A stretch of DNA of 64,000 nt from IMG/VR virus record IMGVR_UViG_3300023199_000204, positions 186,001-250,000 of that record. One strand, written 5' to 3'. The position numbers and the translations under genes were made by a program. Positions 1 to 64,000 of the stretch are shown here, one piece after another (positions within the stretch are counted from its first letter, which is position 1; the number at the start of each line of letters is the position of its first letter). The notes beneath the pieces are model-generated. The model was not told the origin of the DNA, did not search any database, and worked only from the letters and a program-made list of their open reading frames with translations.

Positions 1-159
1 CAAAACTTTACCAAAATATTTCTTGAGAAGATGCTGTTAAAATAATAAAAGAGCATATTCAAGAAGATTATAATTTTAATGATATTGCTCTTGGAAATCT
101 TGAAACTTTTATTGAGAGATTAATATCAAATAAATTTAATAATATATAAAGGAGTTATA

Positions 160-324
160 ATGTTTTTCTTTGGTCTTTTAATTATTATTTGTATTTTAAT
201 TGCGATGGTTTATGATGCTAATTCAAATGGAATGAAAGTATTTTGAGGAGTTTGTTCATTTTTAACAACTTGTTTGACCGTATTTCTTTGGATGGTTAAA
301 TATCATTTAATTTATTTGAAATAA
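160..324 (+). CDS. Small hydrophobic protein interrupted by an in-frame TGA at 244-246
   Basis: SD (aaggag) then ATG160. Reads MFFFGLLIIICILIAMVYDANSNGMKVF*GVCSFLTTCLTVFLWMVKYHLIYLK, with two hydrophobic segments either side of the stop. Confidence 0.5.
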
Positions 325-331
325 AATAAAT

Positions 332-413
332 GCTGGGATGGCGTAAATGGTAGCCGCGACGGACTTAAAATCCGTTGTCTTCGGGCGTGGGGGTTCGAAT
401 CCCCCTCCCAGTA
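332..413 (+). tRNA. tRNA-Leu (anticodon UAA), class II with long variable arm; CCA not encoded
   Basis: Acceptor GCTGGGA/TCCCAGT, D loop with GG, anticodon stem ACGGA-CTTAAAA-TCCGT, variable arm GTCTTCGGGC, T arm GGGGG-TTCGAAT-CCCCC, discriminator A followed by AAA. Confidence 0.92.
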
Positions 414-2456
414 AAACTTATAAAGGATTATAATGATCAAAAAAAGAAAATTTATTCCAGCTTTAATTGACATCAAAACTAACAAGATTCACGATCGATC
501 TAGAGAAGCAAAGCTTATAGCAAAATTTAATACTATTAAAGACCCGTCAAATTTTAATAAATATGAAAAATTAAGTATTGACGCTATCAAAAGTAAATGT
601 AAGATAGTAGATAAAATTCCTGATGGAGCTATTTGTTGTGGAATTAGAAAGTCTTACACTGATAGACATTATGTTCTTTTCAAATCTCCTGATGGAATAC
701 ATTATTAATTCTCTATTAAAGAGTTCAATAAATTAATTACTGGAATGCTTTTATTTAACTCGCCAGGTTTTGTTAGTCTCGCGGGCAAAATATTAATTGC
801 TGTTGATGAGAGCACTGTATTTACAAAGCCAGTAGAAGAGAACCTTAAAGAACATTATAAAGTTCTATACGATGCTATTTCTGACAAAGATGAAAACACT
901 ATTGAAGAAGTAATTAATGCCATCTTAGGAGAGAATAAGGAACGAATTAATGGAAAAGATTAGAATGTTTGTAGTTTCTTGGATTGAGGAGAGTGGAAAA
1001 TGAGGATGGAATATAAAAATAAATATGATACTGAAAGTATTTTAACTAAATACGAATTATCTTCTGCGTATGAAGTAGAGGGTGCTGCGTGGAGAGCAGA
1101 CTTTCTTTATAAAATAGAAGTCGTATAAGATATATCTTTGGTTTATAAGGAGGGGGGGGTGTAGTATTTTCTCGGCGGCTGTCATTAATAACTTACCGAA
1201 GTTTTGCCGCGAGTCAAATTTTTTTTTTCTTAGACAGATATTATAAAGGAAGGGAGTATGTATAGAGATAATGAAATAGCAAATAATGAATTATGTGAAA
1301 CATTAAAGAAAGAAAATATTAAACTAATAAATGAAAATTCTGTTCTAAAAAGAAACATAAAGAAAAATTCAAAAAGAAAGAAATTTAAATTGAGCGATAA
1401 TCTTAAACACACGATTCTTGGCATTGTTGGAATTTTGGCGGCACTTGTTTTTTTTAGGGTTCCTTGTGATTAAAGGAACTAGTTGTGAATCTAAAAAAGA
1501 AAATAGTAATATTTGGGCAAAAATGTATAGAAGTTACTAAAAACCCGGAAGTTTGTCGCAAGCAACTGGAGAAGTTGAAGTAAAATGAAAATAATTTGGT
1601 ATATGAATAATGGTTGTTATTCTGAATACTGTGATGGAGAACTAATTATTTTTAATAAAAAGGGAGAAATAATTGATAGTATTATGACATCACTTGATGA
1701 TGTCCCAAATCATTTACTCTATTATTAATCTTTACTTTAAAGAAAAATAAAAAAATGACTAGAAGAAACTACAACAATAAGTCTAAACCGATTTCTTTTT
1801 CTTATGATGCTAAGATAAAATGGCTTACTTTTCTTATTAAAAATCCTGTTTCTTACGAAGCAGGATTAAGAGCATCGTTTTCTAAATATCATCCGATGTA
1901 TAAAGATCTAGTTAATCTGCTCTCAAATATTTATAAAAGAAATCGAGTAGAAGTTCTTAAAGAACAATTGAAAGTAGTTTTGCTTGAAAAACAACTAGAA
2001 GAAAAATGAAAATATATATTTTATATAAAACAGTATTTACGGGAGAAATAAACGATCTTATTTTAACAAAGGGTGTTTTTTCTTCAGAAAAATTAGCAGA
2101 AGAGGCGATTAATTCATTAAAAAATATATTTAATAAAAATCTCGAATTTTTATATGAAAAATATTATAAGGAATTAGATCCTGATAAACAACTCAATGGA
2201 TGGTTAAAAGGAATAAAATCCCTAAAAGATAGACTTAGAGTTAGAAAAGAAAAATCAGAACAAAAAAAGATAAACTCTATGATAGCGTTTCTTGAAAATA
2301 AAATTAGTAATAAGGGTTTTACCATACCGATAAAATATAATGAATGGAAAGAAATATATAATCCTGCTGATTTTAACGAAAAAGACTTCTTTATTGAAGA
2401 AGCCGAACTAAATACAATAATTTAATTTTAATACCCACTATAAAATGTAAAATAAA

Positions 2457-3596
2457 ATGAAAAATTATCTATTCCTTATTACAATTCTTATCACAGCTGG
2501 TTGTGCCTCTGGCGAAGAATTTAAATCAGATGTAATTAATAACAATAAAACTAATAATTTTATTTCGGATACTATTGTTGATAATAGTAAAATTAAAAGT
2601 GACTTCACTTCTGATTCTTACCTTCCACCGCCGAATTTTTCTAAAGGTGTTCAAACATTGGCTGGAAGTTCAAAAAGTGGGAATGATGACGGCAATAGAA
2701 ATTACGCCAAGTTCAATGATCCTGTAAATGTACTAATTCTTAATTCGGGAGAATTGCTTGTTGCGGACTATAACAATGGTCTTATCAGATTGATTGATAA
2801 TAATGGTAATGTAAGCACAGTCTCTCCTAAAGATGAATTTATCAGACCGTTTGGAATGGCAGTTATTGATAAAGATAATATTTATGTTCAGACAGATCAA
2901 AGTTTTAAAAAAGATGGAAATTTCGATGGAGCTTTATGGAAATTGAATATCAGAACAAAAACGGCAAGAATTGTTTTTGATCATATTAAACACGCTCGTG
3001 GAATTGCTGTTCTTCCAAACAATAATCTTGTTATGACGGTATATAATCAACACTGTATCCAACTATTTAATCCTAAAACTCTTCGCCTACAAATCATCGC
3101 AGGCTGGTGTAATAAACCAGGCTATGTGGATGGTGTTAGAATGAATGTTCGGTTTAATCAACCGTATGATATTGTTTGTGAAGATTATAAATGTTTTATT
3201 GCGGACAAAGATAATAATGTTTTGAGAATTTTAAGCGTAAATAGTGGAATTATTTCTACATTTGCTGGGGATGGAGTTAAAGATACTGTTGATGCTCCAC
3301 TAAAGCTTGCTTCGTTTAATAGACCACAAGCTCTTGCTATGGATAAAAATAAAAATATTTATGTAACGGAAATTGAAGGATACTTTATTAGAAAGATTGA
3401 TAGAGCAACGGGACTTGTATATACAGTAGCAGGCAATGGCAAGATGGGCTTTAAAGACTCTCCTAATCATCTTCAAGCAATGTTTTATGGACTAGAGGGA
3501 CTGGATGTATCGCCCGATGGAAATGTTCTTTATCTTTCTGATGGAGATAGAGGAGACGATTTAATCTATCACCGAATTAGAAGGATTCAATTTTAA
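2457..3596 (+). CDS. NHL-repeat beta-propeller lipoprotein
   Basis: Lipobox-like TAGC after a hydrophobic leader. Repeated NHL signatures AKFNDPVNV, VRFNQPYDI, ASFNRPQAL, with xAGxG motifs (TVAGNGKMG). Confidence 0.8.
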   Translation: MKNYLFLITILITAGCASGEEFKSDVINNNKTNNFISDTIVDNSKIKSDFTSDSYLPPPNFSKGVQTLAGSSKSGNDDGNRNYAKFNDPVNVLILNSGELLVADYNNGLIRLIDNNGNVSTVSPKDEFIRPFGMAVIDKDNIYVQTDQSFKKDGNFDGALWKLNIRTKTARIVFDHIKHARGIAVLPNNNLVMTVYNQHCIQLFNPKTLRLQIIAGWCNKPGYVDGVRMNVRFNQPYDIVCEDYKCFIADKDNNVLRILSVNSGIISTFAGDGVKDTVDAPLKLASFNRPQALAMDKNKNIYVTEIEGYFIRKIDRATGLVYTVAGNGKMGFKDSPNHLQAMFYGLEGLDVSPDGNVLYLSDGDRGDDLIYHRIRRIQF

Positions 3597-5246
3597 GATG
3601 ATAAATATTACACTCAATGTAGATAATCATTATTTCATTATTATCAATGATAATAAAGATATTGAGATTTTTGAGCTAGACATTCCTTGCCCGTTTATGA
3701 ATGAAGAAACACATGGTGAAAATTCTATTCATAAAGTAGCGGAAGTTAATCAAAAAAGCAAGGTAGGGTTTATTATCCCTTCCTTTAATAAAATAAAAAT
3801 TAAGGCAAGTTATAATGAATTGAAATTTAATGTTAAAAAGAACTCTTTGCTTTGCGGAGATGACTTTATCAAAATTATAATGTCAGCAACAGGGACCAAA
3901 TATAATGAATAATGTATATAGAAATGAAAATTCTTCTTTAAGAGCAACAATTAGACGCCAACAAATTGAATTAGAATCATTACATAAAGAGAGATATTCC
4001 TTGAAAAAGGAATTGGAAAATAAGCCACAAGAAATTCACATTATTAATCCCAACAATCAAAAGCGATATCTTTTTGAAAAAAAAGAGAAGAGTGGATTAA
4101 TTTTTGGCATTGTAATTCTATTAACAATTGTAGAATATATAGCTTTCACTCTTGGTGGACTATATATATTTAAGATTTAAATATGTATATTTATTATATA
4201 GAAATTGACGAAGCAAAAATATATAAAGATAAAACTTTAAACAAACAAATTATGACCGTCGTGGCTAATAATTCAGAAGATGCTATTAAATGTATGGGCT
4301 TAGATGCTTATTCAAAAAAAGAAAGAAAATATATAATTGTAGAGCCTCTTGGTGAGACTTTTAACAAAGTAGATCGTGGACTTATTTGTTTTGAAGAAAG
4401 AATACAAGATTATAAAAAAGTTCCTTACAGATGTGAAAATTGTGGAACTATTATAGAAGTTACAGAATCAAACTTAACTCCGTGTCCGAAGTGCGGAGCA
4501 AGTTTTGTTAGAAGGTTTAAAGAAGATGTTAATTTATAAAATAATATCTATAATAATAGGACTTTGCTTATTAATTAGTATTCCAATATACCTTACTTTT
4601 ATTAAAGATTATAACAGAAGTTCCAATGCTTTAATGTTTGGTAAACAGGAAATTAGTACTAAGTTTATTGTTAAATTAATAATAAGTGCCGTTGTTATAG
4701 CTTCTTTGCCATTTATAATATCAATATGGATTTCTTAAATGTAAGTAAGGTTAAGGGATATTTGTATATATAAAATTTAAGAATATTTGAAGAATAAAAT
4801 GGAATGTTATGAGTTCAATAAGAAATAACAAAACGATAATTATTCACTATCCTTATGGACCTCCAAGGATTAAAACGATATATAGACAGCTCAATTCTTA
4901 TATATTAAGACCTTATAATTCTAAAGTTAAAAAATCTTTATGTCGACAAAAAGAATATGTCGCAAATTCCAATAGATTTTCAAAAGACAAGATGCAAATA
5001 ACTTGTAAAGACTGTTTGTATTTTTTATCAATTCTTCCAGAATTTGAAAAACTTAAAAAACAGTTTAAAAATATACATCTAAATATACTTAAAAAACAAA
5101 AAACATTTAGTTTAAAACCTCATTTACAATTCAAAGACTTTAATAACCTTAAAGCTTTTTTTTTTGACATTATGAGTGATTTTGGATTGTTAAAAGAGCG
5201 AGAAAAATAAATATTCGAAAAGAAATTGTCCAATATTGGAACTTAA

Positions 5247-5519
5247 ATGAAACATAAAAATGATAATAAAAGAAAAATAGTAATAAAAGAGAATTTATAT
5301 TCTTTTACAAGATGTTATTTATGTAATAAAGAATATAAAATTGGAGATACTATATATCTTATTCAAACTGGAGGTTCATTCTAAGATGTTAATAAAAAAA
5401 AATGGGGGTTTCCTAATACAAACGTATGTAAAAATTGTGATTGTAAAAATATTCAAGATAAAATAAGAACAATAGTTAAAAAAGTATATATCAAATATTG
5501 GTGGATAGTTGAAAGATGA
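5247..5519 (+). CDS. Small CxxC/CxxC zinc-binding protein interrupted by TAA at 5382-5384
   Basis: The frame continues past the stop (RCYLCNK...GGSF*DVN...VCKNC) and ends in an ATGA overlap with the radical SAM gene. Confidence 0.5.
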
Positions 5520-6385
5520 AAATTCAAACATTTAGTATCGTTGCGGGAACATTAGCTTGTAATGCTCGTTGTCCATTTTGTATTTCAAAGATGACAGTAG
5601 AAAATGGAATGACTTTAAAAGAACCAAAAGTTAATTGGAGGAACTTTCATAAAGCTTGTATGCTCGCGGAAAGAAGTGCAGTTTCAACTGTAATGATTAC
5701 AGGAAAAGGAGAGCCCACGCTTTTTCCTTTTTAAATTGATAAGTATCTTGAAGAACTTAAAAAGTATAAGTTTCCATTTATTGAAATTCAAACAAATGGT
5801 ATGAAACTAACAGAGAGAAAGTATATAGACCATCTAAGATATTGATATATTATGGGCCTTAATACTATTTGTATTTCTGTTATGGGAACTAATGAACAGA
5901 AAAACAAAAATATTTATGCTCCTCACTTAAAAGAATATCCTAATCTAATTAGTACTATTAAGCACCTACATTCTTTTGGTTATTCTATTCGTCTTACGAT
6001 TACAATGGCAAAAGATTTTGTTTGTTCGCCAAAAGATATTAAGGAGCTTGTTGAATTTGCTAAAATTTATAAAGTTGAACAACTTTCAATCACTCCTGTT
6101 CGGTATCCAGAAAGTAGTGGAAATGATGAGGCAGATAAGTGGGCGAAAAAACACGGTTTGTCTAAAGAAGAAATTAATGTCATTAAAGAATGGATAGAAA
6201 AAAATGGAACTCCTATTTTGACACTTATGCACGGTGCTGTGGTGTATGATCTAGATGGTCAAAACATTTGTTTTAAAGACTGCCTAACTCTTGAGGGAAA
6301 TACTGATAATATTCGACAACTTATTTTCTTTCCTGATGGAAGTTTGAGATATGATTGGCAATACTCTGGAGCAATTTTGTTATGA
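5516..6385 (+). CDS. Radical SAM protein with two in-frame stops (TAA 5732, TGA 5843)
   Basis: CxxxCxxC (CNARCPFC), TGKGEPTL and IQTNG motifs. Track ORFs 5516..5734 and 5852..6385 share one frame, and the gap between them is coding-like. Confidence 0.8.
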
Positions 6386-7177
6386 TTTGTAATTGTGGAA
6401 AAGAAGTAATTGAAGGAATGTGGTTATATTATACCTCTCCTTTAAAGGCCTCTAATTCTTTTTGGGGAAGGGCTTTAAAATATTATAAACCAAGCTTGGC
6501 ATTATATATTTTAGTGAAACCTCTTTTCTTTTCTCCAAGAAAGAAAAGAGGAGGAATAATTATTATAGATAAAAACAAAAATTTAAAACCTTATATTTAT
6601 TTTTCAGAGCAAGTAAATAATAATGGAATTCCTCAAGAGGCAATAGAGTGGTGAAATAACTATAATAATAATGTTTTTAATTCAAATAAGAATGATAATA
6701 AAATGAAACCATATAATTTATCTAGTCTTAATCAAGACGGCAGAACAAGTTGTGCCCATTGTGGAGCTGTTTTGGCAATTGTTCCTCCAATTTTTGTTAA
6801 AGAATTTAGATATTGTCTTAAATGCGAAGGATAAGTTATGAATATTTATAGGACAAATTCTTCTTTAAAAGATTTTTCTCTACAAACTCAACTACTAGAA
6901 AGTTTTCTTTGGAGCGAATTTATAAAAAAAGAAAAATTTAAATTTCATATAAGAGATCTTGTTTCTCTTTGTGAAGATTCAAAAACACTCTTGGAGCTAA
7001 TTAAAATTATAGTCTTACTAAAAGAAGAGGGCATTCTAGATAAAGACAATGGCTTTTTTATTTTGAAAGATAAAAGGCAAGCAATGAGATTAGCGGGCTT
7101 TTATCCAGAAGAATATAAATATCTAATTTTGGAAGATTTAGTTCATATTTAAACTTATTTGAATGGTATATTTTTAA

Positions 7178-7831
7178 ATGAAACTTAGTATAATTAGCGA
7201 TACTCACGGATTTCACGATAAAATTAAATTAAGAGACGCAGATATTTTCATTCATTGTGGTGATTTTACTGCTCCAGGAGTTGGTAAAGAAAAACACGTA
7301 AAAGTTTTTTTCTCGTGGCTGAATTCAATTGCTTCCAAATATAAAGCAATAATTTTTATATCTGGAAATCACGACTTTCCAATGGAAGGTGATCATAGAT
7401 TTAAGAGAAATGTATTGAGTTCCTTGAAACCTAATATTTATTATCTTGAAAATTCATCAGTTATTATTGATAATGTTAAGTTTTATGGAAGCCCATATAC
7501 TCCTGAGTTTAATAATTGGGCTTTTATGATGCCTGTAAATGGAAAGGGAATAAAAGAAAATTGGAAAAAAATTCCTAATGATGTAGATGTATTAATAACT
7601 CACGGACCATCAAAAAATATTTTGGATAAAAATATAAGTGGGCATCCCTGTGGATGTAAATATCTTGCACGAGAAGTAAAAAGAATACGACCGAAAATTC
7701 ATTGCCACGGACATATCCACGAGGGAAGAGGCAGCAATCCATATATCTATGCTCCTACGGTAGTTTATAATGTATCAAGTTTAGATTATTGGAGTAATAT
7801 AATCCACGATCCCATTGAGGTAGAAATATAA
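7178..7831 (+). CDS. Calcineurin-like metallophosphoesterase
   Basis: SDTHG, CGDFT, SGNHD, THGP and GHIHE motifs in canonical order. Confidence 0.9.
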   Translation: MKLSIISDTHGFHDKIKLRDADIFIHCGDFTAPGVGKEKHVKVFFSWLNSIASKYKAIIFISGNHDFPMEGDHRFKRNVLSSLKPNIYYLENSSVIIDNVKFYGSPYTPEFNNWAFMMPVNGKGIKENWKKIPNDVDVLITHGPSKNILDKNISGHPCGCKYLAREVKRIRPKIHCHGHIHEGRGSNPYIYAPTVVYNVSSLDYWSNIIHDPIEVEI

Positions 7832-8475
7832 TGACACGTTTAACACTGTTGTCAAGAATTCCTAAACGATTTAATATTGCTGTTTCTGGTGGGTCTGATA
7901 GTATGGCAGCACTTGATTTTGTTATGAGAAAAAGTGATAGAGAGTTTTGTGTATTACATTTTAATCACGGGACAGAGTTTGGAAAAAAGGGAGAAAAGCT
8001 AGTTAAACATTTTTGTAACAAAAATGGGCTTCAACTTATGCTTGGAAAAATTAAACAATCTATTCCTTCTAGTATAACTCTTAAACAAAGCCCACAAGAA
8101 AGGTGGAGGAATATAAGGTATGAATTCTTTGAGAAAAATTCATATTATCCTGAAACCATTATTTGTCATACGTTAGATGATGCGGTAGAACAATGGTTAT
8201 TCTCTTCTTTTAATGGAAATCCTAAAATAATTCCGCACAGAAGGTCATTTTATGTAAGACCTTTTCTTCTTACTAAAAGAAAAGAAATGAGAGAATGGTG
8301 TGAAAATCACGACATTCCTTTTCTTGATGACCCATCTAATAATGATGTTCATTATCCTAGAATTAGAATTAGAAAAGAAATTATTCCAGAAGTATTGAAA
8401 ATTAACCCTGGACTTTATAAAGTAATTTATAAAAAATATTTGGATATTAAATATGGACGCTCAAAATCATCTTAA
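7831..8475 (+). CDS. tilS: TilS-like tRNA(Ile)-lysidine synthetase, catalytic N-terminal domain only
   Basis: PP-loop AVSGGSDSMA, LHFNHG, RNIRYEFF, HTLDDAVEQ, RPFL, DDPSN...RIRIR. Confidence 0.8.
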   Translation: MTRLTLLSRIPKRFNIAVSGGSDSMAALDFVMRKSDREFCVLHFNHGTEFGKKGEKLVKHFCNKNGLQLMLGKIKQSIPSSITLKQSPQERWRNIRYEFFEKNSYYPETIICHTLDDAVEQWLFSSFNGNPKIIPHRRSFYVRPFLLTKRKEMREWCENHDIPFLDDPSNNDVHYPRIRIRKEIIPEVLKINPGLYKVIYKKYLDIKYGRSKSS

Positions 8476-8654
8476 AGAAATAAGTGAAAATTCTAACAAA
8501 GAGTTAGAAATATGTTTAACAGGAATATCTATCTTAATTAAGGAATTAGAGGCAAAAGGATATAAAACTAATTATAATAAATTTGAAGAAGCGATAATGA
8601 ATGCCGTTTCTAAAGCACAAGAATATTTTTAAACTTAACTGCTTAGGAAAAAAA

Positions 8655-9029
8655 ATGAATTACGAAAAATATGAAGTAAGAATTTATTCCAATGGAGACA
8701 AATTTTGGTATAAAGAAGGAAAGCTTCATCGGACCAATGGTCCAGCAGTAGAATGTAGTAATGGAGATAAATTTTGGTATCAAGAGGGAAAGCTCCATCG
8801 GGCCGATGGTCCAGCAGTAGAATATGCTAATGGAGATAAATATTGGTATAAAGAAGGAAAGCGTTATCGGACCGATGGTCCAGCAGTAGAATATGCTAAT
8901 GGAGTTAAAGAGTGGTATATAGAAGGGAAAGCATATACTGAGAAAGAGTTCAACGAACTCTTGAAGAACGATTGTAATGGAAAGACCGTCGAAATCGACG
9001 GGAAAAAATATAAGTTGGTTCTACAATAA
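8655..9029 (+). CDS. MORN-variant-like 23-aa repeat protein, paralog 1 (3 units)
   Basis: Units of type KEGKLHRTDGPAVEYANGDKYWY. N- and C-termini shared with 16003 and 25509. Start placed at ATG8655 after agga. Confidence 0.85.
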   Translation: MNYEKYEVRIYSNGDKFWYKEGKLHRTNGPAVECSNGDKFWYQEGKLHRADGPAVEYANGDKYWYKEGKRYRTDGPAVEYANGVKEWYIEGKAYTEKEFNELLKNDCNGKTVEIDGKKYKLVLQ

Positions 9030-10457
9030 TATTCTTTGGAGAAAAAATGAGCAGAAATATAACTCGTCCTTGGGGAAGCAAAAGAGCTAATCCTAAAAAG
9101 TTTGAATATCAAGAAAGAGCCTCAAATCGTTTAGTTTCACTCCTAGAAAATAATTCAAAGAGAGCTAAAAATAATATTTCTTCAAAAGAATTAGTAAAAA
9201 AACTATGGAAAAAAACCGATGATTTGTATCACGAACAATCATATTACGAAGCCAATTTGAAACTAGCGAGAATGAAAGTAAAGTCCGAACCTAATCGGAA
9301 AAATTACTGGTCTAATGAGATTCTAAAATCAAAAAATAGAATTCACGATGTAAATCTTAAAATAGGAGTTATTAAAAATAAAAGAGCAGAAGCAAGAAAT
9401 GAAATGCTTTTTACAAGAATGGAAGAAATAAAATTTCTAATCAATAGAGTTAAAAGTAATCTTTATCCTTAGGAAATTAAAATGAAATATATATTGATGG
9501 TAGTGAGTATTGTTTTGTTTTCTGGTTGTGGTGAATATCCAGAAAGATGTTTTAAGTGCTTTGCTGATCCGGGAATTTGGAAAATCACCCATAAACTAAA
9601 AGCCACATCTTGTGGTCCTGATTTTCGCGACCATCCTTTGAAAGAAGTAAATACTCTTGAAGGGATAAAATGCGGCGTGTCGTGGCTTCAATACTCAACA
9701 TTTAAAACTCACCCTTTTTCAAATTATACCACTTATTGTGGAGGTTGGATTAATTATGGTCACGAAAAAATAACAGGTGAGGGTGTGTGTGCGTTGTATG
9801 ATGATATAAATGAAAAATATAGATGTAATTATAGAACAAAAATGATTTTTGAAAGGGTAGATTAAAATGGATATTGAAATTGATGTTAGTGAATGGCAAC
9901 CAAGTGAAGCCGAATCAGTCTATAAAGTCCTTGCTTTAATTAACTTTTTTATTGATGCGGGTTATAAGGGAAAACTCCTTAAACTTGCTGAAATGGCGTC
10001 CGCTTGGAGTGAGGAATGGAGAGGAAAGATTGCCGAAAAGAGTGAGGATGAGCAAATCTTTGGTAAGCTAATGCTCAATGTTGCCAAAAATAAACTGCTT
10101 TTTATAAAATCTTTGGATGAACTTCTAACTGAAGTGAATAAGAGTATTATTCTTCTTACTAATAAAAATACGAGTAGTAAAGTTATTAATCCTTTTAGAG
10201 GTTCGGAAAAAATAACTAGAAGGATGAAATGAAATTAAAAATAAATGAATGGTTTTTTAAAAATGAAGAAATAATATTAGAAATTCCTGGTTTAAAACCA
10301 ATTAAACTTGATGAGATTTGCTTTAATTGTAATAGTGAGTGGCTTGAGGAACAAGTAGAAACAGAAAATTGTCCATTGTGTAATAAAGTTGGTTACCGAA
10401 TTACTGATGCTGGAAAGGCAATACTCGGATTAATTATTAGATATGGTGAAACCTATT

Positions 10458-10988
10458 ATGAAAATAGATCATCTGACGAAACAACAGGTGATTGATAAAT
10501 TAAAAGTAATACGAGCCCAGTTTGAAGTAGCTATATATTCTAGTGAAAACTATTTCAACACTGGCTCAATATTAAGAACAGGACACGGATATTTATGTTC
10601 TAAGTTTTGGATGATAGACTTTAATAAATTTTATAAAAAAGCAACAATGGGTTGTCATAAATATGAAAATATTTCTAAAGTTTCCCTAGAAGAGTTTATA
10701 ACATTTAATAAAAATAGAAACATTATTTCTTTTGAAAGAAGACCAGAGTTAAAAACGAAAGAAATATATGACTTCACATATCCAAATAGACCAATATTGT
10801 TTTTTGGTTCGGAAAAAACTGGCGTGCCGAATGAAATACTTGATGTTTCAAAAGAAATAATTACTATTCCTATGTATGGAGTTCATAATGACTTTAATGT
10901 TGCTGTGGCAGCCAGTGTAGTTATGTATGACTTCACATCTAAAAATAGAATAGTATCATTTAAAGATTGTTATGGAAAAACAACTTGA
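10458..10988 (+). CDS. SpoU/TrmH-family RNA methyltransferase (SPOUT)
   Basis: NTGSILRT, LFFGSEKTGV and TIPMYG...FNVAVAASVVMY motifs. Confidence 0.85.
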   Translation: MKIDHLTKQQVIDKLKVIRAQFEVAIYSSENYFNTGSILRTGHGYLCSKFWMIDFNKFYKKATMGCHKYENISKVSLEEFITFNKNRNIISFERRPELKTKEIYDFTYPNRPILFFGSEKTGVPNEILDVSKEIITIPMYGVHNDFNVAVAASVVMYDFTSKNRIVSFKDCYGKTT

Positions 10989-11664
10989 TAAAATAGCACA
11001 AAGAAAATCTAAAATTATGAATAAACTTAAGAAAGTTTGGAGAATGTTGCCAAGTGATATAAGTCTATATCATTTTTTAAAAATGATCTCAAATCATATT
11101 GAGGAATTTAGCAATAAAGATTTAGAGGCAATTTTAGATGAGAATAGAATTCTTAAAGAAATTTCTAATATAGCCTTTAAAGAAATGTGTCATTCTATCG
11201 AATGGTATGAAAATAATATTAACTATCATAGTGAAAAAATTGTTCTTATCGATGGAGAATATATTTCTTGTAATAAACACAGATTTTTTATATTCAAAAA
11301 AGATAATTATAGATGCAAATGTTGTGGTTTGAAAAGAACTTATTGTTATAAGGAGCTAACTCGTAATAATAAAAAAAATTATTATAACCTTCAACTTTAT
11401 GGAATTGATGTTGAAGAAAGAATTATGATGACAATAGATCACATAATTCCTATTTCTAAAGGAGGATTTAATAGTAAAACTAATCTTCAAACACTGTGTG
11501 AAAGATGTAATTCAAATAAAGGGGCAAGGTTAATTGACTTGTCAACACTAGCAACAGAAATATATAAAAACTATATAAAATTTGAGGGATACGATGACTC
11601 TAAGATATACAAGAATCGACCAAAACAAAGATGTAATTATGCGACGCAACAAGCAAGCGTATGA
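10972..11664 (+). CDS. HNH endonuclease
   Basis: CKCCG, then TIDHIIPISKGG...NLQTLCERCNSNK. Confidence 0.85.
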   Translation: MEKQLDKIAQRKSKIMNKLKKVWRMLPSDISLYHFLKMISNHIEEFSNKDLEAILDENRILKEISNIAFKEMCHSIEWYENNINYHSEKIVLIDGEYISCNKHRFFIFKKDNYRCKCCGLKRTYCYKELTRNNKKNYYNLQLYGIDVEERIMMTIDHIIPISKGGFNSKTNLQTLCERCNSNKGARLIDLSTLATEIYKNYIKFEGYDDSKIYKNRPKQRCNYATQQASV

Positions 11665-12315
11665 AGTGGAAGTGAGAGATAATCTTAAACTAATTAACCA
11701 GTGTGTCTTTAATAAAGAAAAGAAAGCAGATGAGTTTTTTGAGACACAACTTAAAAATCTAAACTATAAGGATGTGCTATAATGTTGAACTCACATAAGT
11801 TTGAAGATGATAAGCTAATGGCTAACCTCAATAAATGGTCAGAAAATCTAGCAGTGAGGTGGATTGAAAAAACAGACAATACTGTTCCACTTACTGTTCT
11901 TATTAGGGCATCATACAAGCTTGTAGCAATCTGTGCTAGAAAGTCAAATCTATTTACAAAAGAAGTTCTTCATAAACTTCTCGATGTCGAACTGGAAAAT
12001 ATCCCTGAAGGAAAAGGAGTTCCAAGTTGAGTCCATATAGAAAAAACGCAGATAATGCTCCAGGGCCACCCGTAAGAAAACCTTGGAGTGGTATTTCAAA
12101 AGCAATAATTAAGTCTAAAAATCAGATTAAAGATGCGATTCAAAATGATAAGTCAATTATTGACTCATTGGCATCGACTAAAGATATTGCTAGTGCTACA
12201 CCAGAGAACTGGTTGGCATTAATGGCTGGAATAATTGCTATAAGTATTGGATTTTGCTTGGTTTTGACAAATGTAATATAGTATTATAGAATTTTAAAAA
12301 TAAGGATAAATAAAA

Positions 12316-12636
12316 ATGAGTAGGAAGAAAAAAGAAGAAGCTAAAAAGAGACGACGCGAAGCAAAGTTGGTGAGAAAATCTGCTAATTATTTGCGTCACG
12401 GTCCTAAAGTTGGGCACACTGGGCGCCGACAAAAGAAGGCAAAAGATAAGCAATTCAAGCCAGGTCCTGCCAAGTGGGATAAAACACCATATCCTCATTC
12501 CTTCACAAAAGGCTCTGATAAGCGTTTTCGTCCTCCGGGGTCCGCTGGTAGGAAAAAGTATCCGAAACTCCCTCTACGACCTCTGCGTAAGCGTAGGCAT
12601 CTAAGTTCTTCTCCGACAGACCACGGACACATCTAA
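12316..12636 (+). CDS. Highly basic Lys/Arg/Pro-rich small protein
   Basis: Composition dominated by K, R and P. Locally higher GC with CGN Arg codons. Confidence 0.6.
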   Translation: MSRKKKEEAKKRRREAKLVRKSANYLRHGPKVGHTGRRQKKAKDKQFKPGPAKWDKTPYPHSFTKGSDKRFRPPGSAGRKKYPKLPLRPLRKRRHLSSSPTDHGHI

Positions 12637-12670
12637 AACAAATAATTTTTTAATCCCCCATTTATTTAGG

Positions 12671-12710
12671 GGCTTATAATTATGTAATAAAACTTACATA
12701 ATTATAAGCC
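12671..12710. other. Perfect 17-bp inverted repeat
   Basis: ggcttataattatgtaa-taaaac-ttacataattataagcc in the intergenic gap. Confidence 0.85.
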
Positions 12711-12731
12711 TTCAAATAATAAGGAGAAAGA

Positions 12732-13304
12732 ATGCGTGAATTTGATAGAAAATTTTCTCTTCATCATTTAAGAACTTTTGATAAAGAGCTATTAAGATCC
12801 ATTACTTACATTAAAGGAATTTATATAGCAGGAGGAGCCGCTCTTGCTATGTTTGATAACAAACCAAAAAATATAGTTGATTGGGACATATATACTGAAA
12901 ATTGGAGTGGATTAATGGAAGTTCAAGAAACTCTCAATAGACTTGGGTTTAAAGCTCTTCCAAATAAAGTTGATGATATTATGAACTTTGATAAGAAAGG
13001 AACAAAGGTTCAAGTAATATCAAAATTTATGGCTCCGATGGAAGGTTTATTTAACTATTTTGATCTTTCTATTTGTTGTGTAGGATATAAAGAAGATAAA
13101 TTTTATGTTTCTAGAAATGTTCATAGAGATATAAGAAAAAAAAAATTTAATTTTATTTCAACAACTTCTCCTAAAACTGTAAAAAAAAGAGTTAAAAAAT
13201 ATATTAATAGAGGATACAAGCCAAGCAAAACCTTTTGGAAAGATTTTGAATGGTACTTGAATACTAGAAGGTTTAAAATAGAACAAAGAGGGGAGTTCTA
13301 CTAA
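12732..13304 (+). CDS. Pol-beta-fold nucleotidyltransferase (polyA polymerase/CCA head-like)
   Basis: YIAGGAA...VDWDIY (GG plus DxD) and a downstream FDLSIC motif. Confidence 0.6.
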   Translation: MREFDRKFSLHHLRTFDKELLRSITYIKGIYIAGGAALAMFDNKPKNIVDWDIYTENWSGLMEVQETLNRLGFKALPNKVDDIMNFDKKGTKVQVISKFMAPMEGLFNYFDLSICCVGYKEDKFYVSRNVHRDIRKKKFNFISTTSPKTVKKRVKKYINRGYKPSKTFWKDFEWYLNTRRFKIEQRGEFY

Positions 13305-14268
13305 ATGATTAAAAATATATATTCATTTATTTTTGGGTCAGCTATTGGCTCAACTATCTATTATATTTTAACAAAAAATATTTATGTATCTATAATAGGG
13401 TTTTCTATAGTATCTATAATTGGAATACTTATTTATTCTATGGAGAATAAAGATGAAGTTCCCTAATGCCGATATGGTCTGGAAGAATCATATACTAATT
13501 TCGAGCTTTGAGCAACTAAATAAAGAGCTAATGAGATTTAGTAAAAAATTATGTGAAGAAAACTTTAGAAAATTTCCAAGAGAGTATGGAAAAGCACAAG
13601 GTTATTCTTGTTCTGCTTTTGAAATAAAATCACTTTTAGAAAATATAGAGGAAATATTTAAAAATGATTCCTAAAATTGGTGATAAGGTAAAAATAACTC
13701 CTGATGGGTGGAGAGAAATTAAAAACTGGGTCCCATTTGACAGTATAAATAATATTGATAGAAGGGTAGTTTATACAATTATTAATATAAAAAAACATTA
13801 TTCAAGAATTAAGTTTAATATTAAAGATCTATCGGGAAAATTTGTTCACTTTGAACGGACCATACCTACTTCTCAATTTGGTGTGTTTATGAGTGGCAAA
13901 GTTCCAGTAATATTATTTAAGCCGGTAAACAAAATGAATAATAATTCAGAAGTAAAAAATTGTTTAATGTGTGGTTCTCCTGTACATCTTGGATTTAATC
14001 TTTTTCACTGTAGTAATATTGATTGTGTAAACTATGATGAAAATTTTTATGATAGTTCAGATTACGAAGGCGGTGAAAAACCACATGAGTTTGTATTTTA
14101 ATTATGAAGTATAATCAAAGACTTATATGGTTTATACTTGATAATTCGATTAAAAATGGAAAGATAAAAGGATATCTTGAAAAAATGTATCTTCGTGATC
14201 AGCTTGAATATAAATCAACCGAAGAACTCGAAGAAATGGCACAAGAATTTAATAGAGGGCAACAACAC

Positions 14269-14310
14269 ACGCGTGCGTGAATTTTGTTTTTTTTGTCTCG
14301 ACGATTTTAC
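14269..14310. repeat. Dispersed 42-nt motif, copy 1
   Basis: acgcgtgcgtgaattttgttttttttgtctcgacgattttac, near-identical to 22609 and 41958. Its TGA is the stop of small ORF 14104..14280. Confidence 0.9.
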
Positions 14311-14622
14311 ACTCCAAAAAATGAGGACGGACTTTTCACCTTTTTAAAAGGAGGTTATTATGAATACCAAAAGTATTTTAATAGAAATTATTAATGAGAT
14401 TAATATTCAATTATCAAGTCTTTCTAATTTAAAAAATATATATGAAGCAACATCTCAAAAAGAAGAAGTTAAGAAAATTTCTTATACTATTCAAGAGTTA
14501 AATTTAACAAGGAATAATATATATAAAAAACTTCAATCTATTTATGATCTTGAAGATGTTCTTAACATAAAGATGTGGCAAAAACTAAATCCTAATAGAG
14601 CACAGGCATAAGGGAGAATAAA

Positions 14623-15060
14623 ATGAATAATGAATCAAAATCTTCATTTGAGGGAAGCACTTTTGCTAATAATAATGTTTTGGCAAAAACATTTCGCAAA
14701 ATGCTTAACACTCTTAACGATTACGAATTGAATCTAATTCTAAAAGAAGCTCACGATATAGAAAAAATAAGAATTCAAAGGAAGATTAATAAGGGAAGCT
14801 ACGAGCTTTTGAGCGGAGATGAACTAGAACTCCTTTCAAAAGGTAGGATTTGGGAATCGATAAGAAGATACAAAAATAGAACCAAATGTAATAAGAAATT
14901 CGCAAGAGAAGTAATTAATTTTCATAGTTCAATAGAACGAAAGATTGTTTCAGAATCAGTTTCTGAAGTTCTAAAAGAAGATTATGTAGCCAAGCCTTTG
15001 AAAAACTTCAAGAGAGTATATGATGTTGATCTTGAAGGTCCTCAGCTTCCAACAAGTTAA
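14623..15060 (+). CDS. Hypothetical protein, possibly with a ribosomal L7/L12 C-terminal-like helical motif
   Basis: GRIWESIRRYKNRTKCNKKFAREVI loosely resembles the KIxAIKxYRxxTGxxLxEAK pattern. Confidence 0.25.
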   Translation: MNNESKSSFEGSTFANNNVLAKTFRKMLNTLNDYELNLILKEAHDIEKIRIQRKINKGSYELLSGDELELLSKGRIWESIRRYKNRTKCNKKFAREVINFHSSIERKIVSESVSEVLKEDYVAKPLKNFKRVYDVDLEGPQLPTS

Positions 15061-15372
15061 ATGGGAATATTTTTAATTGGCATTGCTGTAGCAGCAATAT
15101 CTTTAACAGTAACCAGATCAGATTTATTTCGTCCATTTAGAAATGATGTTCGTAATGTTAAATTTTTAGGCAAAGTTTTAACTTGTCCTTATTGTTTTTC
15201 ACATTGGATGGCGGCGATACTATCAATATTTTATCAGCCAGAACTTAAAACATATGTGATAATAGAATGGTTTATAGGATTGTTTTGTATAGTAGCAATA
15301 TCAGTTCCAATTATGGCTTTAATAAATTTTTCATTGAACTTTATTCCACCAGAAACTGAGGAAAATTTGTGA
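15061..15372 (+). CDS. DUF1360-like membrane protein
   Basis: Hydrophobic helices with LTCPYCFSHW. Confidence 0.55.
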   Translation: MGIFLIGIAVAAISLTVTRSDLFRPFRNDVRNVKFLGKVLTCPYCFSHWMAAILSIFYQPELKTYVIIEWFIGLFCIVAISVPIMALINFSLNFIPPETEENL

Positions 15373-16002
15373 AACAATATATTTCTCAAATAAAAACGGT
15401 AATAGAAGATATATTTGAAAGTAATAATGAAAATTATATTAACAATACCCTTGGAACTGGTGCGTATTATTATCTGTCGGATGTATCTAACTTAGTTGAA
15501 GGTCTAGAAGAGGAAGCAGATATAGCTGAACTTAAAATAAAACTTTTCAATAATGAAAAAGAAATTTTTCTTCCTTAAAGAAAGTTAGATAAACGTTATA
15601 TATTAGAAGAGGCAATGAGGAATATTTATAGTATTGTAGAAGAGTGTTCTTATAGACTAATTAAAAGAGGGTGAATAGTGTCTTACTCGACATTTCCATA
15701 TTATATTTTTGGAACAGATAAATATTTAGATGAGTATAAGGTAGGAAAAGTACAATTATAAGGAAATATTGAGCACAAAGTTATAAGTCAGTTTTTGTAG
15801 AATTTATATTTAAACCAGAAGAATTTATTAATTACCTTTTCCTTGGTTTTAAAATAAATAAAAAAAGATATAATCATTATTTAAAAAAGGATTTGAAGAT
15901 GTAAATTCACTTTTAAACAAAAAGGATCTTTGCAAAAATTTAAAAAAGATTAGAAAGCTTTTTAAAAAGATAAAAATTATATATTAATTATTAGGAAAAA
16001 AA

Positions 16003-16653
16003 ATGAACTATGAAAGATATGAAGTAAAAGTATATTCTAATGGAACTAAATATTGGTATAAAGAGGGAAAGCTTCATCGGACCGATGGTCCAGCAATAGA
16101 ATATGCCAATGGAGAGAAACATTGGTATAAAGAGGGAAGTCTTCATCGGACCGATGGTCCAGCAGTAGAATATACTAATGGAAATAAAAAATGGTATCAA
16201 GATGGAAAGCTTCATCGGACCGATGGTCCAGCACTAGAGTATACTGATGGAAATAAAAAATGGTATCAAGATGGAAAGCTTCATCGGACCGATGGTCCAG
16301 CAGTAGAGTATACTGATGGAGAAAAACATTGGTATAAAGATGGAAAGCTTCATCGGACCGATGGTCCAGCAATAGAATATGCTAATGGAACTAAATATTG
16401 GTATCAAGAGGGAAAGCTTCATCGGACCGATGGTCCAGCAGTAGAATATACTAATGGAACTAAAAAATGGTATAAAGATGGAAAGCTTCATCGGACCGAT
16501 GGTCCAGCAAAAGAATATGTTAATGGAGATAAGTTTTGGTATATAAAAGGAAAAGAATATACTGAGAAAGAGTTCAATGAACTCTTGAAAAATGATTGTA
16601 ATGGAAAGACCGTCGAAATCGACGGAAAGAAATACAAACTAATACTTCAGTAA
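16003..16653 (+). CDS. MORN-variant-like 23-aa repeat protein, paralog 2 (7 units)
   Basis: Seven LHRTDGPA units at an exact 69-nt period. Confidence 0.9.
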   Translation: MNYERYEVKVYSNGTKYWYKEGKLHRTDGPAIEYANGEKHWYKEGSLHRTDGPAVEYTNGNKKWYQDGKLHRTDGPALEYTDGNKKWYQDGKLHRTDGPAVEYTDGEKHWYKDGKLHRTDGPAIEYANGTKYWYQEGKLHRTDGPAVEYTNGTKKWYKDGKLHRTDGPAKEYVNGDKFWYIKGKEYTEKEFNELLKNDCNGKTVEIDGKKYKLILQ

Positions 16654-17015
16654 AATAATAATTTGGATAAAATAATGAATGAATATAACTTCTATGTAAA
16701 GATTACGGTTAGAGAACGAGATTTTAGATCAGCATACAGATATATTGCTGAAAGACTTAAGCATTCTAGATTTGAAACACAATCGACTTTCTCTGAAGAT
16801 AAGAAGATTGATGAAACGATTGTAGATGATGTTATTGACAATTGTATGATTTTCGGAGTACCGAATGAGACTTAATTGTTGTGTCTGTGGTGGGCTCGAA
16901 ATAATTTTATTTTTAATTTTTGTCCCCATATATAAAAAGCTTAAAAATAGGCACAAAAAACACCACGAAAAGTGTGAAGACTGTTCTTGTTCTCGCAAAA
17001 TAGAGGAGATAAATA

Positions 17016-17439
17016 ATGAATGAATCTAAAAAAGAAGACATTGTTAAGTTTTTGACAATTTTTTCAGATCAAGAAATGATGAATGTTGCGAGGGGAACAA
17101 ACAAAAGAACAAATTAATATTATGTTCAGTTCTGAACCAAAGTTAGCGTTGCGACTCAATGAAGAAATTGAAAAAGAACTTTTGACTATAAATTAAAGAA
17201 CTCTTGAAAAAAGAGTTAAAATATATGACGAAGCATTTTCTCACGAAGAAATTAAATATATGATAGAATGTTATTCAAGTGAGCTTGGAAAAAGCTTGAA
17301 AGAAAAACTTCCGACAGTTCAAGCAAAATGTGCTAAAATTAATATGAATGCGGGGATGAATTTATTTGATGAAATATATCAAAAAGTTACAGAAGAATTA
17401 GAGCAAGAGAATAACGACGAGAATGTAATCTTAAATTAA
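17016..17439 (+). pseudogene. DUF2059-like protein broken by a G-run frameshift near 17091-17095 and a TAA at 17194
   Basis: The final frame has IYDEAFSHEEIKYMIECYSSELGKSLKEKLP (DUF2059-like). The breaks may be sequencing errors. Confidence 0.5.
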
Positions 17440-18102
17440 AGGATTTAAAATGGATAAGTTTGAGTTGGCAGAGTCAATAAAAAAACTGTATGATAAAGAA
17501 GACTTTGATGTCCAAGAAGCATATGTTATTGCCGACTTGGCAGCAGATCTTGCCGATTTAATTCTTAAAGAAAAAAGTGAAAAAGATGATGACCAAACGA
17601 ACTAGAACGATAAATGTTTCTGCTCATAAATTAGAAGATATTTTTGATATATGTGAAGAGCCTTCGTATCTTCTTGGAAGAATTTGCGGAAGTGAAGAGA
17701 AAAATATTCCTTTGTCCACTATTCTAAATTCATCAGGACTTAATAAAGAATATTTTAATTTATTTACAAATATTACTAATATAAACTTCTCTTTTAAAGA
17801 GATTTGTTTAAAAACGGACTGTATGTGGGACGAAGTATATTATAATCTTAAAAATGAACAAACAATTCTTGAGATTACAGAAGAGCATTTATTTAATATG
17901 TTTAAAAAACATTATTCAAAAAAAGTTGTTGTTGTGGAGTTAATTGATGTTTTAAACAACAATGAAATAGTAGAAGTTTGTAATTACGTTGGATGTAATA
18001 AGGAAAAAGAATACGAACTTGAAAAAAAAATAGAGAAAATGTCTTGGAAAAGAATAGCAAAATTTGCTATGGATGTGCTTCAACTTAAACTTGGAAAGAA
18101 GA

Positions 18103-18513
18103 ATGAATAGAAATGAAAGGCTTCTTATGAGAGCCTTTAATAAAAGTATAGAATCAAATCATCCAATATTTCCTATGGGAGCAATTCTTGCTCAGGGAAA
18201 TAGAATAATCTCTTATGGAACCAACAAGCACGGCTGTACTCATCCAAAACAAAAGGTGAGAACAAATAGCCTTGGAATGGAATATGGAAGGCATTTTCCT
18301 CACGCAGAACTAATATGTTTACTCGCCGCTCCAAAGAATAAGAGAATAGGATCAACAATCTATGTTGCTCGCAGATTAAATAAGGGAGGAACTGGAATGG
18401 CAAAGCCTTGTCAACATTGTCATACCTACCTTCTTAACGAAGGTGTCAAAAAAGTAGTTTATACGGTTAAATCAGAAGACTTCACTAATTGGTATAATGA
18501 TTATTACCTCTGA
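18103..18513 (+). CDS. Zn-dependent cytidine/dCMP deaminase-fold protein
   Basis: HAE (HAELICL) and PCxxC (KPCQHC) motifs. Confidence 0.8.
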   Translation: MNRNERLLMRAFNKSIESNHPIFPMGAILAQGNRIISYGTNKHGCTHPKQKVRTNSLGMEYGRHFPHAELICLLAAPKNKRIGSTIYVARRLNKGGTGMAKPCQHCHTYLLNEGVKKVVYTVKSEDFTNWYNDYYL

Positions 18514-19651
18514 GGAAAAAATGTGGGAATTAAAAAACGGTAGAACTAAGCTTAATATATCTAAAATAAGAAAAACTTTTAAAGTAATAGAAGACGATGA
18601 CTTAAAATTAATTATTCCACAAAAAAATATGTGGGATTGGGAAGACGAAGAGAAATTTCTTCGCTCAATTATAGTGGATAAGAATGGTTATGTAGTTTCT
18701 TCTGGTTGGCCCAAATTTGGAAACTATGGTGAATTTATTCAAGATACAGAGGTTTTAAATAATGCTCTTCAAAATGATGATAAAATAAATTTTACTATGA
18801 AAGAGGACGGAAGTCTTTGTATTAGATCAGTAATTAATGACAAAGTAGTTCTTAGAACTCGTGGTACAATGTATGGGGGAGACTATGACGAGGAAGGAAA
18901 TCCCCCTTTTAGGGTAAAGTTTACTCAAGTTGCCGAGACGAAGTATCCTAAAATATTAGATCCAAATTGGATGAAAGACAGGTCTTTATTATTTGAATAT
19001 GTCTCTCCAGAAAATAGAATAGTTGTAGGATATTCAAAAGAAGATTTAGTTTTTATTGGATCGATTAGACACTCTGACTTAAAAATAGGTTCTTGGAATG
19101 AGCTTCAAAAAATAGCGGAAGAGGGAAAGCTTAACCTAGTTAAACTTCATAACCTTCCGCTAGAAGTGTCTGAGCTTCTTGAAAAAATTAAAAATTGGGA
19201 AGATGAAGGAATTGTCGCCAGAGTTAATAATGGAGAAGTTCTTGTTAAAATTAAAAGTGCTTCCTATTTGGCAAGGCATAGGTTAAAATCAAATCTTAAT
19301 TATAAATTTATATGTGAGTTTATTGAAATGTCTTTACCAAAAAACAAAGATGATTTAGAAAATCAGCTTTGTCAAATGGGAATGGATTTTGAAACAGTTT
19401 CAGAAGCAATTAAAATATATGATTTATATTGTCAAGCAGAAAATGAAACCCAAGAGGCTTTAAATGAAGCAATAAAACTATATGAATCGTTTTCATCTAA
19501 AGAAACAGATCCAAGATTGATTAGAAAAGACTACGCTATGATTGCTACCAAAGCTCCGTTTCCAACAAGAACATTTATGTTTTTACTTTATGATAATAAA
19601 CAACAGAAACTTAAAGATTTTTACAAAAAAGTCGTTTGGACTAAGCATTAG
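18497..19651 (+). CDS. T4 Rnl1-like RNA ligase
   Basis: PKFGN, motif I KEDGSL, FEYVSPENRIV, EGIV and KIKS motifs. Confidence 0.8.
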   Translation: MIITSEEKMWELKNGRTKLNISKIRKTFKVIEDDDLKLIIPQKNMWDWEDEEKFLRSIIVDKNGYVVSSGWPKFGNYGEFIQDTEVLNNALQNDDKINFTMKEDGSLCIRSVINDKVVLRTRGTMYGGDYDEEGNPPFRVKFTQVAETKYPKILDPNWMKDRSLLFEYVSPENRIVVGYSKEDLVFIGSIRHSDLKIGSWNELQKIAEEGKLNLVKLHNLPLEVSELLEKIKNWEDEGIVARVNNGEVLVKIKSASYLARHRLKSNLNYKFICEFIEMSLPKNKDDLENQLCQMGMDFETVSEAIKIYDLYCQAENETQEALNEAIKLYESFSSKETDPRLIRKDYAMIATKAPFPTRTFMFLLYDNKQQKLKDFYKKVVWTKH

Positions 19652-20200
19652 TGAATTATGTATAGCAAATATAATAAAATAAAAAAGAAATTAAATAGAC
19701 TAGAAACTAGGCAAAAGAAATTAATTAAACTTTTGTTTATTAAAAACTCTATGACAAGAGACCAGTTGAGAAGCAAAATGAATGAGTTGATGTGACAATG
19801 TCTAATATAAAAAAACACAACATAAACTTAATATAAATAATATTATTAATGAGTTTAGAGACCCAGAAAGTAGACTTATTATAAGAAAATTTCTTAAATT
19901 AATAAGCTAGCCAGAAATTAGGTTTAAGTTAGTAGAAGAAGCTAAAAACATAACAGATAAATTATTCAATTCTCCTTCAAATAAGGAAAGGCTTGATGGT
20001 AATAAAGCTAAAGAGTTAGAAGAGGTGATAGAAGGACTTTGTTTATTTTATCAAAGATATATAGAAAACATTAATATTCCAAACCCGATGATAGGAAGAT
20101 GAGATACATTCATTATAAAATATTAGGAAGCCCTTATCATCTAAGAAAAGTAATAAAGAAATAGAAAAAAAATCTTTGTTTTTTTTAAAGGATATGAAAT

Positions 20201-20623
20201 ATGGATTGTAGAGATTTTGCTAATCTTTCCAACAAATGGTATGAAAGAATTACTGATGATGAGAAATATGTAATCATTAATCTTTATTGGGAAGATGAAG
20301 AAGATTCTTACGAAGAAGAAGTAAAAGTTCCGATTAAATATGAAGTTTGTAATACCTGTAATGGAAAGGGAACGCACGTTAATCCATCAATAGATGCCCA
20401 CGGAATATCTTCAGAAGAATTTAATGATGATCCAGGCTTCGCTGAAGATTATTTTAGTGGAGTTTATAATGTTTCGTGTTATGAGTGTAAAGGTAAAAGA
20501 GTAGTTCCTGAAATAAATGAGGAATTTTGTAATGATGAGCTACTTGATAGAGTTAGAGAGCATCAAAAAGTCATTTATGAAATGAATTATGAAAGAGCAA
20601 GAGAAATTAAATACGGATACTAA
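20201..20623 (+). CDS. DnaJ-type CxxCxGxG zinc-finger protein
   Basis: CNTCNGKG and CYECKGKR. Confidence 0.6.
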   Translation: MDCRDFANLSNKWYERITDDEKYVIINLYWEDEEDSYEEEVKVPIKYEVCNTCNGKGTHVNPSIDAHGISSEEFNDDPGFAEDYFSGVYNVSCYECKGKRVVPEINEEFCNDELLDRVREHQKVIYEMNYERAREIKYGY

Positions 20624-22608
20624 ATAAGTAGGAGCTTAAAATGAATAAACCCTTTGAAAATTTTTGTAAAAAACATTTTGTCAGCAGTAATGGTAGTGTC
20701 CAGAAACTTAGTTCTAATAATAAAGAAGCAAAAGAAAGAAAAAAAAAGATCGCTATTAAAAAGGTTAGAAGTTCTGAAAGAAAACTAATTGCCGCTCTTA
20801 AAAGAAAAGAATTAGAGCTACTTAAAATAAACAAAAAAGAAAGTAAAGAAGAATATGAATCTATCTTTAATAATATTAAAGAAATAAATCAAAAACTAAA
20901 TAATGTAAGAAAACAACTAACAACGATGTATTTAAATAAAAATAAAGTATGAAATATTATACAGACATTGATATAATAAGAGGTGAGTTTGAATATTCAG
21001 TAGATGTAGAAATTAATCTTTATAAAGACTATGCCAAAATAGTTAATTCAAAAATTTCTTGTTATTTATATGATGGAGAAGAAATAACTGATTTTATTGG
21101 ACCACCAGAAAGGGAACAAGTTCCTATAAATGCTTGGATAAAGCTTAATAATTATGAAGAAGAAAGAGTGATTGAAGAGGCATTAAATGAATTATGTTAA
21201 GTTATTGTTGTTAAGTTTATTTATATTTTCTTGTGGAGGCATAAGAACTCCAATGGATAAATATTGTAAGAGAGAGTGTTTATCTATTTATGATGAAGTT
21301 GAAACAGCTTATTGGTTAGGTAATGATAACATTTTAAATAAAACTAGATGTGGATGTGTTGTAAATGGCAAAGAAGAAACAGAGTTCTTACCCCAAAGAA
21401 AACCTAATAACTGAAAGCTGGTTATTAAATGAACTTACTTCATATGAAGCTGAGATAATAAATCTTTTAGAGCCTCCAAGGAATCATATAGATTCCAAGG
21501 ATCCGTATGACAAAGCAAAGTCTCAAAGACTTCTTGCTATGAGAAGCATACATTTAAAGGCTAGATTTCCCAATGGCAGAGTATTTTGGGCACAGGCTGG
21601 GACAGTATGTAACTCAACACCTAAAGATAGTGTAGAAGAGTTTGAGTCAATTGAAGTGGCTTATATGGAAGAAGGAGAGCCCAAACCATTAAAAAAACTA
21701 ATTGATGTCGGCTTAGGAGAGAAAAAGAAATCATTAATTAAAAACTGTAATAAAAAAAACTTAGAAGCAATGTTAATGATAATCGCTTCCTTAAAAAAGA
21801 AAAAGAAAAAAGAGAAATGGTGATGTTTTTTGTTCTATCAGAAAACAAAAATATAATTATTGTGGAAGCTCTTTTTAAGAAAAAAGAAAAAGCAGAAGAG
21901 TATAGAAATTTAATGAATAATATGTATCCATCAATTAATCATTGGGTAGAAGATTTTAAAGGAGATGAGAATGAACAATCGTAATGAAGCTAATCAGGCA
22001 TTAAAAGAAATGGAAGAAAGCACTAAGAAAGGAAATAGTGCTTCAGGTCGCTTAAATAAAATTGGTGATAAAAGTTTAGCAGAAAAGGTAAAAAAAGTTT
22101 CAAACGATATGGATGAGTGTGTTAAAGAAATTAAAAGGAAACTTAATAAAGACAATAATTAAATATGACAAAAGAAGAAATTGAAATTATAATAAAAAAC
22201 TTCATTAAAGATGAAGATCTACAAAAAATAATTTTAAAATACATATCAAATTGCAAAAACAAAGAAAAAATTAAAGATTGTGTATCTAGTAATATTAACA
22301 ATCTTATTTCAACATTAATCAGTTTAACACTTGCTATTATTATGGAGAATGAAGAATGTCTAGAGGAAATCACAGAACAAGAGCAAGATTTAAAGAAAGA
22401 AAAGAACAAAGAAGGAAGGAAGCTTTAAAGAGACAAGAATGTAGAGATAAATTAACTCCAGAGCAACAACTAGATAGGCTTAATTCTTTGCTTGGCGAAG
22501 GAATTGGTGCTCAAAAAGAAAGGGACAAGTTGCGTAGAAAGATAGAAGAAAACAAAGAATAACATTCGTTTTATATAAGGTGTTGAGATTTAAGGAAGTA
22601 TCCAACGT

Positions 22609-22650
22609 ACGCGTGCGTGAGTTTTGATTTTTTTGTCTCGACGATTTTAC
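22609..22650. repeat. Dispersed 42-nt motif, copy 2
   Basis: acgcgtgcgtgagttttgatttttttgtctcgacgattttac, with 2 mismatches to copy 1. Confidence 0.9.
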
Positions 22651-23264
22651 TTTTCGATGAAAATTAGGGAGGTGAACTAGATTATTAAATAATGGGATTA
22701 AAAGGGAGAAATAGTTCTAAGTTTTATTAATTAATTTAAAGGAGAAAGAAATGGAAGAAACTCAAACTAATACTAATACCGATACTGAAAACAAAAAGAA
22801 AACGGACCCCGCTGTCCAGCGACTTCGTAAGATCTCTCGTTGCGTTCAGACTTTGCTTCAGGTTGAAGGTGAAGAAATTACCTCAAAACAAGTAATGGAG
22901 CTTCTAGCTGATAAAGATCTAAGCGATAATGTAGACCCTGTTGCTTTGAAGGAAGAGGTTAAGGCTCAGATTCCTAATCTACCTCAACCGGCTCAGATCT
23001 CAACTAGTAGCGAGCGTCGTGAAGCCCTTGAAACCTATATGTCATCTCATTGGGACGATGTAAAGGATAACGAGGTTGTTAGATCAGCTCTATTTAATGC
23101 TTATTGTCAGGGTCGCTACTCGAAGGAGCATCGGGAAGGAATGAAATCTGAGCTGCTTGCTCGCCTCAATGGTGATGCTCCTGACAGCTCAACAGTTAGT
23201 TCAGGTGATGACACATCTGATGCCCCTAGTGATGGAAAAGATCTAGACTTTTAATCCTAATTTA

Positions 23265-23369
23265 GACATACAGTGATTGCCCTCCCTTCCACTGTATGTC
23301 GGACCTCAGAAGCTTTTTTGGTGAAGCCCAGTCTCTGGAGCAAGAGGGGTTCAAATCCCCTCCTGAGGC
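23265..23369 (+). ncRNA. 11-bp hairpin followed by a tRNA-like element lacking a normal anticodon arm
   Basis: gacatacagtg/cactgtatgtc hairpin, then acceptor-like cctcag/ctgagg, D arm gctt-ttttggtg-aagc and T arm agggg-ttcaaat-cccct. The anticodon region folds only as ccag-tct-ctgg. Confidence 0.5.
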
Positions 23370-23390
23370 TTATAGAAGAAAGGAATATAA

Positions 23391-23906
23391 ATGAATAGGT
23401 ACTTTATTGATACGGAGTTTATTGAAAGTGGAAAATGTATTGAACCACTAAGTATTTGCCTTATTAAAGAAAATAAAAAAACAGGGAAGGTTGAAGATAA
23501 ATATTACGCAATAAATATTGATTGCGATATATCTATCACAAACGACTGGGTAAAAGAAAATGTTTTAAAACATCTTCCAAAAGTATCTTCTCCATTATAT
23601 AAAAGTAAAGAAAAAATAGCTGGAGATTTAATTAGCTTTACAAAAGAAGATAATTTATTTGAGATGTGGGGATGGTTTCCTACATATGACTGGGTAGTTA
23701 TAAAAAATATATTCGGTAGCATATATTCTTTACCTAATAATTTTCCAAATAAAATATATTGTTTAAGACAGTGGCTATATCATTTAGGATTAAGATTTAA
23801 TATTCTTCCAAAAAAAGATAAATCAAAAGTTCATAGTGCTGAGTATGATGCTGAATGGGCACGAAGAACATTTAGAATTCTTAATAAAATAGAAGGAACT
23901 AAATGA
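23391..23906 (+). CDS. DEDDh 3'-5' exonuclease (RNase AS-like)
   Basis: FIDTEFIE, YDWV and HSAEYDA motifs. Confidence 0.8.
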   Translation: MNRYFIDTEFIESGKCIEPLSICLIKENKKTGKVEDKYYAINIDCDISITNDWVKENVLKHLPKVSSPLYKSKEKIAGDLISFTKEDNLFEMWGWFPTYDWVVIKNIFGSIYSLPNNFPNKIYCLRQWLYHLGLRFNILPKKDKSKVHSAEYDAEWARRTFRILNKIEGTK

Positions 23907-24051
23907 TAGTATTATTTATAATATTAGGCATAATCTTTGGATTTATTTTAAAAAAACTTCTAATTTATTTTGAATTTAAAGAAGATATATCTTTTTATGT
24001 TTCTGTCTTTGGTTCTATAATATTAACTTATTTTCTTTTAAGGAGATTGAT

Positions 24052-24438
24052 GTGAAAAAATTAGGATGGACATTACTTGTTCTAGTAATGCTTGTAGGGT
24101 TTGGTTTTAGTGTGTATCTTTACAATGTTGAAAAAGAATATGTTGGTACTGTTGTTGATAAAGCAATTAAAAGAGTAGGTAATAAAGATCAATATATGAT
24201 ATATGTTAAACTTAAAAATGGAAAATCAATAGTGTTCAAAAATGTAGATTCATCTGTCTTAAGGGTATGGGATTGGAAATTTAATTCTTCAGATCTATAC
24301 GCTTTAATCTTAAAAGGTAGAACCTATAAGTTTAGAGTTTATGGTCTCAGATCAACTGCCTGTTCTTGTTATGAAAATATAGTAGATGTTAAAAAAGGTC
24401 CAATATATGTCAAAAATTTTAAGATTAGAGGATTATAA
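24052..24438 (+). CDS. DUF1523-like membrane-anchored OB-fold protein
   Basis: N-terminal TM helix, then KNVDS...WKFNSSDLYA...YG.R...YENI. Confidence 0.6.
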   Translation: MKKLGWTLLVLVMLVGFGFSVYLYNVEKEYVGTVVDKAIKRVGNKDQYMIYVKLKNGKSIVFKNVDSSVLRVWDWKFNSSDLYALILKGRTYKFRVYGLRSTACSCYENIVDVKKGPIYVKNFKIRGL

Positions 24439-24617
24439 TTCTTCTATGAGATATGTAGATTTTGTTAGAGAATCAGGACTGGCGGTTTGGAGAATTCACT
24501 CAACTTTATGGTTGTGTTTAGTAATCTCCCAAGGGAAGCCTGTTTGGTTTACATCTAATCTTAAAGTATCAACTATTATTGATAGGAAAAATGCTACCAA
24601 GTATTTTAAATTAAGAA

Positions 24618-25481
24618 ATGTCTATAAGAACAAAGCCAATAAAGAACTTAATTGATCCAAGCACAGCAAATAGAATTGTTAATCAAATTATATATGAAGA
24701 AGTTGTAAGATATAATTTAGAATATAAAAAATATCTTTCTGGGAAAAGAAAGAAACCATTGAGTTGGGCATCTAATGCGTCCAATAGATTAAAAGATTAT
24801 AATATTGAACTATCTCATACAACTTTAAATAGTTATAAGAAAGCAATTTCTAATGGAAAAAGAGATGCTACTTCTGCTGCCAGTTTTGGTGGGAAAACTA
24901 TTTCGTCTCGATATGGAAAAGATAGAATGTATGGTCAGTTTGATATGTTAATAAATTTAAATCTAAAAAATACGCGATTAAAATATGTTGGGTTGCCTGC
25001 TAATCAGATAATATCTGTTGTTAATAAATATAAAAATGTAATTGCTTGTGATAAAGATGCTAGCATGTATGCTTTTATGCAAAACCAATTAGATGTATTT
25101 AAACCCAATGGAAAAGTAATAGTATATTTAGATGATGTTTTAGAATTTTTAGAAGAAACAAATAACAAGTTTTCTATTTTTGATTTAGATTTAATGTGCT
25201 TTTTGGATGACGAAAACTTTATTAGAAGGATAGCTAGAGCCGTTGCTAGGTCTTCATTAAAAAGCTCAGTAGTTTGTATAGCGAGCTGTATAGGCAGGAA
25301 GGCGAATTTTACAGAATTTTCTTATAGGAAGTTAATGCCAAAGGTTTTTTTAAAAGAACTGGCTAAGAGTAATTTTATAGTATCGACACAATACTCTGGT
25401 GGATATACAGATAAAATTATACCTATGAGATATGAATTATTTGTTTTAAATAAAATATCGGACGCCGTTCTTTGTTCATAA
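24618..25481 (+). CDS. Possible class I SAM-dependent methyltransferase-like protein
   Basis: C-terminal half has Rossmann-like spacing: YVGLPA, IACDKD, DDVLEFL, IFDLDLM. Confidence 0.3.
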   Translation: MSIRTKPIKNLIDPSTANRIVNQIIYEEVVRYNLEYKKYLSGKRKKPLSWASNASNRLKDYNIELSHTTLNSYKKAISNGKRDATSAASFGGKTISSRYGKDRMYGQFDMLINLNLKNTRLKYVGLPANQIISVVNKYKNVIACDKDASMYAFMQNQLDVFKPNGKVIVYLDDVLEFLEETNNKFSIFDLDLMCFLDDENFIRRIARAVARSSLKSSVVCIASCIGRKANFTEFSYRKLMPKVFLKELAKSNFIVSTQYSGGYTDKIIPMRYELFVLNKISDAVLCS

Positions 25482-25508
25482 TATTTAATTTTAAATGGTA
25501 GGCTAAAA

Positions 25509-25958
25509 ATGAATTACGAAAAATATGAAGTAAGAGTATATACTGATGGAGATAAATATTGGTATAAAGAGGGAAAGCTTCATCGGACCGATGGTCCAGC
25601 AATAGAATATGCCAATGGAGAGAAACATTGGTATAAAGAGGGAAGTCTTCATCGGACCGATGGTCCAGCAGTAGAATATATTAATGGAAATAAAAAATGG
25701 TATAAAGAGGGAAGGCTTCATCGGACCGATGGTCCAGCAATAGAATATGCTGATGGAACTAAAGAGTGGTATAAAGAGGGAAAGCTTCATCGGACCGATG
25801 GTCCAGCAATAGAATATTCTGATGGAGATAAAGAATGGTATATAAAAGGGAAAATATATACTGAGAAAGATTTCAACGACCTCTTGAAAGATAATTGTAA
25901 TGGAAAGACCGTCGAAATTGACGGAAAGAAGTACAAGCTTATTCTTATGGAAGATTAA
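25509..25958 (+). CDS. MORN-variant-like 23-aa repeat protein, paralog 3 (4 units)
   Basis: Four LHRTDGPA units. Units 1-2 are almost identical in DNA to units 1-2 of paralog 2. Confidence 0.9.
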   Translation: MNYEKYEVRVYTDGDKYWYKEGKLHRTDGPAIEYANGEKHWYKEGSLHRTDGPAVEYINGNKKWYKEGRLHRTDGPAIEYADGTKEWYKEGKLHRTDGPAIEYSDGDKEWYIKGKIYTEKDFNDLLKDNCNGKTVEIDGKKYKLILMED

Positions 25959-25959
25959 A

Positions 25960-26487
25960 ATGAATATAGATGTGGAATTTTTAGAAAGAGCTAAATGGTT
26001 TGCTACTATAATTCATCACGGCCAGCAATATGGTAATAAACCATATATTCATCATCTTGAACAGGTAGAATGTGTAATTTCAAGGTTTAATTTTGATGAC
26101 TTAGAATTAAGAGTAGCGGCTTGGCTTCACGATAGTATTGAAGATGTTGAAGGCATTGATTATAAAAAAATAAAACTAGGATTTGGAACAGAAATTGCTG
26201 ATATAGTTTTTTGCGTTACTAATCAGATAGGTAGAGATAGAAAAGAAAAATTTAAATATACTTATCCTAAAATAAAAGAAAATAGAAAGGCATTAATTGT
26301 TAAATTAGCAGACAGAATTGCTAATATTGAAAATGGAATGGGATATAGGACAGGGTATGTTAATATGTATAAAAAAGAATGGCCTGAATTCTATGAAGCT
26401 CTTTATGATAAAGAAGAAACTGATGAGCGTGTAATTAAAATGTGGAACTATCTTAAATCTTTATTTGAAGAATTTAAAAATGGATAA
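25960..26487 (+). CDS. Stand-alone RelA/SpoT-type HD hydrolase (Mesh1/SAH-like)
   Basis: HHGQQYGNKPYIHHL, AAWLHDSIED and VKLADRIAN. Confidence 0.8.
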   Translation: MNIDVEFLERAKWFATIIHHGQQYGNKPYIHHLEQVECVISRFNFDDLELRVAAWLHDSIEDVEGIDYKKIKLGFGTEIADIVFCVTNQIGRDRKEKFKYTYPKIKENRKALIVKLADRIANIENGMGYRTGYVNMYKKEWPEFYEALYDKEETDERVIKMWNYLKSLFEEFKNG

Positions 26488-27412
26488 AACATCACTCAGC
26501 GATAGAATGAAGAGTTATGAAAGCCTTTATAACTTAAAGATTATGAATAGGCTTCCAGTTATAATTAGATTAGATGGAAAGAACTTTTCTTCACTCACTA
26601 AAAAACATAAATTTACTAAACCATTTTCTAATATATTCGCAAATATGATAATTAATACTATGATTAATGTTGCTAGAAATATTCAAGGTTGTTTAGTAGG
26701 TTATACTCAATCGGATGAAATCACATTAGTCTTAAGAAATGATCAGTCGTTGGAATCAACTCCTTGGTTTGGTAATCGCATACAAAAAATGTGTAGCATT
26801 TTAGCAAGTTTAGCAGCCGCAAGTTTTAACTCACTATTAATTTCACAAGGTTTTATAGAAGGATTTAATCTTGAGAAAAATAAACTTGTTTGTTTTGACT
26901 CACGAGTGTTTGCTGTTCCATCTATAACTGAAGCTTTGAATAATTTAATATGGCGACAGAATGATTGTGTAAAGAATTCAATAAGCTCAGTAACTTATTA
27001 TGAAATTGCTAAATTAGATGACTATGAAAAGGGAAAAACAAGAAAGATGATGTTCGGTCTTAATCAAAAGCAACAACAAGATTTATCGTTTAAGACAGCG
27101 GGAATTAATTGGAATAATTATGAAGCAAAATATAAGAGAGGAACCGTTACCTTTAAAGAAAATTTTAAAAGTAAAGTTATACCAAAGTTTAAGAATGGTA
27201 TTCCTGAAGATAAAAGGTGCCCTGACTGTTTAAATATTAATCCTGATATTCTATGTTTTACTTGTGGAGGAACTGATATAAAACCAATAGAGGTTGTTAG
27301 AACAAGATGGAAAACAGAACCAGCTCCTATCTTTACTTCAGAAGAGGGCAAGAGTTGGCTTTCTAATGTTATTTCTTTAGAGAAAAAAAAATGGCGAAGA
27401 ATAAAAAAATAG
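26480..27412 (+). CDS. tRNA(His) guanylyltransferase Thg1-like protein
   Basis: DRMKSYE, IRLDGKNFS, YTQSDEIT, FDSRVF, WRQNDCVKNSI and KRGT motifs. Confidence 0.9.
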   Translation: MDKTSLSDRMKSYESLYNLKIMNRLPVIIRLDGKNFSSLTKKHKFTKPFSNIFANMIINTMINVARNIQGCLVGYTQSDEITLVLRNDQSLESTPWFGNRIQKMCSILASLAAASFNSLLISQGFIEGFNLEKNKLVCFDSRVFAVPSITEALNNLIWRQNDCVKNSISSVTYYEIAKLDDYEKGKTRKMMFGLNQKQQQDLSFKTAGINWNNYEAKYKRGTVTFKENFKSKVIPKFKNGIPEDKRCPDCLNINPDILCFTCGGTDIKPIEVVRTRWKTEPAPIFTSEEGKSWLSNVISLEKKKWRRIKK

Positions 27413-27560
27413 ACAAAGTTAAGCTTATGAAAAAGTTAAGTAGGAAATAAAACAAAGTATCAAGAAAGGGCGGACCTCATAAAAATAAATCTGAAAAAAG
27501 AAAAAATAAGAAAACGGTTCAAGATTATCTAAATGAAATTAATGAAGAAAAGGAGGATGA

Positions 27561-27827
27561 ATGAAATTTAAAGTTAATCCAAAGTATCTGTTAGTGAAAC
27601 CTCTTAAAGAGGAGTCTAATTCATCATCAGGAAATTTTATTGTTCTTAAAGAAGAAAGCTGTTTAAGAGGAGAGGTAGTATCTTCACGCACTGATGACTT
27701 TCCAGAAGGTTCAGTTATTAGATATAATGAAGAGAAGGCGGTTCTTTTTGATTCTAAGCTTTCGCTTACTTACCTTGATGTAGAAGATGTAATTGCGGTA
27801 GAATTAACTGACGAGGAAAGTTCTTAA
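27561..27827 (+). CDS. groES: Co-chaperonin GroES-like protein
   Basis: LLVKPLKEES...SGNFIVL...GEVVS...GSVIRY...YLDVEDVIAV, 88 aa. Confidence 0.7.
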   Translation: MKFKVNPKYLLVKPLKEESNSSSGNFIVLKEESCLRGEVVSSRTDDFPEGSVIRYNEEKAVLFDSKLSLTYLDVEDVIAVELTDEESS

Positions 27828-28148
27828 CTTGAGGGACACTCTTGTAAAAAGAACCAATATGCAGGCAGAAACTCTAGATGAAGTTAATGCGAATTATTCT
27901 TTTCTAGGGGTTCAATTAAGAGAACAAATCGATAAGAAGATAATTAAACAAAGTAATATATTAGCTACGGTAAGATTTATTTTTAAAGATATGAAAGATG
28001 ACTTAATAAAAGTAATGTTTGCTTTGTTTAAAAGATCACAAGGTTATTGGATAAGAAACAACTATATTATAATTGAAGAGAATGATTATGAAGAGTTTAT
28101 AAAGGCAGTAAATGATGTGCCTGAACTCATAAAAACAAGGAGGAAAAA

Positions 28149-28334
28149 ATGAGTACAAGAAGTAAAAGTGAAGCAGCCAAACTTGGTTGGGAGACTCGCA
28201 GGAAAAATGAGAAAGCTCGTAAGCGTAGTGAAGCAGCCCGCAAAGCAGTAGAGACTCGTCGTCGTAATGCCGAGGCTCGTAAACGCAGTGAGGCTGCTCG
28301 AAAAGCTTGGCGAACTCGTCAAGCCAATACCTAA
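28149..28334 (+). CDS. Small basic protein with three 20-aa RSEAARKAWETRR-type repeats
   Basis: RSKSEAAKLGWETRRKNEKA / RKRSEAARKAVETRRRNAEA / RKRSEAARKAWRTRQANT. Confidence 0.75.
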   Translation: MSTRSKSEAAKLGWETRRKNEKARKRSEAARKAVETRRRNAEARKRSEAARKAWRTRQANT

Positions 28335-28343
28335 TTAAGTTAA

Positions 28344-28370
28344 AGCCCCTATACAGGGGCTAAGGTTTTT
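28344..28370 (+). terminator. Intrinsic terminator-like hairpin
   Basis: agcccct-atac-aggggct followed by aaggttttt. Confidence 0.55.
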
Positions 28371-28395
28371 ATCTCTAAAATCTTAGGATATATAA

Positions 28396-29754
28396 ATGAA
28401 CATACAAAAGTTATTTAATTTATTTAAAGAAAATAATAAAGAACTATATCAAGTTGGAGGCTCAGTAAGAGATTTTTTAATGAAAACGCCTACTAAAGAT
28501 TTAGATTTTGCCACAAATTCCTTACCTGAAGAAATTGAAAGGATATTGGAACTTAGCAATTTAAAACATTAGCCAATAGGTAAAAAGTTTGGGACGATCG
28601 CAACAAAAATAGAAGGCGAGCAGGTAGAGATTACAACTTATCGTAAAGATAAAACTTCTGGAAGGCATCCAGAAGTTCAGTTTTCTTTATCTTTAAAGGA
28701 AGATTTAGAACGGAGAGATTTTACTATTAATTCAATCGCTATGGATTTTGATGGGAACATAGTTGATCCCTTTAACGGAAAACAAGATATTAAAAGCAAA
28801 ATAATTCGGGCAACTGGTGATCCTAAAATTAGATTTTCTGAGGATCCATTAAGAATGCTTAGAGCAGTAAGATTTGTATCAAAGCTTGGTTTTAACATAG
28901 AAGGTAAGACTAAAGAGTCCATCTATAACAATGCTCACTCAATACTTTCTGTAAGCAGAGAGCGTTGGTGCGAGGAATTTAATAAGTTATTAATGGGGTC
29001 TCACGTAGAAAAAGGATTAGAAGTCCTAAAACAAACTAGGTTGCTTTCTTTAATGATTCCAGAGTTTCAGCCAGTTTTAATGACGGACCCAAATGCTTTT
29101 CTACCAAGCAAAAACTTGTGGTTTCATACAAAAAAAGTTGTATCACAGTGTAGTAAAAAATTACCAGTATTGTGGGCAGGGTTGCTACACGATATAGCTA
29201 AACCATAGACCCGATATGAGATTGGAAAGAATGTAAGATTTTTTGAACACGAAACTATTGGAGCAGAGCTTACCAATAATATCTGTAGAAGATTGAAGAT
29301 GAGTAATGAATCTAGAAAAACTATAGTTTCTTTAGTAGCTCTTCATCAAAGAGTTAGCGATGTTGTTTCAAGAAAATACAATCCGCCAGTTCGCAAATGT
29401 GGATTAAGAAGGCTTCTTAAGGAGTGTAGAGAAGGAAGATGTGCTCTTAATGATTTAATTGATTTGTTTGAAGCAGACTGTTCTTCTTCAATTGATGAGG
29501 TGAAGAAAAGACAAAAAGCTCACGCCTTTTTACTTAGGGAGGCAACTAAAGATCTTCTTGAGAAAGAACAAGAGCCCAGGCTTCCAACGGGAACTGGAAA
29601 TGCTATTATAGAAATATTGGGTTTGTCTGGATTAGAAGTTGGCAAAGTAATGCTTGAATTAGAAAACCTTCTTTTGAGTGGAGAAATAAATGGAAAGATG
29701 GAGCCAAAGGAAATTGTTGAGTTCTACAATCGTGAACACTACAAAAAAAATTGA
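28396..29754 (+). CDS. cca: CCA tRNA nucleotidyltransferase with HD domain; two in-frame TAG (28570, 29206)
   Basis: QVGGSVRD, KDLDFAT, RRDFTIN, EDPLRMLRAVRF, SRER and LLHDIAKP all in one frame, spanning three track fragments. Confidence 0.88.
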
Positions 29755-29843
29755 TGAGTTTCTAATTGGAAACTTTCCAAAAACCTATATGATTGGACTA
29801 CAATTAGCACAAATTTCATATGAATTATTCGAAAGGATTGGGA

Positions 29844-30497
29844 ATGAAAGAAGTCGTATATACAAAAAATATCATCCTCGAAAAATTAAAGGAAGCGATA
29901 GAGAATAAAGATACTCATTTTATACTGCCAAGTGGAAACTCTGTTAAAGTTTCTAGAGCACACAAAACGTTCTATTTTAGTGGCACAGAATGTGTCGGTT
30001 GTGGTTTAGATGCCCAGGTGTTTATAGAGTATCCAATAGAAGAGTTTGAAGGAAGGGCAAGGCTTAATTTATTTGCTTATAAAAACAAGCAAATGGTCCT
30101 AATGACTTCAGATCATATAATTCCAGCATCAAAAGGAGGAGCTAGCAGAATATCTAATCTTCAAACTATGTGTATTAAATGTAATGGAATGAAGAAAAAC
30201 AATATTAAAGAGCAAATCATTGAAAAAGCTTTATATCCTTTCAAGAGTGTTAAAGATTTCATTCTCTCTAACAATGAAGACAATGACAATTCCATTAAAT
30301 TAATAAAAGAAATAGATATTTTGGTTTTTTCTCATCAAGAAAAATTAAATACAACGGGACCAATTTACTCTTCATATAAAAATATGAAATATTATTTAAA
30401 ATATCTTGAGAAAAAATATGGAGTTTCAGTTCCAATAGAAGAGTTAAAAATTGTTCCCTCAAATAAAGAGAGGGAAGCATACAAAATAAAAGTGTAG
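29844..30497 (+). CDS. HNH endonuclease, paralog of 10972
   Basis: CVGCG, then MTSDHIIPASKGG...NLQTMCIKCNGMK. Confidence 0.85.
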   Translation: MKEVVYTKNIILEKLKEAIENKDTHFILPSGNSVKVSRAHKTFYFSGTECVGCGLDAQVFIEYPIEEFEGRARLNLFAYKNKQMVLMTSDHIIPASKGGASRISNLQTMCIKCNGMKKNNIKEQIIEKALYPFKSVKDFILSNNEDNDNSIKLIKEIDILVFSHQEKLNTTGPIYSSYKNMKYYLKYLEKKYGVSVPIEELKIVPSNKEREAYKIKV

Positions 30498-30505
30498 GTA
30501 ATATA

Positions 30506-31272
30506 ATGAACTATGACATCATTGGAGACCAACACGGTTGTTTTAACGAATTAATACTCCTCCTTAATAAACTTGGATATAAAAAAAAAAGAAAAACATA
30601 TATAAACCACCCAAAGATAGAATGTTAGTTTCAGTGGGTGATATGTGTGATAGGGGACCCAATTCTACTAAAGTATATAATTTTACTAAAGAAATGGTAG
30701 AAGCAGGATATATGCTCGCTGTAAAGGGAAATCATTGTGATAAACTTCAAAGATATTGTATGGGAAGAAACGTCAAGACGAATCACGGACTTCATCTTAC
30801 AATTGAAGAAATTCACAGAAATAATATTCCTAAGCCTCAAATAGAAAAATTCATAGGAAATCTACCTTATTATCTAGTATTGGATGATGGTAAGCTCATT
30901 ATAGCTCATGCCGCGTTTAAAGAAAGTCTATTAAACTTGAGTCCATTTGACAAAAAATGTAGAACTTGGTGTTTATATGGACCTACCACTGGCAAAACAT
31001 TACCAAACGGTCTTCCAGATAGAATTGATTGGGCAGCAGATAGGGAAACTAATGAGAATTCTCCTATAATAATTCACGGGCATCAACCATATAAAGAAGT
31101 AAGAATTATTAATAAGGTATATTCTATAGATACTGGTTGCGTTTTTGGTGGAAAATTAACTTGTCTAAAATATCCAGAAATGAAAATAATTCAAGTAGAT
31201 GCTTTAAAAGAATACGCTAAAAGCAATGGATGGGGAGATAATAATAGTGTCAAAAAACATAAAGAGAGATGA
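30506..31272 (+). CDS. PrpE/Pnkp-type metallophosphatase with a frameshift near the A10 run at 30581-30590
   Basis: N-terminal IIGDQHGCF in one frame. VGDMCDRGPNS, GNHC, IHGHQP and IDTGCVFGGKLT in the next frame. Confidence 0.82.
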
Positions 31273-32096
31273 AAAAGGAAATCCTATTCTTCCCGGAGCG
31301 AAAACTTTTGGTTCAACGACTAGACCGATTGGTGGCAGGAGAGCTTCGAGAGCAACAGATTTAAAAAACGCGGCGGCAGATAGGATAATAAATCTTCTTA
31401 CTTATGGAGCTTCGACAGATAGATTGGCCAGGGACCCAGGTCCAATAAGAGATAAAAAACATAAAAAATATGTAGATGAACATAACAGAATAGCTGCGGC
31501 GCCATCCTTAGTACGACTTGCTTTTTATTATCAGCAACTTAAAGATTACGAGAAAGAACTTAAGGAGCTTGAAGATAGTGGAAATCAAAGGAAAATTGAT
31601 CTTTGTTCGCCAATAATTAAAAAACAGGTAGAGGAAACCAGAGAACTTGTTATAGAAATCTATCACGAAGTTAAAGACCAAGACAAAATAATTAAAAGGG
31701 AGAGGAAAGAATGAGTACTTTATTAATTAGTTTTCATTACATATTAGGTATTGTTGGATATACTATTATTGGAGGAATTGTTAGTGGGTTCTCAGCGAAC
31801 AAAGGATTTAATGGAAATGAATTGCCACCGCACTATGTAATGGGAATATTGTGGCCATTAAGCATCCCAATATTTATGATAGCTTGGCTTGGAACTTGTT
31901 TTCATAAAATTGCTAAACAACCTTTTTCAAAAATAATAAAACCATTTCAAAAGTTTGGCAAGAGAATTTCTACGAAAAAACCCAAAGCAATTAAAATTCC
32001 AAGAGGAGCTAAAATAGAAACATCAAAACAATACAGAGAATTAACACACATCGTTCGCGAGTATGAAGAGACCCTCCCAATTTTAGAGAGAGAGTA

Positions 32097-32672
32097 ATGA
32101 TTAATTATATTATTGGTGATGCCACAACTCCTATTAAAACTAGTGGTTTAAGAATTATAGCACATGTATGTAATAATAAATTCGGATGGGGATCTGGATT
32201 TGTAGTTGCCCTATCTAAAAAATGGAATAAACCTGAACAATGGTATAGGGAATGGGGAAAAGAATTAAATAAAAAACATAAAGAAGGTTGCTTTGGTAAT
32301 GAAATAATATTAGATCGATATATACTTGGTCGTATTCAAATGGTTCCAGTAAAAGATGAGCACGGTATAATTTATGTTGCTAATATGATTGCGCAAGATG
32401 GTTTCTCATCACAGAAAAATCCTGTAGCACTTAATTATTCTGCGTTAAAAATTTGCTTAATAAAGTTAAGGGATTGGATAGAAAATTACAAAGAGCTTAC
32501 AAAATATGTATCTAAATATTCGGTTCCTTTAGAGAATAAACTGGAAGTCTCTGTTAATATGCCGAGAATAGGTTGTGGTTTGGGAGGCGGAGATTGGAAA
32601 TTAGTGTCTGAAATTATAGAAGAATATATTTGTAATAATACTTTTGTTTATGATTTACCGGAGAAAAAATAG
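32097..32672 (+). CDS. Macrodomain (ADP-ribose processing) protein
   Basis: IGDAT, IIAHVCNN...WGSGFV, VANMIAQ and MPRIGCGLGGGDW. Confidence 0.88.
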   Translation: MINYIIGDATTPIKTSGLRIIAHVCNNKFGWGSGFVVALSKKWNKPEQWYREWGKELNKKHKEGCFGNEIILDRYILGRIQMVPVKDEHGIIYVANMIAQDGFSSQKNPVALNYSALKICLIKLRDWIENYKELTKYVSKYSVPLENKLEVSVNMPRIGCGLGGGDWKLVSEIIEEYICNNTFVYDLPEKK

Positions 32673-33130
32673 TGAATTCATTTTCTGATTTTGATAAAGT
32701 AAAAATGGTAGCAACTGCTGTTAGAAAGGGACTCGTAGATCTTGTTAAGAGTGGAGAGGTCAGATATTATGGTCTTGATTTAGGAGGTCTTTGCGGACAA
32801 GCAAGTGTTCAAATTTACGAAATATGTAAAAAGTTGGGAATAGATGATATTGAATTACATATGGCTCCAGGACATATGTTTAATGTATTTCGTGGCAAGA
32901 TTGTTGATGTAATGGCTACTCAATTTAATAAAAGAAGAAAAGGAGTTTACATCATAAAGTATTCTTATGGTAGGAAAAAATATTTTCATTATAGAACAGA
33001 TAAAATAAGTAGAGATTACAAAGATACTTGGGGATTTTATAATGGAGTGGATTTTAATCGTAATAGAAAGTATATAAGGAAGCATCTAAATGAACAAATT
33101 CTTAGAATTATTGACAAGAAAAACTTTTAA
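32672..33130 (+). CDS. Possible papain/transglutaminase-fold protein
   Basis: Cys-His-Asp spacing GLCGQAS...GHMF...IVDVMATQF. Confidence 0.45.
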   Translation: MNSFSDFDKVKMVATAVRKGLVDLVKSGEVRYYGLDLGGLCGQASVQIYEICKKLGIDDIELHMAPGHMFNVFRGKIVDVMATQFNKRRKGVYIIKYSYGRKKYFHYRTDKISRDYKDTWGFYNGVDFNRNRKYIRKHLNEQILRIIDKKNF

Positions 33131-33294
33131 AATAATATTAATAGTAGTTTCAGCACTATTTATTACACTCAATTTAATATCAGCATTTAACTGTCCAGAG
33201 AACACAGAGTGCTCTTCAGGTTTTCATCTAGTGTTCGCCGCTGCCTGGACGGGTATACTAGTAATAAGTATAATTTCACTTCGCAGGGAATCAA

Positions 33295-33906
33295 ATGAAA
33301 ACATATCCGAGCATAATAAGGACGGTGAGCCACCCTCCTAATCTTAAACTTTATACATTTGATAAACTTGACGGAAGTAATTTACGTTTTGAATGTAGTA
33401 AGAAAGCGGGATGGTATAAGTTCGGAACAAGAAATAGATTGTTCGATAAGACAGATGATATATTTGGACCAGCAACTCCACTGTTTAAAGACACATTGGC
33501 TGATGAATTAGAAAAAATATTAATTAAAAGTAGATGGAAAAGTGCTGTAATCTTTTGTGAATTTTATGGAGAGTCAAGTTTTGCTGGAAAGCACAATCTT
33601 AATGAACTAAAGAAATTAACTGTGATAGATGTAGCTCCATATAAAAAAGGCATATTGCCTCCTAAGCAATTCATTGATTTATTTGGAGAATATGGTCCAA
33701 AATATTTTGGAATTATAAATTGGGGAAAAGAATTTATAACTGAAGTTTGGAATAATAAGATAGAAGGAATGACTTTTGAGGGCGTAGTTGGTAAAACTGA
33801 AAAGAAAAGAAAGCTTTTAATGTATAAAGCTAAAACTCAACAGTGGATTGATAAAGTTAGAGCATTGTATTCTGCCAATGAAGCTACTAAATTAATAGAG
33901 AGCTGA
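33295..33906 (+). CDS. ATP-dependent RNA ligase-like nucleotidyltransferase (Rnl2-like core)
   Basis: Motif I FDKLDGSN, then FCEFYG, EGVVGK and YKAK. Confidence 0.7.
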   Translation: MKTYPSIIRTVSHPPNLKLYTFDKLDGSNLRFECSKKAGWYKFGTRNRLFDKTDDIFGPATPLFKDTLADELEKILIKSRWKSAVIFCEFYGESSFAGKHNLNELKKLTVIDVAPYKKGILPPKQFIDLFGEYGPKYFGIINWGKEFITEVWNNKIEGMTFEGVVGKTEKKRKLLMYKAKTQQWIDKVRALYSANEATKLIES

Positions 33907-34558
33907 TATGAAAATTTATACACTTATAATTCATAACGGATATGTAGAAGATAGTTCAGTTTATGCTATGATTCTTCACAATGAGATCGGATTTCCTACC
34001 CTAGAATCTGCTTTAAAAAATCTATCAAAGTCAATAATAGAGGGATTTGAATATAATATAAATATAGGATATGATAAAGATGGTTTTAAAACACGCGTTA
34101 AAAATCCTTGTTGTAAACTTTTATTAAAGAAAAGAAACAAAGAAAAAGTATATTGTTCAAAGTGTGGTAGTAAGATCTATAAAAATGATACTTCGCTTGA
34201 ATATTATGTGGTTGAAGATTATATGTTAAGATTTTTATGTTCAAATCTCAATGATTTAGCCAATTGTTATGAAACGTTAGAGTATAATGGATGGAGCTTT
34301 GGAGCAACTTTGTTTAGTAATAATTACCCAAAACATAATTTATTTAATAAAGGGGCGACAGTTCTGATTCACGAAAGAGGAGAGGAATTATTAGCGAAAG
34401 CTTATCTAGATGAACTTAATATGTATGTGGCAGAAGACAGCCCGTGGAATTTACAAACTCAATCAACTATTTTAGGAAATAAGAAAATTAAATATTATGA
34501 TTAAACCAAGGTATGTAGCAACAATTATAGCCACGATAGTATATTTATTGGTGTATTA

Positions 34559-35476
34559 ATGGAAGATTTTAAAGTATCTGCGGGCTCTGTAATAGGAAAA
34601 TATCATTTAAAAACTAATAAAAATAATCAAGATAGCTACCAATACTATTCTGACAATGATAAAATTATAGCTGTTGTTTGTGATGGCTGTGGAAGTGCCC
34701 CCTATAGTGAAGTAGGTGCTAACTTGGGAGCTAAATTACTTCTAAATAGATTAAAAGAAAGAAACTTTTGGTCGTGTTCAGGAAACCAGTTAAAAGTTCT
34801 TAAACAAATTAGAAAAGTAAGAAATGATGTGATAAAAGATATATTATCATTTGTAGATATAATGATATATGATGAAGAGTTAGCATCTATCATTCAAGAT
34901 TATTTTTTATTTACCTCTGTATGTGCTGTTGTGTGTAAAAACTACTCTTATATATTTTCTATAGGGGATGGCTACTATGGTATTAATGGTGAGACAACAT
35001 CTCTTGGTCCATTTGAAAATAACGCCCCACCATATATCTCATACTATTTAATTAGAGATAAACTTATAGAAGACGATCCAAGTTTTTATTCATTTAAGCT
35101 TAATAAAATAATTAAAACTGAGGGAGTTGATTCAATTCTTCTTGGAACAGATGGTGTAGAAGATATTATATCTAATGAAGATAGAAATATTCCTGGAAAG
35201 AAAGATAAAATTGGTGGTATAGAACAATTTTATGACTTCAAATATGTCAAAAATAGTCAGGCAATAACAAGAAGACTTAATATAATTAATAAAAATTCCT
35301 ATAAGGTTGGGGGAGACCCCGCAATTCTCCTTTTAGAAAACGGTCCATTAGGAGATGATACAACCATTCTTGTTATTCATAGATATAACTCTGCTTTTAA
35401 AATAAAAAGGACAAGTGATGAAAGTTTATCTGAAGGGTCGGGGAATAAATCTGAAACCGACTCAATCAGTAGGTAA
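34559..35476 (+). CDS. PP2C-like Ser/Thr phosphatase (TerY-P type)
   Basis: GSVIGKYH...NQDS, VCDGCGSA...GA, IGDG, LGTDGV and GDDTT. Confidence 0.85.
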   Translation: MEDFKVSAGSVIGKYHLKTNKNNQDSYQYYSDNDKIIAVVCDGCGSAPYSEVGANLGAKLLLNRLKERNFWSCSGNQLKVLKQIRKVRNDVIKDILSFVDIMIYDEELASIIQDYFLFTSVCAVVCKNYSYIFSIGDGYYGINGETTSLGPFENNAPPYISYYLIRDKLIEDDPSFYSFKLNKIIKTEGVDSILLGTDGVEDIISNEDRNIPGKKDKIGGIEQFYDFKYVKNSQAITRRLNIINKNSYKVGGDPAILLLENGPLGDDTTILVIHRYNSAFKIKRTSDESLSEGSGNKSETDSISR

Positions 35477-36062
35477 GGGAGGCGAGGTAGAGGTTTTTGA
35501 TATAGGAAAAGGTTTAGTTGCGAAGGTTTTTAAAAATAAAAATCACAAAGATTTTTTAGGTTTGCCATAAGAACAAGCCGCCGCCGAAGCAAGAATTGAT
35601 GAACATCAGAAGAAACTTCCTGACTTTCCCAAACCTTTGCCTCAAAATATCATATCCCCAGTAGATTTTTTGACAACAAGGTCGGGAAAAATCTGTGGAT
35701 ATACTATGAAGTTCATAAAAAATACAGAAGTTATATTAAGATACGCAGACAAAGGGTTTAGAAATTCAGGAGTATCTGATCAAGTAGTGGTTGATGCTTT
35801 TAAAAACATACATTCTACTTTAAAAAACCTTCACGATAAAGATGTAATAGTTGGTGATTTTAATGATCTTAATATTTTAGTAGACGGGTCTCAAGCATAT
35901 TTTATTGACACTGATAGTTATCAGTATAAGAATTATCTTTGTAGAGTATTTACTGAGAAATTTGTAGATCCATTACTATGTGATCCTACGCAAAGCAGAC
36001 CAGTTTTGATCAAATATCATAATAAAGATGGCGATTGGTATTCATTTAACTGTTCTTGCTAA
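35418..36062 (+). pseudogene. Ser/Thr protein kinase with internal TAA (35568) and C-terminal truncation
   Basis: GKGGE loop, VAKVF, IVGDFNDLNILV, FIDTDSY and DWYSF, after which the frame dies within 4 codons. Confidence 0.78.
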
Positions 36063-36447
36063 AACAAAAGAGTTTGCGGACAATGGAGTTCCTGTAAGAA
36101 CTGTTACTCTTATTTTAACTGATGGAGCGGACTGTGCTTCAATTAAATCTCGCGAGAAAGACGTAGCGTCAGTAGTCAAAGATATGCTTCGAACGGAGAA
36201 TCATATTGTTGCTGCTATGGGTCTTGACGGAGGTGGGGTTAATTTTGAGAATGTCTTTTCAGATATGGGAATCCCAAAGGAATGGGTATTAACTCCAAAA
36301 AATAATGAAAGTGATATTCGTAGAGCCTTTGCTGTGTTTTCACAATCTGCCGTTCAGGCAAGCCAGAGTGCTTTGACTTTCTCAAAGACGGCTATTGGTG
36401 GTTTTTGGCTCATAGATGGTTATCATTCTAAAGTACTAAATGGTTAA
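36046..36447 (+). pseudogene. C-terminal fragment of a vWA (TerY-like) protein
   Basis: VTLILTDGAD and IVAAMG strands are present. The N-terminal DxSxS MIDAS strand and a plausible start are absent. Confidence 0.6.
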
Positions 36448-36517
36448 TGTTTTTAGGTTCCATCTAGATGCCCAATTATAATTTAGGTGGAACTTATAAA
36501 AGATTAAATGTGTAATT

Positions 36518-37693
36518 ATGGAATTTGAAATAAACGACAGACTATTATTTCTGACGATTCACGGAAGTCACGCTTATGGAATGGCTAGACCTGAAAGTGA
36601 TATTGATATTAAAGGCTTAGGTGTTGCCCCTAGAAATTATTATTATTCTTTCTTTAAAAATTTTGAACAATATGAAGGAGAACTTTCTTTAAGGGATGAG
36701 TGTAAGCAACGACTTGAAGCGACAATTGGTCGTAGTATTAAATCAAATGAAAAGTTAGACTCGGTTATATACAATATTACTAAGTTTTTTAAATTAGCAT
36801 CTCAATGTAATCCAAACATTATTGAGGTATTGTTTGTTGATGATGAATCAATTCTATATTCTCATAAGATTATGGAAATGATTATAAATAATAGAGATTT
36901 ATTTCTATCTATGAAGGCGAACTTTAGGTTTCGTGGGTATGCTTTTTCTCAACTTAAAAGGATAAAACGTCATAGGCGTTGGTTATTAAATCCTATAGAA
37001 AGCAACCCAACTAGAGAAGATTATGGATTGCCACAAAGAACTGTTATGCCTGCGGACCAACTACAAGCAGCAGAATCTCTCATTCAAAAGAAAGTAGATG
37101 AATGGATTTTTGAACAGGAAGATATGACTCCAGAGCTTCTTAGTCTTGTAAGAAAAAGAACTATTAAATCTTTTAAAGAAGCTTTTACAGGTCTTGGTAT
37201 AAATAATATTACTGATGAATATGAAGATCTCAATAAGGCAAAACTTTCAAGAGGTGCGGGGAAGCTCCTAGGATATAGTGATAATTTTCTCGATCTTTTA
37301 GATAGCGAGCGAAGATATAAAGCACCAAAAACTGAATATAAACAATATAAAAGCTGGCAAAAGAATAGAAATCCTGTTAGAGCAGAGATGGAAGCTGAGT
37401 CAGGATTTGATCGAAAGCACGCTAGCCACCTTGTAAGGCTTATGAAAATGGCTAAAGAGATTTTATCAGAGGGAAAGGTAATAGTTAAAAGACCAGATGC
37501 TGAGGAGCTTCTTGGAATTAGAAATGGTTCAATGTCTTATGAAGAAGTTGTTAAGTGGGCAGAATTTCAAGACGGAGCAATTCAGGAAATATATGATAGT
37601 GGCTCTTCTCCTCTACCAAAAAAGCCAGATCTAAATAAGATAGATAAATTACACAAAGAAGTATTAGAAGCTGTATTTAAAGAATTTGACTAA
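36518..37693 (+). CDS. Predicted nucleotidyltransferase (RlaP/PF10127-like)
   Basis: IHGSHAYGMARPESDIDIKG, NPNIIE and KHASHLVRL. Confidence 0.8.
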   Translation: MEFEINDRLLFLTIHGSHAYGMARPESDIDIKGLGVAPRNYYYSFFKNFEQYEGELSLRDECKQRLEATIGRSIKSNEKLDSVIYNITKFFKLASQCNPNIIEVLFVDDESILYSHKIMEMIINNRDLFLSMKANFRFRGYAFSQLKRIKRHRRWLLNPIESNPTREDYGLPQRTVMPADQLQAAESLIQKKVDEWIFEQEDMTPELLSLVRKRTIKSFKEAFTGLGINNITDEYEDLNKAKLSRGAGKLLGYSDNFLDLLDSERRYKAPKTEYKQYKSWQKNRNPVRAEMEAESGFDRKHASHLVRLMKMAKEILSEGKVIVKRPDAEELLGIRNGSMSYEEVVKWAEFQDGAIQEIYDSGSSPLPKKPDLNKIDKLHKEVLEAVFKEFD

Positions 37694-37980
37694 ATGTTTG
37701 AAATAACAAAGAAAGCTGTTAAAAAAGCTTTTCAAATAGGACAAATTTTATTTTCAATGGGTCCTGGAGATTTTAATAATCTAGTAGAACTAACTAGTAA
37801 TATAAAATTTCCTAGTGAAAGGCAAATTAAAATGGCTATGAAATCAGGTGCTGATAGGCAAGTTGCGATAGCAGGACTGATAGAAGATCAATACATTAAT
37901 ATCGCGACTAGAAATGGATATTCTAGCGAACAAGGAAAAGCTATGTTTGAATATGTTGCTATGCTTGAGGATATGAAGTA

Positions 37981-38286
37981 ATGGCAATTATTACTTCAGC
38001 TATTTTAATTATATTAAATATCTTTGATGTAGTATGTACTTTATATATGAGGTTATCTAAAGGTTTAGAAGAAATGAATCCCATTGTAGATTTTTTTCTC
38101 CAGAATTTTGGATGGGCTGGGCTAGTTTTATTGAAAGTTTTAGCAGTAGCTCCATTTGTATATTTAATGATTAAGTACTGGAAAACATTTAGAATAATTA
38201 GAGTTAGCTCATACTTCGTGACTCTAGTATATTTTTTACTTGCTATTTACCACATTATAGGTATGTATATGATTAGTAATATCTGA
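37981..38286 (+). CDS. DUF5658-like membrane protein
   Basis: LNIFDVVCT...GLEEMNP followed by TM helices. Confidence 0.55.
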   Translation: MAIITSAILIILNIFDVVCTLYMRLSKGLEEMNPIVDFFLQNFGWAGLVLLKVLAVAPFVYLMIKYWKTFRIIRVSSYFVTLVYFLLAIYHIIGMYMISNI

Positions 38287-38310
38287 AAAACAAGGAATCT
38301 TTATTTATAA

Positions 38311-39627
38311 ATGAAAAAGAATGACTTTAATTTTTCAGCCTATGTTGAAGAAAAAGAAGCATATTCTGAAAAACAAAAAAAATATCTTAGAAGAAAAAAA
38401 GCAGTAGGTGTTATCAAAAAAATAACATCTGTTGCCAGAGAGGCATTAGACATATATAGTTCTATTAAAAGAAAAGATTATATTTCTATAGGATTGGGAA
38501 CACTTTCTGCTACTGGCTCTATATTAGAGCACTTTTCTACGAATCAAGTTAGTGATGATGTTTATTTGGTTACCAAGGAAATGGGATTAGAAAAGGGTCC
38601 TCAAAATTCTAAAATGCTAATATATTCTTTCCTAAAGGATATGAATGTTCCATACAAAGTTATATGGAAAGAAATCACTAAAGATGATGGGGGCGAACCT
38701 TGTAGCATAGAAGAGTGGGATTTAGGAGATAGTTCTGTATATTTTCTAAAATTTACATCATATCTTGATGGGCCTTTCTTAAAGGATAGAAAGCAATTTA
38801 ATGTAGATATGGGAAAGGTTATTAGAGCTAATCTAGGAAGACATATTTGTATTGAGTCTGGAATTAATATAGCTGACTATGCGAATAAGGTTTCATTTTC
38901 AAAGATTTCACTGTCTTTTTTAGGTGATCCATATGTAAGTCATTTAGATCAAAAGCAATTAATAGACGATATTAAACTTTTTTTCGATAAGTCATACAAT
39001 AGGTCATTATTATTCTATGGTCCTCCTGGTTCTGGGAAGACCACATTAGCTTTAAGAATATCTAATACCTTAAATGAAAGTATTTTATCTATTAAAGGAG
39101 GGATCCTTATTTCCAGGAGTGCTGGTGAATTAATTGAAATAATAGATATGATAGATCCAACAATAATATTATTTGATGACATGGATAAAATTCCAAGGCT
39201 TGAGCAAATACTGGGAACTATTGAGGAATTTAATAATTATCGTGGCGATAGAAGCAGGTTATTTATTGCTACTATAAATGATTTAAGTAAAGTTCCTATG
39301 GCTATGAGAAGACCTGGTAGATTTGATCAGATAATTTCTTTTGGTTGCCCTGAAATAGAAACTAGATTAAAAATGGTTGAAGAGTATGCTAAATCTAAAA
39401 ATCTTATTCTTTCGGCAGAACAAATTTTAGAAACGGCTACATTGCTTGAAGGAATGACGGGAGCCTTTATTAAAGATATTATTACAAGGATCTCTGTATT
39501 AGGATATGAGAAGGTCGTACCTAATCATATTAATGAAATAAAAAATATTGTGTTTGAAGAAGAAGATTTATACGAAGAAGAGGAAGACCTTATTGTTACT
39601 GATAGTCCTAAATCTTCTTTATATTAA
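38311..39627 (+). CDS. AAA+ ATPase
   Basis: Walker A GPPGSGKT, Walker B ILFDDMD, SRH ATIN...RRPGRFD. Confidence 0.85.
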   Translation: MKKNDFNFSAYVEEKEAYSEKQKKYLRRKKAVGVIKKITSVAREALDIYSSIKRKDYISIGLGTLSATGSILEHFSTNQVSDDVYLVTKEMGLEKGPQNSKMLIYSFLKDMNVPYKVIWKEITKDDGGEPCSIEEWDLGDSSVYFLKFTSYLDGPFLKDRKQFNVDMGKVIRANLGRHICIESGINIADYANKVSFSKISLSFLGDPYVSHLDQKQLIDDIKLFFDKSYNRSLLFYGPPGSGKTTLALRISNTLNESILSIKGGILISRSAGELIEIIDMIDPTIILFDDMDKIPRLEQILGTIEEFNNYRGDRSRLFIATINDLSKVPMAMRRPGRFDQIISFGCPEIETRLKMVEEYAKSKNLILSAEQILETATLLEGMTGAFIKDIITRISVLGYEKVVPNHINEIKNIVFEEEDLYEEEEDLIVTDSPKSSLY

Positions 39628-39635
39628 TAAGAGAG

Positions 39636-41954
39636 GTGCTGATGGAAAAAATACAACTTCCGGTTCTTCCAATTAGAAGTCCCGATTTTCTTTTATTCCC
39701 TTGTTCTTTTGGGGATATTTATGTAGGAAGAGAATTTTCAATAGAAGCTCTAGCGTCTGCTAGAGCTAATAAAATTAATTTACTACTTGCTTTTCAAAAA
39801 GACCCTATAATTGACGAGCCAGAAATTGATGATTTACATAACATATGTGTTGAAGCAGAAATAAAAGACATTGTTAAAAACTCAACTGGTCCCGCCAGAG
39901 TTGTTTTAAGTGGTATAAAAAGAGCAGTACTTAAAGATTATTATCTTAGTGAAGGTAATTTTTATGTAGCCGATATAAAATATGTAAAGGAACCAAACTT
40001 TGAGCTAACTGATGATGATAAAGAAAAAATAAAAGTGCTTAGAGAAATTATAAGTACTTATTTTAAATCAGTAGTCATTAAAGTTAATGAAGTAAACTCT
40101 TCTGAAGATTTATCAAACTATGTAGATAATATATGTGGTCAATTATATAAGATATTTAGAACTAATAAAATACTTTTAAAACTTTTAAAAACTAAGCATC
40201 CTAGAAAAAGATTAGAAGGTTTGTTCGACATAATATCAAAAGAATCAAAATATAAAGAAGTTTCTTTTGATATGGAAAATGATTCTGAAATGGACGATGA
40301 CCATCCAGCAATAACAGATATTAAAAAGTTACATGACCAAGCGGCAGCAACCGAATTTCCTGAAGAAGTAGCAAAAGTTGTTGGGAGAGAACTTAAAAGA
40401 ATAAGAATGCTTCCACCAGGGAATGCTGAATTCCAAGTTACATATTCTTACTTAGATACTTTAATTGCTCTTCCTTGGAACAAATATACTGAAGATAAAC
40501 TAGATATAGAAGTTGCTAAAGATATATTAAATAGAGATCATTATGGAATGATAAAAGCCAAGGAAAGAATTTTAGAATTTTTGGCAGTTAAAAAATTAGT
40601 TTCTGAAAAGAAAGGTTCTATTCTCTGTTTCTGTGGTCCTCCCGGCGTAGGTAAAACTAGTATTGCCAGAAGTATAGCAGAAGCCGTTGGTAGAAAGTTT
40701 ATTAGGATGTCACTTGGTGGAATTAGTGACGAGGCAGAAATAAGAGGTCATAGAAAAACTTATATAGGGTCTATGGTTGGTAAGATAATGCAGCAGATTA
40801 AGAGAGTAGGAGTTAAGAACCCTGTATTTTTATTGGATGAGATTGATAAGATAAGCAAGAATTTTAAAGGAGACCCTGCGGCAGCATTATTAGAAGTATT
40901 AGATCCGGAACAGAATTCTACATTCGTAGATAATTATTTAGGCGTGCCTTTTGATTTATCACGAGTGATGTTCCTAGCAACTGCTAATGACATAAGTATG
41001 TTAGTCCCTGCTTTAAGAGATAGGTTGGAGATAATTGAAATATCTGGTTATTCAATTTTTGATAAAATAAAAATCGCTCAAAACTATTTACTTCCAAAAC
41101 AGCAAAAAGAAAATGGGCTTAAAGATTATGACATAACTGTTTCAGCAAAAGCGATAGAAAAAGTAATAGAAGAGTATACAAGAGAATCTGGGGTTCGTTC
41201 TTTAGAGAGAACTTGTGGAGCAATTATGAGAAAAATTGCTGTGATGGTTGCTTCAGGTAAAGATCCATATTCAATGATTAAAGCGGATATGATTCCTAAT
41301 CTACTAGGACCTCCAAAGGAATATTCAGAAAAGGCTGCCGAAAGACCAGAGATTGGGTTGTCAACTGGGCTAGCTTGGTCTGAAACAGGTGGTTCCATTT
41401 TATTTGTAGAGTGTTCTCTTAGTAATGGGAAAGGAAAAGTAATCTTAACAGGAAATTTAGGAAAAGTTATACAAGAATCAGCACAAGCTGCTTATACTTA
41501 TATAAAATCAAATTCAGAATCTCTTGGGATTGACACATCTTTAGTTGAAAACAGAGATGTTCATATTCACTTTCCAGCGGGAGCGATTCCAAAAGACGGT
41601 CCTAGTGCGGGAGTTGCTTTAGTTTCAGCAATGCTTTCTTGTTTCTTATTAAAGCCTGTTAGAAATGATATAGCAATGACTGGAGAGATAAGTTTAAGAG
41701 GAAGAGTTATGCCAATAGGTGGTTTAAGAGAGAAGGTTTTGGCAGCAGACCGAGCAGGAATAAGCACTGTATTATATCCCAAATTAAATAAATATGATTT
41801 GGAGGAAATTCCTGAAGATGTAAGGAAAAAGATGAAATTAATACAGATTTATCATATATCAGAAGCTATTGATTTGCTGTTAGTAGATGGGCAGGGGAAT
41901 GATAATAATGAATTGTCTTTACCAAGTACCCCAGTTGTTAATAGAAGTATCTAA
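39636..41954 (+). CDS. lon: ATP-dependent Lon protease
   Basis: Lon N-domain, GPPGVGKT, LLDEIDK, catalytic PKDGPSAG and IGGLREK. Confidence 0.95.
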   Translation: MLMEKIQLPVLPIRSPDFLLFPCSFGDIYVGREFSIEALASARANKINLLLAFQKDPIIDEPEIDDLHNICVEAEIKDIVKNSTGPARVVLSGIKRAVLKDYYLSEGNFYVADIKYVKEPNFELTDDDKEKIKVLREIISTYFKSVVIKVNEVNSSEDLSNYVDNICGQLYKIFRTNKILLKLLKTKHPRKRLEGLFDIISKESKYKEVSFDMENDSEMDDDHPAITDIKKLHDQAAATEFPEEVAKVVGRELKRIRMLPPGNAEFQVTYSYLDTLIALPWNKYTEDKLDIEVAKDILNRDHYGMIKAKERILEFLAVKKLVSEKKGSILCFCGPPGVGKTSIARSIAEAVGRKFIRMSLGGISDEAEIRGHRKTYIGSMVGKIMQQIKRVGVKNPVFLLDEIDKISKNFKGDPAAALLEVLDPEQNSTFVDNYLGVPFDLSRVMFLATANDISMLVPALRDRLEIIEISGYSIFDKIKIAQNYLLPKQQKENGLKDYDITVSAKAIEKVIEEYTRESGVRSLERTCGAIMRKIAVMVASGKDPYSMIKADMIPNLLGPPKEYSEKAAERPEIGLSTGLAWSETGGSILFVECSLSNGKGKVILTGNLGKVIQESAQAAYTYIKSNSESLGIDTSLVENRDVHIHFPAGAIPKDGPSAGVALVSAMLSCFLLKPVRNDIAMTGEISLRGRVMPIGGLREKVLAADRAGISTVLYPKLNKYDLEEIPEDVRKKMKLIQIYHISEAIDLLLVDGQGNDNNELSLPSTPVVNRSI

Positions 41955-41999
41955 CGCACGCGTGCGTGAGTTTTGATTTTTTTTGTCTCGACGATTTTA
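41954..41999. repeat. Dispersed 42-nt motif, copy 3, with perfect 14-bp palindrome ACGCACGCGTGCGT
   Basis: Begins at the last base of the lon stop codon: acgcacgcgtgcgtgagttttgattttttttgtctcgacgatttta. Confidence 0.9.
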
Positions 42000-42457
42000 T
42001 TCATCGAGGCGAGGTTTAACTAATATAATTAATATGAAAAAGAAAAAGAAAAAAGGGTAAATATATGAGGCACGTTAAAAAGTGTGACGAATGTAGTAGT
42101 GAAATGAAACCTCGTGGAGCATCAGATGCTTCTGGGAGTCTGTCTTTCAAATGTAAAAATACTCAGTGTGGAAGAACCTCTTGGGTTAGAAGAGTGCTGT
42201 TGAAACCACCAGTGCCTTTAACTGTAAGAAAAACTAAAGTTTTTAAATGGAAATAAGCATTGATGAATATTTAAAACCATTGTGTAATTTCTACTTAACA
42301 TTAGCAATAGTGCTATTATTAACAACTATAATAACATATTTTACATTACCTGTAGAAATTTCACAAATATCTTGTTTAGGATTATTGTGGTCAATGTTTG
42401 GTTATATATTTAATAAAAAATTATTAACCTCGCGTGGAAATAATAACGAGAAATAAA

Positions 42458-43822
42458 ATGGATGTAATTAAAGGAACAGTCTCTATTCCTAGTGGCTATT
42501 TTAACAGAATAGTTAAACAGGAATACTCAAGGTGGGGGAGGGCTTTAATTCGGGAGTTCCTTCAGAACTCAATTGACGCAGGGGCTTCGGAAGTAAAATT
42601 TAGATTTAAAGAAGATAATCTTACACTTACGATTACTGATGATGGTTGTGGAATGAATAAGGACACAATCATTAACAAGTTATTAGTATTGGGTGGAACA
42701 AAAAAGAGAATAGGCTCGGTTGGTGGGTTTGGAAAGGCAAAAGAAATATTGTTTTTCTCTTGGAGAAACTATTCAATAAAAACACAAAACTATTTAGTAG
42801 AAGGTTCAGAAGCCGATTTTTCTATAAGAGAAATAGATACATATCACTTTGGGACAAAGTGTATTATTCAATTTAATACTATGAGTGAATATAAATATGC
42901 TATGTCTTCTGCTACAAACTACCTTCCAGAAAATGAAGTAGAGGCTGACATATATTTAAATACTATCAAAGTTAAATGCTCACATTCTAACAAAGAAAAA
43001 TTAAAAGATTTAGGCTGGGGCATCTTATACAAGTCTAACAGAAGTAAGTTTGATATTCTGATTAGAAAAAATGGAATAAACATGTATAATTTACACTCCT
43101 CTTCAATTAAAGGATTAATTATTGAACTAACTGAAGAATCAATTGATGTGCTTAAAGCCAATAGAGATAGTTTAGTATTTGAAAAAGAACAGGAGTTAAT
43201 TAAAGTCATTAGGAATTTGGATACAAATAAAGCAATAGTGCTTTATAATTTAGAAGAAGATGTCCAAGAAGTGATAGAAGGAAAAAAAGGAGTATTTTAT
43301 AATCCACTTTGTAATAAAGTATCACTAGAAATAAATAATAGTATTGTAAAGCCACTTGTTAAATCAAAGTTTATCTTAGATGTAAATAATGATTTTATTA
43401 TTAGGAAAACTAAAAGTTTTTCATATGAAAAGATTAACGTATTTTTAACACAAAATAAAAAAGTTGCTGAAGCAGTGGCAAATGAGTGGGCTAAATTAAT
43501 ATCTAATATTATTGTTGCTAATAATATCAAGGTTCCATTTATAAGACCTGGGTTTTATTTCAGTGAAAATATAAATGGATTGTGTGAGGGTGAGATTACA
43601 TGCCCTTCAATTCTAATTAACCCCTTGAGCAATGATTTACAAGAAGAAATTAAAAAAGGAGGTGTGTTTTTATTAAAAGCATATATAGAAGATATTGCTT
43701 ATCACGAGTTATCTCACATAAGCAACAGATCTCATAATGAGAGTTTTGTATTCTCTTTGGAAGGGCTTAGGAGAAATCATAGGCAATGGAAGAAGAGAAA
43801 TTTTGTTAGTGTAGTTCTTTAA
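42458..43822 (+). CDS. GHKL (Hsp90/MORC-like) ATPase fused to a C-terminal HExxH zincin-like domain
   Basis: REFLQNSIDAGA, DDGCGM and GGFGKAK at the N-terminus. YHELSHISNRSHNESF at the C-terminus. Confidence 0.8.
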   Translation: MDVIKGTVSIPSGYFNRIVKQEYSRWGRALIREFLQNSIDAGASEVKFRFKEDNLTLTITDDGCGMNKDTIINKLLVLGGTKKRIGSVGGFGKAKEILFFSWRNYSIKTQNYLVEGSEADFSIREIDTYHFGTKCIIQFNTMSEYKYAMSSATNYLPENEVEADIYLNTIKVKCSHSNKEKLKDLGWGILYKSNRSKFDILIRKNGINMYNLHSSSIKGLIIELTEESIDVLKANRDSLVFEKEQELIKVIRNLDTNKAIVLYNLEEDVQEVIEGKKGVFYNPLCNKVSLEINNSIVKPLVKSKFILDVNNDFIIRKTKSFSYEKINVFLTQNKKVAEAVANEWAKLISNIIVANNIKVPFIRPGFYFSENINGLCEGEITCPSILINPLSNDLQEEIKKGGVFLLKAYIEDIAYHELSHISNRSHNESFVFSLEGLRRNHRQWKKRNFVSVVL

Positions 43823-43845
43823 TTAATAACGAAGGAGAAAAAGAC

Positions 43846-44037
43846 ATGTCTAATGAAGGAACACCGAAAATCTATCGCTATGGTAATGAGGAAATCGTGA
43901 ATAACGAAGGTCTCTCTCATGACCAAATTCGCCAGGCTTGGGCGACCGTTCACGCGGGTATCGCTAATGCCGAGCTAGTTTGTCTTGGAGACAATGTTTA
44001 CGAGTTTCGTACTGCTGGTGGCGATAAAGGTTGCTAA
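43846..44037 (+). CDS. Ubiquitin-like modifier (PRTRC protein C-like)
   Basis: 63 aa with pattern YRY...LSHDQIRQAWATVHAGIANA...YEF..AGGDKG-C, and gene context upstream of E2/JAB/E1. Confidence 0.7.
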   Translation: MSNEGTPKIYRYGNEEIVNNEGLSHDQIRQAWATVHAGIANAELVCLGDNVYEFRTAGGDKGC

Positions 44038-44045
44038 AGGAGCTT

Positions 44046-44088
44046 TGCCCCCGTCCATAAGTTATTTGGACGGGGGCATTGTTTTATT
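44046..44088 (+). terminator. Strong 12-bp GC hairpin immediately after the Ubl gene
   Basis: tgcccccgtcca-taagttatt-tggacgggggca followed by ttgttttatt. Confidence 0.7.
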
Positions 44089-44342
44089 ATGAATGACATA
44101 ATTATTAAAAGTTTATTTAACACTAACGGCAATTCAGAAAAGTCTATATTAAATAATATAAAATTATTAATGTCTTTAAAGGATCCACAAAGCTGTGATT
44201 TGTCAGTTGAAGATCTAGACGCAATTTTAGAATACTCTAACACTTCAAACACTTCAAACTTAAGCAAAAAGAAAGTTTTTATTTTTAAAAGATTGATTAA
44301 TAATCTTAGATTTGTAGAAGTAAAGGATGATAAATTTTTCAT

Positions 44343-45140
44343 ATGAACTTAAAAAAATTAAATAAAGATGAATTTATGTCCTTAGTTTATTGTCAAGCAG
44401 ATTTTCTTAAAATATATAAAGAATGCGACAAATTAGGAATTGATGTTGAAAATGTTATTATGCCAATTCAAAAAAGGAATTTATATTCTGCCAATGGTAA
44501 CAGAATAACTTTGTTTAATAAATTTATTAAAGCATTATTTCCTAGTTATAATTCTCCTGTAATTAATGGAGTGGAAAATATCAGCCTTAGTGCGAACAAG
44601 GAACTAAATAAATTATATTCTTATGCTTGGAATAATAGATATAGCTTTACCAGTCTAGGAGTTCCAAATTATTTAGTCTCAGCAAACAGTGAGTTTAATA
44701 ATCTTAAAAGACAGTTTAATAATCTTTATCTTTATAAAGTTAGCATTTCCACTCTAGGTCAGATAGACATAGACTTATCACAATTTAAAACCAATAATAA
44801 TTTAATAGATAATTCTATAAAATTATATAGAGACTATGGTCTTAATATTGATTATTATAATGCTAGTGATAGATACTGTTACTCAAATATAATACCAGTT
44901 ATTAAAAAATTAGCAGTTCTTTCTGAAAAAATTAAAGTAGCTTTAATAAAACTAGAAGAATTACATAAGTTTTATATATCGGAATTAAAAGAGAGGAAGA
45001 AAAAAGTTTTAGATGGTGTTATAAAAAATGCCGCACAGCAACCGAGAAGCTATAGTCCTGAACTTGATAATAGAATTAAAAACATAAAAGAGAGCGATGC
45101 TCAAAGAGCATTTGAAGAAGCACTAAGGAATACACCGTAA
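44343..45140 (+). CDS. Hypothetical protein inside the Ubl operon (with small ORF 44089..44346)
   Basis: Translationally coupled to both neighbours. No family recognised. Confidence 0.6.
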   Translation: MNLKKLNKDEFMSLVYCQADFLKIYKECDKLGIDVENVIMPIQKRNLYSANGNRITLFNKFIKALFPSYNSPVINGVENISLSANKELNKLYSYAWNNRYSFTSLGVPNYLVSANSEFNNLKRQFNNLYLYKVSISTLGQIDIDLSQFKTNNNLIDNSIKLYRDYGLNIDYYNASDRYCYSNIIPVIKKLAVLSEKIKVALIKLEELHKFYISELKERKKKVLDGVIKNAAQQPRSYSPELDNRIKNIKESDAQRAFEEALRNTP

Positions 45141-45871
45141 TGAAATTAAGTACTTTAAATAATTCAGAAGTTTTAATCAAATTAACAGCAGACTCTTCCT
45201 CTGTGGAGGTAGATTTTATAGATAAAAAAAGTGAAATAGTTACTTCGAAATCAATATCAATTGACGAATTAATTCATAGTTTAGCCTCTGGATATTCTTT
45301 CAACACTGGTCTTCTTCCCAAAGGTATAAGATCATTTTCAGGAACAAAAGACTATTATACAGTAATAGTAGAAATGCCTGCCCGCAAAAGAAAAGTTTTG
45401 GTTATGGATTATAATTCTGAATTCTCAGAAGAAGAGGACAAGTTGCTTCCATTTCCTGATATGGTTTTTCTAATCAGAGTAAATAATTCTATTGTCGAGA
45501 TGGAAAGCTGTAGGCTCTTTGCCCTTAAAAGACCTATAGCTACATATAATGATCGTTTATATAGGTTTCCTTTAGGAAATGTATATGGAAAAGAAGAATA
45601 TAACTATAAAATATGTTGGAACTCGGTTAGAATGGATCCAGTTAATGAAATAGTTGAGATTAATCAAGTAATTGACAAGTTTTTTAACAGCACTTTTAAT
45701 GGTGACTTGATAAACGATGGAGGGATTTGTTTTAACTCAATGGTAGCACAAGATTTTAGTGAATTTCATTATCATTTAGCAGAATTAGATACGTTTCCAA
45801 TAAATACTTTAGTAGAGACAGATTTAACAATAAGAGATTTAATAGAAAAAGATTTGAATGGAGATTATTAA
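45140..45871 (+). CDS. Prokaryotic E2-like protein (family D / PRTRC protein B-like)
   Basis: LPFPDMVFL...LFAL...LYRFPLGNVY...ICW, with a candidate catalytic Cys in ICW. Confidence 0.7.
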   Translation: MKLSTLNNSEVLIKLTADSSSVEVDFIDKKSEIVTSKSISIDELIHSLASGYSFNTGLLPKGIRSFSGTKDYYTVIVEMPARKRKVLVMDYNSEFSEEEDKLLPFPDMVFLIRVNNSIVEMESCRLFALKRPIATYNDRLYRFPLGNVYGKEEYNYKICWNSVRMDPVNEIVEINQVIDKFFNSTFNGDLINDGGICFNSMVAQDFSEFHYHLAELDTFPINTLVETDLTIRDLIEKDLNGDY

Positions 45872-45873
45872 AA

Positions 45874-46980
45874 ATGGGAAAAAGAAAAAAGAATAAAAGG
45901 ACACGAAGTCATTCTTCAAATGATGTTACTCAAGGTAACAAAAGAGCTATTATAGTAAAAAATGGCAAAAGCTGCTACGGGCAAAATACTAATCATAGTA
46001 AGAAGCTTTCTGAAGAGGATAAAAAGAAAATGGTTTCTCTACAAAAAATGATGGTTGGTCATTATGTAGAAAATATACCCGAAGATGCTCCAAAAAAAAT
46101 TAATTATGTTCTACAGGGCAATGGTGTTTATGAGAAAAGAGAAAACGATATTGGAGTTTTTATAAGAAAGGTGTCCGCGACACAAGTTCCTGGACTATAC
46201 TCTCCTATTACAGAGGGCTGGAGTCTTAAAGTTCCATTAATACCAGCAGAACTTCTTTGTAAAGCAATTTCTTTTTTCAGAAAAATTTGTAAAACTATGA
46301 ATGAGAGTGAAGTGTTTCTTCAGTTCTTTTTTGATAAGACGAAAGAGGAGTATTTCATACATTGTCCTAAACAAAAAGTTGGAAAAGGTTCTGTAGAGTA
46401 TGAAAATGATGATGTGTATAGAGACTCAAATAATATTTTAGTATTTGAAATCCATAGCCATAATACTATGGACGCGTTCTTTTCAACTACCGATGACGGT
46501 GATGAAAAAGAGGATAGGTTTTATGGGGTTGTTGGAAAACTTAATGAGCATATGCCAACAATTAAATTACGCGGAGTCTTTGCTGGCAAAGAGACTGAAA
46601 TAAAAGTAGAAGATATTTTCGATCTAAGTGGAGACCAATATCATAGTCTAGAATTCCCTAAAGAATGGGAAAATAATGTTACTGTTGCGAATTATTCCGA
46701 GTCTTATAGAGGTTTCTTTTCGTCAGAAAGTAGGAATAGATGGTTTGATAAGGATGATGATGAAACTAAAAAGGAAAGTAAAGAATCTAATTTTGATTTG
46801 GTTGTTTATAATGGGGGACAAGGAAGTGTTCCAGGAAACACTGATAAACCTAAACCTAAATCTAAACTAGATGAAGAAATTCAAGCCATTATGAGTAAAT
46901 ATTATCGTGAGCCATCACAAGATAATGACGACGATAATGATGTAAATGAACTATATAGAAGAGGATATTTCTGGGAGTAA
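45874..46980 (+). CDS. JAB/MPN metallopeptidase (PRTRC protein A-like) with acidic tail
   Basis: E (NESEV) plus EIHSH-x7-S-x2-D (EIHSHNTMDAFFSTTDD). Confidence 0.85.
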   Translation: MGKRKKNKRTRSHSSNDVTQGNKRAIIVKNGKSCYGQNTNHSKKLSEEDKKKMVSLQKMMVGHYVENIPEDAPKKINYVLQGNGVYEKRENDIGVFIRKVSATQVPGLYSPITEGWSLKVPLIPAELLCKAISFFRKICKTMNESEVFLQFFFDKTKEEYFIHCPKQKVGKGSVEYENDDVYRDSNNILVFEIHSHNTMDAFFSTTDDGDEKEDRFYGVVGKLNEHMPTIKLRGVFAGKETEIKVEDIFDLSGDQYHSLEFPKEWENNVTVANYSESYRGFFSSESRNRWFDKDDDETKKESKESNFDLVVYNGGQGSVPGNTDKPKPKSKLDEEIQAIMSKYYREPSQDNDDDNDVNELYRRGYFWE

Positions 46981-46981
46981 A

Positions 46982-47830
46982 ATGAATTCATTACCAAAAG
47001 TATATTATCTTAGTGGTTATAGAGCAATAACTGATATATTTTTAGTTGGTTGTGGTGGAACTGGAAGTTATGTAGCACCTCAGTTGGCAAGATTAAATTA
47101 TTTGATGGGACTGGTAGGAGTTTCCAGGAAAAGAATAATTTTTATTGATGGTGATTCAGTTGAAGAAAAGAATATATCAAGACAGAATTTTATTAAATCT
47201 GATGTAGGAAAAAATAAGGCTCAGGTTTTAGCTAAAAGATATTCATTTGCTTTTCAAAATGAAATACATTCATATTTAAAATATTTAGAATCAGAGGAAG
47301 ATTTTCTAAGAATAATTAAATCTTCTGGAAGGCCAAGCTATCCATTAATAATTGGTTGTGTAGATAATAATAAGACTCGTCACGTGATTAATAGATTTAT
47401 TCAATCTTATAATAAGTCTGTTTTTTGGGTAGACTCTGGAAATGAAGAAACTAATGGACAAGTTATTTGTAGCTTTAAACCTATTTATAATGATTCTAGA
47501 GGAATTAATCCTAGAGAGGCTGCGCCTGGATCAAAAGGAGTATTTACAACCCCTACAGTTGTTGAAGTATTTGATAATATGACAGACACTGGTAAATTTA
47601 ATTCTGAATTAAGTTGCGCAGAAGCCTCTATTAGCAATCCCCAAAATATTATGACCAATGTATCTGCTGCTAATTTGGTAGTAAATTATATAAATAAAAT
47701 CTATAAAAGGGATGATATATCTTCTCACGGAGTTATATTTACCATAAATAATACATTTCAAACAATAATTAATACTGTAGAAACTCTAGCTAAAGTTAAT
47801 CCTGAAAGACTTTGTTCCTGGGAGACCTAA
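46982..47830 (+). CDS. E1/ThiF-family Ubl-activating enzyme
   Basis: VGCGGTGS, DGDSVEEKNISRQNF, GCVDN, DSGN and LSCAE (candidate catalytic Cys). Confidence 0.9.
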   Translation: MNSLPKVYYLSGYRAITDIFLVGCGGTGSYVAPQLARLNYLMGLVGVSRKRIIFIDGDSVEEKNISRQNFIKSDVGKNKAQVLAKRYSFAFQNEIHSYLKYLESEEDFLRIIKSSGRPSYPLIIGCVDNNKTRHVINRFIQSYNKSVFWVDSGNEETNGQVICSFKPIYNDSRGINPREAAPGSKGVFTTPTVVEVFDNMTDTGKFNSELSCAEASISNPQNIMTNVSAANLVVNYINKIYKRDDISSHGVIFTINNTFQTIINTVETLAKVNPERLCSWET

Positions 47831-48547
47831 AAAATGAATAATGAAATTAAATCAAATGATTTGCCCTTTGCGACTGATACAGAATGTGAAAGAATTCGTT
47901 ATAATCTCATTAGTAAGGGAATGATAATTGAAAATTTAAATCATACTGTAACTAAAAAAAATGGGAATGAAGCAGTTTCAACTAATGAAAATTGTAAATC
48001 ACTTAGGAATTACCTAATTAAAAAAGGGATTTTATCTAATAATTTATGCGAAGTTAATACTAGAAAAAATCTTCCAACTTCCTTAGAAGAAGGAAAATAT
48101 GAAACTAGACCTATTCAGTCTGATGCGGACTATTATAGTAGAAGACAAGCTTATTGGAGAGTTCTTCAGGAAGTTTTAATTTCTAGAATTAATTTGAATC
48201 TCATTTTAGGAAGTATAAAGCAATCAGATCCTGATTGGATATTTTAATGAATGTTATATGGGGTAATAGTGGAGGGATGGGTTTATTCGACTATTACTCT
48301 TTACAACATATTGTTTGGTTTATAGCAATAACTTTATTATGTTACTTATTTTTTTAACAGAGGATAGTGTTTTTAACTCTTATAGTAATAACTATTACTT
48401 GGGAAGTTATAGAATTCTATTTAGCAAGTCATTTTCCATCGTTTCCATTTGTTGGTAAAGAGGAGTTTATTAATAAGGTTATTGGAGATCCAATATCTAA
48501 CATTGCAGGTTATTATTTAGCGAAGACATCTATAAATAGGATAAGAA

Positions 48548-48850
48548 ATGAACAAAAACAAAACTCCTGCTTGGAAAAGACAGGGAAATAAAAGAGAATT
48601 TACTATTGGTCACTTGGAAGTTTATGTTAGGAATAATGATATTGATAAAGCAATAAGGGATCTTAAAAACAAAATGAACAAAGAGGGCATTTTGGCTGAG
48701 CTTAAAAAGCGTAGACACTATGAGAAACCTTCAGATGTTAAGAGAAAAAAGAAAAGAGAAGCAATTAAAAAAGCAAAGATAAAACTTGGAAATTTAAACA
48801 CAAGAAGAAAAAAGAAAAGTTCAAAAAAGAAGAGAGGCAATGCCAGTTAA
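48548..48850 (+). CDS. rpsU: Ribosomal protein bS21
   Basis: VYVRNNDIDKAIRDLKNKMNKEGILAELKKRRHYEKPS...KKREA. Confidence 0.88.
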   Translation: MNKNKTPAWKRQGNKREFTIGHLEVYVRNNDIDKAIRDLKNKMNKEGILAELKKRRHYEKPSDVKRKKKREAIKKAKIKLGNLNTRRKKKSSKKKRGNAS

Positions 48851-48892
48851 AGTATCCAAATCTGCCGAAAGATAAATTAAAGGAAGGAAGGA

Positions 48893-49333
48893 ATGAATAA
48901 TAAGGAAATATCATATGCTTATATGGCTGGTTTTGTTGATGCTAATGGCTCAATATCAATTGTCTCATTAGCAAAAACAAAGCAATATATAATTAAGATA
49001 TCAGTTTGTAATAGAGACAAAACAGTAATTGATCTTTTTAAAAAAGAGTTTTCCGGAGAAAAAGTTAGGAAAAGAATTCCAAAGAATGTAAATTGGAGAC
49101 CAATTTATGTTTGGTCACGCACCTCTTTAAAAGCTAAAGAGATAATTGAAAAATTATTGCCTTATTTAAGAATAAAAAAGAAACAAGCAAAATTAACTAT
49201 TAAGGCCCAGAAGATAAAATCTTCTGGATTACCAAATGATACGAGATGGAAGTTAGAGAAATTTGCAAAAAGGCAAGAAAAATTAAGAGTTTTAAAAGAA
49301 GAATGTAATCTTTTAAATAAAAGAGGAACATAA
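48893..49333 (+). mobile_element. Free-standing single-motif LAGLIDADG homing endonuclease
   Basis: AYMAGFVDANGSI, ISVCNRD, EKLLPYLRIKKKQA. Confidence 0.85.
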
Positions 49334-49719
49334 TGGGAATAACTATTACTAATAGTGCTCAAAATCAACTGAAATTATTAGTAAAAAATACAAATGAGTC
49401 TATTTTTTACTTTGGGGTAATTAGTGGAGGCTGTGTAGCATTTACATATATTTTTAGATTTATATCTTTAAAAGAAAAAGAAAAATATACTAAAACTCCT
49501 AAAAACTTTAAAGTTTTTAATTATGATGACTTTAAAATAGTTGTCGATAAAAAAAGTTATTTATATGTAAATGGAACGGAAATAGATTGGGTCGATAAAC
49601 TGATGGGCAAACATTTTGAGTTTCATAACCCCAATGTAAATTCAAGTTGTGGGTGCGGAGAATCAATAAGTTTTGAAATAAAAGAAGAAGGATTAGGAGA
49701 ACCTGATGAAGGAAAATGA
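49333..49719 (+). CDS. iscA: A-type Fe-S carrier (IscA/HesB family)
   Basis: ITITNSA, SGGCVAFTY, VDKKSYLYVNGTEIDW and NPN...SCGCGES. Confidence 0.88.
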   Translation: MGITITNSAQNQLKLLVKNTNESIFYFGVISGGCVAFTYIFRFISLKEKEKYTKTPKNFKVFNYDDFKIVVDKKSYLYVNGTEIDWVDKLMGKHFEFHNPNVNSSCGCGESISFEIKEEGLGEPDEGK

Positions 49720-50122
49720 TGAAAGTCATATACTTGACAATGAATCAAGGAAGGCAATAGAGGACTGGAACTCTTATATAAAGAATCATAATATTAGGTC
49801 AGGAATATTATCAATCTTAATAAGTCTGTTAGCAATAGGAACTATGCTTGGTGCTATATTTTTATCTTCATTTTTTGTAAACATTACATTTGGAAATTAA
49901 AATGGTTACTTCTGAATTACAAGATCTATTTAATATTAGAGTTGAACAGCTGTTTCTTTTAGAAAGTTTATATAGAAATCTAATTTTATCGGGTGATTTT
50001 ATACCAGATGATCTTATAGAAATTGAAGATGTCTGTAGTAAGGTTAAAGAAGAACTTGAAATTATAGATGGTGTTTTGCTTAAAAGATAAAAATTTACTT
50101 TTATATAAATTAGGATTTTAAT

Positions 50123-51178
50123 ATGAATGGAGATGGACAATTGGTTGTAGTAGAGAAAAGTAAACTAGGATCTATATTAACATTTGTAGGTTTTATGGTG
50201 GTAATTGGTCTTGGAATAACCTTGTTCTTTTATATAAGAGATCTAAAATCTAATAATGATAATCTTCGCGAACAAGTTATATCTCAAAAGAAACTTACGG
50301 AATCTCTAATTAGAGCCAGTAATAAATGGGTCTCAAAAGATGAGCTTAAGAAAGACTTGTCCTCTCTATTAACAAAAAAAGATCTTGACTCATTAAAAGA
50401 TGACTTAAAAACTCAGGGCGCAGCTATATCTGCGGTAGGAAAAACAATAGGTGTTTTGAGTGGCAAAATATCTCAATTAGAAACAAGTGATGAGGTTGGA
50501 CCAGTAAACAATGAAGTTGTTAAATGTGAAGATGGAAGGCTGATTGATGTTCACGGCTATACAAAAAACGTACAAAAGAAAATAGTTAAGGATTCTAACA
50601 AGGCTCCAGTTGCTAAGGTAGAGTTTAACGCAGCAAATAAAAAACCGTGGATGTATAAAGTTTATAGTAAAGAATATTATTTAACAACTGTCGTTGGAAA
50701 GAATAATAACGGACAAAATGTATATTATCATACATTGAAATATTCTGTGCCATCCGAGACTGGTAATAAATTTTATGACATTAAAATTAAATCTTCTGAG
50801 TACAAACAATCTATAATTAAAAACAAAATGTTCTGGCTCAATCTAAGATTAGATGTAGTATCTTTTGTTGGAGGAAGAGCTTGGGCTTTCTCACAAGGAT
50901 GGGGAGGAAGGTCTGGTAGTTTATTATCTTTGGGCGGTGATTTAGGAATATCATTATCTTCATATGGTCCAACAAAAGTGGAAAGTATTTGGCGATTTTT
51001 TAGATTTGGACTAGGATATAATGCTGAAAGACAGGCGGCACACTTATCTTTTGCTCCAGTTTCTTTAAACTTTGGGTATTACATACCACTTATTACAAAC
51101 ATATATTTATCCCCTCAGGTTGCCATTGATACTGCTGGAGGGCTGACTATAAACGCAGGAATAGGATTTCAATTATGA
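50123..51178 (+). CDS. Membrane-anchored coiled-coil protein with a beta-strand-rich C-terminus
   Basis: One N-terminal TM helix, a coiled coil, and amphipathic strands ending INAGIGFQL. Confidence 0.45.
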   Translation: MNGDGQLVVVEKSKLGSILTFVGFMVVIGLGITLFFYIRDLKSNNDNLREQVISQKKLTESLIRASNKWVSKDELKKDLSSLLTKKDLDSLKDDLKTQGAAISAVGKTIGVLSGKISQLETSDEVGPVNNEVVKCEDGRLIDVHGYTKNVQKKIVKDSNKAPVAKVEFNAANKKPWMYKVYSKEYYLTTVVGKNNNGQNVYYHTLKYSVPSETGNKFYDIKIKSSEYKQSIIKNKMFWLNLRLDVVSFVGGRAWAFSQGWGGRSGSLLSLGGDLGISLSSYGPTKVESIWRFFRFGLGYNAERQAAHLSFAPVSLNFGYYIPLITNIYLSPQVAIDTAGGLTINAGIGFQL

Positions 51179-53052
51179 TAATGATTTCTAAAGAAGCATA
51201 TAAGTTTCTCATAGAATCATATGAATATATGACAGAAATATTTTTAAATGATCCTTATGAGTTTTGTGCATCTGATAAAGAAGAAATGTTCTTAACTTAT
51301 AAAGAATTAGAGAACTTAGGTAGGAAACTGAATATTAGATTTTGGAGTCATATTAATAAAAATTGTAGTCAGTATGAAGTTGAAAGATTGGAAAGATTTA
51401 TAGAGGAATATAAAAACAATTAAGGAGAGAGATGGCATTTGATATTGAGGCCCTTAAAGTATTAAGGGAAAAGCAAAAAAATCTTATTAAGGAAATAAAA
51501 AAAAGAAACTAAAGTTTTATTTTTACAAGGAATAAAAGAACTTTTTAAATCTAATACGTGGATTAAAAGTATAGGTTGGACACAAGAATATTACAATTCG
51601 TTTCATTCTACAGCTGTTGATGGTGATGATATATATAAATGATATTTATACTCAGTCTAATCCATTATATGAGGAAGAGAAGGAGATTAAAAAATCTATC
51701 AATGAAATAGTTAAAGCATCTAAAACTCTTGGCAAAACACCTGAAGAATCTGAATTATATTTAGAACTTAACAAGACATTAAAATCCTTTAAAAATAGAA
51801 AAGTTTATGATGGACTTAATTAAAGGGAGTTTTGTTTAGTTTGGAACAATATATCTTCTTTCTTAAGAATATTTTCTCACGATGAGTACGAGAGTATGTT
51901 TGGAAATGGAGTAAAAATAACCTTAACTATGAAGAATAATGAAAAAATTGTAGTTTCTAAAGAATAATTGTATTAAAAATAGGAGTAAATATGGCACAAC
52001 AAACAGCTAACAGACTTAATCAATATGCTCAAAAAGTTTCGGCTTTACCGAAAGCATATGGATTATACGAACCGAATGGAACAACATTGAGAAACGTTCA
52101 TAGTACTAGAGCTTCAGCCGATGCCGAAGCACAGCACTTACTTAACATTAATGGAGTGACTCATCCAGTTATCGAGATTCCATTAATGGATCTAAATACA
52201 GTTAATTGGTGGTATGGAGGAGCATCAGGGAGTAATACCCAACCTTTAACTCCTAATAATGGATCAGGAAGTTCTGTTCCAATATCTATGCCATCTCCAA
52301 ATGCTTCTTCTGGAAGTACTCGGCAAAATAATGATGGGAGAAGTAGTTGCTATGCTTGTGGAAGCACGAGTTTAAAACAAGTAAGTTCTGGTTTTAGTTT
52401 TATGACCATTTGTGATGATTGCGGAGCCTAAGGGAAGGAATTAATAATGAAACAAGCTCAACTTAGAAAAAAAGTTTCTTTTATTGAAGATGGAAAAGCA
52501 AAAGAAAATAGTGAATTTAATTTTAGTATGCCTGAATGGAGGGCAGAATTAACTAGGCACTTTGAGTTTAATCACTTCAATGTGTTAGATTTCAATTATG
52601 ATGTCTCTGGGCTAATTACAATAGGAGCTACGCTAGTAGATAATATTTTATATTATGCTTTAGCAATGTGTTCTCCAAATGATAATTTCTCAAGAAAAGT
52701 TGGTAGAAACTTTGTTTTAAAACATATGATTGGACCTGACAGTACAAAGAGAGGCTTATTTAAAGTAAAAGAAGAACATCTTGATGATGATGTTGGAGAG
52801 CTAATGCAGGATGCGATTCAAGACTGGCTAGATAGAACTCAAAGAGTTCCTACTTGGATCAAGAAAACTCTTGGTGATTTTGGATATATAACTCTAGAAT
52901 ATAGAAGAAAGAGAAAAGAAACTAAAGTAGAAGTAATTGAACCTTCAGAAAAAGAGTCTATAGTTTCAGTTGCGGAGCAGATTTCAAATTCAGAGCAATC
53001 TACTAAAATAGATGATTTTAAATATGTTTGCGGTATTCCTTATTTTTAGGGC

Positions 53053-53080
53053 TTGACACGATTGAAATCGTGCTTATATT
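53053..53080 (+). promoter_or_regulatory. Sigma70-type promoter with an internal palindrome, upstream of hsp20
   Basis: TTGACA-16 nt-TATATT. The palindrome cacgatt-ga-aatcgtg overlaps the -35 box and spacer. Confidence 0.55.
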
Positions 53081-53125
53081 TGTATTATTATCCAAATATT
53101 CAATTATTAACAAGGAGGTGTAATT

Positions 53126-53554
53126 ATGTTAATTAGGAGACCTAATTTGTTTTTGAATTATTTTGAGGATTTTATGAGTGATTTCAGTACGTTTGAAAGG
53201 AAAGCTTCTTTACGAAGTCCAACCACTGATATATATGAAAAAGACAATAAGACATATATAGAAATGGAAGTTCCGGGATTTGATGTGGATGATATATCCA
53301 TAACCATAGATAATGGAGTTTTGAATATTAAAGCACATCAGGAAAATTCTAAAGAAGATGAAAGCAAACAATATCAAAGGCTTGAGAGAAAATCAAAATC
53401 TTTCAGCCAGTCTCTTGTTTTAAGCTCTGATATAGATCAAGAGAATATAGAGGCAAATTGTGATAATGGAATTTTAACTGTAGTTCTTACGAAAAAAGAA
53501 GTTCCTGAGCCAAAAAAAATACCAATAGCGAAGAGCCTTAAGTTAATAGAATGA
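53126..53554 (+). CDS. Small heat shock protein Hsp20
   Basis: DIYE...IEMEVPGF...DNGVLNI...ER.S.SF...NGILTVVL.K. Confidence 0.9.
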   Translation: MLIRRPNLFLNYFEDFMSDFSTFERKASLRSPTTDIYEKDNKTYIEMEVPGFDVDDISITIDNGVLNIKAHQENSKEDESKQYQRLERKSKSFSQSLVLSSDIDQENIEANCDNGILTVVLTKKEVPEPKKIPIAKSLKLIE

Positions 53555-53563
53555 TTAAATAAA

Positions 53564-53600
53564 GCCCTACTTAGGATAAAAAATTAATTCTAAGTAGGGC
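53564..53600. terminator. Hairpin after hsp20
   Basis: gccctacttag-15 nt-ctaagtagggc. Confidence 0.55.
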
Positions 53601-53678
53601 ACATTACCTATTAATTTAAAATCATTTTAAATTATGGAGGTTTGGATTGTTAGTGCCTCCTCGGAATAGGAGGTATTA

Positions 53679-54395
53679 ATGAAAAAATTGCTATTAACTT
53701 TTTTATTACTATTGCTATCTGCTTGTAGTGGGTGCTCTCATAATAAATTTGGGTCGGCAGAAATAGATAATAATTATTCAAAAGGATATTATTCTACTGT
53801 TTATTTTTCCAAAAAAGATGGGAAAATATTTGGTAGTGGAGCTATTATTTTAAATAGAAAAAACGAAAAAATGGTAATAATAACTGTGGGACATATTTCC
53901 AACGTCTTTTTATCTAGAGGTTGGAAGATGTATGTATCTACATCTTATGATCACAATGTTTATGAGGCAGAAACTCTAAAAGTAGATTATGGTAAAGATT
54001 TGGCGTTAGTTGTCACAAAAAAAATAATGAAAAGATCTGGACCTTATGTTAAATTAGCCAATGAACCGCCGAAGATAGGACAAAAAGCTTATATAGTTGG
54101 CGCTCCAAGCGGAACTAAAGGAATAGTAACTACTGGTATAGTTAGTGGTTATTTATTTTGTAATAGTCCATTAAAAAATTCGTGTCTTAAAAATAAACAC
54201 GATATAAATTTATATTATAGATTTAGTGGACCAGCGTTTTTTGGAAACTCTGGTGGTGGAATGTTTAATGAAAATAATGATTTACTAGGAGTTATAAGTT
54301 TTATAAAAAGCAAGAAGCTTTCTATATTTTCAACTATTCTTGAACCTGGTTCAGCTCACGCAGTGTCTTATCAACTAATTAAACAATTTATGTAA
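53679..54395 (+). CDS. Trypsin-like serine protease, lipoprotein
   Basis: Lipobox LSAC and catalytic triad TVGHI / DLALV / GNSGGG. Confidence 0.85.
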   Translation: MKKLLLTFLLLLLSACSGCSHNKFGSAEIDNNYSKGYYSTVYFSKKDGKIFGSGAIILNRKNEKMVIITVGHISNVFLSRGWKMYVSTSYDHNVYEAETLKVDYGKDLALVVTKKIMKRSGPYVKLANEPPKIGQKAYIVGAPSGTKGIVTTGIVSGYLFCNSPLKNSCLKNKHDINLYYRFSGPAFFGNSGGGMFNENNDLLGVISFIKSKKLSIFSTILEPGSAHAVSYQLIKQFM

Positions 54396-54415
54396 ATTAA
54401 AATAATTTTATTTTT

Positions 54416-54443
54416 AAGGGGAGCTAATTTAGCTCCCCTTTTT
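54416..54443. terminator. Bidirectional-type intrinsic terminator
   Basis: aaggggagcta-att-tagctcccctt-ttt, with a T-tract. Confidence 0.75.
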
Positions 54444-54458
54444 AATTTTGGAGAATAA

Positions 54459-55946
54459 ATGGCAAAGGCAAGATCTTCTTCTAAAAAGAAAAAAGTTTGG
54501 AAAGCGAAAGATTTAAATCAACCTGCTTTCACATCCAAATATGATGTTACAAAAAGATGGGCAGGTAATTGTACTGACGTAATAAAAAATAGTAATAAAT
54601 TTTATCACGCAGAAATACAAGTTGCCAGTTCAGGAAAAGCAAGAATTTTAACAACTTACGGTAGAGTTGGAGCAAAAAATCCAACTATTGAATATAGATA
54701 TTATTCTTCAGAACAAGCTTGTATGAATGATTTCAACTCTTTAGTTAAAAAGAAAAGAGATAGGAAGAAAAATCCATATAGAGAAGTTGATCTAGCTATA
54801 ACTAGTGTGGGATCCAAAGGTGCTAAAGAAATTAAAAAGCCAATGACGGGACTGAACGTTTCTTCAGGAGTTATATCAAATCTTCATAGTGAAGTTCAAA
54901 GACTGGTTTCTGGATGGTTTGGAGCTACAGGCTCATTTATTGAAATGAACTTAAAATGTCCACTAGGTCAATTAACTACTGAGCATATAGATAAGGGTAG
55001 GAAAGTATTAGATGATTGTCTTACAAGAACTAAAAGTAAAAAAAGAACAGGTCAATTAGAATACGATAATTTAACTAATCAATACTATAGTTTAATTCCT
55101 CAAATCTTACCAAATAAGATTCAAGCGTCAGAGCTACGATTAAACGATGTTAATAAAATTATGGCTCAACATTCAATCCTTGATACGTTTACAGATGCTA
55201 AAAATGTTTCATCTGTCCTTGGAAAAGGTGCTGCTATTGATCAGCAGTATCTTAAACTAAAGGCAGACTTAGATTATGTTGAGCCTAATGATCCAATTTA
55301 TAAATGGATTGCTAATCTAATTTTAGAAACCAGAGCTAAGAATCATAGTCATTTAGGAAAAATAAAAATCTTTAATATATTTAAACTATCTAGAAACGGC
55401 GCAACAGATCATTTTAATAAATCACTTGAGAAGATAGCTAAAGAAGTTTCTGGAAAAGGAACTAAACCAAAATATACCAATTTAAATAGATTTGATCTTA
55501 ATAAAGAAGAGGACGTAGAGTTTAAACAAGCTAATGTCTGGCCTCTTTGGCACGGAACTCGACCGGAAAATATGGTTGGTATTATTTCCAAAGGTCTTTT
55601 AATTAGACCATCAGGTGCTGTTTATACGGGAAGCATGTTTGGAGATTCTCTCTATTTCGCAGAGAATAGTTCAAAATCTATGAACTATACTGGTTGTAAA
55701 GGAGCAGGATGGTCCGGAAGTAGTGGAAAAAGTAGAGCTTTTTTGTTTCTTGGAGATGTAATTGTTGGGAATCCTTATGTTGTTAAAAGATCTCAATTCT
55801 TTAGGAAACCTCCTGCTGGGCATCATAGCGTATATGCGGTTCCTGGATATGCCTTATATAACTCAGAAAATATGATTTATAATGCTTCTGGAAAAGGACA
55901 GCAACATAAATTTAGATATATAGTAGAATTTCAAACAAGAGCATAA
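54459..55946 (+). CDS. WGR-domain poly(ADP-ribose) polymerase (PARP)
   Basis: WGR-like TYGRVG, regulatory-domain YYSLIP, catalytic WHGT, GSMFGDSLYFA, KSMNY and YNSE (H-Y-E triad). Confidence 0.9.
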   Translation: MAKARSSSKKKKVWKAKDLNQPAFTSKYDVTKRWAGNCTDVIKNSNKFYHAEIQVASSGKARILTTYGRVGAKNPTIEYRYYSSEQACMNDFNSLVKKKRDRKKNPYREVDLAITSVGSKGAKEIKKPMTGLNVSSGVISNLHSEVQRLVSGWFGATGSFIEMNLKCPLGQLTTEHIDKGRKVLDDCLTRTKSKKRTGQLEYDNLTNQYYSLIPQILPNKIQASELRLNDVNKIMAQHSILDTFTDAKNVSSVLGKGAAIDQQYLKLKADLDYVEPNDPIYKWIANLILETRAKNHSHLGKIKIFNIFKLSRNGATDHFNKSLEKIAKEVSGKGTKPKYTNLNRFDLNKEEDVEFKQANVWPLWHGTRPENMVGIISKGLLIRPSGAVYTGSMFGDSLYFAENSSKSMNYTGCKGAGWSGSSGKSRAFLFLGDVIVGNPYVVKRSQFFRKPPAGHHSVYAVPGYALYNSENMIYNASGKGQQHKFRYIVEFQTRA

Positions 55947-56816
55947 ATGTTAATTAATTTATTAAAGAAAATTTTTAGAAAAATATTCTTCTTTATGTTT
56001 ATGAAAGAAGAAAAGATAAAAAAGAATGATATAGTTAGTTCAACTTCAATTGAAGATTTTGAAAAAGAAGAGGGAAAGATGGATTTAGAAACAACTGTTA
56101 AAAATACTGTAGCGTCATTATGTAATGATAAAGTATCATTTACGTCATTAGATATAAGCAACACCTTAAAGCAAGAGGGAATTCCAACGAGGCATAGAAA
56201 AGTAAGAGATGTAGTTAGAGAATTATATAGAGACGGAACGCTGTCTTCATATGATTATATTACTACTAACATTATAGTCACACTTAAAAATGGAGACTCA
56301 GTATATGCTACTTTATATCATCATTGCTTAACAGATAATTCCGAGTATGTTACAAGAGATTTAATTGCTTTGCCAGTTCCCTCATCTGATAATGATAATA
56401 CAACATCTTCATTATCATCTTCATCATCATCTAGCACGAAGTCAGTGCCAAACCTAATTAATACTTCATCTGTTAATGCTCCTAATAATACTACTGCTCC
56501 TACATTACAAGATAAAACTAGATCAGTTAGAAGTGATGGTAGGCTTGAAGTTCCAAGCTCCTGGGTGAGATTTCTTGGATGGGAAGATGGAGATGATGTT
56601 TATATTGTTGAAATTAACGATACACTAAAGCTTAGCAAAGTATCTGATATAGACATTAATGACAATGTAGAGGCAGTTGTTAAAGTATTTAATAATGGTA
56701 GAGTTATTGTTCCTGAGAAAGCTATGAAGAAGATAGATAAAATCAGTCGCTCTTCTGGTGTTTATAGGACCAACGTTAAAGTAAAATTGGAGGGACCAAA
56801 GTTGGTCGTTAGTTAA
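55947..56816 (+). CDS. Protein with C-terminal tandem AbrB/SpoVT-like domains
   Basis: DGRLEVPSSWVRFLGWEDGDDV and NGRVIVPEKAMKKI after a Ser-rich linker. Confidence 0.5.
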   Translation: MLINLLKKIFRKIFFFMFMKEEKIKKNDIVSSTSIEDFEKEEGKMDLETTVKNTVASLCNDKVSFTSLDISNTLKQEGIPTRHRKVRDVVRELYRDGTLSSYDYITTNIIVTLKNGDSVYATLYHHCLTDNSEYVTRDLIALPVPSSDNDNTTSSLSSSSSSSTKSVPNLINTSSVNAPNNTTAPTLQDKTRSVRSDGRLEVPSSWVRFLGWEDGDDVYIVEINDTLKLSKVSDIDINDNVEAVVKVFNNGRVIVPEKAMKKIDKISRSSGVYRTNVKVKLEGPKLVVS

Positions 56817-57398
56817 TGAAAGTTTATTTAGTAGTAGGACACACAGATAATAATTATTCAGAAGTAATTCATATCTTTTCAAATAAAAACGATGCTTTAG
56901 AAGATATTATGATTAATAAAAAAGAAAAAATATTTGATGCTATTTCGATTGAAGAGATGATATTGGATGGGAACTATAAACCCAAAATGATTTATTGGAG
57001 TTTAAGAAAAGAAGGTTTTAAAGTTCATAAAGGTTTCAAGAAAAAGTAATGGGAGACGAAAAGGTAAAAATAAATGATAAGTGGCAGCGATGGCTTAAAA
57101 GAATTTCTTTAATATTTACTATAATTTCTGTTGGCACAGCAACGATTCTTAGTTTAATTAATTACTTTAGTGAATCAAAAGATAATAAAGCTCGTGTTGA
57201 GGCAAAAAGAGCAGAAGCTGCTTACGATAGTACTAAAAAAGAAATAAAAAGATTGTATCATAATATGAGAATAAATAGAAGATTTATTTTAAGATTACGT
57301 CGTCATATTATGAATCGAGACAATAATAATGTCCCTCCACCTCCTTCTTTACCAAGACAAAAAAAGTGGAAAGACTTATATAAAAGGAAACTTAAAAA

Positions 57399-57881
57399 GT
57401 GAAAATATTTATATTGTTAATAGGAATGCCTGCTTCTGGAAAAACTACGATGAGAGCATCCTTATTTAAAGAAGCAAGTGTAATATGTCCAGATGATTTA
57501 ATAGATTATGAAGGCTCTGGCTGGACTCCAAGGCAGGCAAGAAATGCGTGGAAAAAGTCTGATAAGGATTTAAAAAACTTATTGACGGAAGGAGAGCCGC
57601 TCGTTATATTAGATTCGACTATGGTAGCTCGCAAGAAGAGGACTAAGTATATAAAATTAGCAAAAAGCAAAGATTATAAATGTATAGCGTTATATTGTAA
57701 TACTAATTACTTTATTTGTAAAAAAAGAAACAATGATAGACCTGACTGGAGACGAGTTCCAAATCATACTATCGACTCAATGGCAAAGAGATTAGAAGAG
57801 CCAGTTATGAAAGAAGGATTCGATAAGGTAATTACTTATAATTTTATATTTGGAGAAATTTTGGAATTAAAAAACGATTAA
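57399..57881 (+). CDS. Polynucleotide-kinase-like P-loop kinase (AAA_33)
   Basis: GMPASGKTT, CPDD, ILDST...R, RN..R...VP and P...EGFD. Confidence 0.8.
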   Translation: MKIFILLIGMPASGKTTMRASLFKEASVICPDDLIDYEGSGWTPRQARNAWKKSDKDLKNLLTEGEPLVILDSTMVARKKRTKYIKLAKSKDYKCIALYCNTNYFICKKRNNDRPDWRRVPNHTIDSMAKRLEEPVMKEGFDKVITYNFIFGEILELKND

Positions 57882-57921
57882 CTTTTAAAGATAAGTCAGG
57901 AGAATTTTACAGCATTATTAA

Positions 57922-60445
<2,524 letters not shown>

Positions 60446-60463
60446 GGAGGTATTTAAAATATA

Positions 60464-60970
60464 ATGAGAAATTCGGCTAGAGTTAATAATTCTATTAAAT
60501 CAAGAAAAGTTTTTGTAATTGACCAAAATGATAATAATTTAGGTTTAATGGATACTAGAAAAGCCATCGGCATAGCTAAAAATGCTGGACTTGATTTGGT
60601 TGAAGTAAATTCAAAAAGTAAGACGCCAGTATGTAAGGTGTTAGATTACGGCAAATGGAAATACGATCAATCAAAGAAAGAAAAAAAGAACAAACAAAGC
60701 AAAAAAGAAACAAAGGAAATAAAGTTTAGACCCAATACAAGTGATAATGATTTATCTTACAGGGCAAAGCAGGTAGATAAGTTTCTTAATGCTGGAAAGA
60801 ATGTTAAATTATTAGTAAGATTTAAGGGTAGAGAGCAAGAGCATATGTTTGATACTGGTAGGTCTTTACTGGAAAGATTTTTAGCAATGCTTGAAAGTGA
60901 TTATATTTTTGAAAAAAATCCTACTGCTGAAGGTAGTTCTATATCAGCAATTTTAGGAACTCGAAAGTGA
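60464..60970 (+). CDS. infC: Translation initiation factor IF-3
   Basis: LDLVEV...PVCKVLDYGKWKY, KEIKFRPNTSDND and FKGRE. Confidence 0.93.
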   Translation: MRNSARVNNSIKSRKVFVIDQNDNNLGLMDTRKAIGIAKNAGLDLVEVNSKSKTPVCKVLDYGKWKYDQSKKEKKNKQSKKETKEIKFRPNTSDNDLSYRAKQVDKFLNAGKNVKLLVRFKGREQEHMFDTGRSLLERFLAMLESDYIFEKNPTAEGSSISAILGTRK

Positions 60971-61476
60971 TTATAACAAATGTTGAAGAACTTAGAAAGC
61001 CTAATGACAAAGTTAATTCTTTAGAAGAAGCTCTTAAAATAATTAAGTTATTAGAGAAAGAGCTTTCAAATTCTAAAATAAAAGGGGTTGGCTTAGCTGC
61101 TCCTCAAATAGGAATACATAAGAAAGTAGCAATAGTTAGAATAAATGATTTTAAACTAGATTTAATTAACCCAATAGTAGTTGACAAATTACAACCCATT
61201 ATTAGTAAAGATGAAGGTTGTTTAAGTTTACCAGGAGTAAGATTAGATACGCAAAGATTCAATGAAATTTTTATTAAGACGTTAAATTATCCTGAGGGTT
61301 TAATTTTAACAGAGTTTCCTGCTATTGTTGCTTTACACGAAATTGATCATACTGAGGGAATTCTAATAATAGATAGGGCTATAGGTAAGGGAAAGGTAGG
61401 AAGAAATGACCCTTGCCCCTGTGGTCGTATAGTTAATAATAAACCTGTAAAATTTAAAAAATGTCACGGTAGATAA
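60967..61476 (+). CDS. def: Peptide deformylase with C-terminal SEC-C motif
   Basis: GVGLAAPQIG, EGCLS, HEIDH, then GRNDPCPCG...KFKKCHG. Confidence 0.93.
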   Translation: MIITNVEELRKPNDKVNSLEEALKIIKLLEKELSNSKIKGVGLAAPQIGIHKKVAIVRINDFKLDLINPIVVDKLQPIISKDEGCLSLPGVRLDTQRFNEIFIKTLNYPEGLILTEFPAIVALHEIDHTEGILIIDRAIGKGKVGRNDPCPCGRIVNNKPVKFKKCHGR

Positions 61477-61481
61477 TAATA

Positions 61482-62141
61482 ATGAGAATTTATTTAGTAA
61501 GACACGGAGAGTCTTTGGCAAATGTTGATAGAGAAATACACAAGACTATGCCAGATCACGCGATTTCTCTTTCTGAAAAAAGAATAAAGGAAGCAAAAAC
61601 TGCTGGCATTGTATTAAAGGATTATTTTGCCAAAGAATATGATTATGTTGGACACGTTAGGTTATGGACCAGTCCTTATAAAAGGACTAGAGAGACGGCT
61701 AAATATTTTTCTAAAACTTGTTCTCCTATAATCTCGTCTTATAAAGAACATATATTGCTTTGTGAGCAACAGTTCGGATTATTTGATGGTATTCAAGAAG
61801 AGGAGTTGCCCAATTTATTTCCTAATGAACACGCACATTATAAAAAATGTGAAGATTTTGAAGGAAGGTTTTGGGCACGGATGCCATTAGGAGAGTCTAG
61901 ATTTGATGTAGCTACGAGAGTTCATCAAGCATTTGGAACATTTATTAGGGATAGAGAGCATCATAATATTAAGGATATTATTATTATATGTCACGGAGTT
62001 ACTCTTAGAGCATTTGTAATGATGTGGTGTCATTTAACTCCTGAATGGTTTGATGAGGAACCTAATCCAAAAAATGGTTCTATCAGACTCATTGAAAATG
62101 GAATTGATAAAGAATATATCTGGAATAGAGGAGTAAAATAA
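61482..62141 (+). CDS. Histidine phosphatase (phosphoglycerate mutase family)
   Basis: RHGES, TSPYKRTRET, GES and CHG. Confidence 0.88.
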   Translation: MRIYLVRHGESLANVDREIHKTMPDHAISLSEKRIKEAKTAGIVLKDYFAKEYDYVGHVRLWTSPYKRTRETAKYFSKTCSPIISSYKEHILLCEQQFGLFDGIQEEELPNLFPNEHAHYKKCEDFEGRFWARMPLGESRFDVATRVHQAFGTFIRDREHHNIKDIIIICHGVTLRAFVMMWCHLTPEWFDEEPNPKNGSIRLIENGIDKEYIWNRGVK

Positions 62142-62736
62142 TGGTAAAATTTAAACCACCTGGTTATTTAAATGGTGCCCCAAATTATGTAGTTAATAAG
62201 CCTAAATTCACTTGCCCATTAAGTTCAGGTATTGCTTGGCACTGGGGTTTAACATATCTTTCTTGTCCAGTTAATTCTGATCAAAGGGATATGATGGCTT
62301 GTAAAACCTGTCCTTTAAAAAGTGATAATAAAGAGCCTAAAGATGAATACAAGGTAGTTCCAAAGAAAAGAAAAAATAAAGAAGTAGAAGTTATTCCAGT
62401 TATTAAAAGAACTTACCATTCACATAAGGAGAAAGGAAATGAATAATAATTTAGATAATGTTAGTAGCGGTGATGTAGTTAAATTTATTACTAAAGTAAA
62501 TAAATCTGGTCACGATGAGAACACTCAAGAAGTTATCTTGAAAGTGACTGAAGTTGATCACGATAAAGATTTAGTTAAAGGTATCAATGCTATGAGGGCA
62601 TTAGATTTGAATGAAGATAGAAAACCATTTAGATCATATAAAATATCAAATATAGTTAAACATTCTATTTGGAAACTAATAGGATAAATCTATCAATTAA
62701 TCTATATTAATTAATATTTCGCGTTGAGGAGAGCTG

Positions 62737-63009
62737 ATGAGTGAAAAAAACCTAGTATTATTAAAGTTTTATGCGGACTGGTGCGGACCTTGTAAGGCAA
62801 TGACACCAGTAGTTAAAGCAGTATTAGAAGGATTTCCTAATATAAAATTAGTAGAAGTTGATATTGAGAAGAAAAATGATATGGTTTCACAGTATTCTAT
62901 AAGATCAATTCCTACTTTAGTTTTATTAAGTGATGATAACGAAAAAGAAAGAGTGATTGGTGCATTATCAGCCGAAGAATTAAAGGAATTTCTATCTGCA
63001 AACTCATAA
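62737..63009 (+). CDS. trxA: Thioredoxin
   Basis: WCGPC and SIPT. Confidence 0.92.
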   Translation: MSEKNLVLLKFYADWCGPCKAMTPVVKAVLEGFPNIKLVEVDIEKKNDMVSQYSIRSIPTLVLLSDDNEKERVIGALSAEELKEFLSANS

Positions 63010-63027
63010 ACTTAGGGAGTTTAAATA

Positions 63028-64000
63028 ATGATAAAAATGTCAAAAGACGAGGTTTTGTCTTCAATAAAATTAGAAGATAAATCTAGTCTTTATTCTTCTT
63101 ATGTTAAGAAGAATAATCCAAAATTATTTAATTCGGCAATAAAGCATTTTAAATCTTGGAGAAATGCTATTACGGCAGCAGGAATTAATTATACAGATGT
63201 AAGTAAAAGAGTTTCTTGGAACAAAGACAATGTAATTAAAAAATTACAAAGCCTTCCTAAAGAGGAACTTGTAGATAAAATTTTAAGAAAAGAGAATTCT
63301 GGTTTATACACAGCGTGTATTAGACTTTTTGGTTCAAGGAAAGCTGCTTTAATGGCAGCAGGAATAGATTATGAAGAAACACTATTAAGTATTCCGTGGA
63401 CAAAAGAAAGAGTTATAAGTGATATACAAATGTATCATATTAATGGAGTTCCATTAAAATATAAATTTATTAATACTTATAATAAAAAGTTTAGACAACA
63501 AGCTGAAAAGTTTTTTGGTTCTTGGGGCGATGCCGTAAAGGCAGCGGGAATAGATTATGATTCTATTAAGAACAATAAAGATTGGAATAAACCTTTTCTT
63601 TCAGATGATGGAAAGCTTTATAATTCAAAAATAGAAGGACTTATTGCTAATGAATTACATTCTTTAAAGACATTAGATAAAATTACAGAGTATTCTTCTA
63701 GCGAAAATTTAACTCAAGATAAAACCTTATGTTGCGATTTTTTGGTTGTGTTAAATAATTCTGCCAAACTTTATTTGGAACTTGACACTCCTTCTAAAAA
63801 TCAAGATCTTATAAATGACAAAATTAAATTTTATGAAAAGACTAATTATTTATTTCATAAAATTTCAACACATAGGAACCTATCAAATATTATAGATAGA
63901 TATACAACTTGGTTTAGCATTCCTCTCGTCAACACTTTAATAACGTCTCACAAAAATCCAGATGGAGATGCTCTAGCATCTATAAAAGCAGTTTATAATC
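63028..64000 (+). CDS. Open reading frame running off the window: three FGSWxxAxxAAG repeats, a nuclease-like middle and a DHH phosphoesterase start
   Basis: FKSWRNAITAAG, FGSRKAALMAAG, FGSWGDAVKAAG; then CDFLV...LYLELD; then ITSHKNPDGDALAS. No stop before 64000. Confidence 0.75.
   Translation, partial: MIKMSKDEVLSSIKLEDKSSLYSSYVKKNNPKLFNSAIKHFKSWRNAITAAGINYTDVSKRVSWNKDNVIKKLQSLPKEELVDKILRKENSGLYTACIRLFGSRKAALMAAGIDYEETLLSIPWTKERVISDIQMYHINGVPLKYKFINTYNKKFRQQAEKFFGSWGDAVKAAGIDYDSIKNNKDWNKPFLSDDGKLYNSKIEGLIANELHSLKTLDKITEYSSSENLTQDKTLCCDFLVVLNNSAKLYLELDTPSKNQDLINDKIKFYEKTNYLFHKISTHRNLSNIIDRYTTWFSIPLVNTLITSHKNPDGDALASIKAVYN

What the first reader, a model, noticed from the sequence alone, without database searches (positions are those of the whole stretch)
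8655..25958. Three modular repeat genes (3, 7 and 4 units) with a frozen palindromic DNA core and variable flanking codons
Seen: the paralogs share N- and C-caps and differ by whole 69-nt units. Twelve of 14 units carry the identical 20-mer atcggaccgatggtccagca. It uses CGG and ACC codons that are rare here, and it holds two overlapping inverted repeats (atcgg-a-ccgat and ggacc-gat-ggtcc). The codons between cores vary non-synonymously (I/V/L/K, A/T/S/V/I, N/D, E/N/T/D/V, H/K/Y/F/E). Units 1-2 of 16003 and 25509 are near-identical, implying recent exchange. The C-cap also has ccgtcga-aa-tcgacgg. Inference: a recombination-shuffled repertoire of binding surfaces, possibly anti-defence or host-protein binders, with the core acting as a crossover point. 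Some variation is A-centred, as in DGRs, but no reverse transcriptase is in this window. The repeat family itself is common in large viruses.
Basis: partly seen in the sequence, partly recalled or inferred. Interest (0 to 1): 0.68.

Follow-up and report, generated by a model that had tools for sequence, protein, structure and literature searches.

The report
Homogenised MORN-like repeat genes in phage
A huge tailed phage carries nine small genes built from 23-residue MORN-like beta-hairpin repeats; gene conversion keeps their DNA almost identical except at a few surface codons, which is a tidy example of a known kind of repeat evolution and not a new diversity-generating machine.

Summary
Three genes (window 8655-9029, 16003-16653, 25509-25958) have 3, 7 and 4 units of 69 nt. 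Twelve of the 14 units carry the identical 20-mer. The 316-kb contig holds nine such genes and 29 exact cores.

The contig is a contractile-tailed huge phage. The proteins fold as MORN-type beta-hairpin repeats (AlphaFold pLDDT 88; best PDB match MORN1, E 2e-8).

The freeze is real. Synonymous diversity is 0 in the core, 0.07 at other conserved codons and 0.24 at seven variable codons. In the unique N- and C-caps of the same genes it is 0.24-0.43.

The freeze is private to this genome. Homologues elsewhere keep HRxDGPA as protein but use free codons, and the 20-mer is absent from 2.9 million viral contigs. Exact tracts of 100-128 nt are shared between paralogs, one of them a whole unit out of register, which shows gene conversion.

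The best reading is concerted evolution of a binder family whose hairpin-tip residues stay diverse. The palindromes are most likely a by-product. DGR-like adenine mutagenesis is not supported, and no reverse transcriptase lies in the contig. Function is inferred only. Reads could not be examined.

The parts
8655..9029 (+). Paralog with 3 units (124 aa from the ATG shared with the other paralogs; an upstream in-frame ATG lies at 8601). Its cores carry the only two core variants: Asp to Asn and Thr to Ala.
8694..8900 (+). Array of 3 x 69 nt. Cores (20-mer) at 8728, 8797 and 8866.
16003..16653 (+). Paralog with 7 units (216 aa). This protein was folded as a MORN-type repeat.
16042..16524 (+). Array of 7 x 69 nt. 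Exact cores every 69 nt from 16076 to 16509. Units 3 and 4 differ by 1 nt.
25509..25958 (+). Paralog with 4 units (149 aa). It shares a 128-nt exact tract with the gene at 16003 and a 100-nt tract with the contig-end paralog. Its 3' end overlaps the next ORF (HD domain, 25900-26487).
25548..25823 (+). Array of 4 x 69 nt. Exact cores at 25582, 25651, 25720 and 25789.
16525..16653 (+). C-cap: a last half-repeat (WYIKGKEY), a predicted helix (TEKEFNELLKND) and a beta-hairpin (CNGKTVEIDGKKYKL). The equivalent caps lie at 8901-9029 and 25824-25958. Synonymous diversity among the 7 paralogs is 0.36-0.43.
16610..16625 (.). C-cap palindrome CCGTCGA-AA-TCGACGG, also at 8986-9001 and imperfect at 25909-25924. 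It encodes T-V-E-I-D-G, scores as terminator-like on the minus strand, and is perfect in 4 of 7 paralogs.

Best explanation
These are members of a nine-gene family, seven of which share the same N- and C-caps. The family encodes small MORN-like (DUF6745-type) beta-hairpin repeat proteins in a contractile-tailed huge phage.

The repeat arrays evolve in concert. Unequal recombination and gene conversion among about 30 near-identical 69-nt units, within genes and between genes up to 180 kb apart, keep wiping out differences. The scaffold codons, including the rare CGG and ACC, are therefore identical everywhere, while the single-copy caps have drifted apart.

Diversity survives at about seven codons. 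These lie in the strand-turn-strand segment between two cores, the tip of one hairpin. Either selection keeps different binding surfaces there, or those positions are simply free to vary.

Unit number (1, 3, 3, 3, 3, 7, 4) changes by the same misaligned exchange.

The palindromic look of the core follows from the one ancestral codon choice that was amplified. It may help template switching, but nothing here requires that.

The proteins most likely act as modular protein-binding adaptors or inhibitors, as other MORN sheets do.

Shown: the fold, the family, the freeze, the mosaic tracts, and the privacy of the core to this genome. Inferred: selection for diversity, the binding role, and any role of the palindrome.
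For: Fold:
- AlphaFold2 mean pLDDT 87.9, pTM 0.77.
- Foldseek top hits are MORN1 of Toxoplasma, Trypanosoma and Plasmodium (E 2e-8 to 4e-6), junctophilins, MORN4/Myo3a and radial-spoke MORN proteins.
- Pfam DUF6745 scores above its cut-off for two of the three proteins.
- More than 6,700 homologues were found.

Phage: Baseplate_J, tail sheath, all genes on one strand.

Family: nine genes and no diverged extra copies. Homology between paralogs ends within about 10 nt of the ORFs.

Concerted evolution:
- Cap synonymous diversity (pS) is 0.24 to 0.43 with pN/pS 0.13-0.28. Unit pS is 0.084 between genes and 0.075 within genes. Core pS is 0 over 1,422 site-pairs.
- The core holds 42% of the unit's synonymous sites and none of the 7 distinct synonymous changes, p about 0.024.
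- Position -1 is free in the family (2.86 bits over 694 units) but fixed as Thr in 27 of 28 units here.

Exchange:
- Exact tracts of 124 nt (one unit out of register), 128, 109 and 100 nt.
- Identical 48-nt inter-core cassettes shared by three gene pairs.
- Each unit's nearest neighbour is often in another gene.

Core is private to this genome:
- Relatives use CAT/CAC, AGA/CGA/CGT/CGC, GGA/GGT/GGC, CCT/CCA/CCC and GCA/GCT/GCG for the same residues.
- The 20-mer is absent from viral contigs. The only three metagenome hits are in unrelated reading frames of contigs with 64-74% GC.
Against: - Selection for diversity is not demonstrated. Omega at the variable codons is about 1.0-1.3 and not significantly above 1, so relaxed constraint fits as well.
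- Conversion of whole units should also erase the variable codons. Frozen single codons, such as GGA at -14, lie between hypervariable ones. This needs either very fine-scale exchange plus selection, or codon-local mutation.
- Synonymous changes cluster in the same codons as the non-synonymous ones, which simple conversion does not predict.
- Only 0.24% of usage-weighted synonymous codings of HRTDGPA contain two inverted repeats, so the palindrome is nominally unusual.
- No RecA, RecT or ERF recombinase was found in the contig, but the contig is a fragment.
- There are no population data.
- There is no functional evidence at all.
Confidence: 0.68

Rival explanations
1. The frozen palindromic core is itself a functional DNA element. 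It would be a programmed recombination or template-switch site, or the target of a phage nuclease such as the nearby HNH enzyme. It would drive shuffling of the 48-nt inter-core cassettes and make the family an RT-independent diversity generator.
For: - Zero synonymous change in the core against 7 elsewhere in the unit.
- A palindromic coding is rare among synonymous codings: 1.5% have one inverted repeat and 0.24% have two.
- Inter-core cassettes are shared between genes.
- Linkage is strong within cassettes and weak across the core.
- CGGWCCG occurs 29 times in the family and once elsewhere in the genome.
- An HNH endonuclease gene lies at 10972-11664.
Against: - The element is absent from every relative examined and from 2.9 million viral contigs.
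- The freeze extends well outside the palindrome, to GGA, AAG and CTT.
- Hairpin energies are not significant, z -1.0 to -1.7.
- The linkage test has low power and its data are not independent.
- The palindrome statistic is post hoc and concerns one ancestral event.
- No recombinase or site-specific enzyme is linked to the genes.
Confidence: 0.12
2. Plain recent amplification. One unit was duplicated in tandem and the genes were then copied around the genome. The variable codons are simply the unconstrained positions drifting neutrally, with no ongoing exchange and no selection for diversity.
For: - Omega is about 1 at the variable codons.
- The variable positions are a subset of the family's free positions.
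- All codon variants are connected by single-nucleotide steps.
Against: - The caps of the same genes have pS 0.24-0.43, so the genes are old relative to the arrays.
- Units within a gene are no more alike than units in different genes: pS 0.075 against 0.084.
- The out-of-register 124-nt exact tract and the other 100-128-nt tracts require exchange.
- Other family-free positions (-1, +6, -8) have not drifted.
Confidence: 0.12
3. Targeted mutagenesis of the variable codons, either a DGR with its reverse transcriptase and template outside the contig or another codon-local mutator.
For: - Synonymous and non-synonymous changes fall in the same seven codons.
- Variable columns are spread evenly over codon positions 1, 2 and 3.
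- The contig is a fragment.
Against: - No RVT_1 match in 316 kb.
- Variable columns are not enriched for consensus A (Fisher p = 0.29), and 16 A columns are invariant or singleton, including AAA between two variable codons.
- There is no template-repeat / variable-repeat pair. The variation is spread over about 30 units in nine genes, unlike a single C-terminal variable repeat.
- Identical cassettes are shared between genes, which fits copying and not fresh mutation.
Confidence: 0.04
4. Assembly artefact: the unit order, the unit number or the mosaic tracts were created by misassembly of short reads across repeats.
For: - The contig ends inside a family member.
- Exact tracts of up to 128 nt approach typical read and k-mer lengths.
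- Repeats are a known cause of fragmented viral assemblies (PMC9238414).
Against: - Eight paralogs are traversed with unique flanks on both sides.
- Adjacent units differ at several sites, so they are distinguishable.
- All reading frames are intact.
- The codon freeze cannot be produced by misassembly.
Confidence: 0.04

Closest known systems
MORN repeat proteins (MORN1 of apicomplexans and trypanosomes, junctophilins, MORN4, radial-spoke RSP1/RSP10; Pfam MORN and MORN_2)
   Same: - The period is 23 residues.
- Each repeat is a beta-hairpin, and the hairpins stack into a long single sheet.
- These are the best structural matches.
- Solved complexes in the hit list (MORN4/Myo3a 6jle; junctophilin-2 with a CaV1.1 peptide 7rxq) show that such sheets bind proteins.
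   Different: - The sequence signature is G-x-K-x-W-Y-x-x-G-K-L-H-R-x-D-G-P-A, not YxGxWxxGKxHGxG.
- MORN_2 scores only 18 bits against a cut-off of 29.6.
- The host is a phage, and the proteins are tiny (78-216 aa) with their own caps.
Pfam DUF6745 (PF20530) and the metagenomic HRxDGPA repeat proteins
   Same: - Two of the three proteins score above the gathering cut-off (64.8 and 45.6 bits against 27).
- Most of the more than 6,700 homologues carry the same Pfam label.
- Some share the C-cap motif C-x-GK-x-VE-I/V-DG-x-x-Y-K/R-L.
   Different: - Only profile positions 63-79 of 206 are matched, repeatedly, so these proteins hold the repeat part and not the whole domain.
- Homologues show ordinary codon variation between units.
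- No paper in the library mentions the family.
YwqK-family immunity proteins (MORN_2 repeats) of LXG polymorphic toxins
   Same: These are small repeat-only proteins that neutralise a partner protein by binding it. YwqJ/YwqK is a toxin-antitoxin pair (PMC8321402, PMC6562991, listed). That YwqK is built of MORN_2 repeats is from my own knowledge. This is a plausible functional analogy for a phage inhibitor.
   Different: - No NCBIfam match to the YwqK family at E <= 0.01.
- No toxin gene is adjacent.
TAL effector repeats and other concertedly evolving repeat arrays (from established knowledge)
   Same: Units are nearly identical at the DNA level, with variation confined to a few codons. Unit number changes and units are swapped by recombination.
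   Different: There is no sequence or fold relation, no evidence for a one-repeat-one-ligand code, and seven variable codons per unit instead of two.
Diversity-generating retroelements
   Same: Variation is focused on a few codons of a binding protein in a phage.
   Different: No reverse transcriptase, no template repeat and no adenine specificity.

Membership tests
MORN repeat superfamily (structural) | Tandem units of about 23 residues | tested here: met
   69-nt / 23-aa period
MORN repeat superfamily (structural) | Each unit forms a beta-hairpin, and the hairpins make an elongated antiparallel sheet like solved MORN proteins | tested here: met
   AF2 pLDDT 87.9 with regular strand pattern. 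Foldseek 6t69 E 2e-8, probability 1.0. Nearly all of the 19 matches at E <= 1e-3 carry the MORN name (MORN1, MORN4) or are entries I know to hold MORN-repeat chains: junctophilins and radial-spoke or other axoneme complexes. TM-scores are only 0.37-0.43 because of different sheet curvature.
Pfam MORN / MORN_2 (sequence) | Score above the Pfam gathering cut-off | tested here: not met
   MORN_2 18.0 bits against 29.6 for the 7-unit protein. No hit for the other two.
Pfam DUF6745 (PF20530) | Score above the gathering cut-off | tested here: met
   64.8 and 45.6 bits against 27 for the genes at 16003 and 25509. 20.7 bits (below the cut-off) for the gene at 8655.
Pfam DUF6745 (PF20530) | Coverage of the whole 206-position domain | tested here: not met
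   The best stretches cover profile positions 63-79/80 only.
Diversity-generating retroelement target | Reverse transcriptase nearby | tested here: not met
   No RVT_1 match in the 316-kb contig, with positive controls ringing. The contig is a fragment.
Diversity-generating retroelement target | Variation at template adenines only | tested here: not met
   10 of 26 consensus-A columns are variable against 11 of 43 others, Fisher p = 0.29. The substitution spectrum includes G>A, T>G and T>C.
Diversity-generating retroelement target | Template repeat / variable repeat pair | tested here: not met
   Self-BLAST finds only the nine coding paralogs and no non-coding copy.
Concertedly evolving multigene repeat family | Repeats more alike within a genome than unique flanks of the same genes | tested here: met
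   Unit pS 0.084 (core 0) against cap pS 0.24-0.43
Concertedly evolving multigene repeat family | Mosaic tracts between paralogs | tested here: met
   Exact tracts of 100-128 nt, one shifted by 69 nt. Shared cassettes.
Concertedly evolving multigene repeat family | Homogenisation is lineage-specific (orthologous families elsewhere carry other codons) | tested here: met
Concertedly evolving multigene repeat family | Unit-number or mosaic polymorphism in the population | not testable with these tools
No near-identical contig was found in the collections.
YwqK-family antitoxin | NCBIfam match | tested here: not met
   No hit at E <= 0.01

The most novel reading that the evidence does not exclude
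The palindromic core (CATCGG-A-CCGATG overlapping GGACC-GAT-GGTCC) is a selected template-switch or nuclease-targeted recombination hotspot. It lets the phage shuffle 48-nt hairpin-tip cassettes among nine dispersed genes. That would be an RT-independent, cassette-based diversity generator for a repertoire of host-protein binders, comparable in logic to antigenic-variation systems but in a phage.
Probability: 0.1. Interest if true: 0.75.

Novelty: new member of a known kind. Interest (0 to 1): 0.36.

Why it matters
HRxDGPA / DUF6745 repeat proteins are very common in metagenomic viruses. More than 6,700 hits came from a capped candidate set, and no paper in the searched library names the family. 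Placing them in the MORN fold gives a testable idea of what they are: modular protein binders.

This genome is an unusually clean case of concerted evolution. The single-copy caps serve as an internal clock that shows the arrays are being homogenised while a handful of hairpin-tip residues stay diverse. That points experimenters to the residues likely to decide specificity.

It also shows how far exchange between dispersed paralogs can go in a huge phage. The finding does not reveal a new mechanism.

Tried and rejected
- Near relatives: megablast of 4 kb against GenBank phages found nothing. The search for related loci gave only relatives with 41-52% identity. The exact 20-mer gave no hit in viral contigs and three chance hits in high-GC bacterial contigs in other reading frames.
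- DGR: no reverse transcriptase and no adenine bias.
- Recombinase: no RecA, RecT or ERF in the contig. This is uninformative because the contig is a fragment.
- RNA structure: the whole mRNA has z = -8.3, but shuffling destroys the repeats, so this control is unfair. Single units give z -1.0 to -1.7, not significant.
- Restriction-site avoidance: GGWCC is not avoided outside the family (218 observed, about 159 expected). CGGWCCG is simply rare.
- Phage tRNA matching the rare codon: 32 tRNAs are present, including Thr(GGT) and Arg(ACG), but none for CGG.
- Positive selection: omega is 1.0-1.3 at the variable codons, not significant.
- PDB by sequence: only a periodicity match to an engineered OspA hairpin repeat.
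- PHROGs and NCBIfam gave nothing informative.
- One-face test: the structure tool returns no coordinates, so solvent exposure could not be computed.
- The large representative protein search was not used, because relatives were already abundant.

Full report
**What is there.**
They translate into proteins made almost only of a 23-residue unit, G-x-K-x-W-Y-x-x-G-K-L-H-R-T-D-G-P-A-x-E-Y-x-x, present 3, 7 and 4 times. The period is 69 nt.

The 20-mer ATCGGACCGATGGTCCAGCA occurs 12 times exactly and twice with one mismatch in the window. None occurs in 100 shuffles.

The window is bases 186001-250000 of a 316,473-nt viral contig. That contig holds 29 exact and 2 near-exact copies of the 20-mer.

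These copies lie in nine genes. Seven genes share the N-cap MNYEKYEVRVY and a C-cap ending in CNGKTVEIDGKKYKLILQ, and carry 1, 3, 3, 3, 3, 7 and 4 units. Two genes have other caps, and one of them is cut by the contig end.

A profile built from the units finds no further, more diverged copy in any of the six frames. Self-BLAST shows that similarity between paralogs stops within about 10 nt of the reading frames, so genes and not segments were copied.

**What genome this is.**
G+C is about 30%, and practically every ORF of the 316 kb is on the + strand. A Baseplate_J protein and a tail sheath make it a contractile-tailed huge phage, not a eukaryotic giant virus. It also carries 32 tRNA genes.

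The neighbours of the three genes are RNA and nucleotide enzymes: a PP-loop ATPase, an HNH endonuclease, a dCMP deaminase, an RNA ligase, an HD protein and Thg1. None of them hints at a partner.

**What the proteins are.**
Pfam gives DUF6745 above its cut-off for two of the three proteins, but only over profile positions 63-79, matched repeatedly. MORN_2 scores below its cut-off. PHROGs and NCBIfam add nothing.

The word search returns more than 6,700 relatives at E <= 1e-5 from a capped candidate set, and all of them are unnamed.

AlphaFold2 on an alignment of 32 homologues gives mean pLDDT 87.9 and a regular strand pattern per unit, followed by a helix and a small hairpin in the C-cap.

Foldseek against the PDB puts MORN1 of Toxoplasma, Trypanosoma and Plasmodium first (E 2e-8 to 4e-6). 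Junctophilins, MORN4/Myo3a and radial-spoke MORN proteins follow.

So these are MORN-type beta-hairpin repeat proteins with a divergent sequence signature.

**Is the core frozen beyond chance and beyond protein constraint?**
CGG makes up 2.6% of Arg codons and ACC 10% of Thr codons in this genome. Yet all 30 units examined use CGG, and 29 use ACC.

GGA, AAG, CTT, CAT and TAT at conserved residues outside the 20-mer are also nearly invariant.

The decisive control is internal. The single-copy caps of the same seven genes have synonymous diversity (pS) of 0.24 (N-cap) and 0.36-0.43 (C-cap), with pN/pS of 0.13-0.28. That is ordinary, fairly old paralogs under purifying selection.

| Region of the repeat unit | Synonymous diversity (pS) |
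|---|---|
| Whole units, between genes | 0.084 |
| Whole units, within genes | 0.075 |
| Seven core codons | 0 (over 1,422 site-pairs) |
| Other conserved codons | 0.066 |
| Seven variable codons | 0.24 |

I also counted distinct changes per column. The core holds 6.0 of 14.4 synonymous sites and none of the 7 synonymous changes (p about 0.024). Five of those 7 changes sit in the seven variable codons.

Against 694 units from about 119 homologues, position -1 is free in the family (2.86 bits) but is Thr in 27 of 28 units here. Positions +6, -8, -5 and -4 are also much less variable here than in the family.

The arrays are therefore homogenised at the DNA level, beyond what the protein requires.

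**Is the core a conserved DNA element?**
No. In six loci from other viral contigs, and in four further homologues fetched with their DNA, the residues H-R-x-D-G-P-A are kept. The codons vary freely between units of one gene: CAT/CAC, AGA/CGA/CGT/CGC/CGG, GAT/GAC, GGA/GGT/GGC/GGG, CCA/CCT/CCC and GCA/GCT/GCG/GCC. These hosts range from 32% to 68% G+C.

The exact 20-mer is absent from 2.9 million viral contigs. In 241 million metagenome records it occurs three times, in high-GC bacterial genes read in another frame.

The inverted repeats are real and nominally unusual. Among codon-usage-weighted synonymous codings of HRTDGPA, 1.5% have one inverted repeat and 0.24% have two. This is a post hoc statistic on a single ancestral coding.

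Folded alone, units are not more stable than shuffles, z -1.0 to -1.7. The strong z of the whole mRNA is an effect of repetition that the shuffles destroy.

GGWCC is not avoided elsewhere in the genome.

**Exchange between paralogs.**
Several gene pairs share long exact tracts:
- The genes at genome positions 170842 and 172546 share 124 nt, shifted by exactly one unit.
- The window genes at 16003 and 25509 share 128 nt.
- The genes at 170842 and 211509 share 109 nt.
- The gene at 25509 shares 100 nt with the contig-end gene, which has a different N-cap.

With a mean identity of about 87%, such tracts are not expected without conversion.

Identical 48-nt segments between two cores recur in three gene pairs. 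The nearest neighbour of many units lies in another gene or another position.

Associations between variable codons are strong inside an inter-core segment: -13 with -11, and +7 with the next unit's -13, -11 and -7 (p 0.0002 to 0.014). Across the core, no pair is below p = 0.03. This fits crossovers in the core, but the sample is small and the units are related to one another, so I rate it as suggestive.

**What kind of variation.**
Variable nucleotide columns are spread evenly over codon positions 1, 2 and 3. They are not enriched for consensus A (Fisher p = 0.29). Sixteen A columns are invariant or singleton, among them the Lys AAA between two hypervariable codons.

No RVT_1 reverse transcriptase lies in the contig. 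A DGR is therefore not supported.

Omega at the variable codons is about 1.0-1.3 and not significant. Diversifying selection is plausible but not shown.

**Where the variable residues sit (inference).**
The DSSP strings place three elements in each unit:
- +4/+5 lie in one strand.
- +7/+8/-14 lie in a turn.
- -12/-11 lie in the next strand.

If +5 pairs with -12, then +4 and the next unit's -11 are cross-strand neighbours on one face. Position -13 and Tyr +6 lie beside them, and +7/+8 sit in the adjoining turn.

On this reading the variable patch is the tip of the hairpin encoded by one inter-core cassette. The frozen core encodes the opposite strand and the DGPA loop. The linkage pattern agrees with this.

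The tool returns no coordinates, so I could not compute exposure.

**Conclusion.**
The simplest account is concerted evolution of a phage-encoded family of MORN-like binders. On that account the palindromic core is the amplified ancestral coding and not a conserved signal.

Two things stay unexplained. Synonymous and non-synonymous variation fall in the same codons, and isolated frozen codons lie between hypervariable ones. These keep a small probability for a core-driven shuffling mechanism or a codon-local mutator.

Function is unknown. By analogy with MORN4, junctophilin and YwqK-type immunity proteins (and my own knowledge), I propose protein binding, possibly inhibition of host factors.

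**Not done.**

Noticed in passing
window 54459-55946 (+): A 495-aa protein with WGR, PARP regulatory and PARP catalytic domains (E 1e-11, 1e-9, 1.5e-26). This is a eukaryote-type PARP architecture inside a tailed phage.
   Followed up: no
window 39642-41954, 57937-59538, 38311-39627 (+): A full-length Lon protease (substrate-binding, AAA, lid and S16 domains), a Cpn60/GroEL-type chaperonin and a further AAA ATPase. Together they form a proteostasis set carried by the phage.
   Followed up: no
window 7831-8475, 18064-18513, 18497-19651, 25900-26487, 26465-27412, 36518-37693 (+): A cluster of RNA and nucleotide enzymes around the repeat genes: PP-loop ATPase, dCMP deaminase, T4-type RNA ligase, HD_4 protein, Thg1 tRNA-His guanylyltransferase and an RlaP nucleotidyltransferase.
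   Followed up: no
whole contig; window 331-414: 32 tRNA genes, most of them between genome 261 and 301 kb. tRNA-Leu(taa) lies at window 331-414. There is no tRNA that reads CGG, the rare Arg codon fixed in every repeat.
   Followed up: partly
L021:5925-9134 and L021:10333-14208 (genome 125925-129134, 130333-134208): Phage homologues of PrkA kinase and SpoVR, each interrupted by intein(s) with LAGLIDADG homing-endonuclease domains. A repeat-family member (genome 134174-134581) starts inside the 3' end of the SpoVR gene.
   Followed up: no
genome 316145-316473 (contig end; L024): The contig ends inside a ninth family member that has a different N-terminus and a 12-nt internal duplication (WYKE-WYKE). 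The assembly probably broke on the repeat, and more paralogs may lie beyond.
   Followed up: partly
window 16610-16625, 8986-9001, 25909-25924: On the minus strand the C-cap palindrome scores as the best terminator-like hairpin of the region (6-bp stem, 5 G-C pairs, T-rich tail). It is perfect in 4 of 7 paralogs, and ATC/ATT synonymous variation breaks it in the others.
   Followed up: partly
genome 164005-164260; genome 23.3-24.0 kb, 93.0-93.7 kb, 100.2-100.8 kb: A short tandem array (80-90% identity between shifted copies) and a second dispersed repeat family with 72-75% identity, both outside the window.
   Followed up: no
whole contig: CheckV completeness is given as 18% for a 316-kb contig that carries tail sheath and baseplate genes. 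Either the genome is very large or the estimate is off.
   Followed up: no
L033:56-1147: A homologue from a 68% G+C contig keeps H-R-T-D-G-P-A with GC-rich codons, and its first two units are nearly identical. The family thus spans very different genomes, and partial homogenisation of neighbouring units recurs elsewhere.
   Followed up: partly

What the first reader, a model, noticed from the sequence alone, without database searches (positions are those of the whole stretch)
14265..41999. Unexplained 42-nt CpG-rich motif repeated three times at or just after gene ends
Seen at 14269, 22609 and 41958: ACGCGTGCGTGA(A/G)TTTTG(A)T7-8GTCTCGACGATTTTA, about 95 percent identical. The left end is a 14-bp palindrome (ACGCACGCGTGCGT, perfect in copy 3, one mismatch in the others), followed by a T-tract spacer and a second CG-rich box. 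All copies have the same orientation, are 8 and 19 kb apart, and have unrelated flanks. One supplies an ORF stop codon and one starts on the lon stop. It does not match sigma70 promoters, terminators or CRISPR repeats. Inference: a phage-specific cis element, such as a promoter for a phage RNA polymerase, an operator, a replication/packaging/partition site, or a recombination site bounding gene modules.
Basis: partly seen in the sequence, partly recalled or inferred. Interest (0 to 1): 0.72.

Follow-up and report, generated by a model that had tools for sequence, protein, structure and literature searches.

The report
Five-copy intergenic promoter-like motif, huge phage
A sharply conserved 42-base signal sits between genes five times in one uncultivated giant phage genome and most likely marks where a special class of transcripts starts, which is interesting for that phage but an ordinary kind of feature.

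Summary
The motif is at window 14269, 22609 and 41958, far beyond chance. The window is part of a 316,473-bp, 32% GC viral contig with essentially all genes on the + strand. That contig holds two more, diverged copies outside the window (genome 254839 and 291995). All five copies are on the + strand and intergenic. Each begins at or just after an upstream stop codon and ends 12-101 nt before the next start codon.

The two diverged copies show what is constrained: CGTGCGTGA, then 17 (once 18) T-rich bases, then TCGACGATTTTA. Both boxes are invariant and the spacer is free. The 14-bp palindrome is not conserved.

There are no half sites or weak members, no shared hairpin and no Rfam match. Contigs from two samples span copy 3 without differences, so that copy is not an assembly artefact.

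My best reading (about 0.45) is a specialised two-box promoter with sigma-70-family geometry: box A near -35, box B across -10, and the start near the final A. In copy 5 the ribosome-binding site begins one base after the motif.

No transcript data were available. No phage RNA polymerase gene was found, only one phage sigma factor. Rivals are a regulator site, a nick, recombination or origin site, and a terminator.

Novelty is modest: a new member of phage-specific regulatory motifs.

The parts
14265..14309 (+). Copy 1. Alternating purine/pyrimidine run 14265-14279; box A CGTGCGTGA 14272-14280; T-rich spacer 14281-14297 (17 nt); box B TCGACGATTTTA 14298-14309.
22605..22649 (+). Copy 2. Alternating run 22605-22619; box A 22612-22620; spacer 22621-22637 (17 nt); box B 22638-22649.
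41954..41999 (+). Copy 3. Alternating run and perfect 14-bp palindrome starting at 41954; box A 41961-41969; spacer 41970-41987 (18 nt); box B 41988-41999.
   Evidence: Spanned without differences by contigs of two samples.
14104..14280 (+). 58-aa ORF upstream of copy 1. Its TGA stop is the last three bases of box A. No family match.
14360..14611 (+). First gene after copy 1 (83 aa, no family). Its GGAGG ribosome-binding site lies upstream of the ATG, which is 50 nt after the motif. The next genes are 145 aa and 103 aa (DUF1360).
22751..23254 (+). First gene after copy 2 (167 aa, no family), 101 nt after the motif. The next gene, 23391-23906, is an RNase H-like / Rv2179c-like exonuclease.
39636..41954 (+). 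Lon protease (LonA, 772 aa) ending immediately before copy 3.
   Evidence: TIGR00763, 770.8 bits
42065..42256 (+). First gene after copy 3: a 63-aa protein with CxxC pairs that look like a zinc ribbon (read from the sequence, no family match). It also follows lon in relatives L133, L211 and L213. The next genes are 69 aa and a 462-aa GHKL-type ATPase (42434-43822).

Best explanation
The motif is a specialised promoter, or a promoter fused to its activator site. It marks a small class of five transcription starts in the accessory-gene half of a giant phage genome.

Proposed geometry, which is inferred and not shown: box A (CGTGCGTGA) occupies the -35 region, roughly -38 to -30. A 17-18 bp T-rich spacer follows. 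The 5' part of box B (TCGACG, or GACGAT two bases further on) serves as the -10 element. Transcription starts at or within about 3 nt of the final A of ...GATTTTA.

Host RNA polymerase would be directed there by an alternative sigma factor or a phage-encoded specificity factor. The only phage candidate seen is the 213-aa sigma at genome 135122-135763, and it is not linked to the motif by any test.

Genes are co-directional and canonical terminators are rare. Each start could therefore feed a long polycistronic transcript.

Copies 1-3 are nearly identical, including spacer and some flank. This suggests that the element has recently been copied or homogenised by recombination between copies, as happens with promoter cassettes in T4-type phages.
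For: Shown:
- There are five copies, all on the coding strand and all intergenic. With about 13% of the contig intergenic, five of five by chance is about 4e-5.
- Each copy lies upstream of a gene with a Shine-Dalgarno site, 12-101 nt before the ATG.
- Conservation is two-box. Both boxes are invariant in all five copies, while the spacer differs at 5 to 7 of its 17 positions in the diverged copies (5 in copy 4, 7 in copy 5) yet keeps its length of 17 (once 18). This is the spacing of sigma-70-family promoters.
- In copy 5 the GGGAG ribosome-binding site begins one base after the motif and the ATG is 12 nt after it. There is no room for another promoter there, so any start must lie inside or at the end of the motif.
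- There is no shared RNA structure. Folding z-scores are +1.7, +1.8, -1.9, 0.0 and -0.2, and the consensus fold is -1.6 kcal/mol with no covariation. There is no Rfam match.
- The flanking genes are unrelated, so the repeat is not a by-product of gene duplication.
- It is the top intergenic repeat of the genome.
- In relatives L133 and L211, the orthologous gap between lon and the 63-aa gene carries a different conserved 13-mer, CGCTTATGATTTG, with a TATGAT -10-like core. I estimate a chance match at about 6e-5. That gap therefore seems to be a conserved regulatory position, occupied here by the motif.
- Only about ten canonical terminators were found in 316 kb.
- A phage sigma factor exists.
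Against: - There is no transcript evidence: no RNA run was listed.
- The boxes match the housekeeping consensus poorly, about 6 of 12 in the best register, and the scan did not report them.
- The phage sigma has an RpoD-like region 4.2 by NCBIfam domain matches; the inference that it would prefer TTGACA-like -35 elements rather than CGTGCGTGA rests on my reading of the recognition helix from memory.
- Sigma-dependent promoter classes usually show a graded series of weaker sites. This family is all-or-none: the five copies score 40.8 and the next best site 14.9. That pattern fits a highly specific DNA-binding protein, nickase or recombinase at least as well.
- No phage RNA polymerase was found.
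- The motif is not detectably conserved in relatives beyond what shuffles give.
- One relative (L213) has only 22 nt between lon and the next gene.
Confidence: 0.45

Rival explanations
1. The motif is an operator or activator site. A sequence-specific phage or host DNA-binding protein recognises box A and box B. It represses, activates or insulates transcription that starts elsewhere or reads through from upstream.
For: - The 21 box positions are invariant and there are no degenerate members. The two boxes never occur alone.
- Each box is a short internal repeat, CGTG-CGTG and CGA-CGA (read from the sequence).
- Copy 3 is followed by a perfect TATAAT about 25 nt downstream (read), which could be the real promoter there.
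Against: - The boxes are not similar to each other or symmetric, unlike typical dimer operators.
- Copy 5 leaves no room for a separate promoter between the motif and the ribosome-binding site.
- No candidate binding protein was identified. The only complex prediction attempted was not folded and is not evidence.
Confidence: 0.2
2. The motif is a DNA-level site: a strand-specific nick as in T5, phiKMV-like phages and tf; a recombination site that shuffles gene cassettes; or a transcription-primed replication origin.
For: - The copies are few, discrete and on one strand only, as at localised nick sites. Those are described in PMC3517423: 5 major nicks in T5, 14 in tf, all in one strand.
- Copies 1-3 are about 95% identical including spacer and some flank. 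Copies 2 and 3 align over 56 nt, reaching into the lon 3' end, which implies recent copying or gene conversion.
- The contig is rich in homing endonucleases and inteins, and an HNH gene directly follows copy 4.
- Box A with its upstream flank is a 15-16 nt alternating purine/pyrimidine run in all five copies. Only 8 such runs of at least 14 nt exist in the genome. Such tracts are Z-DNA-prone and recombinogenic (general knowledge).
Against: - All genes are on one strand, so the strand bias says little.
- The strict intergenic placement and the fixed position upstream of ribosome-binding sites point to gene expression.
- Known nick consensus sequences are 7-19 nt rather than 42 nt and two-box (PMC3517423).
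- No indel bounded by copies could be tested.
- The evidence for selection on the alternation is weak. All 6 or more substitutions there are transitions, but 7 of 11 in the spacer are too, giving p about 0.07.
Confidence: 0.17
3. The motif is a transcription terminator or attenuator for the upstream gene, with or without an adjoining promoter, like the stem-loop half of a PeSL cassette.
For: - Including the alternating run, the element starts 0-3 nt from the upstream stop codon in three copies (3, 4, 5), and box A contains the stop codon itself in copy 1.
- Copy 3 has a 5-bp GC stem followed by a T-rich tail and passes the terminator-like filter.
- The spacer is T-rich in all copies.
Against: - The hairpin is not conserved. 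It is absent in copies 4 and 5 and carries a mismatch in copies 1 and 2.
- Folding energies are no better than shuffles in four of five copies.
- The T-tract is degraded in copy 5.
- The best-conserved part, box B, lies downstream of the T-tract, where a terminator needs nothing.
- Real terminators elsewhere in this genome have 7-12 bp stems.
Confidence: 0.08
4. The motif is a chance repeat or an assembly, adapter or chimera artefact.
For: The record is a metagenome-assembled contig. Only copy 3 was checked against other assemblies.
Against: - 0 of 100 shuffles give three matches.
- Copies differ from each other at a few bases and have unique flanks with ORFs running up to them.
- An 8,786-nt contig from the probable source run, and a 1,648-nt contig from a second sample, cross copy 3 with no differences.
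Confidence: 0.01

Closest known systems
Phage-specific promoter classes read by host RNA polymerase with a phage sigma or appropriator (SPO1 gp28 and gp33-34 promoters, T4 MotA-dependent middle promoters)
   Same: - Sharply conserved, non-housekeeping sequence blocks at -35-like and -10-like spacing.
- Found only in the phage genome, on the coding strand, just upstream of genes.
- A phage sigma gene is present.
   Different: - Only five copies, all-or-none, with 21 invariant positions.
- No tested link to the phage sigma, which has an RpoD-like region 4.2.
- The sequence matches no consensus that I could recall. Those consensus sequences come from memory and were not tested here.
PeSL cassettes of T4-type phages (PMC2839356, PMC4122927)
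   Same: - Repeated intergenic regulatory cassettes in the accessory, variable part of a large phage genome.
- Often placed just upstream of genes with no known family.
- Near-identical copies that can act as recombination substrates.
[quoted passage not shown]
   Different: - PeSLs carry a consensus sigma-70 promoter plus a stable stem-loop, and number about 50 per genome.
- Here neither a consensus promoter nor a conserved stem-loop is present.
- There are only 5 copies, and recombination between them was not shown.
T7-type single-subunit RNA polymerase promoters
   Same: - Very high conservation of about 20 bp running up to the start site.
- An AT-rich stretch followed by a specific core (TTTTGTCTCGACGATTTTA), in few copies.
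- Long co-directional transcription units.
   Different: - No cognate polymerase gene on the contig. PF00940 gives only a 12.8-bit match, E = 0.006.
- A second invariant box lies 17 bp upstream, which T7-type promoters lack.
Localised single-strand interruption (nick) sites of T5, phiKMV-like phages and tf (PMC3517423)
   Same: A handful of discrete consensus sites, all on one strand, with no tolerated variants.
   Different: - Nick consensus sequences are short single blocks and are not tied to intergenic positions.
- Nicking cannot be assessed from assembled contigs.

Membership tests
Housekeeping sigma-70/sigma-A promoter | TTGACA and TATAAT hexamers, at least about 9 of 12 matches, 16-18 bp apart | tested here: not met
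   The consensus scan reports no site in the motif. The best register by eye, GTGAAT-17-GACGAT, matches 6 of 12, although it keeps A at -11 and T at -7.
Sigma-70-family promoter (any sigma) | Two conserved blocks separated by a spacer of fixed length (about 17 +/- 1 bp) but free sequence, upstream of a gene on the coding strand | tested here: met
   Box A, N17 (N18 in copy 3), box B in all five copies; spacer diverged in copies 4 and 5. All copies lie upstream of genes on the + strand.
Sigma-70-family promoter (any sigma) | A transcript 5' end about 7 nt downstream of the -10 block | not testable with these tools
   No RNA run was listed.
Intrinsic (rho-independent) terminator | A stable GC-rich hairpin immediately followed by a U-tract, conserved among copies | tested here: not met
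   Only copy 3 passes, with a 5-bp stem. There is no shared fold and the energies are not below shuffles.
PeSL promoter/stem-loop cassette | A consensus sigma-70 early promoter plus an adjacent stable stem-loop | tested here: not met
   definition from PMC2839356
PeSL promoter/stem-loop cassette | Copies flank cassettes of genes with no known family, and recombination between copies creates indels | tested here: inconclusive
   The copies precede small genes without family matches. Copies 2 and 3 share extended homology. No indel or mini-circle could be examined.
T7-type single-subunit RNA polymerase promoter | A cognate single-subunit RNA polymerase encoded by the phage | tested here: not met
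   PF00940 gives only a sub-threshold match, 12.8 bits. The contig is incomplete (CheckV 18%), so absence from the whole phage is not shown.
Localised nick site | A strand-specific interruption of virion DNA at the consensus | not testable with these tools
   Only assembler contigs were available.
CRISPR repeat | Tandem array of repeats separated by spacers of about 25-75 nt | tested here: not met
   The copies are 8.3, 19.3, 26.9 and 37.2 kb apart.
Known RNA family (Rfam 15) | A covariance-model match | tested here: not met
   The only gathering-threshold hit in the window is a tRNA at 332-413. A permissive scan of all five loci finds nothing at the motif.

The most novel reading that the evidence does not exclude
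The five elements are not plain promoters but supercoil-sensitive or DNA-transaction sites. In each, a Z-DNA-prone alternating purine/pyrimidine tract, a T-tract and an invariant box together mark one of two things. They could be strand-specific nicks or recombination points that shuffle accessory-gene cassettes. Or they could be transcription-primed replication origins, like the handful of promoter-based origins of T4. Either would be a feature not yet described for giant phages.
Probability: 0.12. Interest if true: 0.7.

Novelty: new member of a known kind. Interest (0 to 1): 0.4.

Why it matters
Giant phages known only from metagenomes have almost no mapped regulatory signals. A discrete five-member element with two invariant boxes gives a concrete handle on how one of them organises expression of its accessory genes: the lon-adjacent genes, the ubiquitin-like E2/JAB/ThiF module, a ribosomal L7/L12 homologue and tRNAs.

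If it is a promoter, it defines a specificity that some factor must read. That could be the phage sigma, a host alternative sigma or an unknown protein, and it could be found by pull-down. If the copies also serve as recombination substrates, they would help explain how variable cassettes are exchanged after lon in this phage lineage.

Phage-specific promoter motifs are common, so the finding is useful rather than surprising.

Tried and rejected
- **Exact two-box pattern in IMG/VR:** 0 hits.
- **Box B alone in IMG/VR:** 113 or more single chance hits, none with box A upstream.
- **Two-box pattern in JGI metagenomes:** one hit, inside a coding region of an unrelated higher-GC contig.
- **Two-box pattern in 185,579 species genomes:** 0 hits for the full boxes. 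The relaxed pattern gave 97 scattered single hits, mostly in high-GC genomes, so no host regulon signal emerged.
- **Megablast of 5 kb against GenBank phages:** no match.
- **Close relatives via Lon:** none by the direct search.
- **Distant relatives:** found via the 462-aa ATPase and Lon. They are 39-58% identical in full-length alignments, and up to 67% over the aligned half of Lon in the intein-bearing relative L211. Their intergenic regions do not carry the motif.
- **Apparent resemblances in relatives:** L133 has CGTGCGCGTGATTTTCG at the lon stop, and L211 has the repeat AAATTTGTTTSGATATTTT. Neither exceeds what shuffles give. I do not count them as evidence, although the best box-A-like matches in L133 do fall within 80 nt of the lon stop.
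- **Dyad and k-mer searches of intergenic regions:** no abundant promoter consensus.
- **Sigma paralogues:** none by phmmer. The weak Sigma70_r4 matches are ordinary helix-turn-helix proteins or homing endonucleases.
- **Sigma-DNA complex prediction:** not folded, so it is no evidence either way.
- **RNA runs:** none listed.
- **Considered from memory and set aside, because the sequences did not fit on inspection:** integron attC, lambda nut, parS, IHF, Spo0A, LexA, CIRCE and CtsR boxes, and the sigma-D, -F, -G, -H, -K, -I, sigma-54 and ECF consensus sequences. These were not formal tests.
- **PurZ idea for the gene upstream of copy 4:** rejected. The gene is far closer to PurA (E = 1.7e-51) than to PurZ (E = 1e-15 to 2e-10).
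Full report
**1. Observation**

I searched each half with up to three mismatches. Each search finds exactly these three sites, all on the + strand. Shuffles give 0.01 and 0.12 matches, and none of 100 shuffles gives three.

The window is bases 186001-250000 of a 316,473-bp IMG/VR virus record. The record has 32% G+C and strong CpG depletion (observed/expected 0.63). Practically every gene is on the + strand.

Searching the whole record finds two more copies outside the window, at genome 254839 and 291995. These are more diverged. A weight-matrix scan with variable spacing scores the five copies at 40.8. The next best site in either strand scores 14.9. Neither box ever occurs without the other. 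The family is therefore discrete, with five members and no half sites or weak relatives.

In an all-against-all comparison of intergenic regions, it is the strongest repeat of the genome.

**2. Anatomy**

Aligning the five copies shows what is constrained.
- Box A is CGTGCGTGA, invariant.
- The spacer is 17 nt, or 18 in copy 3. It is T-rich but free in sequence: copy 4 differs from copy 2 at 5 of its 17 positions and copy 5 at 7.
- Box B is TCGACGATTTTA, invariant.

It is absent from copies 4 and 5, so it is not the conserved feature.

What all five share upstream of box A is an unbroken alternation of purine and pyrimidine over 15-16 nt. Only eight such runs of 14 nt or more exist in the whole genome, and five of them are these. 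I treat this as a description rather than proof of selection. All six or more substitutions in that stretch are transitions, but so are 7 of 11 in the spacer, which gives p of about 0.07.

Copies 1-3 are about 95% identical, including the spacer. Copies 2 and 3 align over 56 nt at 94.6% identity, which reaches into the last codons of lon. This points to recent copying or homogenisation among these three copies. Copies 4 and 5 are older.

**3. Context**

All five copies are intergenic.
- Including the alternating run, the element begins 0-3 nt after the upstream stop codon in copies 3, 4 and 5.
- It contains the stop codon itself in copy 1 (the TGA of box A).
- It lies 42 nt after the stop in copy 2.
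- It ends 50, 101, 65, 61 and 12 nt before the next ATG in copies 1-5. Each of those ATGs has a Shine-Dalgarno sequence.

About 13% of the contig is intergenic. Five of five intergenic placements by chance is therefore about 4e-5.

The flanking proteins are unrelated to each other.
- Upstream are a 58-aa ORF, a 68-aa ORF, Lon, a short PurA-like adenylosuccinate synthetase and a 94-aa ORF.
- Downstream are small proteins without family, two small cysteine-rich proteins that look like zinc ribbons, an HNH endonuclease (copy 4), and further on an RNase H-like exonuclease, a GHKL-type ATPase, an E2/JAB/ThiF module, a ribosomal L7/L12 homologue and tRNAs.

The copies all lie in the 200-292 kb part of the contig, which is made of small accessory genes. 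Structural genes occupy about 5-90 kb. A block of large nucleotide-metabolism and sporulation-related genes (ribonucleotide reductase, PrkA, SpoVR) and the sigma factor lie at about 117-139 kb.

**4. What it is not**

- It is not an assembly artefact, at least for copy 3. An 8,786-nt contig from the probable source run crosses it with no differences. So does a 1,648-nt contig from a second sample.
- It is not a structured RNA or a conserved intrinsic terminator. The five copies share no hairpin, and their folding energies are no better than shuffles (z = +1.7, +1.8, -1.9, 0.0, -0.2). The consensus fold is -1.6 kcal/mol with no covariation. Only copy 3 passes a lenient terminator filter. Genuine terminators elsewhere in the genome have stems of 7-12 bp, and only about ten were found.
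- It matches no Rfam family.
- It is not a CRISPR repeat, because the copies are 8-37 kb apart.
- It is not a housekeeping promoter by the consensus scan.

**5. How it most likely works**

The pattern is two invariant blocks, a spacer of fixed length and free sequence, on the coding strand directly upstream of ribosome-binding sites. This is the signature of a promoter of the sigma-70 family type.

Copy 5 constrains the geometry. Its GGGAG ribosome-binding site starts one base after the motif and its ATG is 12 nt after it. If the element drives that gene, the start must lie at or within a few bases of the final A.

Counting back from there:
- The 5' half of box B falls at -12 to -7. This is TCGACG, or GACGAT two bases further on, which keeps A at -11 and T at -7.
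- Box A falls at about -38 to -30.
- The spacer between them is the canonical 17 bp.

This geometry is inferred, and no transcript data exist.

The contig encodes one clear sigma-70-family factor (213 aa, genome 135122-135763). It has no paralogue. I found no single-subunit or multisubunit RNA polymerase. Transcription therefore presumably relies on host polymerase.

Nothing links this sigma to the motif. Its region 4.2 is RpoD-like, which argues for TTGACA-like -35 elements instead. The reader of the motif may be a host alternative sigma or an unidentified phage factor. The contig is rated only 18% complete and may lack the relevant gene.

**6. Comparative evidence**

No other sequence in IMG/VR, JGI metagenomes or 185,579 species genomes carries the two boxes together. 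The exceptions are chance matches inside unrelated genes.

Relatives were found through the ATPase and Lon proteins. They are 39-58% identical in full-length alignments, and up to 67% over the aligned half of Lon in the intein-bearing relative L211. They share the order AAA ATPase, Lon, small genes, GHKL ATPase, E2/JAB/ThiF, NAPRTase, ribosomal protein S21.

In L133, L211 and L213 the gene after lon is the orthologue of the 63-aa gene after copy 3. That intergenic gap is therefore orthologous.
- L133 and L211 share an exact 13-mer there, CGCTTATGATTTG, with a TATGAT core. I estimate chance at about 6e-5. It is a plausible conserved promoter.
- Our genome has the 42-nt motif at that place instead.
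- L213 has only 22 nt there.

This supports the idea that the position is regulatory. It does not show that the motif itself is conserved. The resemblances I first saw in L133 and L211 do not exceed what shuffles give.

**7. Rivals**

The all-or-none distribution and the 21 invariant positions are more typical of a highly specific DNA-binding protein, nickase or recombinase than of a sigma factor.
- A regulator site is therefore a serious alternative (about 0.2).
- A DNA-level site is another (about 0.17). This could be a localised nick as in T5, phiKMV-like phages and tf (PMC3517423), a recombination point, or a transcription-primed origin.
- The near identity of copies 1-3 and the abundance of homing endonucleases and inteins fit a mobile or recombining cassette. 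PeSLs of T4-type phages are the closest described analogue (PMC2839356, PMC4122927). The defining PeSL parts, a consensus sigma-70 promoter and a stable stem-loop, are not present here.
- A terminator reading is weak (about 0.08).

**8. Verdict**

I file the element as a new member of the known kind 'phage-specific promoter or regulatory cassette', with moderate confidence in the promoter mechanism (0.45) and moderate interest (0.4).

The decisive data are 5'-end mapping, reporter or in vitro transcription tests with the phage sigma, and inspection of raw reads for nicks or recombination junctions.

Noticed in passing
whole contig (G000:C1:1-316473), including window 1-64000: Essentially all genes of the 316-kb record lie on the + strand. 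The coding strand is strongly purine-rich (A 37.6%, G 19.2%, C 12.5%). GC skew is positive throughout the window, and I found only about ten canonical terminators.
   Followed up: partly
genome about 158.9-167 kb (L329:2900-11000), outside the window: An island of 45-62% G+C sits in a 31% G+C genome, with few long ORFs. It holds three tRNA genes, a 46-nt internal repeat (159962-160007 and 161534-161579) and a homologue of the DUF7227 gene that follows lon in relatives. It may be a foreign insertion or an assembly chimera.
   Followed up: partly
window 8547-9053, 15895-16677, 25401-25976: Three paralogous genes are built from 69-nt (23-aa) tandem repeats with a MORN-like pattern by eye (no family scan was run) (…GxKxWYKEGKLHRTDGPA…). 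A further copy lies next to the sigma gene.
   Followed up: no
genome 125925-138849 (L230, L231), outside the window: PrkA kinase, SpoVR and a class II ribonucleotide reductase are each interrupted by inteins with LAGLIDADG domains. The phage sigma factor lies between SpoVR and the reductase. This is a set of sporulation-related genes (PrkA, SpoVR); a Bacillota host is suggested by the nearest bacterial Lon homologues, Paenibacillus and Clostridia at 43-46% identity.
   Followed up: partly
genome 253836-254831 (L132:1837-2832), just upstream of copy 4: A short (331-aa) adenylosuccinate synthetase homologue. It is much closer to PurA (E = 1.7e-51) than to the PurZ enzymes of aminoadenine phages (E = 1e-15 to 2e-10).
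   Followed up: yes
genome 292501-292944 and 292969-294161 (L131:3502-5162), after copy 5: A ribosomal protein L7/L12 homologue (C-terminal domain, 1.3e-25) is followed by tRNA genes. Relatives carry ribosomal protein S21.
   Followed up: no
window 38311-47830: A proteostasis and ubiquitin-like block: AAA ATPase, LonA, GHKL-type ATPase, then Prok-E2, JAB and ThiF homologues. It is syntenic in relatives whose G+C ranges from 33% to 59%.
   Followed up: partly
genome 19025, 46436, 82816, 248688 (window 62688), 261957; and genome 103257, 141071: Other small families of intergenic motifs. ATCTATCAAT is followed by TATATTA-like sequence. TACTAATATT…AATATTAGTA forms inverted repeats 20-30 nt apart, which look like operators. 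A 39-nt repeat occurs at genome 30472-30510 and 251468-251506.
   Followed up: no
window 10972-11664 and 29820-30497; genome 254941-255582, 2603-3403 and 4079-5152: Many free-standing homing endonuclease genes (HNH and LAGLIDADG), two of them paralogous with an 84-nt conserved stretch.
   Followed up: no
genome 290242-291239, upstream of copy 5: A C5-cytosine DNA methyltransferase homologue appears to be split into two overlapping ORFs of 173 and 162 aa. It matches a single 318-aa gene in relative L134.
   Followed up: no
L211:8364-8400 and L211:13450-13480 (relative, IMGVR_UViG_3300037067_020703): The closest relative has its own two-copy intergenic repeat, AAATTTGTTTSGATATTTT. One copy lies in the gap after lon. 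It resembles our box B no more than chance allows.
   Followed up: partly

What the first reader, a model, noticed from the sequence alone, without database searches (positions are those of the whole stretch)
34559..36447. TerY-P-like phosphatase-kinase-vWA triad in a phage, with kinase and vWA fused by an apparent deletion
Seen: an intact PP2C gene overlaps a kinase gene. At about 36046-36050 the kinase (DWYSF) runs directly into the middle of a vWA protein (LTVLAKT...TDG) in another frame, so the kinase C-terminus and the vWA N-terminal MIDAS strand are both missing. The kinase also has a TAA at 35568. Known: vWA+PP2C+kinase (TerY-P) triads are bacterial anti-phage modules. Inference: a captured defence module used against competing phages, or one in which the toxic kinase was inactivated while the phosphatase was kept as an antidote. 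A mis-assembly is equally possible.
Basis: partly seen in the sequence, partly recalled or inferred. Interest (0 to 1): 0.6.

Follow-up and report, generated by a model that had tools for sequence, protein, structure and literature searches.

The report
Decayed phosphatase-kinase-vWA cassette in jumbo phage
A giant phage carries the wreck of a four-gene phosphorylation cassette that is intact in its relatives: a real deletion of about 3-5 kb and a stop codon killed the kinase and the vWA gene and removed a nicotinamidase-like gene, so only the phosphatase is whole.

Summary
PP2C (34559-35476) is intact. The kinase frame (35418-36047) carries TAA at 35568-70 and ends at codon 210 of about 620. 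One base later (36049) the C-terminal 120 of about 262 residues of a vWA protein begin, in another frame. Logan contigs from a second sample reproduce both lesions without a difference, so mis-assembly is unlikely. Over 2000 kinase relatives are listed at 605-638 aa and over 2500 vWA relatives at 257-289 aa, so these are truncations, not short forms.

The intact state is a four-gene cassette: PP2C, then a Ser/Thr kinase with zinc ribbon and beta-propeller, then a nicotinamidase-like gene, then a MIDAS vWA protein. Ten other jumbo-phage contigs have it complete in this order. So do 5 of 201 sampled cyanobacteria (PP2C found in 4 of the 5) and a Patescibacteria MAG. It often lies beside NAD genes (NrtR, NadD, NadE, NAD kinase, macro). 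The deletion corresponds to 2.7-4.7 kb.

The architecture resembles TerY-P, but PADLOC gives no TerY-P hit, there is a fourth gene, and defence is untested. Whether selection keeps the PP2C is unresolved (p about 0.08). The pseudogene itself is ordinary; the uncharacterised NAD-linked cassette is the interesting part.

The parts
34559..35476 (+). Intact PP2C-type Ser/Thr phosphatase gene (305 aa). Its last 59 nt overlap the kinase start.
   Evidence: Pfam PP2C_2 E 1.4e-19. 415 homologues at about 36-46% identity. All 100%-conserved family residues are present (D25, D42-G43, D137-G138, D198-G199, D266-D267). It differs at 3 of 47 positions that are at least 90% conserved, within the range of intact members.
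35418..36047 (+). Remnant of a Ser/Thr kinase gene: codons 1-210 of about 620. It keeps the glycine loop, the invariant Lys, the catalytic GDFNDLN motif and the DxD motif, but is interrupted by a stop.
   Evidence: 51% identical to residues 1-210/211 of the 618-aa kinase of L006, with 1 TAA inside. The 120 listed family members are 605-638 aa, 119 of them covering the whole query. It differs at 11 of 65 conserved positions against a maximum of 6 in 120 intact members.
35568..35570 (+). In-frame TAA nonsense codon at kinase codon 52, between the ATP-binding Lys and the catalytic loop.
   Evidence: Translation. The family has H or Q most often in this column. The codon is present without difference in X1 and X2 contigs.
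36047..36049 (+). Deletion junction. The last kinase-homologous base is 36047 and the first vWA-homologous codon starts at 36049. The frame shifts by +1, and the kinase frame ends at TAA 36060-62.
   Evidence: tblastn boundaries. Bridged with 0 differences by the X1 contig (34000-37299) and by contig 7 of the second sample X2 (35705-36935). The equivalent interval in intact loci is 2.7-4.7 kb.
36049..36447 (+). Remnant of the vWA gene: the C-terminal 120 or so of about 262 residues, starting in the middle of the helix before strand beta4. It keeps the TDG motif. It lacks strands beta1-beta3, the DxSxS MIDAS motif and the MIDAS Thr. Its C-terminus is 13 residues longer than the family's.
   Evidence: 61-64% identical to residues 142-262 of intact relatives. 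vWA fold of the family: AlphaFold2 model pLDDT 86, 188 PDB matches at E <= 0.001, nearly all of those listed being vWA or integrin I domains.
32097..32672 (+). Macro-like gene. It is homologous to the gene that lies inside or next to the cassette in relatives (L006/L017, L009, L023).
   Evidence: tblastn: 47% identity to the L006 gene 5040-5585. Weak NCBIfam DarG macrodomain hit, E 3.7e-4.

Best explanation
Window 34559-36447 is the decayed copy of a conserved four-gene cassette. The intact order is: PP2C phosphatase, then a Ser/Thr kinase with a C-terminal zinc ribbon and beta-propeller, then a nicotinamidase-like hydrolase, then a MIDAS-bearing vWA protein.

Shown:
- One deletion, equivalent to 2.7-4.7 kb in intact loci, joined kinase codon 210 to about codon 142 of the vWA gene, out of frame.
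- The deletion removed the kinase's C-lobe end, zinc ribbon and propeller, the whole nicotinamidase-like gene (and whatever lay between), and the MIDAS half of the vWA domain.
- A nonsense codon (TAA, codon 52) independently kills the kinase.
- The lesions are real features of the phage population, not assembly errors.
- Only the PP2C gene remains whole, with every catalytic residue.

Inferred:
- The intact cassette is a TerY-P-like phospho-switch. The kinase would sense something through its propeller and zinc ribbon, the vWA protein would be partner or target, and the PP2C would reset the switch.
- The switch is coupled to NAD+/ADP-ribose turnover, judging from the nicotinamidase-like gene and the NrtR, NadD, NadE and macro neighbours.
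- In this phage the switch is dead. At most a stand-alone phosphatase activity survives. Whether that activity is kept by selection or is simply the part not yet hit cannot be decided from the sequence.
For: - Boundaries and stop codon.
- No second copy of kinase, vWA or nicotinamidase-like gene in the 316-kb record.
- Reproducibility: the X1 contig spans 34000-37299 and X2 (another sample) contigs span the TAA and the junction, all with 0 differences, no alternative joints and no loose ends.
- Family lengths: 2021 kinase relatives, the 120 listed being 605-638 aa. 2532 vWA relatives, the 120 listed being 257-289 aa and mostly 260-265.
- Intact cassette in the same order: phage contigs L014, L016, L017 (=L006), L018, L019, L020, L021 (=L005), L022, L023, L024. 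Also cyanobacterium L011 and Patescibacteria MAG L015, and all 5 vWA-positive genomes among 201 sampled cyanobacteria, with PP2C found in 4 of the 5.
- Domain identities: PP2C_2; vWA fold plus DxSxS/T/D MIDAS; four invariant Cys plus beta-propeller; nicotinamidase-like.
- Decay signal: the kinase remnant differs at 11 of 65 conserved sites, including the invariant A25 and S206, against a maximum of 6 in 120 intact members. The PP2C differs at 3 of 47, within the family range.
- A second broken gene, of the poly(A)-polymerase/CCA-adding family, lies 6 kb upstream.
Against: - The read evidence consists of short-read contigs from one study. X1 may be the source sample. Contigs hide minority variants, so an intact allele at low frequency cannot be excluded.
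- The record may be a fragment (CheckV estimate 18%), so 'no second copy' holds only for these 316 kb.
- The ancestral gene order in this lineage is inferred from relatives that are only about 37-66% identical. One relative (L009) has PP2C + kinase with no nicotinamidase-like or vWA gene within 5 kb, so the deleted interval could have differed.
- Overall divergence of the remnants is no greater than among intact orthologues (ratio 0.94-0.98), so the age of the lesions is poorly constrained.
- The NAD link of the intact cassette rests on gene neighbourhood only.
Confidence: 0.85

Rival explanations
1. Orphan antidote or counter-defence. After the kinase was lost, the PP2C is kept by selection because it reverses phosphorylation by kinases of the same family in the host or in co-infecting phages. 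This would resemble an antitoxin kept without its toxin. It is the reader's second inference.
For: - The PP2C is intact over 305 codons with all catalytic Asp/Gly motifs. It differs at 3 of 47 conserved sites, against 11 of 65 in the kinase remnant and 7 of 60 in the vWA remnant.
- Homologous cassettes exist in bacteria (cyanobacteria, Patescibacteria) and other jumbo phages, so target kinases are plausible.
- Precedent: in the prophage KKP module the kinases are toxic and the phosphatase is the antidote (PMC11341870).
Against: - The statistics are weak. The binomial probability of 3 or fewer changes at the remnants' rate is 0.08, and Fisher tests give 0.15-0.20.
- With one stop in 331 remnant codons, zero stops in 305 PP2C codons is expected about 40% of the time (own calculation).
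- No expression data are available, and the host is unknown.
- The PP2C is the most weakly conserved gene of the cassette (about 38% identity among relatives).
Confidence: 0.3
2. Neutral wreck. The whole cassette became dispensable in this lineage, and the PP2C is simply the part that has not yet been hit.
For: - Two independent lesions affect the same unit.
- Another broken gene lies 6 kb upstream in the same accessory island.
- The record has no NAD-salvage genes (isochorismatase, NadE, NAPRTase, NadD families), so this phage has dropped the cassette's usual partners.
- The remnants still keep most conserved residues and are no more divergent overall than intact orthologues, so the decay is recent enough for an intact neighbour to be unremarkable.
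Against: - The kinase remnant has already changed family-invariant residues, while the PP2C has changed none of its 100%-conserved ones.
- The 59-nt PP2C/kinase overlap and the PP2C reading frame are preserved.
Confidence: 0.5
3. Assembly artefact. A chimeric join or collapse created the kinase/vWA junction, and a sequencing error created the TAA.
For: - Metagenome-assembled record.
- The junction joins two unrelated genes.
- No long reads were available.
Against: - Logan's own per-run contigs reproduce the region. The X1 contig (11.4 kb) spans 34000-37299.
- In a different sample, X2 contigs span 35504-35721 and 35705-36935.
- All show 0 differences, no alternative joints and no loose ends.
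- No repeat could cause a collapse, because the two sides are unrelated sequences.
- Two independent lesions plus excess substitutions in the kinase remnant fit real decay.
Confidence: 0.03
4. Functional recoding. Stop read-through at the TAA and a +1 frameshift at 36048 yield a kinase-vWA fusion, or the short forms are natural split genes.
For: The vWA remnant keeps every residue that is invariant across the aligned family from T142 on. The kinase remnant keeps its catalytic motifs.
Against: - None of the listed family members has such an architecture or length.
- The window's other long ORFs are open under the standard code.
- The remnant lacks strands beta1-beta3 and the MIDAS motif, so it cannot form a vWA fold. 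The kinase ends inside its C-lobe.
- No other phage locus shows this arrangement.
Confidence: 0.01

Closest known systems
TerY-P triad (TerY-like vWA + PP2C + Ser/Thr kinase fused to a zinc ribbon, Anantharaman et al. 2012; OB-fold variant shown to defend against phage, Gao et al. 2020; both as described in PMC11090510 and PMC7699616)
   Same: The three domain types are the same and lie in one gene cluster. In intact relatives the kinase has a C-terminal CxxC...CxxC zinc ribbon. The vWA has a MIDAS motif. Distribution in bacteria is patchy (5 of 201 sampled cyanobacteria).
   Different: - A fourth conserved gene (nicotinamidase-like) lies between kinase and vWA.
- The kinase carries an extra beta-propeller of about 290 aa.
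- Gene order is PP2C-kinase-X-vWA.
- No TerY-P model of PADLOC matches any protein, and Pfam VWA models do not match the vWA.
- The neighbours are NAD-metabolism genes, not restriction or defence genes.
- The cassette is common in jumbo phages.
- The window's copy is broken.
KKP (kinase-kinase-phosphatase) module of Pf prophages (PMC11341870)
   Same: It is a phage-borne Ser/Thr kinase + PP2C-type phosphatase module in which the kinase is toxic and the phosphatase is the antidote. This gives a precedent for a phosphatase outliving its kinase.
   Different: KKP has two kinases, no vWA and no nicotinamidase-like gene. It sits in filamentous temperate phages of Pseudomonas. No sequence relationship was tested or seen here.
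Phage T7 protein kinase (gp0.7), which disarms bacterial defences by phosphorylation (PMC13645617)
   Same: It is a phage-encoded Ser/Thr kinase acting on host proteins during infection. This shows that phage kinases can be offensive rather than defensive.
   Different: It is a single gene with an unrelated architecture and has no phosphatase or vWA partner.
NrtR-controlled NAD salvage operons (pncA/pncB/nadD/nadE; PMC2330246)
   Same: Intact bacterial copies lie directly next to an NrtR-type Nudix regulator (L011, L015). They include a nicotinamidase-like gene. Phage copies lie next to NadD- and NadE-like genes.
   Different: The published NrtR regulons, as searched in that paper, list no kinase, phosphatase or vWA genes. 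NrtR binding sites were not searched here.

Membership tests
TerY-P triad | PP2C-type phosphatase gene in the cluster | tested here: met
   Pfam PP2C_2 E 1.4e-19 and all metal-binding Asp motifs present.
TerY-P triad | TerY-like vWA protein with MIDAS | tested here: not met
   In the window only the C-terminal 120 or so residues remain. The DxSxS motif and the MIDAS Thr are deleted. In intact relatives the fold is vWA with a MIDAS motif. A specific kinship to TerY was not shown: there is no Pfam VWA hit and no PADLOC hit.
TerY-P triad | Ser/Thr kinase fused at its C-terminus to a zinc ribbon (or OB fold) | tested here: not met
   The window's kinase stops at codon 210 and has a nonsense codon at 52. 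Intact relatives do have four invariant Cys (zinc ribbon) after the kinase domain, followed by a beta-propeller that TerY-P lacks.
TerY-P triad | Recognition by the defence-system profile library (PADLOC) | tested here: not met
   No TerY-P family matched at E <= 0.01 for the window's proteins or for the intact L003 triad. The kinases hit only PD-T4-6, MkoA and mad6, weakly. That the library contains TerY-P models is from my own knowledge, not from the output.
TerY-P triad | Protects bacteria from phage | not testable with these tools
   This needs plaque assays with the intact cassette.
Pseudogene / gene remnant | Truncated relative to a family of uniform length | tested here: met
   Kinase: 210 of about 620 codons. 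vWA: about 120 of about 262 codons.
Pseudogene / gene remnant | Lesions reproducible in independent data | tested here: met
   Contigs of the second sample (X2) cover the TAA and the junction with 0 differences. Caveats: same study, and these are contigs, not raw reads.
Pseudogene / gene remnant | Relaxed constraint on the remnant | tested here: inconclusive
   The kinase remnant differs at 11 of 65 conserved sites, against a maximum of 6 in 120 intact members. The vWA remnant differs at 7 of 60, equal to the maximum in 37. Overall identity to relatives is normal.
Kinase-toxin / phosphatase-antidote module (KKP-like) | The kinase is toxic and the phosphatase neutralises it | not testable with these tools
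   This is only an analogy from PMC11341870.
PP2C-kinase-nicotinamidase-like-vWA cassette (defined here) | Four genes adjacent in this order | tested here: not met
   The window retains gene 1 and fragments of genes 2 and 4. Gene 3 is absent from the whole record. The feature is met in 10 other phage contigs, in L011 and L015, and in 4 of the 5 vWA-positive cyanobacteria; the fifth, G026, has kinase-ISO-vWA but no PP2C match.

The most novel reading that the evidence does not exclude
The intact cassette (PP2C, kinase with zinc ribbon and beta-propeller, nicotinamidase-like enzyme, MIDAS vWA) is an undescribed NAD+/ADP-ribose-linked phospho-signalling system. It is shared by jumbo phages and a patchy minority of cyanobacteria and CPR bacteria, often next to the ADP-ribose-responsive regulator NrtR. 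This phage is a natural knock-out that kept only the phosphatase, as an orphan antidote that neutralises the homologous kinase of its host or of rival phages.
Probability: 0.2. Interest if true: 0.75.

Novelty: new variant of a known kind. Interest (0 to 1): 0.45.

Why it matters
The broken locus by itself is ordinary gene decay in the accessory region of a jumbo phage. Following it up shows three things worth knowing.

1. The apparent TerY-P triad belongs to a large four-gene family (over 2000 members) with no curated name. It is conserved in order between jumbo phages, cyanobacteria and Patescibacteria.
2. This family couples a kinase/phosphatase/vWA switch to a nicotinamidase-like enzyme and to NAD genes and the regulator NrtR. 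NAD+ depletion and NAD+ reconstitution are central themes in phage-bacterium conflict.
3. The window offers a natural allele in which only the phosphatase survives. That allele gives a simple experimental handle: does the orphan PP2C counteract the intact kinase?

If the cassette proves to sense or regulate NAD+/ADP-ribose turnover during infection, it would link protein phosphorylation to NAD-based immunity on both sides of the conflict.

Tried and rejected
- DNA-level search of the phage collection with 34000-37000 found nothing. Relatives are visible only at protein level.
- The search for related loci with the window's PP2C alone found nothing in IMG/VR. An alignment-based scan was needed.
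- The PADLOC and PHROGs scans gave no informative family for the PP2C, vWA or kinase remnants. NCBIfam has no model for the kinase, the nicotinamidase-like protein or the vWA.
- PDB sequence searches gave no significant hit for the vWA or the kinase, and only a weak nicotinamidase hit for gene 3. The fold searches were what settled the vWA and beta-propeller assignments.
- 'Naturally short homologues' is rejected on family lengths.
- 'Second intact copy elsewhere in the genome' is rejected for the 316-kb record.
- 'Alternative genetic code reading TAA' is rejected. The rest of the window is open under the standard code, and no genome-wide signal was seen.
- I looked for a closer relative that might carry the intact allele. 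The best PP2C relative among 5.8 billion proteins is only 44% identical, so the deletion cannot be dated or its microhomology examined. For that reason the single metagenome scan was not spent.
- The Anantharaman et al. 2012 paper could not be read under the id I guessed. The definition of TerY-P is therefore taken second-hand from PMC11090510.
- Literature searches for the four-gene combination found no description. One search failed on a syntax rule.
- The promoter/terminator scan gave only consensus noise and no terminator.
- No complex prediction was run, because no binding claim is made.
Full report
**Setting**

The window is bases 186001-250000 of a 316,473-bp IMG/VR virus record. All ORFs of 120 aa or more in the window lie on the + strand. 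GC is about 30%.

The genes around the finding form an accessory island typical of jumbo phages:
- RNA repair and tRNA genes: an Rnl1-like RNA ligase, Thg1, a second RNA ligase, RlaP and metallophosphoesterases.
- A macro-like gene.
- Lon and a GroEL-like chaperonin.
- An E2/JAB/E1-like trio.
- A PARP-like gene.

**1. The observation**

- The ORF 34559-35476 encodes a 305-aa PP2C (Pfam PP2C_2, E 1.4e-19).
- The kinase starts at ATG 35418, inside the end of the PP2C gene, with a 59-nt overlap. The closest phage relative L009 also overlaps by 59 nt, and L014 by 47 nt.
- The kinase frame has TAA at 35568-35570 (codon 52) and continues in the same frame to 36062.
- Searching the phage's own record with an intact relative (the 618-aa kinase of L006) gives one match: residues 1-211, 51% identity, one TAA inside.
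- The intact 284-aa vWA ORF of L006 matches only at residues 162-282, 61% identity.
- tblastn places the kinase match at 35418-36047 and the vWA match at 36049-36405. One base separates them, and the vWA frame is +1 relative to the kinase.
- The kinase frame ends five codons after the junction. The two genes are therefore juxtaposed, not fused in frame.

**2. Real lesion or artefact?**

Three public runs of one study hold the sequence. Laying Logan's per-run contigs on 34000-37500 gave these results:
- In X1, which may be the source sample, one 11.4-kb contig covers 34000-37299 with 0 differences.
- In X2, a different sample, contig 6 covers 35504-35721 (the TAA) and contig 7 covers 35705-36935 (the junction), both with 0 differences.
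- There are no alternative joints and no loose ends.

The two sides of the junction are unrelated sequences, so a repeat collapse is not an available mechanism.

Caveats: the runs come from one study, these are contigs rather than raw reads, and minority alleles would not be seen. I put mis-assembly at about 3%.

**3. Are short forms natural?**

No.
- The kinase family has 2021 members at E <= 1e-10. The 120 best are 605-638 aa, and 119 of them cover the whole query.
- The vWA family has 2532 members at E <= 1e-5. The 120 listed are 257-289 aa, mostly 260-265, and 63-100% identical to the phage protein of L006.

**4. What the intact unit is**

Related jumbo-phage contigs carry, in the same order, PP2C, a full-length kinase, an isochorismatase-family gene and a full-length vWA gene. 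Small inserted genes sometimes lie between them.
- The contigs are L014, L016, L017 (=L006), L018, L019, L020, L021 (=L005), L022, L023 and L024. Their lengths run from 81 to 460 kb.
- A more distant pair of huge phages (L003, L025) has the cyclic permutation ISO-vWA-PP2C-kinase, with no PP2C match detected in L025.
- One relative (L009) has PP2C and an intact 607-aa kinase but no ISO or vWA within 5 kb downstream.

The same four genes, 43-66% identical to the L006 phage copies, are contiguous in bacteria:
- The cyanobacterium Argonema antarcticum (L011) and a Patescibacteria MAG (L015).
- In a sample of 201 genomes of the cyanobacterial phylum, 5 have the vWA gene. In all 5 the kinase, ISO and vWA genes are adjacent, and PP2C lies upstream in 4 of them.

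Domain assignments:
- The vWA family model (AlphaFold2, pLDDT 86) gives 188 PDB matches at E <= 0.001. Nearly all of those listed are vWA or integrin I domains. The alignment shows the MIDAS residues D61-x-S63-x-S65, T130 and D166.
- Residues 270-618 of the kinase contain four invariant Cys (a zinc ribbon) and a beta-propeller. The model has pLDDT 87, and its best matches are Ycf48, virginiamycin B lyase, BamB and Kelch.
- The third gene is nicotinamidase-like. The evidence is a weak Pfam Isochorismatase match, a weak match to an entry deposited as nicotinamidase (2wt9), and an Atlas feature score of 0.97 to 'nicotinamidase family' clusters.

Neighbours of intact copies:
- An NrtR-type Nudix regulator directly upstream in both L011 and L015.
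- NAD kinase (L015).
- NadE- and NadD-like genes (L014, L017).
- ADP-ribosylglycohydrolases (L012, L013).
- Macro-like genes (L017, L023, L009).

This neighbourhood is the basis for linking the cassette to NAD+/ADP-ribose turnover. That link is an inference.

**5. What happened in this phage**

Measured on intact loci, the interval from kinase codon 211 to about vWA codon 142 is 2.7-4.7 kb. It is 2.7 kb in L018, 2.9 kb in L011, L016 and L019, 3.2 kb in L017, 3.8 kb in L021 and L024, and 4.7 kb in L014.

The deletion removed:
- The end of the kinase C-lobe. The break is in the conserved SDWYA motif.
- The zinc ribbon and the propeller.
- The nicotinamidase-like gene.
- Strands beta1-beta3 of the vWA domain, with the DxSxS motif and the MIDAS Thr.

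The remnant begins at T142 of the family numbering, inside the helix before strand beta4.

The TAA lies in a column where the family most often has H or Q. It splits the ATP-binding Lys from the catalytic loop.

The 316-kb record holds no second copy of any of these genes. It has no Isochorismatase, NAD_synthase, NAPRTase or NadD-family match. The record may be incomplete.

A second broken gene lies 6 kb upstream, at 28396-29754. It belongs to the poly(A)-polymerase/CCA-adding family and is split over several ORFs. The head-domain ORF matches only positions 1-36 of 126.

**6. Is the PP2C kept by selection?**

I counted, leave-one-out, mismatches at columns that are at least 90% conserved in each family.

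| Gene | Window mismatches | Intact members |
|---|---|---|
| PP2C | 3 of 47 | median 1, 90th percentile 3, max 6 (119 members) |
| Kinase remnant | 11 of 65 | median 1, max 6 (120 members) |
| vWA remnant | 7 of 60 | median 1, max 7 (37 members) |

- The PP2C has lost none of its 100%-conserved positions.
- The kinase remnant has changed the family-invariant residues A25 (to V) and S206 (to G).

This pattern fits relaxed constraint on the remnants and continued constraint on the PP2C, but the contrast is not significant:
- The binomial probability of 3 or fewer changes at the remnants' rate is 0.08.
- Fisher tests give 0.15-0.20.
- Overall identity of the window's three genes to relatives equals that among relatives (ratios 0.98, 0.94 and 0.96).

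I therefore leave 'orphan antidote' (about 0.3) and 'not yet hit' (about 0.5) both open.

**7. Comparison with known systems**

TerY-P is defined as a TerY-like vWA, a PP2C and a Ser/Thr kinase fused to a C-terminal zinc ribbon. A variant with an OB fold defends against phage (PMC11090510, PMC7699616).

The intact relatives share the three domain types and the zinc ribbon. They differ in five ways:
- A fourth conserved gene.
- An added beta-propeller.
- No TerY-P hit in PADLOC.
- NAD-type rather than restriction-type neighbours.
- Frequent residence in jumbo phages.

I call this a TerY-P-like variant and do not file it as a member. The window's copy fails the vWA and kinase criteria outright because those parts are deleted.

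The KKP prophage module (PMC11341870) is a precedent for toxic kinases held in check by a phosphatase. The T7 kinase (PMC13645617) is a precedent for phage kinases used offensively. The published NrtR regulons, as searched, list no kinase, phosphatase or vWA genes. My literature searches found no description of the four-gene unit.

**8. Verdict**

It is a TerY-P-like architecture with a deletion and an intact phosphatase.
- It needs correcting on the unit (four genes, NAD-linked), on 'fusion' (out of frame), and on 'captured defence module' (untested; the cassette is a conserved jumbo-phage feature).
- The locus itself is an ordinary pseudogene. The interest lies in the uncharacterised cassette it points to, and in the natural phosphatase-only allele.

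Noticed in passing
window 54459-55946 (+): A 495-aa protein with the eukaryote-style PARP architecture (WGR + PARP regulatory + PARP catalytic domains; Pfam E 1.5e-26 for the catalytic domain). It is an NAD+-consuming enzyme, in the same phage that has lost the nicotinamidase-like gene.
   Followed up: partly
window 45140-47830 (+): Three adjacent genes match Prok-E2_D, Prok-JAB and ThiF (E1-like). Together they form a ubiquitin-like conjugation and deconjugation set in a phage.
   Followed up: partly
window 28396-29754 (+): A second broken gene. A poly(A)-polymerase/CCA-adding family gene is split into at least three ORFs. The 58-aa first ORF matches only positions 1-36 of the 126-position head domain, and the RNA-binding domain sits in a separate ORF (28741-29208).
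   Followed up: partly
window 18497-19651, 26465-27412, 33295-33906, 36518-37693 (+): A concentration of RNA-repair and tRNA-type genes around the finding: an Rnl1-like RNA ligase (phrog_562), Thg1 tRNA-His guanylyltransferase, a second RNA ligase and an RlaP nucleotidyltransferase. RlaP and an RNA ligase also occur near the cassette in relatives L014 and L009.
   Followed up: partly
window 36406-36447 (+): The vWA remnant ends ...GGFWLIDGYHSKVLNG, 13 residues longer than the family's ...GGFG(x) end. The C-terminus has drifted or the original stop was lost.
   Followed up: no
L011 6161-6856 and L015 3176-3850: In a cyanobacterium and in a Patescibacteria MAG, an NrtR-type Nudix regulator (NUDIX + WHD_NrtR) lies directly upstream of the intact four-gene cassette, divergently transcribed in L011. 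This suggests control by ADP-ribose. Operator sites were not searched.
   Followed up: no
L012 8101-10536 and L013 1-1990: In two large filamentous-cyanobacterium-type genomes, two ADP-ribosylglycohydrolase genes and an OGFr_N-domain gene lie directly upstream of the kinase. In L012 they sit between the PP2C and the kinase.
   Followed up: no
whole record (G000): CheckV completeness is given as 18% for a 316-kb linear record. Relatives reach 424-460 kb. The record is probably a fragment of a larger genome, so absence claims apply only to the 316 kb held.
   Followed up: no
window 39636-41954 and 57937-59538 (+): A full-length Lon protease (LON substrate-binding domain + AAA + Lon_C) and a GroEL-type chaperonin are encoded by the phage.
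   Followed up: no

What the first reader, a model, noticed from the sequence alone, without database searches (positions are those of the whole stretch)
42458..47830. Phage-encoded ubiquitin-like conjugation operon (Ubl, E2, JAB, E1) coupled to a GHKL-zincin and downstream of Lon
Seen: contiguous, mostly coupled genes for a 63-aa Ubl-like protein, two unknown proteins, an E2-like protein with Cys (ICW), a JAB peptidase with an intact HxH-S-D motif and an E1/ThiF with a candidate Cys (LSCAE). A GHKL ATPase-HExxH fusion lies immediately upstream, and AAA+ and Lon genes lie just before that. Known: this gene set matches the PRTRC / prokaryotic E2-family-D systems of plasmids and integrative elements, whose function is unresolved. 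Other bacterial Ubl systems (Bil, CBASS Cap2/Cap3) conjugate proteins in anti-phage defence. No sulfur-transfer partners (ThiG, MoaE) are nearby. Inference: a virus-run protein-tagging pathway that could mark host defence proteins for the phage Lon/AAA or zincin, shield virion proteins from host Ubl systems, or attack co-infecting elements. This is the best candidate for an undescribed system in the window.
Basis: partly seen in the sequence, partly recalled or inferred. Interest (0 to 1): 0.88.

Follow-up and report, generated by a model that had tools for sequence, protein, structure and literature searches.

The report
Jumbo-phage ubiquitin-like tagging operon
A giant bacteriophage carries a complete, apparently working set of genes for attaching a small ubiquitin-like protein to other proteins. 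The same set is kept in dozens of other large phages, including cultured Bacillus phages that encode the tag as a polyubiquitin-style string of repeats, and its targets are unknown.

Summary
Window 43846-47830 encodes Ubl, an 85-aa protein, a 265-aa protein, E2 (Prok-E2_D), a JAB/JAMM peptidase and a ThiF-type E1. They are tightly coupled, and every catalytic residue is invariant across 40-53 relatives. Upstream lie a GHKL ATPase fused to a WLM/YgjP-like zincin, then Lon and an AAA+ ATPase.

The window comes from a 316-kb IMG/VR phage contig. It is not a stray plasmid fragment: about 45 phage-like contigs carry the cassette, many of 200-460 kb. So do three cultured Bacillus jumbo phages and a B. 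thuringiensis 235-kb plasmid record matching the published pBtic235 jumbo prophage.

The closest known kind is the uncharacterised PRTRC / "6d" operon. This is a separate large-phage lineage. Its scores fall below NCBIfam cut-offs, it lacks ParB and PRTRC D/E/F, and it has its own accessory proteins.

New points:
- The Ubl ends in a conserved [AG]G[TS]KG. About half the homologues stop exactly at that Gly. The rest carry a one-residue cap (Cys here) or a short tail.
- Many relatives encode 2-7 head-to-tail repeats, like polyubiquitin.
- Lon synteny holds only within the window's own clade.
- The GHKL-zincin is a recurrent but optional neighbour.

Most likely this is a phage-run, reversible protein-conjugation pathway. 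Targets are unknown. It is a new variant of a known, unsolved kind.

The parts
38311..39627 (+). AAA+ ATPase (context; precedes Lon)
   Evidence: PF00004 2.4e-16, with weak similarity to proteasome-activating nucleotidase/CDC48/IetA-type ATPases. An AAA gene also precedes Lon in L021 and L022.
39636..41954 (+). Full-length LonA protease (context; conserved synteny within the window's phage clade only)
   Evidence: TIGR00763 770.8 bits, above the 608 cut-off; Lon_C 1.6e-77. Lon lies 2-6 kb upstream of the Ubl in about 10 distinct related contigs. It is absent near the cassette in Bacillus-type and other branches.
42065..42256 (+). 63-aa Cys-rich (zinc-ribbon-like) protein that always follows Lon
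   Evidence: CxxC...CxxC pattern. Homologues sit directly after Lon in 13 loci. No Pfam family.
42247..42456 (+). 69-aa predicted membrane protein
   Evidence: Hydrophobic sequence. Homologues in 9 loci at the same place.
42434..43822 (+). GHKL ATPase fused to a WLM/YgjP-like HExxHxxxxxH metallopeptidase. An optional but recurrent neighbour of the cassette.
   Evidence: HATPase_c_3 1.5e-7. The N-box, G1 and G2 boxes and H424-E425-H428-H434 are invariant in 14 homologues. YgjP-like hits in 8/14 and WLM in 6/14 members. It sits directly before the Ubl in L030, L067, L071 and L072, and in the same slot in L070, where the contig ends first. It is absent from other cassette loci. Distant homologues lie elsewhere in phage contigs.
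43846..44037 (+). Ubiquitin-like modifier (Prok_Ub / PRTRC_C-like), ending ...GGDKG plus a one-residue Cys cap
   Evidence: phmmer 3e-17 to the five-repeat poly-Ubl of Bacillus phage WH1, and BLASTP 9e-8 per repeat. That protein hits Pfam Prok_Ub at 3.4e-27 and TIGR03738 at 1e-20. The [AG]G[TS]KG tail is conserved in about 40 homologues. The AlphaFold model has order beta-beta-alpha-alpha-beta-beta at pLDDT 81. Foldseek was inconclusive.
44089..44346 (+). 85-aa accessory protein with a conserved extreme C-terminal Phe/Tyr-Ile
   Evidence: A small ORF occupies the same position in 35 loci. In 27 of them it ends in [FYL][IVF], mostly -FI, Bacillus phages included. No Pfam, NCBIfam or PHROG hit. 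hhalign against PRTRC_E was negative.
44343..45140 (+). 265-aa mostly helical accessory protein, in the position held by PRTRC_F; candidate specificity or scaffold factor
   Evidence: A family of only 90 representatives among 1.84 billion proteins, all 60-310 aa apart from two repetitive outliers. No NCBIfam family in 10 distant members. Conserved N-terminal QYRQIDFLRLF-like block and C-terminal AQxxF[ND]xAL helix. AlphaFold pLDDT 71.5, helical. No PDB fold match. hhalign against PRTRC_F was negative. Weak hhalign link to the 466-559-aa Bacillus-type protein: E 1.2e-4, probability 55%.
45140..45871 (+). E2-like conjugating enzyme (Prok-E2_D), catalytic Cys159
   Evidence: PF14460 35.8 bits, above the 25 cut-off. 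TIGR03737 36.7 bits, below the 131 cut-off. C159 and N147 are 100% conserved and P144 95% in 44 sequences. This gives a PxxN...C site that mimics the HPN...C site of classical E2s without the His.
45874..46980 (+). JAB/JAMM metallopeptidase with an N-terminal alpha+beta domain and an acidic C-terminal tail
   Evidence: TIGR03735 1.1e-15, 57.7 bits, below the 101.8 cut-off. Prok-JAB 21.8 bits. E146, H194, H196, S204 and D207 are conserved in 53 sequences.
46946..47830 (+). Minimal single-domain E1 (ThiF fold), candidate catalytic Cys224. Likely true start is 46982.
   Evidence: PF00899 8.4e-23. TIGR03736 122.6 bits, below the 144.75 cut-off. GxGGxG, R79-Q80, K91, D140 and C224 are 100% conserved in 40 sequences. 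Best solved relatives are the active adenylation domain of Uba1, UBA5 and MccB. No rhodanese domain.
47834..48247 (+). 137-aa conserved protein that follows E1 in the window's clade
   Evidence: Homologues lie directly after E1 in 13 loci. There are 22 invariant residues in 5 sequences. No significant family.

Best explanation
This is a working, phage-encoded ubiquitin-like protein-conjugation pathway of the PRTRC/6d type, in a lineage specific to large phages.

Inferred steps, taken from the conserved residues and the established chemistry of E1/E2/JAMM enzymes:
1. The JAB peptidase exposes the C-terminal Gly of the 6-kDa Ubl. In this phage it removes the one-residue Cys cap. In relatives it would cut poly-Ubl precursors into monomers.
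2. The minimal ThiF-type E1 adenylates that Gly and takes it onto Cys224 as a thioester.
3. The Ubl passes to Cys159 of the E2.
4. The E2 transfers it to lysines of target proteins. There is no E3. The 85-aa '-FI' protein and the 265-aa helical protein probably help choose or hold targets.
5. The JAB can also reverse the mark.

The pathway acts in the infected cell for the phage's benefit. My best guess at the output, held weakly, is that tagging controls the stability or assembly of proteins. In the window's clade this may work together with the adjacent Lon and, where present, the GHKL-WLM protease. What is shown here is gene content, residue conservation, the Ubl tail and poly-Ubl architecture, and phage distribution. 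Every chemical step and every target is inferred.
For: - Family assignments for E1, E2 and JAB.
- The Ubl is tied to Prok_Ub/PRTRC_C through the WH1 poly-Ubl.
- Residue conservation: E2 C159/N147, E1 C224/R79/D140 and the JAMM E-HxH-S-D motif across 40-53 sequences.
- The Ubl tail [AG]G[TS]KG is conserved. 21 of 41 ORFs end exactly at the Gly. The others have one-residue caps or short tails, or are 2-7 head-to-tail repeats. This arrangement makes sense only if a peptidase releases a free C-terminal Gly for activation.
- Tight translational coupling of the genes.
- Retention of the six-gene core Ubl-small-mid-E2-JAB-E1 at 25-50% identity in about 45 contigs and three cultured jumbo phages. This implies purifying selection.
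- The large-phage E1s form one well-supported group apart from canonical PRTRC.
- Composition matches the surrounding genome.
Against: - There is no biochemical evidence for any member of the 6d/PRTRC kind, and no solved structures of its E2 or JAB.
- The window's own Ubl does not reach any Pfam or NCBIfam threshold. The fold search was statistically inconclusive.
- No E3 and no identified target.
- The window's proteins sit on a long branch.
- The window lacks several genes that all ten compared Lon-clade relatives keep between Lon and the Ubl.
- The Lon link could be mere collinearity of related genomes. S21 and other downstream genes are collinear too.
Confidence: 0.65

Rival explanations
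1. Virion-directed conjugation. The Ubl is attached to the phage's own structural proteins, as a decoration, a cross-link or an assembly step, rather than to host proteins.
For: The poly-Ubl of Bacillus phage vB_BceM_WH1 (gp211) is annotated 'virion structural protein' by its depositors. Ubl and JAB domains are already known in lambda-like tail-assembly proteins (Iyer 2006).
Against: The basis of that annotation could not be traced. No paper was found. The near-identical gene in phage Edson is 'hypothetical'. The cassette lies among accessory genes (RNA repair, chaperone, protease), not structural genes.
Confidence: 0.2
2. Conflict or maintenance module. Like other mobile Ubl/E1/E2/JAB operons, it serves inter-element warfare: counter-defence against host systems, exclusion of co-infecting phages, or an addiction-like function. 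It does not serve phage morphogenesis or proteostasis.
For: Iyer et al. proposed this for the mobile 6a-6e operons. Related bacterial systems (Bil, Bub, CBASS Cap2/3) act in phage-host conflict. The gene slot before the Ubl is variable and holds cargo such as the GHKL-WLM protein.
Against: No PADLOC defence model matches except partial E1 similarity to CBASS E1-E2. The core is stably inherited within phage lineages rather than sporadic.
Confidence: 0.25
3. Sulfur-carrier system. The Ubl is thiocarboxylated by the E1 and donates sulfur, for example for tRNA thiolation, in keeping with the tRNA-repair genes in the window.
For: The ThiF fold is shared with ThiF, MoeB and TtuC. The window carries Thg1-like, CCA-adding, RNA ligase and IscA-like genes.
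Against: No rhodanese domain, and no ThiG/MoaE/TtuA-type partner in the ORFs scanned. The IscA-like gene is specific to the window and not found beside the cassette in relatives. An E2 with an invariant Cys, a JAB and poly-Ubl precursors are not needed for sulfur transfer.
Confidence: 0.06
4. Peptide-modification (RiPP-like) pathway. The E1 acts like MccB or PaaA on the C-terminus of a repeated precursor peptide.
For: MccB and PaaA are among the solved relatives of the E1. Repeated precursors recall multi-core RiPP precursors.
Against: The repeats are 57-aa folded Prok_Ub domains. An E2 and a JAMM peptidase are present. No exporter or immunity genes were seen.
Confidence: 0.03

Closest known systems
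PRTRC system (TIGR03734-03742), i.e. operon type 6d of Iyer, Burroughs & Aravind 2006; Pfam Prok_Ub, Prok-E2_D, Prok-JAB
   Same: Best NCBIfam hits of E1, JAB and E2 are PRTRC_ThiF, PRTRC_A and PRTRC_B. The Ubl has the PRTRC_C-type ...G.KG tail. The gene order Ubl-(x)-mid protein-E2-JAB-E1 parallels C-F-B-A-ThiF in Ralstonia phage Dina. The E2 is stand-alone and lacks the HPN histidine, the JAB has an extra N-terminal domain, and a helical protein is present, all as described for 6d. Function is unknown in both.
   Different: All three enzyme scores fall below the curated cut-offs. No ParB, PRTRC_D, E or F was detectable. There is no invariant His after the E2 Cys. Extra parts are the conserved '-FI' small protein and, in the window's clade, the 137-aa protein. 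The JAB is much longer (290-660 aa against about 200-260). Poly-Ubl precursors occur. The E1s form a separate, supported large-phage clade.
Bil (BilABCD) anti-phage ubiquitination system
   Same: It has Ubl + E2 + JAB + E1 and no E3. The chemistry is cysteine thioester.
   Different: The Bil E1 is a multidomain IAD-AAD-CYS protein and the Bil Ubl is ISG15-like. Here the E1 is a 294-aa single adenylation domain and the Ubl a single 57-aa domain. Bil is host-encoded defence. This system is phage-encoded.
Bub (6E/DUF6527) operons
   Same: A bacterial Ubl/E1/E2 pathway whose Ubls can carry several beta-grasp domains.
   Different: Bub works through Ser/Tyr oxyesters and lacks catalytic cysteines, and it has a DUF6527 serine protease. 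Here both cysteines are invariant, and the peptidase is a JAMM enzyme.
CBASS type II Cap2/Cap3
   Same: E1 and JAB homology. PADLOC E1-E2 models hit the E1 weakly.
   Different: Cap2 is an E2-E1 fusion that conjugates the CD-NTase itself, with no free Ubl. No cyclase or effector is present here.
Eukaryotic polyubiquitin genes (own knowledge)
   Same: In relatives there are head-to-tail repeats, each ending in the conjugation motif, with a short C-terminal cap. In the window there is a single Ubl with a one-residue cap.
   Different: No sequence relationship beyond the beta-grasp superfamily. The tail is KG, not RGG. Processing would be by a JAMM enzyme rather than by USP/UCH enzymes.
Archaeal SAMP/UbaA/JAMM and Pup-proteasome tagging (own knowledge, and titles)
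   Same: A small tag activated at its C-terminus in a prokaryote, linked in those systems to an AAA+ protease. Here Lon and an AAA+ ATPase lie nearby.
   Different: SAMPylation needs no E2, and Pup is not a beta-grasp protein. A functional Lon link is unproven here.

Membership tests
PRTRC system (NCBIfam TIGR03734-03742) | ThiF-family E1 scoring above the TIGR03736 cut-off | tested here: not met
   Best hit, but 122.6 bits against the 144.75 cut-off.
PRTRC system (NCBIfam TIGR03734-03742) | PRTRC_A (JAB) and PRTRC_B (E2) above their cut-offs | tested here: not met
   57.7 against 101.8 bits, and 36.7 against 131.45 bits. These are the only or best NCBIfam hits, but sub-threshold.
PRTRC system (NCBIfam TIGR03734-03742) | PRTRC_C ubiquitin-like protein | tested here: inconclusive
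   The window's Ubl gives no hit even at E<=1. The L005 homologue scores 0.0076. The five-repeat WH1 homologue scores 73.6 bits against the 45.95 cut-off. The link to the window is by phmmer/BLASTP and the shared G.KG tail.
PRTRC system (NCBIfam TIGR03734-03742) | ParB-related protein and PRTRC proteins D, E, F in the cassette | tested here: not met
   No such hit in any ORF scanned from 34.5 to 53 kb or in relatives. hhalign of the 265-aa and 85-aa families against Dina PRTRC_F and PRTRC_E gave probability 0.1% or less. Those templates were single sequences, so power was low.
Operon type 6d (Iyer et al. 2006) | Separate Ubl, E2 lacking the HPN His, JAB with an extra N-terminal domain, E1 without rhodanese, plus a helical protein | tested here: met
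   Gene content and domain hits. The JAB N-terminal region is conserved.
Operon type 6d (Iyer et al. 2006) | Absolutely conserved His C-terminal to the E2 catalytic Cys | tested here: not met
   No His reaches 90% conservation in 44 E2 sequences. The conserved positions after C159 are N187, L190 and L224.
Pfam Prok-E2_D (PF14460) | Score above the gathering threshold, with the catalytic Cys | tested here: met
   35.8 bits against 25. C159 is invariant.
JAMM/MPN+ metallopeptidases | E...HxH...S...D zinc site | tested here: met
   E146, H194, H196, S204 and D207 are present and conserved. Pfam Prok-JAB itself is sub-threshold for the window (21.8 against 25) but above threshold in relatives.
E1/ThiF/MoeB adenylating enzymes | GxGxxG nucleotide loop, Arg finger, Mg-binding Asp, and a Cys after the adenylation core | tested here: met
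   G35/G37/G38/G40, R79, D140 and C224 are all 100% conserved in 40 sequences. PF00899 81 bits.
Ubiquitin-like beta-grasp modifiers | Beta-grasp fold with a flexible tail ending in Gly | tested here: inconclusive
   The AlphaFold order is bb-a-a-bb with a disordered tail, pLDDT 81. Foldseek gave no hit with E<=0.001. A Ubl domain (1v5t) and protein G B1 were among the weak hits. The tail Gly is conserved.
Bil (BilABCD) | Multidomain IAD-AAD-CYS E1 and ISG15-like Ubl | tested here: not met
   The E1 is 294 aa with one ThiF domain. The Ubl is 63 aa with one domain.
Bub (6E/DUF6527) | No catalytic cysteines; a DUF6527 serine protease | tested here: not met
   The cysteines are invariant. There is no DUF6527 hit.
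Ubl thioester cascade (function) | Formation of E1~Ubl and E2~Ubl thioesters and isopeptide conjugates | not testable with these tools
   Requires biochemistry.

The most novel reading that the evidence does not exclude
Large phages run their own ubiquitin-like 'tag and process' system. It has a polyubiquitin-style precursor. Its conjugates are read by phage-encoded proteases: Lon with its Zn-ribbon partner, and the GHKL-WLM ATPase-protease. This would amount to a viral ubiquitin-protease system operating inside bacteria, used to remove host defence proteins or to time phage protein turnover.
Probability: 0.15. Interest if true: 0.92.

Novelty: new variant of a known kind. Interest (0 to 1): 0.7.

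Why it matters
Bacterial ubiquitin-like pathways (CBASS Cap2/3, Bil, Bub) have so far been worked out as host defences. The PRTRC/6d kind has been known since 2006 and has never been given a function.

Here the same enzyme logic is stably inherited by a broad lineage of large phages. That puts ubiquitin-like tagging on the virus side of the conflict.

Two things make the old question directly testable:
- The conserved KG tail and the polyubiquitin-like precursors give clear biochemical predictions: JAB cleavage, Cys-dependent thioesters and a Gly remnant on target lysines.
- The system is present in cultured Bacillus jumbo phages and in a B. thuringiensis 235-kb plasmid record matching the inducible pBtic235 jumbo prophage. 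No published mention of the cassette in those phages was found in the searchable literature.

Tried and rejected
- Nucleotide search of the cassette against 50,697 phage records found nothing.
- PHROGs gave nothing for the Ubl, the two unknown proteins, E2 or JAB.
- PADLOC gave only partial E1 similarity to CBASS E1-E2 models.
- The Foldseek PDB search with the Ubl model was statistically inconclusive. With the 265-aa protein model it found nothing meaningful; the best TM-scores were about 0.15-0.2.
- PDB sequence searches with E2 and JAB profiles found nothing.
- hhalign of the 265-aa and 85-aa families against PRTRC_F and PRTRC_E of phage Dina was negative.
- An exhaustive profile search with the 265-aa family found only 90 representatives of similar size, and no bridge to a named family.
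- Larger variants of JAB, E1 and E2 in relatives showed no extra Pfam domains that could hint at targets.
- The promoter/terminator scan was uninformative. Promoter-like sites were fewer than in shuffles, and there is only a weak terminator-like hairpin right after Lon.
- The genome scan gave only distant (34-39%) hits in Clostridia/Eubacteriales/Thermosipho MAGs, so the window's host stays unknown.
- Literature searches found no paper describing this cassette in phages. Terms searched: PRTRC; jumbo phage + ubiquitin; Prok-E2 + bacteriophage; phage-encoded + ubiquitin-like; WH1; KLEB27-3; pBtic235. The library excludes many subscription papers, so this is not proof of absence.
- Rejected: a recent plasmid/ICE insertion. 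Composition matches the flanks, and the cassette is syntenic in relatives.
- Rejected: Lon as an obligatory partner. It is absent from the Bacillus-type and other branches.

Full report
WHAT IS THERE. The window is part of IMGVR_UViG_3300023199_000204, a 316-kb viral contig. All ORFs of 120 aa or more are on the + strand and G+C is about 30% throughout. Scanned ORFs include RNA ligases, a Thg1-like tRNA-His guanylyltransferase, a CCA-type nucleotidyltransferase, GroEL, ribosomal protein S21, HNH and LAGLIDADG endonucleases and phosphoesterases. This is the usual accessory load of a very large phage. No capsid or terminase gene was identified inside the 64 kb, so the phage call rests on IMG/VR, on this gene content and on the relatives described below.

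Gene order between 38.3 and 48.2 kb:
- AAA+ ATPase
- LonA
- a 63-aa Cys-rich protein
- a 69-aa membrane protein
- GHKL ATPase fused to a zincin
- 63-aa Ubl
- 85-aa protein
- 265-aa protein
- E2
- JAB
- E1
- 137-aa protein

From the 85-aa gene onward, neighbouring genes overlap or are at most 3 bases apart. The E1 probably starts at Met13 (46982), which aligns with the starts of its homologues and lies 2 bases after the JAB stop.

FAMILY ASSIGNMENTS.
- E1: Pfam ThiF 8.4e-23. The best NCBIfam hit is PRTRC_ThiF at 122.6 bits.
- JAB: PRTRC_A 1.1e-15.
- E2: Pfam Prok-E2_D 35.8 bits (cut-off 25) and PRTRC_B 2.7e-9.

All three NCBIfam scores are below the curated cut-offs, so these are relatives of the PRTRC families rather than members.

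The window's Ubl hits no model directly. It matches the repeats of Bacillus phage vB_BceM_WH1 gp211 (phmmer 3e-17, BLASTP 9e-8 per repeat). That protein scores 94.5 bits on Pfam Prok_Ub and 73.6 bits on PRTRC_C. An AlphaFold model built on 23 homologues gives strand-strand-helix-helix-strand-strand and a floppy tail at pLDDT 81. This is compatible with a minimal beta-grasp. The Foldseek search gave no significant hit, so the fold rests on family homology, not on the structure search.

CATALYTIC RESIDUES.
- E2, 44 sequences: C159 and N147 are invariant and P144 is 95% conserved. This forms a PxxN...C site like the HPN...C site of classical E2s, without the His.
- JAB, 53 sequences: the E-HxH-S-D zinc site is kept.
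- The E1 has no rhodanese domain. Its nearest solved relatives are the active adenylation domain of Uba1, UBA5 and MccB.

RELATIVES AND DISTRIBUTION. Searches of IMG/VR, JGI metagenomes, Logan/ENA assemblies and GenBank phages and plasmids returned about 45 loci with the cassette. Many lie on contigs of 183-460 kb.

Cultured carriers:
- Bacillus jumbo phage vB_BceM_WH1 (230 kb)
- Bacillus jumbo phage Edson (234 kb)
- Bacillus jumbo phage vB_BauM_KLEB27-3 (217 kb)
- the 235-kb B. thuringiensis israelensis plasmid pAM65-52-3-235K and its sister records. One of these, NZ_CP051859, is the accession a published paper gives for the inducible jumbo prophage pBtic235.

The paper on pBtic235 that could be read does not mention ThiF or ubiquitin.

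The conserved core everywhere is Ubl, then a small protein, then a mid-size protein, then E2, JAB and E1. An IQ-TREE phylogeny of 40 E1s places 32 large-phage sequences in one group (support 96/99). Canonical PRTRC-like sequences, including that of temperate Ralstonia phage Dina, form another (96/95). The window is the earliest and longest branch of its sub-clade. Dina shows the canonical order E-C-F-B-A-ThiF as annotated by NCBI. PRTRC genes in a phage genome are therefore already on record, though the literature found does not discuss them.

THE UBL TAIL AND POLY-UBL. Across 41 Ubl ORFs the C-terminus is [AG]G[TS]KG.
- 21 end exactly at that Gly.
- Eight, plus the window, carry a single extra residue (Cys, Val, Gln or Asn).
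- Others have 5-17-residue tails. The PRTRC-like L011 and L017 carry extensions of 62-80 residues.
- WH1 gp211 is five head-to-tail copies, each ending QAGTKG, plus a 15-residue cap.
- The pBtic235-type protein is four copies plus a 17-residue cap.
- Metagenomic relatives have 2-7 copies.

This is the gene architecture of eukaryotic polyubiquitin. It predicts that the co-encoded JAB releases monomers with a free Gly for the E1. In the window the JAB would only need to remove one Cys.

THE TWO 'UNKNOWN' PROTEINS. The small protein is found at the same position in 35 loci. In 27 of them it ends in [FYL][IVF], usually Phe-Ile, from the window ('...FFI') to the Bacillus phages ('...DFI', '...DYI'). 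A conserved extreme C-terminal hydrophobic dipeptide suggests a docking or recognition motif. What it docks into is unknown.

The 265-aa protein belongs to a rare family. Only 90 representatives were found among 1.84 billion proteins, all 60-310 aa apart from two repetitive outliers. It has a conserved N-terminal block, a charged coiled-coil of variable length and a C-terminal AQxxF[ND]xAL helix. Its model is helical at pLDDT 71.5, with no PDB fold match. It has no NCBIfam or Pfam family. It shows no detectable similarity to PRTRC_F. There is a weak profile match to the N-terminal part of the 466-559-aa protein at the same place in the Bacillus type (E 1.2e-4, probability 55%). It fits Iyer's 'rapidly diverging alpha-helical protein' of 6d operons. 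I regard both proteins as candidate specificity or scaffold factors. That is inference.

THE NEIGHBOURS. Lon, the 63-aa Cys-rich protein and usually the 69-aa membrane protein lie 2-6 kb upstream of the Ubl in about 10 distinct contigs of the window's clade. Some loci are duplicates of the same phage. The same contigs are also collinear downstream: the 137-aa protein, a 74-aa ORF, S21 and a 351-aa protein. The Lon linkage may therefore simply reflect shared ancestry. Bacillus-type and other branches carry the cassette without Lon.

Between the membrane protein and the Ubl, the ten compared Lon-clade relatives carry a set of genes that the window lacks entirely. These include DUF7227 and a well-conserved roughly 111-aa basic protein ending PGRxRGGK. 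The window instead has the GHKL-zincin.

That GHKL-zincin is well conserved. The ATPase boxes and HExxHxxxxxH are invariant in 14 homologues. Its C-terminal domain hits the YgjP-like and WLM metallopeptidase families in 8 and 6 of 14 members. Homologues at 33-44% identity sit immediately before the Ubl in L030, L067, L071 and L072, and in the same slot in L070, whose contig ends before any Ubl. Homologues at 29-31% identity lie in unrelated phage neighbourhoods. It is thus a recurrent, optional neighbour and not a core part. WLM-type proteases are linked to SUMO/ubiquitin pathways in eukaryotes (own knowledge). This makes a functional tie plausible but unproven.

MECHANISM.
- Most likely (0.65): the cassette is a functional, reversible Ubl-to-protein conjugation pathway used by the phage during infection, with the steps given under 'best explanation'.
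- The target class is open. I give roughly equal, low weight to control of protein stability (with Lon/WLM in this clade), modification of virion proteins (supported only by the untraceable WH1 annotation) and conflict functions.
- Sulfur transfer and RiPP-like chemistry are unlikely. The invariant E2 cysteine, the JAB, the poly-Ubl precursors and the absence of partner enzymes argue against them. The IscA-like gene 1.5 kb downstream is specific to the window.

COMPARISON AND NOVELTY. The system works like, and descends from the same stock as, PRTRC/6d. Iyer et al. already listed B. cereus/thuringiensis among 6d carriers. It fails the curated PRTRC membership tests and lacks ParB and proteins D/E/F. 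It differs from Bil (multidomain E1), Bub (oxyester chemistry, serine protease) and CBASS Cap2 (E2-E1 fusion, no free Ubl). What appears new, within the limits of the searchable literature:
- a distinct large-phage lineage of this kind exists
- it has polyubiquitin-like precursors and a capped KG tail
- the '-FI' small protein is conserved across it
- it is present in cultured jumbo phages that make it testable

I rate it a new variant of a known but functionally unsolved kind.

Noticed in passing
L014:3823-4722 (Bacillus phage vB_BceM_WH1 gp211); L015:3882-4631 (B. thuringiensis plasmid pAM65-52-3-235K, pBtic235-like); L016:8995-9702; L053, L055: Polyubiquitin-like genes: 4-7 head-to-tail 57-aa Ubl repeats, each ending AGTKG, plus a short C-terminal cap. 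WH1's copy is annotated 'virion structural protein'. The basis for that label could not be traced.
   Followed up: partly
L002:1740-2078, L004:7459-7797, L005:7910-8254, L006:6632-7009 and six more loci; absent from the window: A well-conserved basic protein of about 111 aa, ending in an invariant PGRxRGGK, lies upstream of the Ubl (directly, or with one or a few ORFs between) in all ten compared Lon-clade relatives. The window lacks it and the neighbouring DUF7227 genes. The ubiquitin-like RGG tail may or may not be meaningful.
   Followed up: partly
window 44089-44346 and the equivalent ORF in 27 of 35 loci: The small protein after the Ubl ends in a conserved extreme C-terminal Phe/Tyr-Ile. 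This could be a docking or degron-like motif.
   Followed up: partly
L004:2170-5580 (and L020): The Lon ORF is 1136 aa. Its match to the window's Lon is split at residue 341, next to the start of the AAA domain (from residue 330), leaving about 360 extra residues. This could be an intein or another insertion.
   Followed up: no
window 48548-48850, 48893-49333, 49333-49719: Phage-encoded ribosomal protein S21, which is conserved downstream of the cassette in 11 relatives. It is followed by a LAGLIDADG endonuclease and an IscA/HesB-type Fe-S carrier gene, neither of which has a counterpart in the relatives' flanks.
   Followed up: partly
window 18497-19651, 26465-27412, 30622-31272, 33295-33906, 36518-37693, 331-414: A cluster of RNA-repair and tRNA genes: RNA ligases, a Thg1-like tRNA-His guanylyltransferase, a NinI-like phosphatase/RNA ligase, a CCA-type nucleotidyltransferase and a tRNA-Leu(TAA). 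A nucleotidyltransferase and an RNA ligase also flank the cassette in Bacillus phage KLEB27-3.
   Followed up: no
window 34559-35476, 53679-54395, 57937-59538: A PP2C-type protein phosphatase, a protease-like protein (PHROG 9683) and a full-length GroEL chaperonin. With Lon and the AAA+ ATPase, the region is rich in protein-quality-control genes.
   Followed up: no
L043:2058-4121, L044:7980-10043, L045:6865-8928: A 427-aa JAB homologue sits directly next to a 247-aa nucleotidyltransferase, with no E1 or E2 detected nearby. This is a different arrangement of the same JAB type.
   Followed up: no
L036:5385-5884; L038:11821-12735; L004:8706-8885: Variants of the cassette: two tandem Ubl genes (one ending G, one G-Cys); a second E2 paralogue downstream of E1; and a third Ubl copy that has lost the KG tail (ends ...SSIED).
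   Followed up: no
L068:7001-8482, L069:7001-8446: More distant GHKL-WLM/YgjP-like fusion proteins (29-31% identity) occur in other large phage-like contigs without any Ubl cassette. The fusion is a widespread, unannotated family in its own right, with 96 clusters found.
   Followed up: partly
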